From NCBI RefSeq assembly GCF_006345805.1, contig NC_043021.1:25730001-25794000 (forward strand): a DNA stretch of 64,000 bases, given 5' to 3'. This stretch comes from Octopus sinensis. Taxonomy: Eukaryota. Below are positions 1-64,000 of the stretch, piece by piece. Below the pieces are notes generated by a model, which saw only the letters and a list, made by a program, of their open reading frames with translations, made no database searches and was not told the DNA's origin. The first letter of the stretch is position 1, and each line of letters opens with the position of its first letter. Position numbers and translations under genes: made by a program.

Positions 1-2882
1 TGACTCGTTCAAATCAATGTAAAGAAATAAGCATTACATTTGACAGAAATCTGAATGCTGAACGGGTAAAGATTTCCTGTTATTGAGGTTTTGCTCCAGC
101 CACCTAACATCTTCCTTAGCCCATACATCACAGAAAGAATTGCTGTGACAAAGGAGAATTTAGCTTCAAGAAATTTACATAGTTCTTTGTTTTTCCTATA
201 CAAGTTGTATTGCTTCCTTAATCCATGGTATCTCTTTCAGCTAACAACAACGACTCGAAAGACCACTGAATACTGTAGACCCAAATACACTGGAGATGAC
301 TAGAATGTCTGATCGGCACTATCAGGGCTGACCCTGACAACAGCAAAGCAAAAAGAGTACTTACTATTTCGAGGGGTGGGGGCAAAATACATGTTGAAAA
401 TGTCATGAATTTAGTAGAAGCTATTCAGAGTATAAGGTAGGGGGCACGGAAAATCTGGAATGAAATAGCTTTCTGACAGAACTAATATCTAAGTTGATGA
501 GGGATCTGCTAACAGTAATACAAAACAGCGGGAAACTGGATTCTTAAAATTTCATTATAAAGAATAACAGAGCATCATTGTGTAATCACATATTCTACAG
601 TTTTACAAAATGGATAAGAGGAGAGAGCAGATGGTTTTAAAATAAAACCAAAATGACGAAACTTGTGTTGAAAACAAGGTACATTGCTTAACTGATGATG
701 ACTTGCTAGGTCCAAGCTTCTAAATAATTTTCTGAGACTAAAATAGATCTGAATAAAATCATTTGCTTCCATTTAACAAGTGATTAACCAAATTATTTAA
801 CAGACAATAAGCAGTAGAAGCTGAATATAGGTCAAATTAATTTGGGAAAGTTTGGCTATCAACCAGTCAATAATAAACGACCTTCACAGACGTGGTTCGT
901 CTGGCCTCAAGGAAGGAGGAATCAACACAAATCAATAATGAAGATGGGGAAGAGAGAGTGACTTCGATTTGTATTTTAAAAGTTGGCTGAATCGAGGTCA
1001 TCTTCGTTGTGTATGTCTGTCCGGATATTAAATTTTAATTAATATCAGGAAACACAAATATTTCAAATCAACGGACTTTTGCTACAACCGTGTGAGTGGA
1101 TGTTCTAGTTTCTGCTTCCACCATCCGTGGTATTTTGGTTGTTTTTTTTGGTTTTTCTAGAGAATTGTACATACACAAATGTTAATTACGGGGAGATCTT
1201 CCAGAGAAATTCAGTTTAAAATCTCTCAACTGCAATAATCACTAGAGGATGCCACAACAGACACAAAGCGTGCAAATGATAATAAAAAAAAACCCCAGAA
1301 AAACTGCACAACCATTTTAAATGATACAAGTAAATTTTGGCAGCCAAAAGGAATGCCACAACTATTTTGGGAAAGAGGACGAAAAAAGAAAATGAAGACA
1401 GAGTCGTGGATTTGCTGTTAATTTTCCTCCGCCATCATATTTTTATTTTTTATATTTAATTAGACAGTATTAAAAAAAATACCTGGAATAATACAAATAG
1501 TAAAAATAAAACAAATGCCTGCACTGAATCTTGTTTTCTAATTATTATTATTAGCACCTGCCAGCACAAAATCTAAACATAATATGCATCTAAAGATATG
1601 TGCATATTATGATTTCCTGCCAGCAATTAATAAGTAAAGAAATGAGAACAATGAATGATCAAAACCAAAAGAAATGCCGAGAGTCAACAATAGCAGCAGT
1701 GCTGGGTAAAAATAGCAGATTATTGAGCCACCAAGGTTGTGTGAGGTAGGTAACACCTACCTAGATCAGTAACAAGTACTCCAGTTCTACCATAATATAT
1801 ATAAATATATAAATATAGTAGACATGGTGGCGGCGGTGGTGGTGGTGAAGGAAGTCGGTTACTAGATCAAGTTGTCTTAATTGGTGACGGCTCCGGTCAA
1901 GGATTTACTAAAATCTCCCATCACACAGTCTTCGAAATATATTTCAAAATGAAAAGACAAAAAAACCCTTTAAACCTTCGTTTAATTATTTCCCTGCCAA
2001 TATTAACAATAAAGAACATTTCGTTGTCATTTGAATGTGAAGTTCGTTACTTTTTCTTTTTCCTGTCAAAACCTCTTCTTCAACAATATGATGAGTAAGG
2101 AATGTCACTATTACTCATCGAGATGCCATTTAAAGGGGGGGGGGGTGATCGTTCCATTTTCCTTCACAACACACATCAGTCGTTCCCCACGAGACCAAAG
2201 AGAAAGAGGGACGGTAAAAAGTAAGATAAAATATTTAAAAAGAAGAAAAAAAAGAGTGGCACAACGATTTCAGAAATTCAATATTTTGTGTGTGTGTGTG
2301 TGTGTGTTGTTTTAATTTATAGAGATCAGGATTAAAAGGAGGAAGAATTTATAGTGAAAGAAATAGATGTTGAAATGCAGCGAAGTACTTGGACGATGAT
2401 TAGATGGTGCTTGGCGCGCTTAAGTCGAGCTGGAGGAGGAAACTTGAAAGTCCTTGAAGCTTCTTCTCTCATTGCTGCTGGTTGAAACGGTTGTGGACGG
2501 GCTTTCGTGATCACCCAGACACAAGCATTCATACACACACTTTCAAATGGGCGCAAAGGCGACACACACATATTACACCAATGTGTAACATTATACATTT
2601 GAATGTATAGACCTCCTCGTATAACATTTTAAATGAGCAATGTGTATAAAAGCTAAACACATACACCAAGGAGTAATACACACACACACACACATATATA
2701 TATAAAATCTACACGAAGGTAACAGACATATACATACAAATGAATACAAGATACACTGAACAGTATACACACAAACTTCACTTAAATATGCTATGTGCAC
2801 AAAACCTAAACATATATATATGTACACTGGTGAGTAACATCAGACTTAGGTAGAATACATTATACATACATTGAAACATAAT

Positions 2883-2924
<42 letters not shown>

Positions 2925-3983
2925 ATGAAAGAGCTTTAAATGTGCAATGGAATAGCGCAAATATGTTGAGAAGATGAGATCTGAAGCAATAGATTGCGAT
3001 CTATTATTCTACCTGTCCCCAAGGATTAAACATTGAACATTGTAAACAGCTTAAGGGTGTTTAAATATTAAGAAAATAATTCATTTGGAAGCCAGAAGAG
3101 TTGGATGGCGGAGGAGGGGAGAGAGAGAGAGAGAGAAGAGTATTGAGGTTAAGAGGAAAAGAGATGCATTTCGAATGAACTGAATTTGAATAAAGAAACG
3201 GAAGCAAATGGAGATGGTAAGGGTTTGAATTGTTAAAAATGCGCTTCGGAAATGTTGTGAGTTAAGAAAAGGTGAGCGTCAGTTTGAGTTGGATTATGGC
3301 GAGAATGGTTTGGAAGGAAGAAGATGGGAAATGTGCTGCGACGGGGGACGAGAGGAGGAAGGATTCTCATTGCTGCTATTTATTATTATATTCACGTTGA
3401 GCAGAACAATAAGGAAACGGTGGGCGCCAGAAATGGAATCTGGAAACGTTTCAGGATCGGAGACTGTTAATTGAGGATTTATAAATGAATAAAGTTGAAA
3501 TGTTGTTAAGAATTGGCGGATAAAACTGAACAAAAGAGCGAGGTTGCGTACGACGAACTGCAAAAGGAGGACTGCGGGTGGAATTGGAGCTGATAAAACG
3601 GTTCAAGAGGAAGAAATGGGTATTTCTATAGTAATACTCTTCGAAGGACATCGTTCGAAAGAAATGAGAGGCGAAAAGGATGAGCTTTGGCGAGAAATGT
3701 GGCAGCGATGGATGCAAAAATAGATTCGAGTCGGAAATGGAAACCGAAGAATAAAACGAAACCCAGAAAAATGGCTAAAGGCTCACAGATTTGGCGTTAC
3801 ACTTTTAATAATAAACACATTGTTCACATAAATAACTCGTGCAGCACACTAATAAACCATTTTCCACCGTCCCGAACGATCGAGTCGGGGTTTTTTTTCT
3901 TTTTACTTTTTCATCAAATCACAAGGAGGGGGGGGGGAACAATAGTTGCTCGAAATAGAAAAGATACAAGCGGTGGACTTTAC

Positions 3984-4035
3984 CTTCTAGTAATCTTGCT
4001 ATAATACTGTCAATGTTCAGTTTATCATCGGCCAT
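3984..4035 (-). CDS. PPP1CC: First coding exon of serine/threonine protein phosphatase 1 catalytic subunit (alpha/gamma type); downstream exons not found in window
   Basis: The minus strand reads ATG GCC GAT GAT AAA CTG AAC ATT GAC AGT ATT ATA GCA AGA TTA CTA GAA G|GTAAAG = MADDKLNIDSIIARLLE plus a phase-1 donor. This matches the PP1 N-terminus (recalled human PPP1CC MADLDKLNIDSIIQRLLEV) and the conserved phase-1 intron after RLLE. The alpha versus gamma label cannot be resolved in an invertebrate. Confidence 0.9.
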
Positions 4036-4874
4036 TCCACTAAGGATCTTTCTTTCGAAAAAAGGTAATAAATTGTTAGCCAAAGGTTGCTCCACTCAGA
4101 TGATCGACGATTATTAAGTCAACTAGTTGCTAACAGACATATACAACCTTATAACAAAATGGCGTAAGAGTACCGGTTGCAGCACGCGTATGAATACACG
4201 ATATTATTGGCTAACATTGACCTGGCGGTGATTGGTTAATCGGTTGCTCCACACTGCTTCATGGCGTCGGGAACTTTTCAAATGTTTATACGCCAATAAC
4301 TACTCGCTTCCCTTAGTTTTAATTCATTTATAGAAGAGGAAAAAAATTACTGAATTGTCTTCACAAACAAAACTAATTTGATTTTGTTTTATTTCAACAC
4401 ATATAACAGACGTTACAGGTTGATTAATGATTAAAGTCCCAACACAGGGTAACCCAGCTTCTAAATCACTAACATACATTAAGTTAGTGTGAACTACTTT
4501 TTAGATATTTAAAATAACACGAACAATTACGAAGAGCAGAGGCGGAAAACGAATTATATATGGAATTGAATTTTTGTAATATTTATTCATTTAATTCATT
4601 GAAAAAATATTTAAATTGATTTTATATTTTAACAAAATAATAAATGAAAGGAAAACTAAAATATTAATATTTTTGAAAAAGCTGCCACTCCACCAGCAGC
4701 AGACAATCCCTGTCGTCTGTTGTCATTAATTTAGTTGACAGGCCAACAACAACAACTGATGGTTGCTATATCATATTATATAAATATATATATAGCAACA
4801 TGTAGATTTTAGCAGATATATATTTAAATGTTCGACAGATATCCTATAAAACAAAATACTCACTTTAATTATCA
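4036..4874. promoter_or_regulatory. Putative bidirectional promoter and 5' UTR region between PP1 and the ankyrin gene
   Basis: Lies between divergent start codons at 4035 (-) and 4875 (+). Locally CpG-rich. YY1-type CAAAATGGCG at 4155-4164 and a second ATGGCG at 4261-4266. CCAAT/ATTGG boxes at 4206-4210, 4231-4235 and 4293-4297. The TSSs cannot be located from sequence alone. Confidence 0.6.
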
Positions 4875-4893
4875 ATGGGTTTAAAAAGAAAAG
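4875..4893 (+). CDS. Putative first coding mini-exon (MGLKRK|D) of the L27-like/ankyrin gene
   Basis: ATG GGT TTA AAA AGA AAA G|GTGAGC gives 19 nt and a strong phase-1 donor, with an in-frame TAA at 4866-4868 upstream. The phase matches the acceptor at 16635/16636, and the length and phase match the recalled DLG1 first coding exon MPVRKQ|D. Confidence 0.6.
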
Positions 4894-5354
4894 GTGAGCC
4901 TCTTCCAGTATATTATCTTCTAATTTAAACTTTGATTCATTTAGAAACTTTCAATTAAGGTTCATGGTAAACAGTGTAGTTAAGTTATATATACACATAT
5001 ATGTGATCTGTGTGTGTGTGTATGTATGTATGTATTCACACACACAGATGTATAAATGCACACATGTATATACACACATATATATAGGCAAATTTATATA
5101 TGTATATTCATGTATGCATACATATATATGCACACACATTTACATGTATAGATATATATGCCTATATATATATACAAATATACACACACACACACATATA
5201 TATATATGTGTACATACACACATATATATATATGTGTGTAAATACACACATATATATATATGTGTGTAAATACACACACACAGATATATACCTGCATATA
5301 AATGTATACCTATGTATATAAACATATCTATAAATATAAGCAAATATACCCCAC

Positions 5355-5399
<45 letters not shown>

Positions 5400-5637
5400 A
5401 TGTGCATAAGGAGAAAAACACGGACCTCTGGCCTGTCAGGTCTTGCTTAATTTTCCAAACTTTGCCTGCATTAAATGATGATATTAATTGTATATGTGTG
5501 TATGTATGTGTGCATATATGTATATATATATATATATGTGTTTGTGTCTGTATATGTATATACATATATTACATGTATATATAGATAAATATAAATGTGT
5601 GTGTATGTGTATATATATGTGTATATACATATGTGTG

Positions 5638-5672
<35 letters not shown>

Positions 5673-5679
5673 CTCTCAT

Positions 5680-5759
<80 letters not shown>

Positions 5760-5860
5760 CTACAGAGGCCATGTGCCAACAGATTTTGAGGTCTGATGAT
5801 ACGCTGTAAAGCTAACCGCTTTATGGACATGAAACCCAGTGTAATCCCATTGACCAGCCT

Positions 5861-5957
<97 letters not shown>

Positions 5958-6380
5958 ATGTAAATAGCAGGTGTGAAATCGTAGTTGTGGCCATTGCTGG
6001 TGTCAGGTGCTAGTGGCACATAAAAAGCACCCATTACGCTTTCGAAGTGGTTGGTATTAGGAAGGGCATGCCAAACCAGACTGGAACCTTGTGCAGCCCT
6101 CCAGCTTACCAGTTGCAGTAAAACCACCTAACCCATGCCAACATGGAAAGTGGATGTTAAATGATGATGATGATGATGATGAAAAATTATTTTTTGTGAC
6201 TTCATAGTTTCATCTGGCAAAGCCATCTCTGGACTGTCTGATGATCAGCTGGCTGAAACTTTGAAGTTACTGTCAATACTATTCTTGTCAAAGAAGACTA
6301 AATTTGTTCTCTACCAAAATTTATTGTGTAATCTTTCAGTTTAATGTAAAATCCTTTTTATTATAGCATAAAAACAAACA

Positions 6381-6421
<41 letters not shown>

Positions 6422-6612
6422 TATATATAATGAATTGACCCCAGCACTCATTTTCATTTTGAGTTTGGTACTTACTCTATCAGTCTCTTTTGCTGAACCA
6501 CTATGTTAAGGGGACATATACACACCAACACCAGTTGTCAAGCAGTGGGAAGGGACAAACACAGGCATACACACATACACGTATATATATGTGTGTGTGT
6601 GTGTGTGTGTCT

Positions 6613-6704
<92 letters not shown>

Positions 6705-7258
6705 CTACAGAGGCCATGTGCCAACAGATTTTGAGGTCTGATGATACGCTGTAAAGCTAACCGCTTTATGGACATGAAACCCAGTGTAATCCCATTGACC
6801 AGCCTTATCTATTTATATATATATATATATATGTCATGTAAATAGCAGGTGTGAAATCGTAGTTGTGGCCATTGCTGGTGTCAGGTGCTGCTGGCACATA
6901 AAAAGCACCCATTACGCTTTCGAGGTGGTTGGTATTAGGAAGGGCATGCCAAACCAGACTGGAACCTTGTGCAGCCCTCCAGCTTACCAGTTGCAGTAAA
7001 ACCACCTAACCCATGCCAACATGGAAAGTGGATGTTAAATGATGATGATGATGATGATGAAAAATTATTCTTTGTGACTTCATAGTTTCCTCTGGCAAAG
7101 CCATCTCTGGACTGTCTGATGATCAGCTGGCTGAAACTTTGAAGTTACTGTCAATACTATTCTTGTCAAAGAAGACTAAATTTGTTCTCTACCAAAATTT
7201 ATTGTGTAATCTTTCAGTTTAATGTAAAATCCTTTTTATTATAGCATAAAAACAAACA

Positions 7259-7298
<40 letters not shown>

Positions 7299-7474
7299 GA
7301 ATTGACCCCAGCACTCATTTTCATTTTGAGTTTGGTACTTACTCTATCAGTCTCTTTTGCTGAACCACTATGTTAAGGGGACATATACACACCAACACCA
7401 GTTGTCAAGCAGTGGGAAGGGACAAACACAGGCATACACACATACACGTATATATATGTGTGTGTGTGTGTGTG
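5673..7474 (+). repeat. Head-to-tail tandem duplication (copy 1 5673-6610, copy 2 6611-7474)
   Basis: The unique sequence is near-identical, with about 5 substitutions seen. The length difference comes from (TA)n/(CT)n tracts, and the junctions fall in (GT)n runs. Confidence 0.9.
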
Positions 7475-7689
7475 CATATGATGGGCCTCTTTCAGCTTCT
7501 GTCTACCAACTAAACTCACAAGGTTTTAGTCAGTCTGAGGGAATAGTGGAAGGCACTTACTCAATGTGCCATACAATGGGACTGAACCCAAAACCTCATG
7601 GTTGGGAGGCAAACTACTTACCACATAGCCATCCCTATACCTGTTCTTACCACACAGCCATACATGATATAAATATATATATACATATG

Positions 7690-8215
7690 TGAAAGACATA
7701 GTACAAGATGCTAAGAGAAAAACTAAGAGAAACCAAATGTAGTGTGCAAGAAAGAAGACTGCTCTGGTACGGTTGCATGATGTGTATGAAGGCGGCGAGC
7801 TGACAGAAGCGTTAGCACGCCGGGCGAAATGCCTAGCGGTATTTCGTCTGTTGTTACGTTGTGAGTTCAAATTCCGCCGAGGTCGACTTTGCCTTTCATC
7901 CTTTCGGGGTCGATAAATTAAGTACCAGTTACGCACTGGGGTCAATGTAATCGACTTAATACCTATGTCTGTCGTTGTTTGTCCCCTCTATGTTTAGCCC
8001 CTTGTGGGTAATAAAGAAATAGGTTGCATGATGTGTATGGATGAAGACAGCTGTATAAAGAAGAGCCAGTCACAGAATGTGGATGGAACTTGCAGAAGAG
8101 GAAGACTCAGGAAGATATAGAACAAAGTGCTGAAGGCTGGTATCAGGACCTTGAATCTCACAGAGAAGATGACATAGGACTGATATGACTAGCAATAAGT
8201 GGTTCTAAAGAAAGC
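7690..8215 (+). mobile_element. Decayed RTE-clade LINE 3' fragment interrupted by a SINE
   Basis: After removing the SINE and one TSD it reads RRLLWYGCMMCMDEDSCIKK...VDGTCRRGRLRKI, resembling the RTE C-terminal RWYGHV.RM...G.R.RGRP motif. Confidence 0.6.
7791..8021 (+). mobile_element. Young tRNA-derived SINE (family B, GGCGGCGAGCT head)
   Basis: B-box GAGTTCAAATTCC. 18-bp TSD GGTTGCATGATGTGTATG at 7771-7788 and 8022-8039. Highly similar to the copy at 56820-57050. Confidence 0.85.
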
Positions 8216-8989
8216 ACATTCATCTCAGCAAAATTGGGTTCTGGTAGTGCTGTGTGTGTGTGTGTGCATGCATATATAAATATTCAGGGGGGGGGGGCTG
8301 AAAAGCTCCTGGCTTTGGGTAAAAGGAAATAGAGGAGGATCAGTTAATTATTATTTTATTTAGACCTCACTGAGAGAATGACAAGGAACAAGGAGATGTG
8401 GTGATTTGCTGTACTTGATGAGATGCCTCAAGCTAAGTAAAATTGCTGTCTTCCACACAGTTCTAGGTAAATTCCACCATAGTAAATTCCACCCGCTAAT
8501 AATCACTTTGGTCAGTTTCTCTAGACCATGGCTCAATACCTATGTTATTTAATCTGTCTGTCTCTCAAGTCTTAAGAAGAGAGAGAGAGAGAGAGAGAGA
8601 GAGGGAGTCTGAAATTGAGATAGAAAATAATCTTCATAATCTACTTCAGTTGAGATGGGATCACTTTAATGTCCTCCCATTGAGCAAGAATCTATGAAAA
8701 AGACTCATCACAAAATTTCAAAAATTATATAATTTGGGATAAAGAAAGAAAAGATTAAATTTTAGCACACATTTTATTATAACAATAGGATAAAAAATAA
8801 CAGCGAGTACATTGTGAAGCAGAGTTAGGATAAGAAAGTTTAGCTTATTTAAAAAAACTTCCTAAGACAAATTGTGTGCAATACTTCTTAAAATTTGCTA
8901 TGGACACATAAGAGGCACAATGGAATAATAGGGAAGTTATCAGAAAAAGTAGTGTTTGTATGTTGTGTTTTCTCAAATACTCTAGAGGC

Positions 8990-9112
8990 CCTTTAGAGGT
9001 AGTGAACAATTTCTGCTACCTAGGGGACCTGCTTAGCAAATGAGGTGGATGCACAGAAAGTATGATTGTTAGAGTAAGAATAGGATGGAGAAAATTCAGA
9101 GAGCTTTCACTT
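8990..9112 (+). mobile_element. RTE-type LINE fragment
   Basis: Reads VVNNFCYLGDLLSK*GGCTESMIVRVRIGWRKFREL, matching the RTE post-RT motif F.YLG...I..RI..AW..F. Confidence 0.6.
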
Positions 9113-9114
9113 CT

Positions 9115-9815
9115 CATAGACAAAGAAATAAGAAACCACAGTATGGTAGAAGTGATAGCCACTCATAATAAAAAGGAGTACTGGTGGAATGTACCAGTGA
9201 AGACCTCAATAAAATGTAAGCACAATAGTCTTGATATAATGTGTACAGTTGTGAAAATTAGCTGCCCAGCGGATGTTAACTTAAAGCTAAAGATTATTGA
9301 AAAAGCGAATACCTATGCTGAACTATTGAGAAATCTGCAGTTACTCCTTCCAGATTACAAATTCAGGTTTATACCTGTAGTTATTGGGGCCCTGGGATAT
9401 GTAACACACAGCCTAAATACCAATCTTGAGAAATTAGGTTTTTGAAAACCAGAAAGTAGAAAGCTAATTCAGAGACTACAGATCCAATCTATCACTGGAA
9501 CTGTAAAAATCTGTAAAACTTTCCAGAAGTTTATCATCTAAATATATATGAGCAGGTCTAGGTATGCAGCTATATTATGAGAATACATACATAAAACAAA
9601 ACATACAAATCTGCACACATACATACATACATACATACATACATACATACATACATACATACATACATACATACATACAAACAAACAAACAAACAAACAA
9701 ACAAACAAACAAACAAAAATACCCTGTTGAAATTCCAATGAAGGAGCCTTGGATCTGGGTTAGAAACTGGCTCTTTCACTCTTGGCAAGAAATCTTGAAA
9801 TAAAGTTGAATAATG
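9115..9815 (+). mobile_element. 3' fragment of a restriction-like-endonuclease LINE (R4/Dong-like) with (TACA)n(CAAA)n in the 3' region
   Basis: KCKHNSLDI...VVKISCPADVN...EKANTYAEL...YKFRFIPVVIGALG...LEKLGF resembles the RPD-..-E..C RLE domain and the IPVVIGALG motif. Confidence 0.6.
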
Positions 9816-10091
9816 AGATACATACATATATCACAATAGTGTGTGTGCCAATGTGTATGTGTGTCTCTGTAAATATAAATTAGTAATAAGGATTCCTTAT
9901 GAATCAAAGTACATCAACATGTAGGATGCCAGAGCTCACAGTGAAATAAAACATTATAGACTTCTAGTGCAAGCAAGGTACCATAGATATGCAAGTACCA
10001 AATCCAATTTGTAACATCAATCTGACTCACCAGTGAATCCTTGGTATAGCATAAGTATAAGATAGTAAACATGAATGGCATTTTAAATCTA

Positions 10092-10226
10092 CAGCTGTTT
10101 TGGTAGAATTTATTTAATGAAGTCATAAAAAATTATGTCATAATATATAATCCACCATCATCAGATAAAATTTTAAACCGATAATCTTTTATAACTACAG
10201 TAAATAAAATTCTACCAAAACAGCTG
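10092..10226. mobile_element. Fold-back MITE (Tc1/mariner-type)
   Basis: Terminal inverted repeats CAGCTGTTTTGGTAGAATTT / AAATTCTACCAAAACAGCTG, extending imperfectly to about 45 bp. TA is present on the left flank only. Confidence 0.6.
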
Positions 10227-10999
10227 TCATAAATTTTATATATATTTATAATATAGTGGCATGCACGGCAATGTGATTAAGCAGTTCACTTCCTAACCAC
10301 ATGAGTGAATGAATTTGGTGGATAGAAACTATCTTTCAGTATGTGGGTGTGTGTGTGTGCGTCTGTGTGTGTGATAACATGTCTGGCAAAGGAAAAACAG
10401 ATAATGGTTGGCAACAGAAGGGCATTCAGCCATAGAGAATTTGCATCGATGAATTCTGTCTAATCCATGCAAGCATGGAAAAATGGACATTCAAATTGTG
10501 TTGATGATATACAAAGCTTACTTTCCCATTGATTTACTTGTTATAAATTCAGATTTGTTCTAACAGAATTTCTGAAAGTAAAAAAAATACAACCACTTGT
10601 ATTTCTGAAAAAACACTTTTTAAGTACATGTGCACGCATGCGCACACACACACATGCACACACACACATACACACACACACACACATACACAAAACTTAA
10701 AGAGCCTTGCAATTGAGAATCAATACACTTACAGTAATATTATCATAAGGTCACCACAAAGGATGTTTACTGCTCTGTGATGGAAGGTGATAGAATGAGA
10801 CTTACTACAGCTTCAGCATTCAGGAATTTATCCAGAGTTGTTCAACTCTTATGCACCATGTCTCTATATATAATTCATTGTGGAAAGTGAGCTGAATATG
10901 AACTCCTCTTGTTATTTTCAAGTTATATCCATGATTAGAAACATTATCTCTAAGTGCCAACTCTTTAACCTTATTCTTTGCAGCCAACCGAAATGGGAG

Positions 11000-12240
11000 T
11001 GGCTGGGCTGGAGCATCTAGATCCTCTTCTTGTCAGTTGTAACACACATGAATATTTTCACTAAAGTTGACTTCTTTATTGGTTAATTGGTCATTCTACA
11101 CTCCTCTGTAGCTCTTGTTTCAACACAGCATTGGCAGCTAATTAGACGAACCTTCTCAATGTGATTCTAGCAACCTAGCAACTCGACCAGTTGATTCTCT
11201 TCCTTTGAACTAGCTGTAAATATGCACTGGAATTCTTTTGGACTCTGAACATGATCATGAATCTCCTGCAGAACTACTATAAACAAGTTCAGAATGATGT
11301 TAACAATACATTTGTATATGATGGAGCTGTGGGCTCTTGAGATAGAGATTCCCAAGGAGTATCCTGTCTCACTACTCTCTTTGTGAGAGGAATGAATGTT
11401 TTGACTCAGTATGTTGCAGAGTGTACTCAAATCATTGTCATTTATGAAGAGAGTTATGGCACCATCAGTGAAAGCTCCCATGCATAATTTGACAATCCTG
11501 TCAAGCCAGAAAGAAGAGACTGATGGAGACTTGCAAAAGCTCAAAGAGTTGATTTTATGAATTCAGTTGAACTCCCTGGCATGGGAGAACAAAAATGTGT
11601 GCTCCAGGAAAGGGTGATAATGGGAAAGCAATTTCAGATAAATGGAGAAGATATCCAAAGGTATTTTGAATCAGTGGGTGAAGAATCTGAGACATTGGGA
11701 TAAGAGTTGATAAAAGGATTCAGGATCAAGTGAGTAGCTTAAGTAGATTGAAAGGGTATTGATTCACGGTAAAAGAGAACTGTTATGCTGTTAATCTGGA
11801 TTGCCACCAAGAATAGGCACTTGTAATTAAGAGTTGAATGCATACAGCTAATGATGGTGCACCCAGCCATAAGAAGAAGCTAGATGTGTCTAGAATATTG
11901 TCTGATGTAGTTTTGCTTGGTTGTTTAAGGAAACCGTAACAGTCATTTTACAGCAGTGGTGTAAGAATTTCATGCAGGCAAGATGCACCTGCCTATGACG
12001 ACAAAGATTGTCTGGAGATGCAATTGTTGCCAAGGTGAGGCTTCCAATTCGTTATGGACACAAGTGAAAGGGAGGAGAAGAGGCTACAAACAAAACTGTT
12101 ATACATGTGAACTGAAGGGAGATCTTGGATGTAGAGCAGACTGGCAGAAGAGGTGTTGGCTTTCTATCTATGGAGCAGTCGTTCAGCTGGGACTTCATAG
12201 TAAGCGGTGTCAAAGAAACAGAGAAGTGGTGCAGGGCCAC
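11000..12240 (-). mobile_element. Highly decayed non-LTR retrotransposon RT fragment (possibly L1/Tx1-like)
   Basis: The minus-strand RIVKLCMGAFTDGAITLFIND..LSTL segment resembles a degenerate (Y/F)ADD RT motif 5. The region has many stops and frameshifts, and the clade is uncertain. Confidence 0.35.
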
Positions 12241-13704
12241 AGTGGCACCACAACAGGGACTTCAGTATGCATGAATATCATGGAATGAAGTGAATCAGAA
12301 ATGTATCTTATGGAAGGATCTATATTCAGTGTTAATAGGATCAAACTGGTTTAAGATAATCTTGTCAACAACCCAATACCTCATAACCTCATGACCACAG
12401 AATATCTATTTATTTTTTTCTGACTTATATTGTAATTCATAAATAACAGTGTCATAGGTTATAGGTTTCCAGCAAGTTACTCCCAAGTTCACCATATTTC
12501 TGAAAGTGAGAGTAATAAGGGAGTGACTATAACCTGGTGCAGAACACATATCACAAGTAACTTCATTTGAAGAGCGCCATTTTTAGATTTTTCTTGTTTG
12601 TGTTTACATTTTTAGATTTACACACACATGCACACATGCACGCACACACACACACAGACACACACACACACACACACCCATACGGTTGTGAGGTAAACTT
12701 CTTAACCACCGAGTAATGTTTCTGCAGATATTTTCTCAATTCAGAAATATGGAAGAAAAGTCAATCTCATTATAATTTGGCCAAATAAAGGCAACATCAC
12801 CACCACCACCACCACCACCATCATCATTATCTTTTAACAGCGATCTTCCATATAGGCATAGTTTAGGCAGTTTGACAGGATCTGATTGTTCCAAGAACTA
12901 CATTGTGTTCCAGTGTCTGCTTTGGCATTGTTTTTATGGCTGGACGCCTTTCCTAACACCAACTTCTTTACAAGTGTACTGGGTACCGTTTTCATGGCAC
13001 CAGTGCAAATGGGGCCACCATGTAGCTTGCAAAAGTAAAGTCCGCTTGAACTGAGAGGGGCTATGGTAGTGAGTGTGGTAGCTTTATGATAAAAAAATGA
13101 GCGGTTAAAGTATGAAAGAAGGGGCCAGAACAGAACAGGTTTCATGGTGTAGGGGAGATACATGGCTACTCATGTTTCAGAAGAGTGACATGAAAAACTA
13201 AACCATAATATTTTTAGTTCTTTACCATTCATCAAAGTTGACCTCATGACATTTTCTAGTATATTAACTTAACTAATCAACCACTCTCTTCATTTATATA
13301 ACTATCAATATGAAAACAGTATTTGCTTTCATGTTAAATAAATATCACAAGTTCTGTGGAGTGTTTTTCAAACAAGTTTTCATCTTTTGACTTTGGGATG
13401 AATGAATGTTAGCATAGTAATTAAAGGAAACAAAACAAACGAGGAACAGAGAGAAAAGAAGGAATGGTTTGGGAGGTTTTCACAACAATTAAAATTAACT
13501 TTATGGTTCAACTCTTTCAAACAAATATGTAGATATGAATAGGAACAAAACCCTATTCAAGCCAGATAATAAACCATTAACAATAATAACCTGCTTTCAG
13601 AATATATTTTCATTTGAAGTTGAGGTGAGAGAATTCAATGAAAATGAATGTAAACAAGTTGTCATGTAGAGCAAGTGAACACCTCTTTTTCTCTTTCTCT
13701 TTTT

Positions 13705-13929
13705 CTCATTCTCTTTCATTACTCTTTACTCTTTTACTTGTTTCAGTCATTTGACTGTGGCCATGCTGGAGCACCGCCTTTAGTCGATCAAATCGACCCC
13801 AGAACTTATTCTTTGTAAGCCCAGTACTTATTCTATCGGTCTCTTTTGCCGAACCGCTAAGTGGCGGGGACGTAGACACACCAGCATCGGTTGTCAAGCA
13901 ATGCTAGGGGGACAAATACAGACACACAA

Positions 13930-13960
<31 letters not shown>

Positions 13961-14132
13961 CATATATACGACAGGCTTCTTTCAGTTTCCGTCTACCAAA
14001 TCCACTCACAAGGCATTGGTCGGCCCGGGGCTATAGCAGAAGACACTTGCCCAAGATGCCACGCAGTGGGACTGAACCCGCAACCATGTGGTTGGTTAGC
14101 AAGCTACTTACCACACAGCCACTCCTGCGCCT
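13705..14132 (-). mobile_element. Full-length tRNA-derived SINE (family A)
   Basis: The minus strand starts AGGCGCAGGAGTGGCTGTGTGGT (A-box) and has B-box GGTTCAGTCCC, an internal (TG)n and the tail GACTGAAACAAGTAAAAGAG. Many related copies occur in the window. Confidence 0.85.
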
Positions 14133-14357
14133 ATTAGCTTCTTTTTAAAAGAATAAATAGGTACCATTATCATTATTTTTTGTGTGTGTGTGTATGTTGA
14201 ATAATTATTAAATCAGAAGACCATGGGTGATGTTTCTGTAGATTTTTTTTCTTCTTCTTTCTCTCTTTTTGAAATGGTGGGGAGGCAATTTCCCATTGGT
14301 TTCTCCAGATAAAATTAGAATTTCTTCATTTTCTTTTCTGGCAGCTAAGTGAATTAA

Positions 14358-14569
14358 CTGTTTAGCATTTAGACTGGCCATATCCAACCTAAATATTCTA
14401 CCTGTTTTATATTCAGACTGGCCATATCCAACCTATCACACCTACCTACAATGTCATACTAAAAAGAAACAATCGCATCAAAATCTCAACACTACAAGAT
14501 AATAAATGAGAACATTTGACATGGGAGATAATGCATTATATTTGACAGAGTAGTCTGAATGTCAAAGGG
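14358..14569. mobile_element. piggyBac-like MITE
   Basis: TTAA at 14354-14357 and 14570-14573. Imperfect TIRs CTGTTTAGCATTTAGA / TCTGAATGTCAAAGGG. Confidence 0.55.
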
Positions 14570-16635
14570 TTAAAAACATATGCAGTTGGATCTTCTGCTC
14601 TGAAGGATAGAGAAAACACCCGCAGAAGATTTAAATACATCTCATATGACTTGGTAGTCTGATTCACCAAGCCATTTTCCCATAATTCTAAACAGTTTAA
14701 AAGTAAAGTACATAGCTCAACACTTTTCCTAATTTTATTCAGAACAATATTCATCACTTTATCAATCTGGTTATGTATCCATCTATTTGTACTGTTATCA
14801 TTCTGTATTTCCATCCATTTTTGCTGGTCACTATTCCAAGGAAGGTTATGGGAGTAGAGTCTGCAAGCACCTTCTCCATAGGATCCTACCTGAAGCATAC
14901 CATTATTAAACTTTCCTGTCGGATTCCTAAGAGTGACCCACTGAGACCATGGATATACTCCAGTCATCTCACTTTTGGTCTACCACTGGGCTCCCTGCCA
15001 GGTGGCTCAGCTTGAAGAATCTGTCTTGCAATCCTTTTATGAGGCATTCTAACTGCGTGCCCATAGTACCAGAGCTGTGACATCTATATTTGTTTATTTG
15101 AAATTTCTCATACCCCTCTGAGTTGTAAAATAAAAGAATCTTAAGTAGATTTTAGAGAGTTTGACCAAAGAAACCTTAAGTCTAGTCATATCTAAAAATA
15201 TTGGGTCTCACAAAAGTTGTCATTTAGACCAAAGTCAGTTTTGACTGAAGAATTCAGGCCATAGCCATCTTATTACTTATTTTCAGGAATTGTGTACATT
15301 GGACTATATTATTCAAGTCCTTTATTTAAATGGTACAGTGTGGTTTTAAGGAAGATTTAACTATTATTTCTAATAGAACAGGAGATCATATAGAGATAAT
15401 CTCACAAAATAGATGATGCATGATTGAAGAACATAAAGTAATAATGTATTGCAGATCCATCTCAAATTAACACTAAAATATGATTGTTAAATATAAGACA
15501 GTTTGTCATTGTTTTTGCATCTATTTCTCCATGTTGGAGGAAGGATTTTTTTTTTATCAAGTGTAATTTTTTTGGTGCAGTTTCTTTTAAATAGTTATAG
15601 GCATGGTTGTGTGGTTAAGAAGCTCTCTTTGCAAGCAAATGATTTCAAGTTTAGTCCCACTGTGCAGCACTTTGGACAAGTGCATTGGGCCAAACAATGC
15701 ATTGCGAGTGAATTTAATAGTTGGCAACTGTGTGTAAGCCCAGTGTAAATGTGTGTGTGTGTGTGTGTGTACTCCTCTTATTGCTAGAGAACAGGTGTTT
15801 AAGTACTAGACTTAAAGAAATAAGTACCGGGGGTCAACCTGTTCACCTTGAACCATTCAAGGCATTTGTTCCAGCAAGGCCACAGTCCAATGACTGAAAC
15901 AAATAGAAGATTAAAAAATATTGATGACAATGATCATCACCCTCATCTGTTTGTCTTCAGTTGAAATCAATAGTTTCTGTTATTCCTGAATCAAAGAAGC
16001 TTCAGTAATAAAAATTAGTTGCATTGATCCTTATTCAAAGATTACCATTATATCATAGCCATTTGCTGTGGACCTTGTAAATGAGGTACCTAGTGATTTT
16101 AGGGAAGAATACACAGCATTGGATTCCTGGTATTTTCTCCAGACCTATGTCACTGTAAGCTTATGAGACACTTGTGATGCTGAGCATCAGGGAAAATGCT
16201 TTCCAGTATTTCTTTTGACTCTTTATGCTCTGAGTTCAAAACTAGCTGTGGTAAACTTTACCTTTTATCCTCTCGGGGTTGACACAATAAAGTATCTGTT
16301 AAGTACTGGGAGTAATGTAATCAATGAAACCCGCTTGCTTCAAAATTACTGGCCTTGTACCTAAATTAGAAACCATTAATTTTGCAGCTTCTGTGGCTGA
16401 CAACAAAAATATATACAAATACAACTGTAGTCTGAGCTTGCAAAAATTAAGTGATTCAGTCATAGACATTAGGCTGGGGTCTATAAGGAAACATGTATCA
16501 TTGGTTCTTTGGCTAGGAATCTTTTGATTCAGGCATTTACAGTTCTTTAATCCATTTTATTCCAGCTTTTTTATTAAGAAATCTCAAAACTGTTAAAAAC
16601 AAGCTGTCATTTACCTTTTGTATTTTCCATTTTAG

Positions 16636-16992
16636 ATTTTGAGAAAGCTGCTTCATTTCTCAACGAGTTTCTATTAAAGCTTAGTGAAGATGTGGAATGT
16701 GCTGAGTTACGAGACTCTCTTACACTGGCACTGTTACATATGCAGAAATACTACCGCATCTTACAGTGTCGTAGCCAAGAAAAAAATGCATATCAAGCAA
16801 ATATGCTGCCTCTATCTGCAAGAAGTCTCAGTCCAATGACACCATTTATTGATGCCCCAGATAAGTTTTTATGGAAATGGACAAACTTGGAAAGTACAAA
16901 ACTCCGAAACTCTATGTCATATATACTACCAAATATTATTCAAGCCACAAAAGAAGGAGACATTGAGAAAATTCTAGAAATAGTTATGCAAG
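16636..16992 (+). CDS. Internal exon: L27-like helical domain, linker and start of the first ankyrin repeat
   Basis: Acceptor tattttccattttag|AT and donor CAA G|GTAATT. 357 nt, phase 1-1, no stop codons: DFEKAASFLNEFLLKLSEDVECAELRDSLTLALLHMQKYY...IIQATKEGDIEKILEIVMQ. The end is an ankyrin first helix-turn-helix. Confidence 0.8.
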
Positions 16993-17512
16993 GTAATTTA
17001 TTTATATATTTATTGATACATTGTCACTGCATGCCACCTGGGCAAGCATCTTCTACTGTAGCCTCAGGTCAACCAAAGCCTTGCAAGTAGAATTGGGTGA
17101 TGGCAATTAAAAGAAGCTCTTTGTATTCTTGTACATATATATGAATCTGTGTAAGGATGTGTGTGTGTGTGTGTATGTGTTAGTATCTCTTGGTCTACAC
17201 ACTGAGTGATTGTTGAAAACATGCATCATTATCAGTATCTTTTGTTTCCAATCTTCCATGAAAACATGTCTGGCCATGGGGAAATATCTTCTCACTTGGA
17301 AACAGGTGAGGGTTGGCAACAGAAAGGGCATCCAGTCATAGAAATCTGCTTCAACAAATCCCATCAAATTCCTCTAAATAAAAGGGGATGTTAAAGCAAT
17401 CCTGAGCTTGTAATTTTGTACTTTGCATATCAAAGATGAGATGCATTTTTAAAAAATTGAAACGTTATTAATGCTTTTTTTTTTTTTTGCTAATCTATGT
17501 TGCTTATATTAA

Positions 17513-17623
17513 CCTTTTAGCATTCAGATTACTCGGTAGGTGTAAAGGGTCGAATCTGGAAAATTTTAACATAAAACAGGTTGAATATTTGAACCAGATA
17601 AAGTCAGTTTAAATGCTAACAGG
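17513..17623. mobile_element. piggyBac-like MITE (same TIR family)
   Basis: TTAA at 17509-17512 and 17624-17627. TIRs CCTTTTAGCATTCAGA / TTTAAATGCTAACAGG. Confidence 0.6.
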
Positions 17624-20122
17624 TTAAATGAACAATAGGATTTGATTTTTATCCTGAAGTTATTTTCCCTTTACAGTATTAGTTACAAGTCAGATATGCA
17701 TGGATGCTTTGGTCTAAAAATATACCTGAAAAAAAACCTCATTATTTTTATGGAAAATATAAAAAGAAATACCTGTAAAATAATCAAATATCAAATGTTT
17801 GTTTTCTTTGACCACTCATAATAAGAAATATCTGTCAGAAAGTGATTAGCCATATTAAATTTTGAAGGAGATAGAATTGAAAGATTTTTCAAACTTTTCT
17901 TGAAGCTTTTTATTACCCTATTCCCAATGAAATACACAGCTTTTTAAATCAGTTGTCATTATTAAACTGGTGTTTAGAACATGAAATTTTGATAGAAGGT
18001 TTTAGCACAGATCACTTTAAAACAGGAAGTTTATATCATGGAACCAGGGGTGGTCACAAGGTGGATTGGTATCAAAAGAATTAATGTATTAACAACCCCA
18101 AAATAAAATAAAATTGCTAAAGAATCAAAACCATATCAGGAATTTTTCCACAGATACAGAGAAATGATTCTTAGCTTTATTTCAGCAACTATTTCTTTTA
18201 GTTGATTGATGTTTATTTGAATACATATAGCAAGTACATTTGTTTCGGGCTAAGTTTACAAAGCCATAGGTGCTGAATGTTACTACCTGCTGTGATAACC
18301 AGCCAGGCCTGGATTTTTAATATGATCAATGACAAAAAGAAACTAGTTTTTTAGTGAGCCTAAGAACTTCAAAGAAGTGATACTCAGCTTACATAACTGA
18401 AGAATCTCTTTGGAATTTAATGTTAGTTTTATTGAAGATAACATTCCCTGGAAATCTGGTATCTATGGGCACTAATAATAATGCACAATGCTTAGAGATG
18501 AAACAATATCTCTGCAGATGATTAAAACTCAACACATCTTCCTGTGTTAGTAATTCTGTACGCAACAAATCAAAATTAGGTTAAAATAAATTATCTTATT
18601 TGTGTTGTATCAACCTTTCTGACAAATAGCTAACACTTAGAGTAGTTGGCCTTAGAATCAGTGAATAAAAAAGTTCTTGCAACTAGGTTTGTAGAAATGT
18701 GTCATGCTGATTACAAAGGAAAATATAACAATTAAGATGTATAAAGAAAGAAATCTAAAGATATCTTTCAAAAGAATCAATGAAATTACTCACCGAATTT
18801 TGATCTTCTAAAGAAAAAGAAATTGGTATCTTTTGGGGAGTATTTTTTCTTTTAAGATTTAATTTGAACAAAACTGTAATGTAATTGCTCAACTCTAATG
18901 AAAATTGTAATTAAGAGTTAACGATCTCATTTTCCATTGGAATTATTCCAATGGAAAAGAAAATCGTCAATTGTTTCTAACACAGTTATAATTTCAAGGG
19001 TAAAATAAGAAAATGGAAATTTGTGCTGTTCGTGCCTTTTCTGGGCTTGGGTGGGAATATTTGCATTGTAAATGAAATGGTTCTAACAAGAACTGAAGCT
19101 GAGCTGCAAACTCATGTCAGTGATAATTTACTGCTTTGCCATAACCCTCAGTCATGGATACAATATCAAAAGTTAAATTCTTATATAGGTGTAAGATGTT
19201 TAAGCAAAAAGAAATTAGGGTGCTGTGATGTTCATGCCTTTCCAACAAGTGTGAGGAAGTAAGCAATTCTTATTGAGGAGTGAATATGATTTGGAGCACT
19301 GGTTGAAAGGTTTTAAGTTCAAATTACTACAAATTGATTGGAGAGTAAAAAGTGAATTTTTAAAAAATTGAAATAAATTTTTTTATATCACCTATCACTT
19401 AACACATGCACATAATTGCAATTTCGTGGAATATTCACACTTATTTACATGGCAGATATATGCAATTTAACTAAAGGTTGTTTTTTTTTTTGTTTATGGG
19501 AAAAATTGAAAAATAAGAGTGAATATTTATTTTATGAGTGCTGTGTATGAAGTCTATAAAATTCTGCATAAAGTATATAATTGGCTTTAAGTAATGATCG
19601 TATTCCAATTTCTTTCACTTTCCATACAGACACAACACAAGCTATGCTGTAAGATTTTTTGGATAAAGTTTTCAGAAATAACACAACAGGTTTCCCATTA
19701 ATTTCATGAAATACTCACAGGTCCTGCTAGTATTATTTAAATTCACTTACATAAATTAGTTTATGGCTTGTATTGGTTTTGAGAACATACAAGAATCACA
19801 GACATGTTATAGCCTTGAGTTGACATTAAAAGTCATCAAAACCAAGCAGATATTTTATCAGTTCAGTGAGATAAAATGAAACAAGCCTCAGGGCAGCAGA
19901 AAGCCATAACACTGTCATGAACTTTCCAGCTCATTCTATCAAACCTAAGTACAATAAGTACACACATATTAATACTCACACTCCGAGACATGCACACAGA
20001 CACACACACACACACACCTATATATATATATTCTTATATATACACACACACACACACATGTATATACTTACATATATACATATATATATATCATCATCGT
20101 TTAACGTCCACTTATATATATA

Positions 20123-20385
20123 CTGTTGTGTCTGGGGAGAGTCATTCTCTTTTAGTGCCTTATTATTTAACACACTCACTGGTAAAATTTCCACTTATTT
20201 CTTATTTTTATTTCCTAAAATTTTTGTTGCGTCTTGCAACCTTTTCAATAGTCTTGACTCTTTAGGTATGCTAAATAAATGTCAAGACTATTGAAAAGGC
20301 TGCAAGACGCAACAAAAATTTTAGGAAATAAAAATAAGAAATAAGTGGAAATTTTACCGGTCAGTGTGTTAAATAATAAGGCACT
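20123..20385. repeat. Long inverted repeat (arms 20123-20258 and 20281-20385, continuing at 23537-23567), probably a Penelope-like terminal repeat pair
   Basis: The arms are reverse complements with about 2-3 mismatches and a 22-nt spacer. The right arm is split by the CR1 insertion. Each arm holds a degenerate hammerhead-like motif TTGAAAA-GG(T/C)TGC-AAGAC-GCAAC-AAAAA. Confidence 0.8.
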
Positions 20386-23300
20386 GAACCGGAACTCAGC
20401 TCTGCAAGAAAGTTTCAGTCTTCGTGAGGATGGACAAATCTGGAGATTTGTTAAGACTGGTGAAACGTGGAAGAGAGATACCAGCTGGTCTGAGTGCTCT
20501 CTACCCACAATAACTGAAAATGGAAAAAAACTACAGCAACTCTGGGAAACTAAACCAGAACAACCTGCCATCCTCTACACACCATCATAAACTGCAAGCA
20601 GGGTACAAATTGTTGTCCTTAAATGCTTGCAGTTTATGCAACAAAATACATCTGTTCAACTCCTTCGTCAGAAGTATTGACCCTGACTTCATCACAGTCA
20701 CGGAAACATGGGCACATTCCTTACTCTGTGATGGGGTTTTCAACATTACTGAGTACAACCTTTTCCGCAAGGACTGCATTAACCGCCATGGGGGTGGTGT
20801 GATGGTCTACGTTCGTTCAAATTTTTCGGTAATTCCTTGTGCTGATTTGAACGAATCACAAGAAGAAGGTTTTTCTGTGACATACGTATGACCATGTCAA
20901 CACTCCTGCTTGGCGTTGTTTATCGTCCCCCAAATTACCATTATGACACACAGCTTTGCGATATCCTTCGAGCTGCTGCCAGGAAAACAGCTACTTATGT
21001 TTTTATTGCAAGCGACTTCAATCATCCTGAGATCAATTGGGAAACCTTCCATTGGCCACAGAGTGCAAACGATTTCGTTGAGTTTGTACTGGACTCAAAC
21101 TGATCACAAGTAGTCACCTCTCCAACAAGAGGCGACAACACCTTGGACTTGCTCTTCACCACAACTCCTGAAGCGGTTATCAATTGTACTGTGAAGGAAC
21201 CTCTAGATGACTCTGATCATGCTATGATCATCGCCAATCTGGCTCTTGCGGGCAACAACAAACACCTGAACCATCTCCAATCTACTTCCTTCGATTGGAA
21301 GAGAGCAGATTGGAACCTGTACCACACTGAATTACAGCACCCTAACTGGCATGAATTCAACAACTCTGGAGATGTGAATACTATACTCCAGAGTATCCTG
21401 GACTCAATATGGGCAGCATGTGCAGCATCAGTGCCACATAAACAGAAAAATAAGAACCGCTCCAAAAGTGCAATTTGGGAAACTTCAGCAGTCCGACTTG
21501 CCAGGAAGGAACGTCGGATTGCTGAACGGGAATACAAGTTGCATAAATCAGACACCAACAGGAAAAAGTGGAATAAATCTTCCAACCATCTCAAGCAAGT
21601 GACAAAAAAAGCAGTGCTTGAATTTGAACAGTGCATAGCAGCCAATCCTGACAGCAAGGTTTTCTGGAAATATGTGCATTCGAAGCAGAGACTTCACTCT
21701 CCAGTGGGCCCTCTTCGCAACTCTCACACAAGCCAGATCACTGACGATCCCAAGGAATGCGCAGAACTCATTGCCGAGTGCTATGCAAGCATATTCACTG
21801 TTGAAAATCAAAATGTACCATCTTCACCATCTCTAACAGCAAATTCCATAACAACTATGGAATTTACACCTGCAATGCTGCGACGTCACCTTCAAAATAA
21901 GCGCAACTATGCCTCCCCTGGTCTTGATGGCGTTACATACCTGCTTCTCAAACATGGCAGGTACTTCCTTTTACACCAGCTTTCTATTTTTTTCCAGTAC
22001 TGTCTCAACAATGGTGCTACTCCGGAGCAGTGGAAAACCACCAGTGTCATTCCTCTGTTCAAAAAGGGCGACCGCACATCACCTGTCAACTATCGCCCAG
22101 TCAGTCTCACTAGCTGTATTGCAAAACTGATGGAATCGTGTGTCAGAGAAACACTTTGGAACTTCTGGAGCCCTCACAGTCTCATCCGACCCTCACAATA
22201 TGGATTTGTCCCTAACTCCAGCTGCAGTGATCAGCTTGTCGAGTTCCTTGAGGACATTACTCAGATCACTGACAGTGGCTCATGGGTGGATGTTGTCTAC
22301 CTTGCCTTTGCTAAGGCTTTTAATTCTGTGCCACACAAAAGGCTTATGGTGAAACCCTCTGCAATGGGTGTGAGGGATGATCTTTTTAACTGGTTGAAAT
22401 CCTTCATTCTCAGCCGAAAGGAGGTAGTCACAGTTCTAGGACAGCATTCTACACCATATGAGATGTCATCGGGTGTACCACAGGGATCTGTTCTTGGTCC
22501 CCTCTTGTTTGTGGCATACATTAATGACATAGATGCCAATTTAAAGAATGCCACAGTATTGAAATATGCAGACGACATCAAGCTGTACCTTGAAATCAAG
22601 AGGACAGATCCTGATGTCTACAACTCTTTCCTGCAATCAGACCTGGACACAATGCAGCAATGGATCACAGACTGGCAACTGAAACTGGCTGTGGACAAGT
22701 GTACCACCCTGCATTTTGGGAGAAAAAACCCTGCGTCCACATACTCCCTCCACAACACTGATATCAAGAAATCCTCTTGTGAGCGTGACCTAGGCATCAC
22801 TGTGATTTGCGTTGGACAAAGCTTATCTCTAAAATTGTCAAGAAGGCCAAGGGTGTCTTGGCATCACTCAGCAAGACTTTTGTTAGCCGCTCTCCAGCCA
22901 TCTATTTAAAGCTGTATACAGCTATGGTACGACCACACTTGGAATTCACATCATCAGTTTGGAACCCCTATCTTGCTCAGAACATTGACCTCCTGGAATC
23001 TGTTCAGAGATGTGCAACCAAACGCATACCCTCCATCAGACACCTACCATACTCTGAGCGCCTTGTTTCCCTAGGCATGGATTCACTGAAGCTCCGGCAT
23101 CTGGCGATGGACTTGGTAAACACCCTCAAAGTTATCAACCACCTCACCAACAACAACACTGAACACCTTTTTGATCTCCATGTGTCCAACACACGTGGAC
23201 ATGCCTACAAAGTCAGAAAACAGCACAGCTCCCATGACTTTCGGAAACATTTTTTCACGCTAAGAATTGCTGAAGCATGGAACAAACTGCCTGCATCAGT

Positions 23301-23536
23301 TGTTGACTGCCATGACACTGCATTCTTTAAGGCCCTCATGCTTTCCGAAATCCGCCGAAACTACACCAGATTGTCCCCCTTCCATACTCATACACATATG
23401 TGTATGTCATGACTCATGCACTGTTCTTTTCCTGATGCTTGTACATTACCCTATGTACTATACATGCACTTTAGATGAGTTGTAGTGCACCTGAGCACTG
23501 TACACAATGTTTTATTATTATTATTATTATATTATT
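20386..23536 (+). mobile_element. CR1-clade LINE, 5'-truncated, 3151 bp, non-functional
   Basis: Contains an APE endonuclease (SLNACSL, VTETW, GGGVMVYV, VYRPP, SDFN, PTRGDNTLDL), an RT domain (NYRPVSLTS, GVPQGSVLGPLLF, KYADDIKL) and a CR1 C-terminus (VRPHLEF, VQRCATK, WNKLP). The 3' UTR has a short stem-loop (AGTGC..GCACT) and a (TAT)n tail. No TSD. Confidence 0.92.
20520..23412 (+). pseudogene. CR1 ORF2 (APE-RT), disrupted
   Basis: Frameshift near 20880, TGA at 21101-21103 and a frameshift near 22800. The catalytic RT motif YLDFxKAFD reads YLAFAKAFN. Confidence 0.9.
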
Positions 23537-23702
23537 AAAAGAGAATGACTCTCCCCAGACACAACAGAATATGCTTCAACACACGAACTCATATAAAGAA
23601 TCTTGCAAACCAAATCCAAAAACGAAATACACACACATATATATATATATATATATATCTCAGTGCCTCTCTGAAAGAGAGAGAGAGAGGGATATATATA
23701 CA

Positions 23703-23738
<36 letters not shown>

Positions 23739-23750
23739 TATATGTATATA

Positions 23751-24100
23751 CTAGCAGTATCACCCGGCATTGCTCGGGTTTGTTTCGACCCTTTAGAATT
23801 GAAATTTTTGAAAAGTAAAAACTTTGCATTATGTAGCTTGTTATTCTCTTTAAGTGAACATTTTCCTGGTAGAAATACACTGAAAAATGGCGACACGGCA
23901 GTCAAAAAATCATAAAAAATAGGGATTCTCATAGAAAAAAGGCACCGTTTTGATGTAAATAATTTTTGGTGTTAACATGGTCCAATTTGAATTTTTTCTT
24001 TTACGGAATGAAGAGCAAGCCTTCTTCTATCATACTTTCAATTTTGGTCAACTTGCGCTGCAGGGTTTCAGAGGAGATAGTGTTAGTTGAAGGCTACCAA
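23751..24100 (-). mobile_element. Non-autonomous Helitron, 3' part
   Basis: The minus-strand 3' end has hairpin CCCGAGCAATGCCGGG followed by CTAG (23751-23754). The same terminus occurs at 47375-47404. Confidence 0.6.
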
Positions 24101-24102
24101 AT

Positions 24103-25717
24103 ATATATATAAAACTGAGAATGTCTGTCTGTTTCTCTAAAGCTTGAGAACTACACAACCAATTTCATTCAAATTTTACACATTGCCTTACTTAGGGTCC
24201 ATGTAGTTTCATGGTCAAAAAAATGTTCAACTTCTTGCCTAGGGTGAGCTCATAGCAATATCATATCTTCTCCACTATTTCAGTATTACGTGTTAAAAGT
24301 GAAACAAAAACATTTCTCTATTTTATGTCAGATGCTTTCACTTTAACAATAAAAATAATAATAACAATTGAATTATATGTAGTAAGTAATAATTAAAATC
24401 AAACTAAAGTATAATATAATCGTAACATAACAAAAGTAAATATAGCAATTGGTATAAAATTGCATCAATGACTTGAACTTGAATAAGTGGTTTCACATGA
24501 ATGGGAATAAATTAAAAATAAAATTAGTGTGCAGAAATGGAATAGTCCAGATGGAGGTGTGCACATACTGTTTACCACGGCTTTTACATTAGATTATCTG
24601 CTAATTAGCTAGCATTAAGTATCTATATGAATTTTAGCTGTATGTAATGTCTGTTTTCTCGAACAGCCGCTTCTACTGAGTACTGCTGTTAGTTTATTTC
24701 TTACATATAAAGGACTATAGCTTCAACTGTGTACTGCTTTTTGATTCACCGTAAGATTTGTTGTTATTATTATTACTGTTTAACTATTGTTATCACGTTT
24801 GTTGGTTCTTCGTAAGGGAAATGTTGTTGTGTTCCATTTGTTAAATAATTGTAAACTGTAACCCTCCCCCTTTGGGAGAAGGAGCATTGGTTATCGTTTA
24901 AAAATAGAATTGTGTCCCTGTTTGGGGAATTGACAATATTTTCACCGTTTACACGGAAGCATTTTTGTTAGAATGCCTTTCATAGAAGAAAGTCCAAAAA
25001 TAAATTTCGCTGCAGCCATCAGCGGGCGCGAACTCATTAAAATTAAAATGGAAGAAATACAAACCTATTTTGGATTGATCACTGACAAAGACGGTGAATC
25101 TAGGATAACACCACCAAACGAAATAAAAAATTAAATTAAAGAAAAGACTGTTGTCTTTAAAGTATACAATGTAGAGTAAAAAAAAGATTTGAACACCTGG
25201 AGGAAAGCATCATCGAAAAGTGTCTTGGTGCGACTATGAAAGATATCTAACCAGAGGCGGTAAACTCGCCACAATAGAAGCAAGGTTCGAGTCAACGGAG
25301 CGTGCAAGGGAGTACTCGACTCGAACCTTGCAAAGTGGAAATATTTTATTTTTACCTTTATATCTGGGACGTAGGACGTCCCGGATAAAAATTTAAAATG
25401 TCCCCCCAGAAGTAGAGGTAGGCTGGATTGTAGCCACACTTCTATACAAGAGGGAGGACAAGATACAATTGATTGAAATTGCAAGAGACGGGCCTACAAT
25501 TCCAGTTTGTTATATATTTTGAGTATTGTTATCACTAGCGATATCAAGATATAACTTTGTATTTTGTATTTTATGTGTAGATGTATATATATAGATGTAC
25601 ATGTAATATGTACACATATATACATGCACTAGCACTATGACCCGGCAACGACGGGTCATCGGCAACGACGGGTCATCGGCAACGACGGGTCATCGGCAAC
25701 GACGGGTTATAATGCTA

Positions 25718-25718
<1 letters not shown>
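24103..25718 (+). mobile_element. Non-autonomous Helitron (~1.6 kb)
   Basis: 5' end (A)TATATATATAAAACTGAGAATGTCTGTCTG with the TC degenerate. Core AACTACACAACCAATTTCATTCAAATTT. 3' hairpin TGACCCG-GCAACGA-CGGGTCA and terminal CTAG|T at 25715-25718. Confidence 0.65.
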
Positions 25719-25762
<44 letters not shown>

Positions 25763-26533
25763 TACATACATATGTATACTTACACACACACACACACACA
25801 TATATATACATATCATCATCATCATCATCATTGTTTAACGTTTGCCTTCTATACTGGCATGGGTGGGGGTCATTTGACAAGAGCTGGCCCGGTAAAATAA
25901 TATACTTTATTAATAAAGCTCTGATGATTTGCAGCTTTATTAATAAAATGTGTGTATTTATATATATATATATATATCCATAGTAATGGTAAAACAACAA
26001 AAGAATGAATGAGACCTCCATAGGTGTGGTTTGAACAGGCATGTGAGAAGCAAAGGGACACAGGTCTTTTTTTTAATGTATACTTATACACATAAGTATA
26101 CATGGAAGTGTTGGGGATAAGGGATTTGCAGTGCTGTTCATGGTATGTATTAATAATGTATTAATAAGAATGGTATGTATTAATAAGATGACAACATAGA
26201 GGAAGGGAGTAAAAGAATAAGGAGATGGAAAGAAAGAAGAAAAAAGAAGCATAAAAGTTCATAGTTCAACTTTCTGAAGTTATAGAAACCAGAGCATGAG
26301 TCCTTAGGTGCAATCCTGTGTAGATCCATGAGCATAAGTCCTTAGGTACAATCCTGCCTTGCCTTAATGTTTGTTGTCCCCTTTAACAATTACATATCCG
26401 CTGCATCGGAAATCTGCAATGGCTCCATAACTACCGTGTCAGCTATAACCTTGGATCCCCAGTAAACCATTACATCATTTATTTAGCGTACCTAATCGTT
26501 TAGATCACCTGTGAACTAAACCCCCATACTTTG

Positions 26534-26576
<43 letters not shown>

Positions 26577-27299
26577 ATATTATATATATATATATATATA
26601 TAAACACACACACACACACATGCACACACGAGTGAGTAGACAAACAAAAGAAAGGTACTCAACACATTTATTGGGAGTTACATGTATGGATCAAAGCAGT
26701 TTGATTCAGACTCCTTTTGGTACTCTGAGTTTCAAGTGTGTGGCTAGTCTTTGGCCATTGGGGTCTGAATGACAGTTCAATTGAAGAGAGTCAATGTTTA
26801 CTACTGGACGTTAGCTTGTGATTGGTTGAAAAAGGTCACGCTGTATAGCAGCTTCATGTTGGTATTTCAGTGACAACAATTACTTGGAAAATTACTAGGA
26901 ACAGGAAATTGATTGTGTCATGAACAGGAAATTGACTGTGTGATAGACAAGAAATCGGTCATTTGGTTGGGAGGAAGTAGGAAGGGGCAGTAGATGTGGG
27001 GGTATATACGTACATGTATATGCTCATATATCTGCGTGTATGCACTTATAGTTTTACGAGTATATATATGTGCTTAGATGTACATCTGTGCACGTGCATG
27101 CACACTCACACACACACACAAAGGCTCACATGCACACACACGTGTGGACACATATGTACACACATACACACACACAGACATACACAAGTGTACATATATT
27201 CACATTCACAGGTGCACATGTATATGGGTGCACATGAGGACACACCCATGTCTGTGCATGCATATGTGTACTCACACACATAAGCACATGCACATATAC

Positions 27300-29110
27300 T
27301 TGCATGGTCATGCACAAGGGGTGATGCACAAGGGGTGAGAGTATTCAGGTAGACAGGCATGGAGAAGTGTTGGGGATAAGGGATTTGCGGTGCTGTTCAT
27401 GGGAGTTAATTTCTGACAGTGACCTTGGTGCAGGCAATGCTAGGAGTGGCTGGCACTAAGGAGGTATATCCAGATTGTCAGCTGCCAGTGGCTTTAAATT
27501 TACCAGAAGGGTGGTCCTCTGGTGACAGCAATACGATACCTTATATTCCTCGTTGATGATACTGTGAGTTGGTAGATGATATGCAGTTTTGTGCAGAGGC
27601 ACAGCTGGCAATTTGGGATGCCAGGTGAATATGGTGGCAGCCTCCAGAGAAAAAATGACAGGCGCGTAAAGTTCTCTCTGTTGCTGGATCTAAATGGATG
27701 AAAGTGTTGGGAGTACTTTCCCTTGAAGCCATTGGCTGTCATGCCCGTATAGTGCCTAGTAATGCCATCAGTTGATTTAAGGGTGACTCTGTAATTACAG
27801 TGCTTGAGAGACAGGATCCTCCTAGAGGGCAGGTGATAGGGTCTCAGAAGTGGCAGGTTGGGGTTGGGTGTTGTGTGGGTGCATTTTTATGTCTGTTGAT
27901 GCATGCATGTTAGATGCAATGTTTAAAGCAGGAGTAACTTACCTTGACATTATGGGGGTTGAAGAGTTTGTAATGCTTATGGCCTCTGAGGAAATGTTTC
28001 TTTATTAACGGCAGTAAGCCCCTGGCTACATTGGTAGAAACTTCTAGGTTAAATGGTGGTGGTGGTGGTGGTGGGGTTATCCAGATTATTTTCCTTTTCC
28101 TATAGGAGAGGGGGTTTGGCATTTTCCCACATATGTGAGGTTCTCAGAAAATCCGTTCCTAGCCAAAACATCATTGTAGTTGGGGGCAGCCCTATTAAAG
28201 ATCTCCATGCTGGTTGAGAGTTTAGACACTCATTTCCTAATGCCTGGAACCAGGTTTCTAATTATTGTGGCTGGGGGTGGGGGGGGGGTGATTTGAGCTC
28301 TTGTGGATATTTACTGTTTCTCCATTAGGCTTCTTGTAGGGGTAGTATTTGCCAGTGTTCAGGCTTAAAGTTATGTCCAAGAAATCGACCATAGTCAGGT
28401 TGGAAGTACAGTGATCCCTTGCTACTTCGCAGTTCAACTGTCGTGGATTTTTAATATATATATATATGAACACCTAAAATTTTTCATTAAATCCATTAAA
28501 ATATTAATAATAAATATTATTTCCTAGTCTAGGAACAACAAAACAAGCGCAAAATAGCAAAACAACATATACAGGGGGTATATGAACTTAAGACGGGCTG
28601 TGATTGGTGCATTGGAGACGACGAATCACAGCTTTCTATTTTGTAATCTAGCCTATGATTGGTGCTTTGACCGATGCTCAGATCTGCAGCATCTTCACTT
28701 GTCTCTCTCTCGCGGCCATTTCGCTTCAAGCTTTCTCGCCAAATGGTTTACTGTACTACTTTACGCTGTGCTATGTGTGGTTTTTTTCTTGTTTCTTTGT
28801 GTTAAACTTTGCATTTTCATCCCCTGCAATGGCTCCTACACTTCTTTCGTGTTGAGTACAGTAACAATCTTTATTTTTTAAAAATCTAAAGTCCTTATTA
28901 TTAATAGACTACTGTAATGGGTGGGTTGTTAATAGTACAGGGAGGGTTTTAAAAATCCAAATAGACTTTAAATAAATACTGTAAATATGGTGTCCCTACT
29001 TCGCGGAAACTCAGTTATAGCAGCCGGTCTTGGAACCAATCTACCGTGATAAACAAGGGATCACTGTAACCATTATGGACAGACTGAACTCTTTGAATAG
29101 TTTTATCAAG
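27300..29110 (-). mobile_element. Penelope-like element fragment (RT thumb and GIY-YIG), decayed, interrupted by a MITE
   Basis: Minus-strand peptides LIKLFKEFSLSIMVTSNLTMVDFLDITLSLNTGKYYPYKKPN...HKSSNHPP, RKRKIIW...HNVKVSYSC and MTANGFKGKYSQH...CQLCLCTKL are typical of Penelope RT and GIY-YIG. A 45-bp terminal motif at 27360-27403 is repeated at 26101-26143. Confidence 0.85.
28409..29066. mobile_element. pogo/Tigger-like MITE inserted in the Penelope ORF
   Basis: TA|CAGTGATCCCTTG ... CAAGGGATCACTG|TA. TA is duplicated at 28407-28408 and 29067-29068. Confidence 0.85.
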
Positions 29111-29122
29111 TATATATGTCTG

Positions 29123-29153
<31 letters not shown>

Positions 29154-29520
29154 ATGTATGTGTGTGTGTGTGTGTACATATATATATGTATGTGTGTGTA
29201 TATATATGTATATATATATATATGTGTATATATTAGCAACTGAGGTAGTATTAATTAATACCAAGAGGTGATATTTCTTGCCACTTAAATGTGAATGTTT
29301 GTTAGAACAAGCACTGGTGTTATTATGATTAGCACATGAACTTATAGAAAATATATATATTAGCAACAGATGCAATATACCGAGAGGTAATATTTCTTCC
29401 CACCGGTACATGGATGTTCTGTTAGAACAAACTATACTGTGGTAGATACCATGAGAGAAACTCACATTTGGTGCAAATATATATACATATACATATACAT
29501 ATATATATTTACTCTCTCTC

Positions 29521-29917
29521 ATTTACTCATTTACTTGTTTCAGTCATTTGACTGTGGCCAAGCTGGAGCACCACCTTTAGTCGAGGAAATCGACCCCAGG
29601 ACTTATTCTTTGTAAGCCTAGTACTTATTCTATTGGTCTCTTTTACCGAACCGCTAAGTTACAGGGACGTAAACACACCAGCATCGGTTGTCAAGCGATG
29701 TTGGGGGAATAAACACAACACACAAACATACACATATATATATATACATATATACAACGGGTTTCTTTCAGTTTCCGTCTACCAAATCCACTCACAAAGC
29801 TTTGGACGGCCTGAGGCTATAGTAGAAGACACTTGCCCAAGGTGCCACGCAGTGGGACTGAACCTGGAACCATGTGGTTCGTAAGCAAGCTACTTACCAC
29901 ACAACCACTCCTATGTC
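29521..29917 (-). mobile_element. SINE family A copy
   Basis: Colinear with 13705-14132. Confidence 0.8.
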
Positions 29918-30827
29918 TATATATATATATATATATATGAACACATGTATGTATAAGTGCATACAGCCATGTATATAATAGCTGAGTTGAGTTACGGCCC
30001 TTTCAACAACACATTTTACTTTTGGTGGGGGGGGATGTTAGTTAGACCTATTACCTAACATCCCTAAAATCACTGATGCTTTTTGTTGAAACATATGTAA
30101 TTCATCCTTTTGGAAATGACATCAATCCCACAGGCACTGCTTTTTTTACTCTTTTAAACATCTGAAACTGACGTAACAGATTTGTCATTTATATAGACAA
30201 GGATGGGAAGTGAGTCAGTAAATTACGTATTTTTCCGTGTGTTTGTGTGTGAAAGAAAATAAAAAAATTTACAATGTAACTCCATTTATGTGACTAATAA
30301 GCTAAATGCTTTTTAATATGAAAAAATATAAAAGAACAAATTTGTTTGTAAAAGTTAGAAGCAGTCCATTCCCTCCAAACTGTGCTGTCCTTGTCCCACT
30401 TACAAGAGCAGAAGCAATGCATTAGCATCTATTGGTAGAAACATTACTGCACTGACTGGCAGCAAATGTTGTTGCTCACACAAGATTTGGGTCAGCTCTG
30501 GGATTTTTCTTTCTTTCTTTCTTTTCTTTTTCTTTTTCTTCTTTCTTTTTTTTTTGTCTTTTGGATGAATTTGTGAAGTTAAAGTAACAACAAAGCCAAA
30601 CAATGAAATCAACAAAAATTCCATAGGAAAATACCATTTGTTTCAAGTAAAAGAAACCCATATTAAAGGCAAATGTTTAAAAATTACCATTTATATCAAA
30701 ATGGAATACATAACTTACAGAGGTAATAAAACAGTCGTGTAATTCAAATAGAGAGATGCTTCAGTATTGTCTGTATGAACAAATGTTTCTATTTCTCCCC
30801 CTTCTCTCTCTCTCTCTCTCTCTCTCA

Positions 30828-30865
<38 letters not shown>

Positions 30866-31099
30866 CTGGCATTGTTGAGAAGTTAAAAGGTTCACTTCCC
30901 AACCACAAGTTCCAAGGTTCAAAAAAAAAAAGAATAGAGAACCATAAATCCCCAAGTATAGATGCCATCAGTGCTACAGAAGTATAAAAACCAGAAGGAG
31001 GGCTCATAGTTAATATGTTAGAGGTAATGCTTAAGATAGCGTGAGAAAGCAAAAGGACTCCAAAACTCCAGACCCATACACCTCCTCTTTTCCCAATTT

Positions 31100-32130
31100 A
31101 TGAAAAGGGTAACAAAGCAAAAATTAAAAGGCAATTTCTTTATTGTCAATAGCAGCAAAAGTGTTTTATAGAATTCTCAGTCAACAGAAAAGCAAGGAAA
31201 ACCAAAGAAGCAACAAGAAAGAGAGCCAGTTTGGTTTTAGAATTAATAGAGGTACAGTTGATGCCATTTTTATAGTCAGACAGGTTGTTGGAAAGTATAT
31301 AACACAAAAAAAACATTGAGTTCCCTAACACATCTTCATTGACTTTGGCACAGTCTGGGAGGCAAACCCTACTGCTATGGAAGATGATGACTGCAATTAA
31401 TGGAGACCCCATGATAGTGTAGATTATACAGTCACTCTGCTACAATACCAAGTATACTGTGACTATGGATGGCCAGGTGAAGGATTGGTATGAAATGCAC
31501 ATGGGTCTGAGATAAGGCTATATATATATATATAAACCTCTACCCTTTTCAACATCTCCCTGAAATTTGTCATGAGACAACTCAAAAACCTGTGTAAAAA
31601 TCTGGCATTTACTAGCCACCTCTCCATGAACATTAAATGTGCTGCTGATGGTACACCCCCAATATCCATGGTCTTTGATAAATTGAAAATGATCCATTGG
31701 ATGAAGCGTGTAAAAAAAAATGGGATACAAAAATAACTGGTAAAGAATACAAGATTCTGTCAGCTAGAAAATGAAAATGGTTCTGAAGTAGAATATGTCA
31801 CAGTTTTTGTTGCATGGGAATATAATACCAAATGGATCAGGGAATGTGAAAAATCAGTTCATACAAGCTTTTATGGTATTTGAAGATTAAGAAATATAAT
31901 CTGAAACAGGCAGGATATCAGCCAGCAGCTCAGAGTTAAACTGTACAACGCCCTTAGTCTTTCCACTGCAATCTGTATCATAAAGATGAAACTTTAAATC
32001 TGAAGACACACTCAGATGAGAAATTTTGAAATGCAGTCTTTGCTTAATATATTAAGGGATATCACTATGAGATATATCACTATATTAAGGGATATCACTA
32101 TGAGACAGGCACAAAAAGCACTGAGCAGAC
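31100..32130 (+). mobile_element. Decayed RTE-clade LINE RT fragment
   Basis: GTVDAIFIVRQVVGKY (RT motif 3 region) and GQVKDWYEMHMGLR*G (lead-in to the GVxQG motif), with many lesions. Confidence 0.5.
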
Positions 32131-32461
32131 AGAACAATTATTGTTGAAAAAAAATGTATTATACATGTATGAACATCTGTATACAATTGCGTATGCAATA
32201 TATAAATACACTTTTTGTCTTTGTTCTTCTGTCTTGTGGTCATTTATCATTATCCTCCCAGTTCACCTTGTTCACAACCTGTCATTTTGCTATATATGTG
32301 TGTGTGTGTTTGTGCTTGTACTTATAGATATTATATATACATATATATCATGTAAATCATATATTATATATATATTGATAAATATAGATATAGATATTGT
32401 ATATATGTATGCATGTATACTATATATATGTATATATACATATTTATTATATATATATATA

Positions 32462-32854
32462 TTCTTTTATTCTTTTACTTGTTTCAATCATTTGACTATG
32501 GCCTTTAGTCGAGCAAATCAACTCCAGGACTTATTCTTTGTAAGCCTAGTACTTATACTATTGGTCACTTTGGCCGAACCGCTAAGTTAAGGGGACGTAA
32601 ACACACCAGCATCGGTTGTCAAGTGATGTTTTGGGGACAAACACAGATACACAATCATACACATACACACACACACACACACACATATATACGATGGGCT
32701 TCTTTCAGTTTCCATCTACCAAATCCACTCACAAGGCTGTGGTTGGCCCGTGGCTATAGTAAAAGACACTTGCCCAAGGTGCCATGCAGTGGGACTGAAC
32801 ACTGAACCATGTGGTTGGTAAGCAAGCTACTTACAACACAGCCACTCCTGTATG
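32462..32854 (-). mobile_element. SINE family A copy
   Basis: Colinear with 13705-14132. Followed by a ~390-bp compound (TG)/(TATG) microsatellite to about 33240. Confidence 0.8.
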
Positions 32855-35024
32855 TAATATGTGTGTGTATGTATACATATGTATGTATGTATGTGTGTGT
32901 ATGTATGTGTGTATGTGTGTATGTGTGTATGTATGTATGTATGTATGTATGTATGTGTGTGTATGTGTGTATGTATGTATATGTGTGTGTGTATGTGTGT
33001 ATGTGTGTATGTATGTATTTATGTATGTACGTGTGTGTATGTGTGTATGTGTGTGTATGTGTGTATGTGTGTGTGTATGTATGTATGTATGTATGTATGT
33101 ATGTAGGTATGTATGTAGGTATGTATGTATGTGTGTGTGTGTGTATGTGTGTATGTATGTATATGTGTGTGTGTATGTGTGTATGTGTGTATGTATGTAT
33201 GTATGTATGTATGTATGTATGTATGTATGTATGTATGTATATTTATCAGCAGATGCTGCTATAAATGTTTTCCTGATGAATTGTAACTCCAGATATTTCA
33301 CTTTAAATAACTCGGCAACCAGCAGTAAGAACCAATCAATCAAAGCCATTTCAATATGTGGAATATGTCTGCTATACTGCAGCTAATCTATTAAATCATT
33401 ACTTGGCTATCAAAATTTTAAAGATCAATATAAGATATGTTATTGAATTGAATTTCAAAACTGTACAGTTTTATTTTATTGATTAAGCTTCAATCAAGAT
33501 GAAAGAAATGACACGATACTAAATATGGTGATTTTTCATCAATAATTGAGTCTTTCTTTAGTGATTGCCAGAGGACATATGTAGGTGTGAAGGCCATTAG
33601 GTAGGTAAGGTGTTGGTTGGCAATCTGGGTCCATGTTTTGGTTCACTATGTAATTACATGGAATGGATCAGTGCTATATTCTTCTTATTTCACAATAATT
33701 TTAAAAGCTGCCTCTTCATTAGTTTTTCAAATTGATGATGAAAGCTATAGTGAATAACACATTTGCATTTACAATCTTCCCTCCTCCTCTTCCTCCTCCT
33801 CCTATTCCTCCTCCTCCTCCTCCATCCCCATCCCCACCTCCTCCTCCTCCATCCCCATCCCCACCTCCTCCTCCACCCTTCTCTCCCCACCCCCTCTTTC
33901 TCAGCTAAATATTACATAACATTAAAAAAATCAATCAGGTTTTGCCATATTACAAATTCTGTTTTTAGATGATTGTGTTAATTTTTTTTTTTACTTTGGT
34001 TTAATCCAAATGACATTAGTAAATACGAAACATTTAATTTCCCCTTGATAATTACAAGAAGATAATTAGAATTATCAATGAAACAAACTGATGAGACTGA
34101 GCTTGTCTTACATTTAAATGAAATCATTTACAGACAAATAAATAGGCAGAAATCTGATCATGTTTATGGCAGTAATTTTAGTCCTTTTGTTACATTCTTT
34201 TCAACCCCAAGATCCCCAAGACGAGTCTGTTACTAACAAAGAGAAAGAATAGTACTTGAGTAAGAATAGATGGTCATCATGGAATATTTTCTAATTGCAA
34301 AAGTAAGATGATGGTCAGGAGTTTATAAAATGTTTCGATAAGTCTACCAGAAAGATAGCAAAAACTTGAAAGAAAACTGCAAGCAGAAAGCTTGAGGCAG
34401 CCATCGGGAAATAATGATTAGTTGATTTGACTAATTTTGTCATCATTGTCGTTGCTGTTGTTACTGTTGTCATCTTCATCATTATCATCACCATCATATA
34501 GGCACAGGCATGGCTGTGTAGTAAGAAGCTTACTTCTCAACCACATGGTTCTAGGTTCAGTTCCAATGCATGGCACCTTGGGCAAGTGTCTTATAGTCTT
34601 GTGCTGACCAAAGCCTTGTGAGTAGACTTGGTATGCAGAAACTGAAAAGAAGCCTATTGTGTGTGCGTGCGTGTGTGTGTGTGTTTCCTAAAATGGTTAA
34701 GAGGGATATATATAATCCTAGCAGATACCATGTTCACTCTTATCAATTAATGTAAGTAAACTCCAGTTAGTTAAAACTACTATACTCAGTTAATCCTCAC
34801 TTTGGTAAATCCAGATGTCTTTATAAAGACTGCATATTGTCGGTAGAGAAGAAATAATAAATGTGTAAATCTCTATTCTCCTGATCTTTATTAATGTGTG
34901 TGTGTGTGTGTGTGTGTGTGTTTGTCCCCTACCACCACTTGATAACCAGTGTTGGTGTATTTATGTCCCTGTTACTTATGAGTTTAGCAAAAGAGAATAA
35001 GTACTAGGCTTAAAAAAGAAAATA

Positions 35025-35938
35025 CGAGGTGTGTTAAAAAATATCTGACTTTATTTTTTCCTGCCAAAACTTATGCCATAAGAGCAATATATTTCGATGA
35101 GAGGTGAGGTTACCCTTTCTGTTTCATGCATGAAAATTCTCATGTCAGTAGGCCACATCAGTTCCTGGCTGTTACGCCTAGAGTACAGACATGTAGTCTG
35201 CATCCTCCCTGGACTTTCCTTTTCACCAAACGCATTGAGCAGAGATATTGCATCAGTTTTGCCAAAAGTTTGGTGATACTCAAGCTGAAACTATCCAGAA
35301 AATTCAGCAGGCCTTGGGTGATGACACCATGGGCAAAACTCTGACCAAGGAGTGGTACAACCACTTCAAACTTGGCTGCTTCTCAATGGAGAGTGAGGCA
35401 TGCTTAGGAAAGCCATCGACAAGCTGAAATGAGGAGGCAATTGAGAAGATTTCGATGTCTTCGATGAACAGTCATGGAAGACTGTCGTGTAACAATCCAG
35501 GAAATTGCTTACAAAGTGGGAATATGCACAGGAACAGTGCTTTCCATTTGAAGGGAGGATTTGTGCATGCGGAGAGTGTCAGTAAAATTCATCTCCAAGG
35601 TGCTGGCAGAGCAGCAGAAGCAACTCTGCATGGAAATCATTCAGGACATGCTGGATTGTGCAAACCATAACCCATACTTCATGAAGACCATCATCACTAG
35701 TGATCATATATGGGTTTATGGTCTCTGCTCAATGCATTTGGTCGTCTTGCATGAAAACGAAAATCTAACAAGTGTGCACTACATGTCTGTAGTCTAGGCA
35801 CAACAGCTAGAAACTGACATAGCCTACTGGTACAAAATGCAGGAACAGTGGCGTCACTTCTCACTCAAAGGATTTTGCCCATGTGACATTAATTTTGATA
35901 GAAAAATATAAAGTTGGATACTTTTTGAGTGCACCTTG
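35025..35938 (+). mobile_element. Internally deleted mariner transposon
   Basis: TA|CGAGGTGTGTTAAAAAATATCTGACTTT ... AAAGTTGGATACTTTTTGAGTGCACCTTG|TA. Transposase remnants IEQRYCI.F and MRRVSVKFISKVL...IITSDHIWVYG (degenerate WVPR and TGDE motifs). Confidence 0.88.
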
Positions 35939-37180
35939 TAAGTACTGGAGTCAATTTATTTTACTAAAAATTCTTCAAAGCAATGCCCCAACATGGCCAC
36001 AGTCAAATGACTGAAACAAGTAAAAGATCTTTATCTTTTAACACTTGTCTTCCATACTGGCTTAAGATGGACAGGTCAACAGGATCCAATGAGCTAGAAG
36101 ACTCTATTGTGCTCTGGTGTCTGTTTTGCTATGGTTTTTACAGCAAGATGCCATTCTAATGTGAACTACCACACAGAGTTTATTGAGTGTCTTTTTTTGT
36201 CATGGCACCAACACTAGTGAGGTTGTGATGTAACTTACAAGATTAAAAAGCTCCCTTCAATTGAATAGAAATATAGTAGAGATAGAAGCAGGTTTGGTCT
36301 TGTGCTGGGTGGTTAATATGTGAAAGGTGGAATGGGAACAGGTTTGTTGCTGTAGAAGAGATACATGGCTACCTCACATTATATAAGGAAGAATGAATGG
36401 GAGTGGAAATAGAAAGAGAGATAAAGATGTGTGCTCTCAAAGTACAATAAAGTGAATAAAAGGGACAGTAGGGACAGAGGGTCAAAGAAGGGTGGACTGG
36501 GTGGGGCTGCAAGAATCTGTTTAGAGTGAGAGATGGCTAGAGACGAGGTAGGTGTGGAGTTAGATATAGTGAATGGTGACAATGTGTAGAGGAGTGGTCC
36601 ATGGTAAATGTGATTTGGAGGGAAGATAATAATAGTTATTTATGGACCTTTTGAGTGAGATGGGTTACTTGATCTGAAGAAAAATTTAACTGGGCCCCAC
36701 CTGGAAAGTCATGTGTTATTTATCTTGATGTGAGATCACCATGTTGCACATGTATGGTTGTGATGCATGTGCCTGGTGTATCCTTATCAGATGGGTAGTT
36801 AGGAAGGGCATCCAGCCGTAGAAACATTGCTAGATTAGACTGGGCCTGGTGCAGCCTTCTGGCTTCCCAGACCCCAGTTGAACTGTCCAACCCATGCTAA
36901 CATGGAAAGCGGACGCTAAATGATGATGATGATGATGAGATCGCCATGTCGCACACATATGGTTGTGATGCATGTGCCTGGTGTACCCTTATCAGACGGG
37001 TAGTCATGATGGGTATACTGGACTTTGTATATTTTACCCCAGTGTCACTTTGATGGCATGGACTGCTCTCTCACTCAAGAAGAAGAAGAAGAGTGATGGT
37101 GGTGGCGGTGGTGGTGGTAGTGGTGGTGGTGCTGGTGGCGGCGGGGGTTTTTGGTGGTTTTGGTGGTGGTGGTGGTGTTG

Positions 37181-37213
<33 letters not shown>

Positions 37214-38260
37214 AATAAGGGAAGGATGAGAAAAATGGAGATGATGGATGTGTATGGGTGAGTAGGTTGTAAGAGTGAGTGGGGAGTAAGAGACATACAG
37301 TGATGGACAGAGACATGGGTGAGTTAATAGGAAGTAGTTCAGAATCAGTAAATGCAAGTATGCGATAACCCATTTGTTCACACTTCTCACCCACATCCTG
37401 ATTCTCTCTGATATACTGCTTTACAATGTAGAATATATCATGTCTCTAGTTCCTATGTTGTAGAACATTGGCAAACCTCTTACTTTCTGCTTCTTCCCTG
37501 TCTTAATAAACCTGTTGCCTAGCTTCTCTTCTGACTATCCATTATAATTCTCTGCTGGCTCCATTCGTGCCTCTCCAGTCAACAATAAATCTTTCATTTT
37601 CAAATATACATATAGGCATAGATTCATCTTTAAATAACACCACAGTAACACAACTTATTTGAAATGCTGAAGATATGAGTCAAGTCCATTTTATTCTTTC
37701 TTCATATAATTATGAGCTGTTTATACATTTATATGTATGTATTCCCTGATACAATAGACATTATATTTTAGCTTAGAAGCCTCATCACCTATGATCATTC
37801 AGTCCTTTAGGTCTCAAACACAAAATTCACTCGTCAAGCTCAGCTTAAATTGAGCAGAGATCAATACTGTTGAATACTCCAGAGTCTTTAATTTCATGGT
37901 AGATCAATGAAGCCAACAAAAGAGGCATCAATATCCTTTGTTGTACCCTGTATGCTGTAAGTTATTGATATACCTAATTTAAAATTATCCACATTCATTA
38001 GTTTGATTTTAGTTATTTTGGTATTATGATTTTTGCTATGTATTAATTCCCAACCATTCCCTATTGGTGAATAAACAAACTAGATTTATATTTCTGCTAG
38101 AATGTTCTATATGTATCAATTTATTGTCCTTCATCACCACCAGATTGGACTATAAAAACTATTTTTTAGTTTCTTTAGAATATTTAGTTTCTTCATTCAA
38201 AACACAAATGTGTATCTATGTACATGCATATGTAAGTGTGTGTGTGTGTGTGTGTGTGTA

Positions 38261-39145
38261 CAGGGTGAGGTGAATAAACTATTGTCTAAATTATGCAAAA
38301 ATGAAAATAACACTGACATCTCATTTTAACAGATATATTTATCAAAATTACATGAAAATATTGTGAAATACCAAAGAGTAAATTTAGTCAATAAAATCGC
38401 CATTGGCTTCAACCATGGCCTCCAGAGGACTTCAGAATCTCCTATAGCTCTTCTGGATGGTCTCCTTGTTTAAGTTGGTGAATGCTGCCATAATCCTTGC
38501 TTTCAGTTCATCTTTTGTGTTACAAGGAGTTTTGTTGGTCTCTCACTCAACTGCACCCCACACATAATAATCAAGGGGTTTGCAGTCTGGGGAGTTAGGT
38601 GGTCAGATGTTAGGGGTAATGTGGTCACAGAAATTGTCTGACAGCCATGACTGGGTTCTCTTGCTTAAGTGGCATGGTGTAGAGTCCTGTTGCCAGACAT
38701 AGGTTCTTCCAGCAGTCACCCTCACCAGGGCAGCACTACCTCCTCCAGGCACTTGATGTAGGTCTCCATGTTGAGTCTGAGACTGTGTGGGAAGATCAAT
38801 GGTGACATAACGTCACCATCACAAGTAATCACTTGAAACACCATGATGTTGACTGGATGTTTGATTTATATCATTCTCAGTACATGTTCTCAGATTGCTC
38901 TGTCCTCAGATTGACACCCACACACTCTGAAATGTTAGTATTGGAGCTTCTGGCATGAATGCCAAGCAGTACAGCACATAATTTCCAAATTTCTGGCAGA
39001 GTGAATTGTGTCATGGTGCAGTTTTTGTCACAGACAGTGCCCAACTGACCCTACTACACTGTATAGTCAACAAAATCAAAAGCAAATAATGTGCTTGTGT
39101 GACATTAAAAATATAAAATGGCTGCAATTTACGCATTGCACCCTG
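38261..39145 (-). mobile_element. Deleted DD37D (maT/Bmmar1-like) Tc1/mariner transposon
   Basis: TA|CAGGGTG ... CACCCTG|TA ends. The minus-strand frame reads *PPNSPDCKPLDYYVWGAVE*ETNKTPCNTKDELKARIMAAF...MVEANGDFID. Confidence 0.82.
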
Positions 39146-40101
39146 TATGCAGCAGACTGACACAAGTCTGAAGGACAAGAGAGTGGGACTGGTTCAGCAC
39201 AAACCAAGTGCATTGTAATAATGTTCATCCTGTAAGTTATTCAGCAAACCAAAACACCGACACCAACAGCATCACACTTTCTTAATGAGTCCAGTGGCAA
39301 TAGGGAAAGAGGCAATGGGGACAAATAGAAAAGGCTACCGGATGTCTACAGCTTCGACACTGCACCTAGGCAGCAGCCGTAGGGTGATGATTGTTTTCCA
39401 CAAACTGGAGGCAGATGTGTATTTTGTACCCTCTTAAGATGAAGAACACTGTACGGTTGTGTCTTGCTGAACCATTATCACTCAAAGAGATTCCAACAAC
39501 AACAACAACCACTATTATCCCACTCATGTAAGAGTTAGACTTTTGTTCCATACAGTCACTAGTGAAAAACATACTCCAAATAGATTAAAAGATTACTCTT
39601 TTCCATGCACCTCCACTTGAAGTGTATGTATGGCAGTAAAAGATGAGCTGATGTAGAGCATATATGGTAATGAAAGATGAGATAAGGAGGTGTGTATATG
39701 GCTATGAAAGATGGATATTTATTGCAGATCTATTAGGATTTTTTGGATAATAAACTGAATTTAATCCACATCCTGACCTGAACAGGAGCTCTTTCTTACC
39801 CCCACACACTATCAGTTGTGATGTACTCTATGATTCAGTTGTCCAACAGCATCCATTTTTATTCAGAGGACATCACTTTCCTCCCATACCCAAGTGTCCC
39901 CCACATGGAACCTTGACATTTCACACCAGACTGGCTCTGATTTTATGAACATAGACTACAAACACACCCTCTGATGGGCTCAACCCAATAATTTTTCTTT
40001 CAACACAGCAAGAACCACATCTTTTCAGTGACAGCATATACAACCCTTTCAACATTTGCTGATCCTCTACAAAATTTAAGTGTGCACACACACACACACA
40101 C

Positions 40102-40162
<61 letters not shown>

Positions 40163-41809
40163 CATGCACGCATACATGCACACACACATTCATTCATTCA
40201 TTCATTCATTCATTCATTCATTTATTCTAAACCATATGAACAGAAAAACCACATCATTGACTCCCAGACATGTTTAAGCCTCTGGCACATAGATGTACTG
40301 TTTCATTTCCTTGCCTGCCTTTTTTGCTGCAACTACACTTGTTTCTGCTCCTGAGATCTGGACTAGTGTGTTATGCTTCTTTCACTCAATCACTTTTGAC
40401 TCATTTGTTTCTCCTCTTCTCATCACCCATCGCAAACAAAAAGAAAAGAAATAGGGCAACATGGGAAAATAGAAGCTAAAACAGATTAGTCTTATATTAT
40501 AGTAATGTAAAAGCAGCAAGCTGGCAGAATCATTACCATGGCAAGCAAAATGCTTAGAGATATTTTGTCCATCTTCAGGTTTTGAGTTCAAATTCTGCTG
40601 AGGTGAACTTTGTCTTTCATCCTTTTGGGGTCGATAAAATAAGTACTAGTTGATCACTGGGGTTGATGTAATCAACTTGAACCCCTCTCCCAAAATTGCT
40701 GGCCTTGTGCCAAAATCTGAAACCATATTATAGTTATGTATGCAAATCCAAGAACGTTGCTTTTTGAATTCACACATCAATAAATGTTTTATCTTCTGAA
40801 ATAAGTTAACGAAAGAAGCGAAAGAGAAAAGGAAGGAGAATGAATGAGTGAGGGTATGGTATGTATACATACATAACCTCATGTATAGATGTATGTACAC
40901 ATACGTCATACAAATTCCCTGCATATTTCCGTACAGTGAAATGTTAAATTGTTAATACACATTTTATTTTTATAGAAGTTTTTGTTATTTTATTTTTGTC
41001 ACTTTTGTTTTGTTTTTTAGTATTATTTGACATTCCAAACATTTATAATTTGGCTTTTGCCTGGTATTCTACAGCTGAATTCTTGAAGTTTGTTTTTTGA
41101 TTTATAGACCTGTTTTTTTTTTTGTGCCAAAACATAAATACGTTTTTTTTAATGTCCTTTTTGTAAATTACATGAATTGAAATAGTTTTAGAAATTGAAG
41201 CATTGGCATAAATTGTTTGACTAGATATTTGGCACTGCACTGACCTGCATGTAATTCTTCAAGCAGTTTCTTAATAGTATATTTGATTCCTGAAACACAG
41301 CACATCTACATTCTTCTCCCTATTCTGAAATCAGTTACTGATGGAATTGACTTCTCTTTTAACCTACTTCAGAAAAAGCTAATAAGATATATCCTAGTTG
41401 TTGGCTGAGATCCTTGAAATGGTCAGCTCACTTTTTTTATTTTGGCCAGTGGCTATGACAAAAAATGCTGTTTGGTGGTCATATTTCAAAAGGTTTGGGC
41501 GTAATTTTAGCTCACTGTTCAATCCTCATCAACTTCAAGTTCAACTTGCAGCAGAAAGTGAAAAGTAAAAGAGGAAGATGCCATTTGTTGTTTATCAAAT
41601 TCTATCAAATGTTGGTACAAGTGGTGCCTATAAGTGGGCTGTTATTTGAATTCTGCTGGAAGAGTAAGAGAAGCTGTGTACACTGTAGTCCTGAATGAAA
41701 AATGAAGACTACAGAGATGTATGTGATATGCAAGACAAATGATAAGAAATAACTTTAGTGGTGAGAGCAGTAGAGGCAGCCAATCTCAGTGAGTGGTTGT
41801 GTTTGTTGT

Positions 41810-42190
41810 TAATGTTGGCAACTGGTAATGTGCACTTGGTAATATCAGTCACTAGTAGTGTTCATTGGTAATTGCCAGTAACCAGGAATATAATGCTAAT
41901 ATTAGTAACAGATAGTGTGCACTGCTAATGTCAACAACTGGTAGTGTTTATTGCTAATTGCCAGTAACTAGGAGTGTGTTGGTAATATTAGTAACTAGTA
42001 GTGTGTGTTGATAGTGTCAGTACCTGATAGGAGCTACTAGTGTATGGGTTGGTAATACCAGCAACTTGTACTGTACACATGTGTGATTGTGTTTGCTGAT
42101 GTCAGCAACTAAAAGTATATTGCTAGTGTTAGTAACTAGTAATATTTGTTGCTAATGCCAGCAACTGGTAGTCTTTGTTGTTATCACCTG
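41810..42190. repeat. Degenerate ~27-33 bp minisatellite
   Basis: Recurrent unit resembling GCTAATGTCAGCAACTGGTAGTGT. Confidence 0.6.
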
Positions 42191-42873
42191 TTGGCATAAT
42201 ATCCCTAATACTTTTTATATTATACATTTCCAATGAATCTAAAGCAGCTAAACAAATAAATCCTATGGAAACAATCCTCTCATAATTGAGGGTGGTTGGG
42301 TGGGTTGAGGGTTAAAATCTACTTCCATTGCCTACCACCCTGTGGTTAAACTACATCCATTTGGTCATTTTTTTCCCCCAGTCATCTGATTCTAGTTATT
42401 GCCTAATATCCTGATGTGAAAAGCAATAAATCTGTCAGACTGTATCGTACCAAATGCACTATTTCTTTAGTATGGCATTTGACATTTCAAGTAAATTAGA
42501 ACAATAATAATGTGGGCTTCTTGCTTTGAGGAGATTTTTTCGTGTGATATGTTTGTTAGCCTCAAAAATTTAGAAATTTTTTGTTCTTTAACCATTAAAC
42601 CCAATGAATTATTTCTGATGAGCAATCTATGATAGAAGCTTACAACTTGTATTAGTTTGACAGTCATGGTATCTTGTATGCAAGTAACAGGCCACAATAA
42701 GATTTGTTGTTTTCTTTTTTCAATGCTAAACACACTGGTTTCTCTTTAGTATTGACTTAAAGTGAAAGGCAAAATACTCAGATTTCCAGTATAATGTGAA
42801 AACATTTTCACCTGAAAAATTTATTGCGGTTCAGCTAATAAAATGATTAAAAAGCCATGACTATAATATTTCA

Positions 42874-42924
<51 letters not shown>

Positions 42925-42983
42925 CTGGACAGTACAACTGAATGTTTATTTCATTACAACTAAATCAGTTATATCTATATCCG

Positions 42984-43034
<51 letters not shown>

Positions 43035-43084
43035 GATCATGTGATTTGTATATGTATGTGTGTGTGTATACATATATATATATA

Positions 43085-43430
43085 TCATCATCATCGTTTA
43101 ACGTCCATTTTCCATGCTGTCATGGGTTGGACAGTTTGACTGAGGACTGGCAAGCCAGTAGGCTACACCAGGTTCCAGTCTGATCTGGCAAGGTTTCTAC
43201 AGTTGGATGTCCTTTCTAATGCCAACCACTCTGAGAGTGTAGTGGATGCTTTTTACATACCACCGGCACAGGAGCCAGTCGTGGGTCACTGGAATCAACC
43301 ATGCTTGGATGGTGCTTTTTATGTGCCCCTAACACAGGAGCCAGTTGGGGGTACTGGTATCAACCATGTTCAGATGGTGCTTTTTATGTGCCACCAGCAC
43401 AGGGTGTCAGTCAGGCGGAATGGGCATCAG
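43085..43430 (-). mobile_element. SINE family C ((GAT)n, RTE-like tail) with three internal ~60-bp tandem units
   Basis: The plus strand shows CATCATCATCGTTTAACGTCC...CCATGCT and a repeated GGATGGTGCTTTTTA(C/T)GTGCCACC..CAC. Related copies lie near 5960-6180, 6830-7060, 36800-36936, 46200-46410, 52640-52860, 54410-54630 and 61415-61710. Confidence 0.7.
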
Positions 43431-45000
43431 CCACAACTAGGATTTTGATTTTGATTTTACTTGACTCAATAGGTCTTCTCAAGTGCAGTTTATCACCTGA
43501 CAATTTAAGAGTACTTTTAAATGGGCTGGTTATGCAACACTGGTTATAGCCACAGCTGTGATATCATTTTACTTGCTAGGTCTTCTCAATCACAGCCTAT
43601 CTCCAAAGGTCTCCATTTATATACATATACATACACACACACATACACACACACCCACAATGTCAGAAACAATTGTTATTGTTATTTATATCTGAGGCAC
43701 AAGGCATGAAATTGGAGAAAAAGTGGGTAGTTAATATATCAAATCAACCCCAGTATGTGATGTAACTGACACTTTCTTTAACTGACAGTGTAAGGACAAA
43801 AGGTATTCTGGTTTGGTTTGTCCAGAGTGTCTAATGAAATACTTATCTTGGGATAATCCTTTATCCATCAATTACTACTGTAATGTGTTTGGATCAATAA
43901 ATGTTTTCCCATGGGTTTATTTATAATCAATTACCATGAAACTTACTTTTAAGACTGAAAACAACCCTGTCAAGTGGTTATTGCACTTTTTGATGACACC
44001 AAAACTTGGCTGTAAACTGCCAATTAGATCCAAGAAAAAAAAATACATATATGCACAAAGAAAGCATTCATGTAATTGTGGTAATGTATGCAACACAGAT
44101 GGCAGACATGCTTTTCAAGTAGAGTGAACAATAGGAAAATTATTCCTTACAACATTGTCAACAATCTTCAACATAAGTGCCTTTTATCAGCAGGGGTTAG
44201 CAAACATCATTGAACTGTTAAATTTGTTTAATGCAAACCTATTTCCCTTGAATGATAAAACATTAATACTTCCACAAAATGCAAAGCACTCATGATGTTT
44301 CTTACCTACCCTCTTTTAATGGTGATGTGCTTCCAGTGCTATACAGGAGTAGATTTGACACCTGCTTCACATCAATAAAACAGAGTCATGTCATAACCCC
44401 CTATGAATCTCTGATAAGAGGTCAGTGCCCTTTTAGGAAGGGCTTAGATGAAACATTGAAATATTCCTACGTACAAATACAATCATATTTGTCTGCTATA
44501 TTATAAAAATATTCTGAACAAAGCAATAACTTATATGTAATTACAGACAGGTACTGGTGACAAATTTCATTAACAGACACACCCACAGCAAAAAAAAGGG
44601 TGGGTTTGATTATTTCTAGTGTTTAAATACAATCATGCAAAATGTGGTTATTAAGAAAAATATTAAGGGTTACCTAACAAAAATATTGATTGGGCAAGAA
44701 AGAAAGAGAAACAAATCCAATCATTTTTTTTTCTTTCTTTTGTTTCATCGGTGGAATTATATCCTTCACTGTTACTTACTAATGCTGTAAGGAATTAGCT
44801 TAATATATTGGGTCACCTAAATAATGTGTTTTTTTTTAACTGCATCAACTAAAAGTCAGATAGTGATGGGATAAATTGCCTGCAACAAATTGCTGTAAAA
44901 GCAGGTAGTAATTTTACCTTGTCCTTATTCTTAATGCAAGTTTTGATGAATGCAGTTTGATTTTAACAGTTATTTTTTCAAAGCTACAGTGGAAATGACA

Positions 45001-45860
45001 AAGGAGCATATTTGGCATATTTTGTTTTATGAGTTCAATAAAAGCAACAACACAATGGAAAATGCAAGGAATATTTAATGCAGTATATGGAGATCGGACA
45101 ATATGTGTAAGCTAGTGTCAATGGTGATTCCAGAAATTCCAAGCTGGAAACTACAGCCTAGAAGATGAGCCTCATCTTGGAAGATCTGTAAAGCATGACG
45201 AGGGCATCCTACAAACCCTGGTGGAGCAAAATCCCATCGTAACTGTTGAGGAACTAACAGAGAAGCTTGGATTTGGTCATTCAACCATTCATCAACACCT
45301 GCATGCCATCAGAAAAGTCAGCAAATTGGGTCAGTGGGTTCCTCACAAACTTTCTGAGTCTAATTGCATGCAGAGTGAATATGTGCTCTTCTTTGCTGTT
45401 GCATCTCACAAATGAACCTTTTTGGCACTGAATAGTGACTGGTGACAAGAAATAGGTTCTCTATAAAAATGTCAAGCACTGAAGACAGTGAGTAGGGAAA
45501 AAGGAAACACCAGCACCCCAGGCTAAAGAAGGTCTTCACCCATGTAAGGTGTTGTTATCTATGTGGTGGGGTTTAAAAGGTTTAGTCCACTTTGAAATTT
45601 TTAACCCAAACCAAACAATAACAAAGGAGATCTAGTGTGGGGAGCTTGAGTGGCTTAAGTCAGCACTAGAAGAAAAATGACCATCTTTGGTTTCAAGACC
45701 AAAGCTGTTCTTCCATCAGGATAATGCTTGACCACATACAGTGAGGATGACATTCCAAACACTGGAGTAGTTTTGATTGGGAAACAATGCTCCACCCACC
45801 ATATTCGCCGGACATTGCCCCATCTGGTTATCATTTATTCTGCAGTCACGGAAAAATATG
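45001..45860 (+). pseudogene. Decayed mariner transposase (SETMAR/Hsmar1-like)
   Basis: Contains SKLGQWVPHKL, IVTGDKK, HQDNA and HPPYSPDIAPS motifs, with many stops and frameshifts. TIRs were not recognised. Confidence 0.85.
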
Positions 45861-46096
45861 AATTCTGATGATGATGATCCTTTCTACAAAAGGTAAAAGG
45901 CCTGAAATTTGGGGGAGGGGGATAGTCAATTACATCGACCCCAGTGTTTCACTGGTACTTATTTTATTGACCCCCAAAAGGGAGAAAGGTAAAGTTGACC
46001 TCGGCGGAATTTGAACTCAGAATGTGGTGACAGACAAAATACCACTAAGCATGCTAGCAATTTCGTGCTAACAATTTCGCCAGCTCACCACCTTTC

Positions 46097-46128
<32 letters not shown>

Positions 46129-46385
46129 TAACAACAACAACAACAACATACTTTATTAACTAATATATGAGTGCCTGTCATTTTTGACTAATGGATTTTT
46201 AGTGCTGGTGGCATGACAAAAAAGCAACCAATACACTCTGTAAAGTGGATGGTATTAAGAAAGGCAACTAGCCGTAAAAAAAAAAGGAAAAAAACCATGC
46301 TGAAGCTGACATTGGAGCTCAACATTGCCCCAGTTCCTGTCAAACTATCCAACCCTCAGTAGCTTGGAAAACAAACGTTTAGTGG

Positions 46386-46417
<32 letters not shown>

Positions 46418-46679
46418 GTTGTGGTGGTAAATATTGTCTTGAGTCAGCATGTCAACACTTTAGTTATATATCTCAGTTAGGTTTCAACTAACAACATTAA
46501 AGAGTTCAGGGTATGGTTTATTTTAGAAGTACTGTTTCATGGCTTTTTCTTTCTTTCTTTTTCTTTTCATACCCGCTTCTACTAATTACAAACTTATGTA
46601 GTATTTCATTCCTGACCACTGTTTAATTCTGGGTGTTCTGTTCTGTTACAATAACAGCTTAACCTTTTTGTATTTTTAG

Positions 46680-46808
46680 ATCCAACTTTAGTGAATGAAA
46701 CTGACTGTTTGGGCAGGACTCCATTGATGTATGCTATTCACTATAATCAGCTGGAAGCTTTGAAATGCCTTCTAGAAAAAAATGCTGATGTCAATATATC
46801 AGCTCATG
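46680..46808 (+). CDS. Internal ankyrin-repeat exon, ANKRD55/inversin-like
   Basis: Acceptor ttgtatttttag|AT and donor CAT G|GTAAGT. 129 nt, phase 1-1. Joined to 16992 it gives MQ-D-PTLVNETDCLGRTPLMYAIHYNQLEALKCLLEKNADVNISAH, a canonical GxTPL...LL..GADVN ankyrin repeat that resembles recalled ANKRD55 [20 protein letters not shown]. No later exon was found in the window. Confidence 0.85.
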
Positions 46809-47374
46809 GTAAGTCAATTATTATTATTATTTTTTTATTGACCATAGGTGATCAGGTACATCACAAAACCCACATGTGCATGCACCCTTAAGCTCATGCT
46901 TACACACTTTACACTAAGTACTATGGATGACTAATATCAAAGAATATTTTTTTACTCTCCCTTTTCCTTAATCAATGGTAATTTAGTCAATGAGCTTCTT
47001 TTATATTGACTATTTCATTATTTTATCATTGGTTGCTCAGTGCAGACTTTGGGGCTGGAAAAATTCAATTGTTGACCTAGTAGGAAAAAATGCAACATTT
47101 TTTAATGCTTAAATGCTTATTTTACTACTACATGTAGTTTATATGAGATTGCTTTAAATACTGTCTTTCTATTGTCAAGATAAGGAGTGAAACAAATTAT
47201 AAATGGTATTTTTTATAATAGCAATGGTTTTGAGGGAACAAGGTATTTTATGTCAACTGTATTTGTGCCATAAGGAATTCCTTATGATGTATGTATACAA
47301 CAAAGTAATTCATTGCCTTTGGCTCCAAATCTTATCCACTGCAGTCAAGCAAGGACATCTTATTTTATTATTTA

Positions 47375-48289
47375 CAAGCAGTATCGCCCGGCATTGCTCG
47401 GGTTTGTAAGGGAAATAACTATATAAGCATTTTTAGTGAGTTATAGCAAAAAAATAGCAAAAAATGCATTAAAAATGGAATAAAAAATGATTGTAATTTT
47501 TTTTTTAAATCGTTGACTCATCGTAGACATTTTTAGAGAGTTACTTCCCTTATATAATAGCGAAAAATGCATTAAAATGGAATAAAAAATGATGGTAAAT
47601 TTTTTTTTAAATCGTAGACTCATTGTAGATGTGCGCTACTACCCAGAAGGGCTCGATATGAATCACGACTATAAGATACCCGGTTTTGGTTACACTGCAC
47701 CGCAAAATGTGGGAGTAGTTAGGAATCTAAATCGTAGGAGACAGACACACAACCTTACTTTTATATATAAAGATTTGTGCAACAACTAAAACATTCGGTT
47801 GTGCAAATTGTTTGCAGAGGAAACCTGCCCTGTGTGGCGGTAATTGCTGTTTTTGTGGATCTGTTTCAGCTTTTTTAGCGATTTCTGTTTTGGCGACTTC
47901 AAGCCATGAAGTCGTTGTTCTAAAAGAACGCTGGTCTCCTTGACAATGCATTACGACGTTGATTTCCTTACACTCCCTTCCCCACAGCTTCACGAGGGAG
48001 GGAAGAAGGGGGAGAAGCAACACAGGTGCAGGTGTGAGCGTGGACGCCAACTCCACCGCCATCGACACACGAAAAAATATGCATTAAAATGGAATAAAAA
48101 ATGATGTTAAATTATTTTTAAAATCGTAGACTCATTGTAGACGCGCGCTAATACCCAGACGGGCTCGATATGAATCATGACTATAAGATACCCGAATTTG
48201 GTTAAACTGCACTGCAAAATGTGGGAGTAGTTAGGAATCTAAATCGAAGGGGACAGACACTCACACAACTACAGTTTTATATATATAGA
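47375..48289 (-). mobile_element. Compound non-autonomous Helitron: two 5' ends (48289 and 47773) sharing one 3' end
   Basis: Minus-strand starts A|TCTATATATATAAAA (48289) and A|TCTTTATATATAAAA (47773), each followed by a ~200-bp homologous block. 3' hairpin CCCGAGCAATGCCGGG plus CTTG at 47375-47378. Confidence 0.7.
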
Positions 48290-48667
48290 TTTCAGTCAAG
48301 TACAGCAATTGTCTATAGCTATTCCAGAAAGGTAAAGTCAATAAAATCAATTCTACAAATCCAATGTTTGTAGGGTAAACATCTGCAGGAAAAGAGTTTT
48401 TGAGAGTTGCAATTTTGGAGACAGAGAAAAGGAAGGATTGCTCCATATGTTTAATACAGAGGGGAAATGTAGAGGATTGCACCAAGTGAATATGGGTGGT
48501 GGTGGTGGTATATATGCCACTATCTTAGGTGTCTTTATCAGAGTTCATTCTATTCAAACCAGGTATTTCCACATGGCCAGGCATGTTTTTCATAGAAAAA
48601 CTGGAAACAAACAATATCAATTGTGTGATGGTAATACTTACAATCATCACATGATGTCGCAATAAGG

Positions 48668-48713
<46 letters not shown>

Positions 48714-49131
48714 GGATTTCTTTCAGTTTCTGTCTACCAAATCCACTCACAAGGCTTTGGTCAGCCCAGGACTATAATAGAAGACACTTGCCCAATATGC
48801 TGCAGAGTGGGACTGAACTTAGGACAACATGGTTGGAAAGCAAGCTTCTTAACCTCACTGCCAAATATACTCTATTATATCTTTAACAATTACATTTCTA
48901 AATTTTACTCTCATATTAGAAACCAAAATTGCTGAACCTTTTTATTCAATTCAGTTTTCTTCTTTTAACCTAATAAGATGTAACTTAATAACTTAGGCAA
49001 TATATAAGACACTTTAGTGCTTATGATAGAAGTTTATGGCTAAAACAACTTCAGAGTACTACTTAGCTTATTAATTTTGAATTTTTATCAGTTTTAACTC
49101 TTGAAGACAAGATATAAAAAAAAATGATCAT

Positions 49132-49511
49132 ATAGGTGCAGGCATGACTGTGTAGTTAAGAAGCTTGTTTCCTAACCATGTGGTTTTGGGTTCAGTCCCA
49201 CTACACGACACCTTGGGCAAGTGTTCTACTGTAGCCCCTGGCCAACCAATGCCTTGTGAATAAATCTGGTAGATGGAAACTGTGTGTGTGTGTGTCTCTC
49301 TCTCTCTCTCTCTTCGTATCTGTGTTTGTTCCCTCTGCTCTCTACTGCTTGACATCAGCTGTTGGTTTGTTTACATCCTTGTAGCTAAGTGGTTCAGCAA
49401 TAAGGACAGATAGAATAAAAGACTTAAGTACTGGGATTGAATTGTTTGACCAAAATTCCTCAAGGTGGTGCTCTAGCATGGCCCCAGTCCAATTACTGAA
49501 ACAAGTAAAAG
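49132..49511 (+). mobile_element. SINE family A copy
   Basis: The A-box/B-box head, core and GAAACAAGTAAAAGA tail are colinear with other copies. Confidence 0.75.
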
Positions 49512-52500
49512 AAAATATTTGAAGAAAGTAAATACTGAATCCTTTTGGTAATTTTTGCAGTGAATCTAAATGAGTTTGTATCAGTTCTACATCAGGTCAG
49601 TTTGTGATTGAAAAATAAAGCATCAGTCAAGTACTGAGGTCAAGATTAGCAACTACCCAACTCGCCTCAAAGCTGCTGGACCTGCACCCAAATCAGGATC
49701 GATTATTACTTCTCTTATACTTCAACAGACTTTATGTTCCCTCTTTAGCTTTTTCATGCCAACATGTCTGAAGTTGTCCCTCTCATACTCTATTTTCTGA
49801 CATACAAATCAACATAGTATGTAGTGTTAACATGTGAATCCAGTCAAACATCATCACTATCTTCCTAAATCCTGTTGCATTTCACATGAAATTTTTGGTT
49901 TACTAAAGCTGTTTTGATGTGTAAATCAACCTTCCTTTTTGGGCTATAAATTTTGGTCTGAAAAATTCAGCTTGTATGCCGAAAAATACTTAAAACTTTT
50001 GATTTTAAAGCATTCATCTTTTAATCAAATTCTTCAATATAACCTGAGAGCATAAAGGCATAAACGTTTTTTGTTTGGCAAGATTCTTGATGTGAACTCG
50101 TGTGTTGAAACATAATCTGTTGTGTCTCAGGAGAGTCATTACGCCAATAATAAACACATGCACTGGTTCTTTTTCACTTCTTTTTTTTTATTGCTCAATT
50201 GATTAAACCATTTAACCAATAAACTAATCAACTGTTTGCTTAATCAATCAACCAACCAACCAACCAACCAACTAACCAATCAATCAACCAATCATTCAGG
50301 TTTGTCAAAGTCCTTTCATCACCATTCACTATCTCATCAATTACATGCCCTTTTTTACTCCCCTTTGCATCAATACCAGTTTAGTGAAAAAATTACTTAC
50401 ACTTAATCCCTACAAATTCTTGATTATTTTCAAAATTAATTAAAACCTAAACGCTCTGTGTAGTTCACTCTGTGTAGTTCGTTAGAAATGCATTTTAGTA
50501 TTGATGGTTACAAAAGGGTGAAAACTATTTACTATAAACAAACTCACCCTTCCCAGTTTTCTTTTCACTTTTAAACTTCTCTATCTCCTGAAACCTACTT
50601 TTCAGCTGTTTACATTTCCTCCCAAAACATTCCTTTGAGCTCAGGATTAATGTTACTCACCACCACCACCACCATCATTATCTTCATTGCCATCACCACC
50701 ACCACCACTACCACCAACACTACCACCACCGCCACCATCCCCACTTCCATACCACTGCCAACCACCACCACCACCAACCACCACCAACAACAACACTACC
50801 ACTACCAACCACCACCACCACCATCACCACCACACTCTTTCAAGTTCCACTCACATGTACTGCCAGCTGTGTCTGAGTGGTACAATGTTGCCACCAGCCT
50901 GTGTCTATGAAACCACAATAGTTTTCTCTCTCTTCCTCCCTCTCTCTCTCTCTCCTCTCTCTCTCTTCCTCTCTCTCTTTGTCTATTTCACTCTCCTTAA
51001 ACAAAAGCTTCAACTTTTTCCTCTTCACTTTCATCCCATTACCACCATCAGCCAGCTAGCAGCCAGTCTGCTAACCAAGGAAACTAAGCTGTTATGAAAT
51101 ACTACTACTGCAACCCATTCTACCTATCCACAAGAGTACAAGGGGGTAGGGAAGCTTTTTACTACTTGGGGGCAAATTGTAAATGCATAAAAACATGTGA
51201 AGGTGTGTCTCTGTTTTGAAAACAATGAGTCTTTAATTCTATAAATTCTATCAGCATGTTAAATTAAATTCCTAGTTTGGTCTTGAGGCTAAAATCTTTT
51301 TCTCGTGGATTTTTAGACTTCATCAGTGAATAGTTTCAAATTTGAGGGTGGATGAAAATTTTTTATCCCTTAACTCTATGTGGTTACACAATCTGCTAGA
51401 AATAACAGTCAAGTCTCTCTGGCTCTAATCATACCCAACCCAGTGCCATCTTACAACATGGACACACTAGGCAGTTGCCCGTTGGGGGTTTTATGGGTCT
51501 AGGGACCCAATTCTATACTATATATGTTGTAGCTTACTGTCAAATATCAGAGGACCCAGTGCATTGATTTGCCTGACCCTATCATCTTAGAAAGTAGCAG
51601 ATATCCCTGAAAAGACAGGGGATGAGAATCATGGCTTGTATGGGGTTTCCCTGACACTAAACAACAGTTACAACCTATCCTAATCTAATCTATGATTATC
51701 ATACATTGCTATTTAGTTCTTCCTACTACACCAATTACCTATGGGGCGAATGAGGGAGACTTGTTGAAAATAGCAGCCAAATCTCCCTCAAATCATACAC
51801 CTACAGTATTCTCAAAAAAAAAAAGACATCTGGGAAAACATAGTCATTGATGCACCAACTGAAACAGAGGGGGAATGGTCATGGTTGGAATAGTTTTGAT
51901 TATAGGCCTGCTACTTATCCAGACCTCACCATGAGCTAAACAACCACAACTACTTATTTATCTCCCCACATAGCTCCTTCCCAGTTCTCATAATGTGGAG
52001 GTGGGAGGCTGCTTGTACCTATCTAGACCTTCCATGTGTCCCCCATCCCCACTCATCCTATCAGTTATCTAGTCAACTACCAACACAATTGTTTACATAC
52101 CTACCTATTTGCCTACAGAGCAATTTAAACCCTAGACCCACTGACCCAACTGTACTTGTGCTATGTCTACCAACCCTGTCTGTCTGCCTGCCTACCTGCC
52201 TGTCTGTCTGTTCATTTGTCCATATGCATGCCTATACCTACCTACCTACATATGTAAATACCTACCTACTCCCCCATCTACCTTCTTACTTAGCCACCCA
52301 GTAAGCATTCAGGTACACCCCCCCCCCCCCCCGGCCCTACCCCGAATATGCAGCTGAGCATACCAGAGCAGAGAATCATGAAGCATGTTTGTTACCATGA
52401 AGCTGCACGGAACACTGACAGTAACAAAACATGCTCATACACATACGTACATGCAGATACACACATGCATGCACACACACACACACGCACGCACTCACAC

Positions 52501-54418
52501 ACACACACACACACACATGTAACATTAGAATGGGGATAGTTGTACTTTTATAGGTCACTACCAGTGAGCCAGAGATCCTGTATATGGTCGTTTGACATGC
52601 TAGAAACAGCAACCAAATCTCACTCAAATCATACTCAACTGTCAACATCATCATCATCATCATTTCCCATCTGTTTTCCATGCTGTCATGGGTTGAGCAA
52701 TGTAATAAAAAGTGTCAAGTCAGAAGACAGCAGAAAGCTTTGGTGGGGTTTCTATAGATGATGGATGCCCTTCCTCACAGCAACCACTTTACAGAGCATG
52801 CTGGGCGGGGGGGGGGGTGCTTTTTGTGTGGCACCAGCAGCAGCAGCAGCAGTAAGGTCATTGAGTAACTGGCAACGCAGTGGAGTGTGGGGTGGGGCAT
52901 TGAGGAACAGAAAGAGAGCATCTTGCAGTAGAGAAGAAATATGGCTGCCTCAGGTGGGAAACGAGAGAGAGACAAGGTGAAGATGTGATGGGGAATACAG
53001 CTAAGTTAGAGGGAGGTGTACATAGTGAAGTGGACCAGGGATTGGAGAAGGTGGGTGGGTAAGTTCAGAAGATTGTGAAAGGAGAGTGGGAGATGGAGGG
53101 TAGAGGGAATGCAGTGAGTGGGCACAGGCAGGGGTGGGGGATATTAATAATGTTGTGGGGGAAGGGATTAGACAGGAACAAATATTGTGTACAGGTAGGT
53201 TCGTGAGGGAGAGTCATAGTTAGAGGGGAGGAGAATGCAACAGGTGGTGTATTCCCCTTCCTTCTTTTTCTAAAGTGGAGGGAGGAGGTGTTGGAAGGTG
53301 GATGTGTGGGTGGTGAAAATGGGTTGTGGGGGGAGAGGTACATCAGGTGACAGATTGTATGTGGAGTAAGAGGCATGGACATGAAGGACATGCCTTTATG
53401 GCCTCTTTTTTTCTCAGCTGGAGAAATCTTCTCAAGCACAGCAAATTGTCAGTTGTCTCAGTCACTTGTCATCTTCTCTATGAGGCTCAGCATCTGAAGA
53501 TCACTTGTCACCAATTTGTGTCTTTCTGAGTCTTTCTCTTCCACATTCCAAGATCAAAAATTAAAAAAAAAAAAATAGCAGACAGAAAGGAGCACATTGG
53601 ACCATACAGTTATTGAAATATAAAAAGATGGGGTGATTGAAATACTTTGAGCATAGTTTTGCTCAATCAAACATGACCTAGGGCTAAAAAACAACAACAA
53701 CAACAGCAGCAACAATATGTTTCATGAAGAAATAATGAATACAAAGTAAAACTGTGCCATGTGCTGAGAGTGACTGGTACCCAATGCATAGGAAGACTGC
53801 AGAAATCATCATCATCATCATTGTTGTCATTTAACATTCATCTTCCATGCTTTCTCTTTGAGAGATATTTAAAGAAGGTGATGAAAGCTTAGTCAGAGAG
53901 GGAAATACATGTCTTTAAACCTTTTCGATGAGTGCACAACACAAACCTTTTTGCTAGTTCCATAAGGCAGAGGAAAACCAGCTGTCTTTCTGTACCAAAG
54001 GAAGGTAGCATGTCAATTTTCACTATAGGCTCAGCTGATAACTAGATCCTCCTCCAAGCAACAGCAGCCGTGTCATACAAATCCACAAGTTGCTAATGCA
54101 TAGACACTGAATGCAGGATGATTTCATCTACCCCCCCCCCCTCTGCCAGCTGTACACATTTTGGCTTTTGGCATTTCCATCTCAAACTGACATGGTAGTT
54201 TTCTCCTGTTGCACTGCCTTGCCAAGGACTTTTGCAAGTTGTCCATAGTCCCCAACTTCAAAAATCCTCCAGAAGAGACAGTCCAAACTGTTTTCATTGG
54301 CACTCAGGGTCAAACACAGATCTGGAAATAGAGATAACTAGAACAAGGGATTTGAAACGCAGGAATAAAAATCTCTATAATAATTAGTGCCAAAGCATCA
54401 TCATCATCATCGTCGTCG

Positions 54419-54467
<49 letters not shown>

Positions 54468-55141
54468 TTTTTGGACCCATTGCCATGCTGGCAATGGTTG
54501 GATGGATCCAATGGTTTCAAGCATCAAGCTCTAAACATGGTTTCTATGGCTGGATGCTCTTCCTAACATCACTCACTTTACAAAGAATACTGAGTGCTTT
54601 CCTTTGTGTCACCAGCACTAGCGAGGTCACCATATAACTGGCATGACTGAGGTTCTGTTCAATTGTGAAGGGCTACAGTAGAGAGGGAGCTAGATTTATG
54701 CAAGGAGAAAAGAGGTCAGAGTATGAAAGAAAAGGCCAGAACAGAATAGGTTTCTTGCTATGGAGGAGCTAGATGGCTCCTCGTTTTATAGAAGAGTAGG
54801 TGGGAGTAAGTGGGCTGGAACTGGAAAGAGAAACAAGGGGGTAAAACAATACACTCTGAAGGTACAAGAAAGTGAATGGTAGGGAGTGTGGGTGGGATTG
54901 CAGAAATGAATGAAGAGAATGAGGGGTGGACAAGAGATGTATTATTATAGAAATTATGATTGGGAAGAATTTGAAAATATGCAATAAATACATAACTTAA
55001 ATTCTAGGACTTACAGTAAATAGCAATACTAGGTGTGTGACCGTTTTATTATGGTGGAAAATACAAAACCAAAACAAAAGCCTGCTCATACTTAAGGCCA
55101 AGAACTTTTGCTTAACAGAACACTGAAAACATATGCCTACA

Positions 55142-55400
55142 GGCATATGGCGTGGTGGTTAAGAGCATGGCCTACTAAGCCCAAGATTCCAAGTTTGATT
55201 CCAGGCAGTGACCTGAATAATAATAACAACAACAATAACAACAACGACAACAACAACATCAAAAAATACCTTAGGAATGAGAACCAAGGTTCAAAATTTC
55301 CCCAAGACACCTGATGAAGGCTGGAGGGTATATCAGCCAAAATGTTGTGTTAACGAACAAGATGAAGACAAATATCCGTCGAATGTAAATAATGTACTGA
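55142..55400 (+). mobile_element. tRNA-headed SINE-like element with a hammerhead-like tail
   Basis: A-box TGGCGTGGTGG, B-box AGTTTGATTCC and an (AAT/AAC)n spacer, then GACAC-CTGATGA-A-GGCTG-N10-CAGCC-AAAA-TGTT-GTGTT at 55306-55351. Confidence 0.6.
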
Positions 55401-55428
55401 AAGCATTGCAATAAAACTAAGATTTCTA

Positions 55429-55470
<42 letters not shown>

Positions 55471-56819
55471 TCTTTCTAGTATTGACCCAAGACCAGCAAC
55501 TCATGTAGAGGGGAGGATGAAAGTTGATTCCATCAACCCAGTACTTTACTGGTACTTTATTTTATTGATTCCAAAAAGAATGACAGGTAAAGTTGGCCTC
55601 AGCATTTTATCCAAAAGGCTAATGATACTGCCAGGTCACCACCCTAATAATAATAATAATAATTCTAACAATGATGGAAACTCTCATCAAAGATGACGTA
55701 TGAGTGCTCAGTTTTTTGCTGAACGACTTGCACAAATGATTTGTTTATAGAAATTGAATGTATGTGCTGTACCTTAGCTCACTCCATCCATCAAATCACC
55801 ATTGCCTGTACAAGTGCACAAGTGTGCCATGCGTCAGACGCCAGAATGATTGCAAAACAATGTGGAAAGAAGTGTTTCGCCCAAGAACACAATGTGCTGC
55901 CCAGTTCAGGAACTGAACCCATGATCTAGCAATCCCGAATGCAATGCACTGACCACTAGGCTACACACATTCACAATAAGAATAATAATCATAATAGTAA
56001 TGATTTGGGATTTTGGCACAAAGCCAGCTATTTTTAGGGGAGAAGGTTAGTCAGTGTCATCCACCTCAGTACTTGACTTGTACCGTATTCTATCAACCCT
56101 GAAAGGATGAAAGGCAATGTTCACCTTGGTGGGATTTGAACTCTGAATGTAAAGAAGTGGAAGGAATATAGCAAGGCATTTTTTTACCAACACTCTAAGG
56201 ATTCTGATAATCCACTGTAATAATTAATAATAATTCTTTTTAGTATGCGCTCAAGACCTAAAATTTTAGGAAGGGGACCTGCCAATTATATCGACCCCAG
56301 TGCTCAACTGGTACTTATTTTGTCAACCCCAAAAGGATGAAAGACATAGTCAACCTTAGCAGAATTTGAACTCAGAATGTAAAGTCAAACAGAGTTTTGC
56401 TAGGTATTTTGTCTTGCATGCTAACAATTCTGCTAGCTCACCAGATAATAATAATAATAATAATAATAATGATAATAATAATGATAATAATAATTCACAC
56501 ACACATTCATATAACCATGCACACACACACACAATGTAGAAGCAAGATGGTCAAATTAAAGTAATGCTTGACCTGTTTTATAGGAGAATGAGGGTTCAAA
56601 TCTGTTACAAGTATTTCACTTATGTTTGTGGTTAGAACCATTTACTGGTTTAGCTTGCACAACAGTCAACTAATAAAGAAATCAGATCATCTGAAAATAT
56701 GCTTCATTTCATACTTCATCCACTTTATGTTATGAATATGAAACTAAGTGCAAAAACCTAAAAGCTCCTCCTTGTAAGACGCTGGTGGCATCGATATATA
56801 GATTACATATATAGATTAA

Positions 56820-57050
56820 GGCGGCGAGCTAGCAGAAGCGTTAGCACACCGGGCGAAATGCTTTGCGCTACTTCGTCTGCTGTTACGTTGTGAGTTCAAA
56901 TTCCGCCGAGGTCGACTTTGCCTTTCATCCTTTCGGGGTTGATAAATTAAGTACCAGTTACGCACTGGGGCCGATGTAATCGACATAATACCTATGTCTG
57001 TCCTTGTTTGTCCCCTCTATGTTTAGCCCCTTGTGGGTAATAAAGAAATA
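56820..57050 (+). mobile_element. Young tRNA-derived SINE (family B)
   Basis: Highly similar to 7791-8021. 16-bp TSD GATATATAGATTACAT at 56793-56808 and 57051-57066. Older family-B copies lie near 40510-40720, 45885-46095, 56230-56445, 58115-58265 and 59500-59700. Confidence 0.85.
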
Positions 57051-57927
57051 GATATATAGATTACATTCCACCCCCCACCCCACCCAGGGGAAAGAAAGAA
57101 AAACTAAAATGTAATATTTTGCCACACTCAAAACAACATTGGCATATAGCTTATTCATTCACTCAGACACATGCACACACATAGAAGCTTCTATACATAT
57201 ATATATATACACATACAAAAACAAACATTTCACATCTCTCTATATATTAATATCAATAAACAGGCTTACACATTAACTCACACACACACACACACTTATA
57301 TAGCAAGGCTTATACACAAAAATATATGCATACATAAAAGCAACGTCACTCGTGTGTGTGTATGTGTATAGTAATAAACATTATACACACACACATACAC
57401 GCACATTGAAATCTAGGTACTCACACAAATAAAACCAGAAGCATACAGATGTACACGGATATAAACTTGATCAAAATTCCGTACACATGCGGATACACGT
57501 GTTTGGGGTATAATGGAATCAGTATTCACACATGTTCCATGATACTTAATATTACTCCGGTTAATATTAAAAGAATGACCTAAAATAAGATTGAGGTAAT
57601 ATATAGACCCAGGAGTGAGCTACTGTTTTAATAGAAGCAAATGGAAATTGAAAATATTCTGATAGGCCCTGATAAATTTTTTGATAGATTCCTGATAGAA
57701 GTAGGCTACACTTTAAACATAATCAATTAGAAATTGGGGAAAAGTAAAAACAAAAAACAAAAAATAGCTGATAAAGATAAGTTTATAGATTCCAAAAAAT
57801 TGACATAAACTATTTACATATGGAGGACAAAATGGAGGTAAAGGGGGGGGGGGGTTACTCTCATTTTGTAATTTGAGTTACAAGCTAGTTGTTTGGCACC
57901 CTAATATTTTTCACTCTCCACAGCTAG

Positions 57928-58116
<189 letters not shown>

Positions 58117-58261
58117 ATTTCGAGTTCAAATTCCACTGAGGTCGACTCTGCCTTTCATCCTTTCTGAGTTGATAAGTTAAGTACCAGTGAAACACTGGGG
58201 TTAATGTAATCGATTATCCACCTTCCCCAAATTTCAGGCCTCGTGCCTATAGCAGAAAGGA

Positions 58262-58319
<58 letters not shown>

Positions 58320-59380
58320 ACTAGGAAGCTGTGTAATCATTATTATTATTGCCTTTGCACAGCTTCTAATGCTGGAGAAATACTACAATGTCTGCTGTTC
58401 ACAAACAGTGAACTAAGGTAACACCTCTTATTTTTCAAGCACCTTCCGGAGTATTCGAGCGGTTCCAAGCAGTGCTGTTTTCTGCAAGTGCTCCATCCTT
58501 ATGGCAGCCCTTATTTGTTCCATGTACTTCTTGAGATTTTTGCTCACTGTTCCCAGGGCTCTGACAATTGCTACTACTGCTACCTTTTTCATCGACCACA
58601 ACTGCTTAACTTGCTACCTTTTTCATCAACCACAATTATTATTATTATTATTATAGTTGCAAATAAGTGTCACCATCATACATGCATTACCATTCATTTT
58701 CAGTTTTCTGTGAAAAAGTGCCTGGCCATATATAAATATTATCTTACGTGGAAACAGGTGAGGTTGCTGATAGAAGGGCATGTGGCTGTAGAAAACCTGC
58801 CTCAACAAATTCTGACTCATTCAAACATAGAAAAAAGGACTCTAAAACGACGACGATGACGGTGGTGGTGGTGGTGCAGTTGTCATCCTCACCCTATTGT
58901 TACTTAGAGTTTATTATTCAACAAAATATCTGAAAAACTTTTTAAAAGTCTGAACCACATTTTTGAAGCTATGCACCCCACCAAGTAGGGTAATCCAAAG
59001 GAATAATAAGGTTAGGCAGAAGTTCACTTGTGAAATGTAAACAAGAGGAAATTGCTTCGAGGTAGATGGCAGATCTACATTGTACAATGATCAGCTGTCA
59101 GACAGCTTACAGTTGTGAATTTAAATCCCATCAAGTTTACTCTTGCACAGGTAACATATTTGAATAACCATTGTATGTAAACATTCTTTGTCTTGTTATG
59201 GAAATTGTCTTGAATTAAAGTTAATGAGGACAAAATATCAGAAATTAGATTATTGTAATTTCAGGTCTTCTCTCTCTTTGCTCTCTAAATTCAGTGTCAA
59301 ATACCTTATATACATGAAATTAATTACAGAACAGGTTGATGATAAGCAGTGACCAACTTTTAATTATTTCTTTTACAATA

Positions 59381-59420
<40 letters not shown>

Positions 59421-60466
59421 TGTAATCTAGTGTATGTTTGTGTATGTATTTTAGACTATTTTAGTATTAGAACAGAGTACAAAATATTCATTTCTACTCT
59501 AGGCACAAGGCTCAAAATTTTTCAGGAGAGGGCCAATCGATTAGATTGACCCCAGTACACAACTGGTACTTAATTTATTGACCTTGAAAGGTGAAAGGCA
59601 AAGTCGACCTCGGCGGAATTTTAACTCAGAGTGTAAAAACAGACGAAATACCACTAAACATTTCACCCAGCATGCTAACGTTTCTGCCAGCTTGCTGCCT
59701 CTCAGAGTACAAAATATTGCGTGTTTGGTTGTCAAAGTCATACAGAGGAAATTACAATACTCTAGAAATGTCTTCAGAAGAGAGAATGACTCTTATTTGG
59801 CATGACAGGGACAAATGAAGTTGTTCAAGTCAGAATTTGCTGAAGAGTATGAGGGAATCTTTAGGGGGAACCCTTTTGATACCAACCTGCCAGAGACTAC
59901 CTCTGTTCCATGATACCTATTTCTTGTTTTAGCATTTTGGTACCAACCCACCTGTTGCTACCCTGGTTCCATGATATAAATTGCCTGTTTTAAAGAAATC
60001 TAAATAAAAACCTTCCATCAAAATTCCATGTGAATTTATGTTCCAACAACTGGCTTAATAATATGGCATAATTATTTTAATAAATTTTTTGTTATTTTCA
60101 AAATTAAATGAAATAATGGCAGAAAAATGGTAACAATAGCAACAGTATAATATGGGTAAGTGGTAAGAGGTTCTTGAGAGCTACTGTTCAAGCAGTTACT
60201 AGAAAGTGGTGTTGATGGGATGAGACAATGTAGTATATATATATATAATTAGATATGGCCAGTTTATGGGATTACCCTGGGTTTCACTTCCATAAAGTGC
60301 TTAGCTTTATGGTGTACCATCAAATCCTAAACCTGTTAGCTTATGGCCTTAAGCCAATAGGTTTGAGATCTCAACTTAGAGTGTGCTTCCTTTTCAGACT
60401 AATGTTTCACAAACGATATATATACATATATGTATATATATATTTATATATATATATATATATACA

Positions 60467-60533
<67 letters not shown>

Positions 60534-62740
60534 GTATGTTGATGCAAACAAGAGAAATAGAACTCAAAATATGATTATATGTACATTTTTATTAATATTT
60601 AGCAGAAGTAACAGAAAGACATGGGATGAAGTGATGAGGACTGATCTTGGGATGGTGGGGCTCATGGAGGAAATGACAATGGACTGAGATGTTTGACAAT
60701 ATTAGGTTCTAGAGAAAACCTGCCCATGTCAGCAAAACTGAGTGTTAGAATAGTTGTGTACCACCCATATGTAAAAACAAACTTTTCACACACCCTACCC
60801 CGAGAAACTGAACTACATCTCCTCTTCTAAACAGCATCTTTCTCTTCCTCACATTTCCTCTTCATAAACTATGGTCATCTTCCAATCCCCATTCTTGCCC
60901 TCACCCCAGGTTTTTGCCAGTCACTGCAATCCCCACTCCCTACTTGCACCTTCTTGGCAATACCTGACTGCACATATTACAACCTTCATAACTCTCTTTT
61001 CTTTACACCACCATCACATCCATGCTCTGATCCTTGTGAGTATGCCCAGGCACTTCACCATTTCTCTCTTACTCTCTCTTTCTTCCCTCACTCTTCCTTC
61101 TGGCTGGGTAGCCACGTATCTCCTCTACAGCAGCACACCTATTTCTGCCCTCATTCTTGGTCACTCTCTCACTGGGTAACTATGTACCTCCTCTATAGCA
61201 AGACCCTTATTTCTTCCTCCTTATTTCTCTGTCACACTCTAACCTTTCATCTGATACTGGATCACCTCCTTCAATTCCTCCTCCGTTATAACAAGACACC
61301 GGTTTCTGCCTCTCTGTCTCTTTGTCACCCTCTAACCTTTCATCCTCTGACACGAGTTCCCATCCTCAAATGCCCCTCTCATTATTCCTTTGTCTTGCAA
61401 GTTACTTGGTGACCCTACCAGTGCTGGTGCCATGTAAAAAGCATCCAGTCCACGCTGTAAAGTGGTTGGCATTTGGAAGGGTATCCAGCCATAAAAATCT
61501 TGCCAAAACTAACCTCACATGTGCTAGTGCCATGTAAAAAGCACTGAGTCCACTCTGCAGAGTGGTTGGTGTTAGGAAGGGCATCCAGCAAAAAAAAAAC
61601 CCTGCCAAAACAGACACAGTAGCCTAGGGTAGTTTTTCTACTTGGCCAGCTCCTGTGAACCATCCTGCCCATGAATGCATGAAAGATGGACATTAAGTGG
61701 TGATGATGACAATGATATATATATGTATTTATAGAAAGGTGAAAAATAAACTTTGATACAAAAGCAGAGAATAAATTGAAAGCTCCATACAAGAATGAGA
61801 CTATTCAGATAATATTGCTCAAACGTTTTTGTCTTCCTATTGACGTATCATTGAGTGTAGCAACTAAAAATTAACTAAAAATTATGATGCAGCACATTAA
61901 TGATGTATTTGTTTCTGTTGTCATTGATAACATTTCATCTACCATATTTACTTAAGATATTGAGTGATGGAAGCTTTCAGCTATTGTCGGCTAATTTTAT
62001 TTTTAATGTAATGCATTGTAGAGGTGGGCTATATAATTACAGGCCTTTAATTGCTTTTAGTATTTCAAGGTTTGTTTATTCTTATCATTATTATCATTAG
62101 TATCATTAGTATTAGTATTAGTATTATTACTGTTGTTGTTGTTGTTCATGTTTCAAGACATATCAGTGTTCTGTTACTTATTCAGCTATTTCGTCCTTGG
62201 TGCTTGCACTTTCATGTTTTATCTTTTACCTCTTTCAGTAATTGTGCTGTGGCCATGCTGGTACAACAACTTGAAGTCGAATACTTTTAGTCAAACAAAT
62301 TAACCCCATTACTTATTCTATCAGTCTCTTTTACCAAACAGCTAAGTTACAAGAATGTAGACAAACTTACATCAATTGTCAAATAGTGGTGGGGAAAAAC
62401 AAACACAGGTGTAAAGACACACACACACATCATCATCATCATTGTTTTAATGTCCACATTCCTATGCTTGCAGGGGTCAGATAGAATTTGTTGAGATAGC
62501 TTTTGCACGGCTGAACGCCCTTCCTGTCACCAACCCTCACCTGTTTCCAAGCAAGTAATATTTCCCCTTAGTCAGACATGTTTTTCATGGTATAACGGAA
62601 ACAAAGAACATCACTTATATGATAGTGATACTTATTTATAAATATCACCTGATGATGAGACAAGGGAACATACACACACACACACACACACACATACACA
62701 CGCGCACACACACACACACACATACACACGCGCACGCACG

Positions 62741-62780
<40 letters not shown>

Positions 62781-64000
62781 AATAAGAATATATAAAAATA
62801 TATATTCATCAGTATCAGCACCAAAATTCACTCACAAGGCATTGGTTGGCCCTGATTCATAGAAAATTCTTGCCCAGGTGCCATGCTTTGGGGCTAAATC
62901 TAAAACCTCATGCTCACAAAGCGAGCTCCTTAATCACACTGCCATGTCAGAGTCTCTCAATCTGAACTATTGTTGATGTAGATTTGTCTGTTTTATTGTT
63001 TGTTGTTGTTGATGTTTAGCCCTGGGTCAATTCTAATCAAGCAAGCCCATAATCAAAGCCTTTCCTACCATTGCTGTCTTCTCTTTTTAAGTGTATCTAT
63101 CCCTTGCCTTATTTAAGATTATATAGAGACTTGGTTGCTATTTTTAACAGGTCAAGTACTAGTTAGAGGTTTCTCCACTGACTGATGTTTCATTAAGTTG
63201 TATTATTATGCTACTAATTGTTAAAGTTCTTTTTAGTTTTAACTTATAAATAAATATTCGTTGTTATGTCTCTCACGTAATTTACTGAAAACATCACCTC
63301 TTGCTTTACTCTAAAGACCAAATGTTTCTTTTCAAATTGTCCTGTTAACATGCATCATTGTCAAATATCTGACCTTTTCAAAGCTAGTTTTACACTTCAT
63401 AACTATCTTGATATGTTGGTCACATCCTGACTATTTGCTGCAGACTAGTCACTGAAATATATGCAAAATACATTACATCTCTCTCTCTCTCACACACACA
63501 CTAATGAATCTTGAGAGCCGGAAGATAATCAGAAAGGTTATTATACTCCAGTTGTCTGTTTTAACATTCCTTTTAGTATCTATCATCTCATCTTCCTGCA
63601 CAACATATATAATCATTCACAATATCTTTAAAAATCCACTTATAAATAATTATTTCTTGCGAAACACTTTCAGTTTCAAAAGATAAGTAAAATAAAATGA
63701 AAATATCCTCCAATTTTTACATTTAGTTTCATTTCAGATAAAAATCATAATTAGATTTTCAAATTTTTGTTCCATGTTAGAAAAAAATCGTAATTTGTTT
63801 TACCCAAATAGGAAAAATCCAAACTCTTTGTTCAGGTTTTTTTTTTTTAATTTTGCTTCAGTTTCATGTTTCAAAACTAATAAGGCAGAGGATGAATCAG
63901 AAACACTTTTAAAATGTTAACTAAAATTTTAATTTGAACTAAAATTCAATAAAACTTAAAATTCACATTTGATTCAATGAAAAATTCCAGGTTTTCTACT

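Follow-up and report, generated by a model that had tools for sequence, protein, structure and literature searches.

The core of an L27 structure is a four-helix bundle built by helices A and B, and helix C caps it. The described module closest to the N-terminal region considered here, the L27_1 domain of DLG1/SAP97 (Pfam PF09058; PDB 1RSO, 3LRA, 4RP3), lies at the extreme N-terminus of a protein that continues into PDZ-SH3-GK. The first coding exon of DLG1 is 19 nt long and specifies six residues before a phase 1 intron splits the Asp7 codon as G|AT; exon 2 begins ttttcag|AT ACC CAG and ends, again in phase 1, at residue 50. Two ankyrin-repeat proteins also bear comparison. Inversin (NPHP2) has an N-terminal ankyrin solenoid and 16 ankyrin repeats. 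ANKRD55 has about 9-10 ankyrin repeats at its N-terminus and then a long disordered tail. It moves together with IFT-B, and ciliogenesis in Xenopus is impaired when it is knocked down (PMC5488662). The initial annotation of our locus knew of no protein joining an L27 domain to ankyrin repeats, and none was found in the literature searched.

The locus lies in a window of 64,000 nt of Octopus sinensis genomic DNA, and all features described here are on the + strand. Exon 1 (4875..4893), a mini-exon of 19 nt (ATGGGTTTAAAAAGAAAAG|gtgagc; donor AAG|GTGAGC), consists of an ATG, five further codons (together MGLKRK) and the first base of Asp7, with an in-frame TAA at 4866-4868, 9 nt upstream of the ATG. 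Intron 1 (4894..16635; 11.7 kb, phase 1) splits the Asp7 codon as G|AT and leads into exon 2 (16636-16992; 357 nt, ttttag|AT...CAAG|gtaatt), the first part of which (16636..16784, residues 7-56; DFEKAASFLNEFLLKLSEDVECAELRDSLTLALLHMQKYYRILQCRSQEK) encodes a predicted, L27_1-like helical hairpin. This is followed by a conserved linker motif (16827..16880, residues 71-88; LSPMTPFIDAPDKFLWKW) and, at the exon end (16923..16992; ILPNIIQATKEGDIEKILEIVMQ; donor CAAG|gtaatt), by the N-terminal capping helices of an ankyrin solenoid, with a profile match to designed ankyrin repeats of the PDB. Beyond intron 2 (16993..46679; 29.7 kb, phase 1), exon 3 (46680-46808; 129 nt, 43 codons, phase 1-1, ttttag|AT...CATG|gtaagt) encodes the first complete ankyrin repeat (DPTLVNETDCLGRTPLMYAIHYNQLEALKCLLEKNADVNISAH). 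All three exons have canonical splice sites, every junction is in phase 1, and the joined exons (505 nt) give a stop-free translation of 168 aa that matches the protein quoted by the initial annotation. Pfam assigns Ank_2 to residues 109-165 and Ank to exon 3 (at 9.7e-8), in keeping with the proposal that ankyrin repeats follow the N-terminal region. Exons 2 and 3 were the sole matches when six full-length homologues were compared with the window by tblastn, and a motif scan of the window found no further ankyrin ORF beyond these exons. Because intron 3 (46809..64000) continues past the window end, the remaining ankyrin repeats (about eight) and the tail are predicted to be encoded downstream of position 64000.

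Both the sequence and the borders of these exons are conserved. Eighteen ORFs from other assemblies match exon 2 with 40-97% identity and identical borders, and the homologue residue preceding the exon 2 D is S, T, P, L or V, always with an NNa codon, so that the acceptor of exon 2 can only be phase 1. Three of four homologous loci (L002, L003 and L004) have, upstream of exon 2, a mini-exon that reads MTIKRK or MTIKRR followed by G|GT; at the latter two, an exon 3 homologue with the same 43-codon borders follows 1.3-1.6 kb downstream of exon 2. The pattern M.[IVL][KR][KRG][KR]+G|GT has the mini-exon as its unique match on both strands of the 64 kb, and was met in 0 of 300 shuffles. Full-length annotated homologues read uninterrupted over both window junctions, and 20 homologues, annotated or transcript-derived, begin M-x-[IVL]-K-[RKG]-[KR]-DFQK. 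Hydractinia-type members of 802-813 aa are encoded on Logan contigs of 2.5-5.9 kb, which must therefore be spliced transcripts, and these contain MTIRKR-DFQK without interruption. The linker motif, with two Ser/Thr-Pro sites and an aromatic cluster, is invariant in closer homologues and recognisable family-wide; its invariant columns among 18 sequences are L71, S72, P73, M74, T75, P76, F77, D79, A80, P81, D82, F84 and W88. Coordinates, translation, homologue borders and the unique mini-exon all bear out the three exons and phase 1 junctions originally proposed. On this sequence evidence, the three exons at 4875-46808 open the coding sequence of a genuine animal ankyrin-repeat gene that is widely conserved.

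When 1.84 billion proteins were searched with a profile, 101 matched, 82 of them at E<=1e-10. Full-length members come from Mollusca, Nemertea, Annelida, Platyhelminthes, Rotifera, Echinodermata, Hemichordata, Cephalochordata, Cnidaria and Ctenophora, while no nematode, arthropod or vertebrate was seen among the 101 N-terminal profile matches, about 30 of which were taxon-identified. Members are 700-1100 aa long and share a layout of N-terminal helical hairpin, LSPMTPF-DAPDKF-W-W linker, about 9-10 ankyrin repeats and long proline-rich disordered tail, in which Pfam recognises Ank domains exclusively. They include proteins of Mizuhopecten yessoensis (XP_021377640 'espin-like' / A0A210PQK2 'Inversin'), Gigantopelta aegis (XP_041378911), Patella vulgata (XP_055957600 'PPP1R12A'), Lineus longissimus (XP_064619725), Branchiostoma belcheri (KAI8505099), Hydra vulgaris (XP_065663395) and Mnemiopsis leidyi (KAL5261501). 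Over the first 168 residues, which this comparison covers, the window protein shares with these homologues the N-terminus M-x-[IVL]-K-[RKG]-[KR]-DFQKAAAF...ECAELRD...LL.MQKYYR, the same linker and the same junctions into the first ankyrin repeat, with 43-68% identity in exon 2; its residues G2-L3 differ from the [AVT]-[IVL] of other members. Most existing gene models of the family contain the mini-exon, and databases list members as uncharacterised or under inconsistent automatic names (espin-like, inversin, PPP1R12A, notch-like, ankycorbin-like, PP6 ankyrin subunit, ANKRD55). The scallop 'Inversin' label seems to have been taken automatically from the best hit: although both have an N-terminal ankyrin solenoid, the family has fewer repeats than inversin and no IQ motifs in Pfam, and its N-terminal hairpin is missing from inversin. 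Judged by these alignments, the family is an ancient metazoan one of uncharacterised ankyrin-repeat proteins, and the window gene is its local (cephalopod-type) orthologue. The gene that the initial annotation read as a candidate chimera is not lineage-specific but belongs to a pan-metazoan family already in databases as gene models.

DLG1 and the window gene both have a basic six-residue first exon and a phase 1 intron that splits Asp7 as G|AT. The DLG1 gene structure given in the initial annotation was accurate in this respect, as was its DLG1 L27 sequence (identical to PDB 3LRA; E 3e-31 against Pfam L27_1). Downstream the two genes differ, with ankyrin repeats in one and PDZ-SH3-GK in the other, and exon 2 of the window gene ends at residue 125 rather than 50. 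Helix A, the loop and the LR motif of DLG1 L27_1 are alignable with the family, as is the ALL.MQKYY / ALIDIQEFY block. In hhalign comparisons with L27_1, 20 family sequences gave a probability of 67%, 74 sequences gave 93.2% (P 3e-7, score 35.9) and an additional run gave 91.3%; the overall P of 3e-7 to 1e-6 at 91-93% is uncorrected for the choice of DLG1, which was picked after the resemblance had been noticed, and such probabilities are inflated for short amphipathic helices, since an unrelated amphipathic peptide reaches 85% (P 6e-6) in the same test. The score rose from 26.4 to 35.9 with growing family diversity while the null remained about 10 (reversed profiles 8.9-10.3; 200 column shuffles 10.3 +/- 2.3, maximum 18). 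The six basic N-terminal residues supply one third of the score, and the signal persists at P 1e-4 with the first six columns removed. The family HMM was positive for 43 of 43 L27_1 sequences (2.4-19 bits), and the alignment pairs Met1 with Met1. A rival Pfam match, TADA2A-like_3rd, did no better than the null when compared in this way (1.4%, -0.3 bits).

HMM-to-sequence and pairwise searches gave a different picture. Neither the window protein nor 20 family N-termini matched Pfam L27, L27_1, L27_2 or L27_N with a cutoff of E<=10, so the L27_1 assignment was not recovered by this route and the window segment falls below every Pfam L27 threshold, unlike DLG1 L27_1. Family profiles run against 177,635 PDB sequences did not retrieve the SAP97 / Dlg L27 chains, their best match (E 0.2) being the unrelated amphipathic peptide mentioned above, and pairwise BLASTP found nothing. 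The proposed DLG1 L27 resemblance therefore holds as a non-random similarity at profile level but not as a Pfam, PDB or BLASTP match. AlphaFold2 predicts helices at 2-16 and 20-55 for exon 2 (exon 2 numbering; pLDDT about 80) and at 5-21 and 26-56 in the full N-terminal model. In the model of residues 1-408 (pLDDT 85, pTM 0.80), the hairpin is joined to an ankyrin solenoid through a disordered linker, whose motif reaches a pLDDT of about 65 between disordered flanks. The three-helix L27 expected from the initial annotation was thus replaced by a two-helix hairpin in two independent models, and Foldseek found no L27. The HMMER and hhalign alignments both require a gap of 11 residues in which most of helix B is lost, the family helix B having eleven residues fewer than that of DLG1 L27_1.

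Resemblance to DLG1 L27 in profile and in the 19-nt first exon is suggestive, not proof. From it we infer that the mini-exon and hairpin probably have a common origin with the DLG-type L27_1 module. Early in animal evolution, one 5' exon pair would have become joined to two different scaffolds, and the window copy would have been remodelled through loss of 11 residues of helix B and fusion of helices B and C, so that it would no longer be a canonical three-helix L27.

The hairpin could instead be a family-specific helical element unrelated to L27, its likeness to DLG1 reflecting chance or convergence of amphipathic helices and the shared 19-nt exon a coincidence. The empty Pfam, PDB and BLASTP searches, the two-helix fold, the 11-residue gap, the unrelated peptide at 85% and the post hoc choice of DLG1 are all consistent with this explanation, to which we give a real chance, though short of even. 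Chance or convergence accounts less readily for a profile score that climbs with family diversity over a flat null, for positive scores in all 43 L27_1 sequences, for an alignment anchored at Met1, and for the identical intron position and phase at Asp7, which are evidence independent of the sequence score.

A further proposal, compatible with L27_1 ancestry because it concerns function and not domain origin, is that vertebrate ANKRD55 has its invertebrate counterpart in this family, which would act in intraflagellar transport and would have lost its hairpin in vertebrates. We regard this as possible but tentative. The family and ANKRD55 share the layout of repeats and disordered tail, and residues 21-335 of a provisional human sequence align colinearly with family residues 101-417 at about 29% identity (E about 1e-30), although bacterial ankyrin decoys give similar E-values against the same provisional sequence. 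Human ANKRD55 presumably has neither the N-terminal hairpin nor the LSPMTPF motif. Hydra members are auto-named 'ankyrin repeat domain-containing protein 55' by NCBI, but other members are auto-named differently, giving no consistent orthology call, and a dedicated homology search yielded generic ankyrin proteins alone. The phyletic distribution, with no vertebrates seen, would fit such a counterpart, as would the reported role of ANKRD55 in IFT-B trafficking and ciliogenesis. All ten phyla in which the family was seen have motile cilia.

The protein would be an adaptor, with a likely mode of action that we infer as follows. A partner or cargo would dock in the ankyrin groove, self- or hetero-association would come about through helix bundling of the N-terminal hairpin, as in L27 hairpins, and the proline-directed Ser/Thr sites of the linker would regulate association, possibly with the linker folding back onto the ankyrin groove. 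A more specific proposal makes the N-terminus a functional L27 that heterodimerises with a CASK/MPP-type L27N and docks the ankyrin module to MAGUK polarity or synaptic complexes, or serves as a decoy. The L27_1 similarity in hhalign and the Asp7 intron favour it too, and the DLG1 L27_1 domain has been solved with MPP7 and Lin-7 L27 domains (PDB 3LRA), so the binding mode exists in the closest relative. An alignment without most of helix B and a predicted fold of two helices instead of three argue against it, and we consider docking of this kind unlikely; compared with the L27_1 ancestry that we favour, a canonical L27 that binds CASK/MPP has much the lower probability.

A reading of the exons as chance ORFs or as part of a pseudogene, as might be supposed with the rest of the gene beyond the window, is effectively refuted by intact reading frames, canonical splice sites, the conserved mini-exon, and exon sequence and borders kept across phyla.

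The octopus introns, at 11.7 kb, 29.7 kb and >17 kb, are much longer than those at other loci (0.5-5 kb). Intron 2 also contains a decayed LINE retrotransposon on the + strand at about 20520-23412, with Pfam matches to RVT_1 (E 4.7e-33) and Exo_endo_phos (0.0017).

On sequence grounds, the three forward-strand exons placed by the initial annotation are part of a gene; all are found at its positions, and their joined translation, read directly from the sequence, equals the 168 residues it quoted. Exon 1 (4875-4893, +) is a 19-nt mini-exon encoding MGLKRK (ATG GGT TTA AAA AGA AAA G, donor gtgagc), with an in-frame TAA 9 nt 5' of its ATG. Exon 2 (16636-16992, +; 357 nt) has a ttttag acceptor before AT and ends in CAAG before a gtaatt donor, and exon 3 (46680-46808, +; 129 nt) has a ttttag acceptor before AT and ends in CATG before a gtaagt donor. 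The junctions of exon 1, intron 1 and exon 2 read AAAAG/gtgagc ... ttttag/ATTTTGAG (slashes mark splice sites), all three junctions are in phase 1, and the joined exons (505 nt) translate into 168 aa without a stop.

A search with these residues recovered 18 ORFs from other assemblies that cover exon 2 at 40-97% identity. In every aligned ORF the similarity starts exactly at D-F-Q-K and ends just past ..I..G, and since these edges coincide across the alignment, the borders of exon 2 are conserved. Of 1.84 billion representative proteins searched with an exon-2 profile, 101 matched (82 at E<=1e-10), about 20 of them full-length annotated proteins of 675-1088 aa. Full-length homologues are continuous over both junctions (...MQQ/DPATVDDIDGLGRT...VTAH/DGSTA...), and in two unannotated genomic loci an exon-3 homologue with identical 43-codon borders lies 1.3-1.6 kb 3' of exon 2.

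The mini-exon is likewise borne out by homology. Spliced homologues (n=20) start with M-x-[IVL]-K-[RKG]-[KR] and then DFQK, a pattern to which MGLKRK conforms. When both strands of the window were scanned for an ATG, five codons and G/GT encoding this family start, a single site was found, at 4875, and none turned up when the 16.6 kb upstream was shuffled 300 times. Three of the four homologous genomic loci carry one such mini-exon each 5' of exon 2 (MTIKRK or MTIKRR, with AAG/GTAAGT-type donors). Hydractinia-type members (802-813 aa) read MTIRKR-DFQK uninterrupted on Logan contigs of just 2.5-5.9 kb; because proteins of this length fit on such short contigs, we infer that the contigs must be spliced transcripts. 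On the strength of the start pattern, the scan, the other loci and the uninterrupted transcripts, the junction 4893>16636 is taken as established by homology. Within 10 kb, the closest non-identical locus (L001) lacks both the mini-exon and exon 3, an absence that is probably explained by long introns.

The part of the protein encoded within the window includes 1.3 ankyrin repeats and matches Ank_2 (4.8e-8), Ank (9.7e-8) and Ank_3 (2.9e-7) in Pfam, all over the curated cut-offs. A tblastn search of the window with six full-length homologues matched exons 2 and 3 and nothing further, which implies that intron 3 exceeds 17 kb and that the rest of the gene lies downstream of position 64000; a motif scan for extra exons found none past exon 3. 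Rfam and tRNA scans of the window, whose G+C content is 36.9%, found nothing. Intron 2 contains a decayed non-LTR (LINE) retrotransposon in sense orientation (20520-23412, +), with ORFs spread across different frames: an Exo_endo_phos fragment (E 0.0017), a 588-aa ORF matching RVT_1 (E 4.7e-33) and a 201-aa C-terminal ORF. Long low-complexity stretches of (TA)n- and (TG/CA)n-type, microsatellite-like sequence at about 5140-5565, 19917-20294, 23475-23915, 29106-29522 and 32141-33386 are typical intronic repeat content, and give rise to spurious ORFs in which Y, I, H, T, C, V and M abound.

The window gene shares its exon borders and mini-exon with a family of metazoan ankyrin proteins beginning MxxKRK-DFQKAAAF, and its protein carries all of the invariant family columns (the N-terminal signature, ECAELRD and the LSPMTPF-DAPDKF-W-W linker). 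Beyond the window, the family architecture runs to ~9-10 ankyrin repeats, ending in ..LHYC.LI..SHQRQR, followed by a disordered tail. Cluster look-ups place the family in Mollusca (Batillaria, Mizuhopecten, Patella, Gigantopelta, Sinanodonta), Nemertea (Lineus, Tubulanus), Annelida (Helobdella), Platyhelminthes (Macrostomum), Rotifera (Adineta), Echinodermata (Anneissia, Diadema, Asterias), Hemichordata (Saccoglossus), Cephalochordata (Branchiostoma), Cnidaria (Hydra, Hydractinia, Nematostella, Sanderia) and Ctenophora (Mnemiopsis). None of the ~30 taxon-identified family matches comes from vertebrates, arthropods or nematodes. In all cases the members are named in databases either 'uncharacterized' or inconsistently by automatic transfer (espin-like, Inversin, PPP1R12A, notch-like, ankycorbin-like, PP6 ankyrin subunit B, ANKRD55). 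Gene models orthologous to the window gene already exist, mostly with the mini-exon included; the novelty lies in recognising that the family is one unit, and that it has an L27_1-like start.

Gene models within the family vary. The initial annotation held that the mini-exon would easily be missed by automated models, and two cases illustrate the point. The model of P0021 (Sinanodonta woodiana KAL3856149) has an intron-derived start (MIIKLLTFVIFILFYPFLG/DFQK) in place of the mini-exon and leaves out the equivalent of exon 3, and P0033 (988 aa, of molluscan-type sequence) has an unrelated N-terminal segment fused in place of M..KRK-DFQ; both models are annotation errors. In some lineages an extra phase-0 intron cuts exon 2 after about residue 50 (..YYR.LQ/gt) or about residue 56 (..KTK/gt), as seen in homologues P0074-P0076, P0079, P0098, P0104, P0109 and P0114, the sequences of P0104, P0109 and P0114 resembling cnidarian members. 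P0112, a repetitive protein of 308 aa in which a ..VEAEVRDSLDLSILHQVYSRWW.. unit recurs several times, reaches 43.7 bits with the family N-terminal HMM; it may represent a piece of helix 2 that was amplified in tandem or pseudogenised. At one homologous locus (L002), fragments of a gene for a PP1-type Ser/Thr phosphatase (Metallophos, STPPase_N; 2135-3307, -) stand head-to-head with the family gene, about 2-3 kb 5' of the mini-exon; the first 4.8 kb of the window hold no comparable ORF.

The initial annotation likened the N-terminus, here the hairpin at residues 7-56, to the DLG1/SAP97-type L27 domain (L27_1, Pfam PF09058), using a DLG1 sequence that proves identical to 3LRA. Profile-profile similarity and gene structure speak for this reading; Pfam, PDB, BLASTP and Foldseek searches and the predicted two-helix fold speak against it. 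For profile comparison, 42 L27_1 sequences were collected with the verified DLG1 query, and 13 full ones, fly Dlg among them, were aligned. With a 20-sequence family alignment, hhalign gave 67% (P 5e-5, score 26.4) against L27_1. With 74 family sequences this rose to 93.2% (score 35.9, P 3e-7, the latter uncorrected for the choice of DLG1 as the target after the resemblance had been noticed), and the tool's own run with 54 sequences gave 91.3%. The null was unchanged, with reversed profiles scoring 8.9-10.3 and 200 column shuffles averaging 10.3 (sd 2.3, max 18.0). Met1 of the family is paired with Met1 of L27_1 in the profile alignment. Removal of the first six columns lowers the hhalign result to 57% (P 1e-4); a family HMM built without these columns still gives human DLG1 12.1 bits and scores 43/43 L27_1 sequences positive.

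Gene structure provides evidence that is independent of the sequence score. In vertebrate DLG1 genomic ORFs, D[TA]QRAL marks the exact start of the similarity, and the residue before it is S, L, A, G or P; these residues all have NNa codons, so that a phase-1 acceptor alone fits. Read-through residues in the family ORFs are likewise compatible with phase 1 alone. The DNA of one DLG1 ORF reads ttttcag/AT ACC CAG ... ATA G/gtggga, the acceptor side being ttttcag/ATACCCAG. This evidence indicates a 19-nt first coding exon in DLG1 (MPVRKQ plus G) with Asp7 split as G/AT, and the family has the same 19-nt first coding exon (Met plus five residues) and the same phase-1 split of Asp7. The match to the DLG1 gene structure, pointed out in the initial annotation, is thus found in both genes by splice-site DNA and ORF read-through. 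A second shared intron, near residue 50, was considered and rejected: the intron that some family lineages have there is in phase 0 and one codon off, and DLG1 exon 2 ends at residue 50 in phase 1.

Against these similarities stand several direct searches. The initial annotation had proposed Pfam as a check for L27, and neither the window protein nor 20 family N-termini matched L27, L27_1, L27_2 or L27_N at E<=10, with DLG1 itself matching L27_1 at 3.4e-31 as a positive control. Three family profiles run against all PDB sequences never returned the SAP97/Dlg L27 chains present there, yielding designed ankyrins, one amphipathic peptide and nothing else, and the window N-terminus and DLG1 gave no pairwise BLASTP match. 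Both HMMER and hhalign require an 11-residue gap in which helix B is largely lost along with the B-C turn, so that the beginning of helix B runs into helix C (ALL.MQKYY versus ALIDIQEFY), in agreement with the single long second helix predicted by AlphaFold2. Furthermore, the top match of an unbiased PDB scan was a 22-residue amphipathic peptide, which reaches 85% (P 6e-6) in hhalign. That an unrelated peptide reaches 85% indicates that hhalign probabilities are inflated for short amphipathic helices, and a best-of-database chance match is not far under the DLG1 score.

The AlphaFold2 model of residues 1-408 of the Gigantopelta protein, built from a 16-sequence alignment (pLDDT 85, pTM 0.80), predicts helices at 5-21 and 26-56 (pLDDT 71-90), disorder at 57-78 and 91-106 on either side of the conserved linker motif (79-90, pLDDT about 65), and an ankyrin solenoid from 107 (pLDDT >90). 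A model of the window's exon 2 alone places helices at its residues 2-16 and 20-55. In both monomer models the N-terminus is a two-helix hairpin, as opposed to the three-helix (A, B, C) L27 fold. Foldseek with the exon-2 model against PDB returned no L27 and nothing below E 2.6, and with the 408-residue model generic ankyrin solenoids alone.

Weighing the rising profile score, the anchoring of Met1 and the identical rare exon structure against the gap, the peptide match and the post hoc choice of target, we somewhat favour a shared ancestry of the hairpin and mini-exon with L27_1. Were the likeness due to chance, an ordinary orthologue of an unstudied ankyrin gene would be left. If, as we favour, the segments are homologous, the family module is a remodelled rather than a canonical L27, and it is unlikely that the window N-terminus is a functional CASK/MPP-binding L27. 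TADA2A-like_3rd, the sole recurrent weak Pfam match (7/20 members, best E 0.011), was discarded, a verified TADA2A segment scoring at null level against the family profile (1.4%, -0.3 bits).

To our knowledge, the sole role of L27 domains is to hold together the polarity and synaptic scaffolds of the MAGUK, Lin-7 and PATJ kinds. The initial annotation knew of no L27 plus ankyrin architecture, and the titles and abstracts of literature mentioning both reveal no apparent case of the two in one protein. An L27-derived module on an ankyrin solenoid, found from ctenophores to amphioxus, would enlarge the L27 network and cleanly exemplify ancient exon shuffling, with the same 19-nt exon and phase-1 split codon in two unrelated scaffolds. 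The fullest version of this idea, which we consider unlikely, is an ancient pan-metazoan ankyrin scaffold with a working, remodelled DLG-type L27, acquired when the same phase-1 pair of 5' exons was shuffled at the root of the animals, and plugging into CASK/MPP/Lin-7 L27 networks. If true, this would for the first time extend L27 domains beyond the MAGUK, Lin-7 and PATJ scaffolds, and would link MAGUK polarity complexes to an ankyrin-groove ligand, possibly IFT-B/ciliary cargo should a relation to ANKRD55 hold. Independently of L27, the analysis defines a large, conserved and uncharacterised animal protein family, under six misleading automatic names, recognisable by its characteristic N-terminus and by an invariant linker motif with many likely phosphorylation sites.

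As to function, family proteins are probably adaptors, in which the ankyrin solenoid would offer a partner-binding surface and the N-terminal hairpin a helix-bundling element for self- or hetero-association. The LSPMTPF-DAPDKF-W-W segment, with disorder on both sides, contains three aromatic residues as well as two Ser/Thr-Pro sites; it is a candidate regulated short motif that may dock intramolecularly on the ankyrin groove. A possible functional context, offered as a lead, is the ciliary protein ANKRD55, whose human gene is an autoimmune-risk locus. All taxa with identified family members have motile cilia, and neither nematodes nor arthropods are among them. Hydra members are automatically named ANKRD55, and an unverified human ANKRD55 sequence is colinear with the ankyrin block at ~29% identity (E about 1e-30), with bacterial ankyrin decoys reaching similar scores. 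ANKRD55 travels with IFT-B, and ciliogenesis in Xenopus depends on it; IFT-B association and ciliary trafficking are known for both Xenopus and human ANKRD55 (PMC5488662). A search with the amphioxus ankyrin block for a named vertebrate orthologue returned generic, mostly microbial ankyrin proteins alone. In contrast to inversin, with its IQ motifs and 16 ankyrin repeats, two full-length members match Ank families alone in Pfam (Ank_2 at 5.8e-49), and the ankyrin block of the family spans about 300 residues.

The long, proline-rich, disordered tails of the family proteins, which lie beyond the window, share short conserved islands (PITPPHPPKRPR, GMDVSD[IL][ED], a KKKKKK lysine run, PRGYAAPLHPP and GPLIPPPQGFRG). 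These islands are candidate linear motifs, for example SH3/WW ligands or a nuclear localisation signal.
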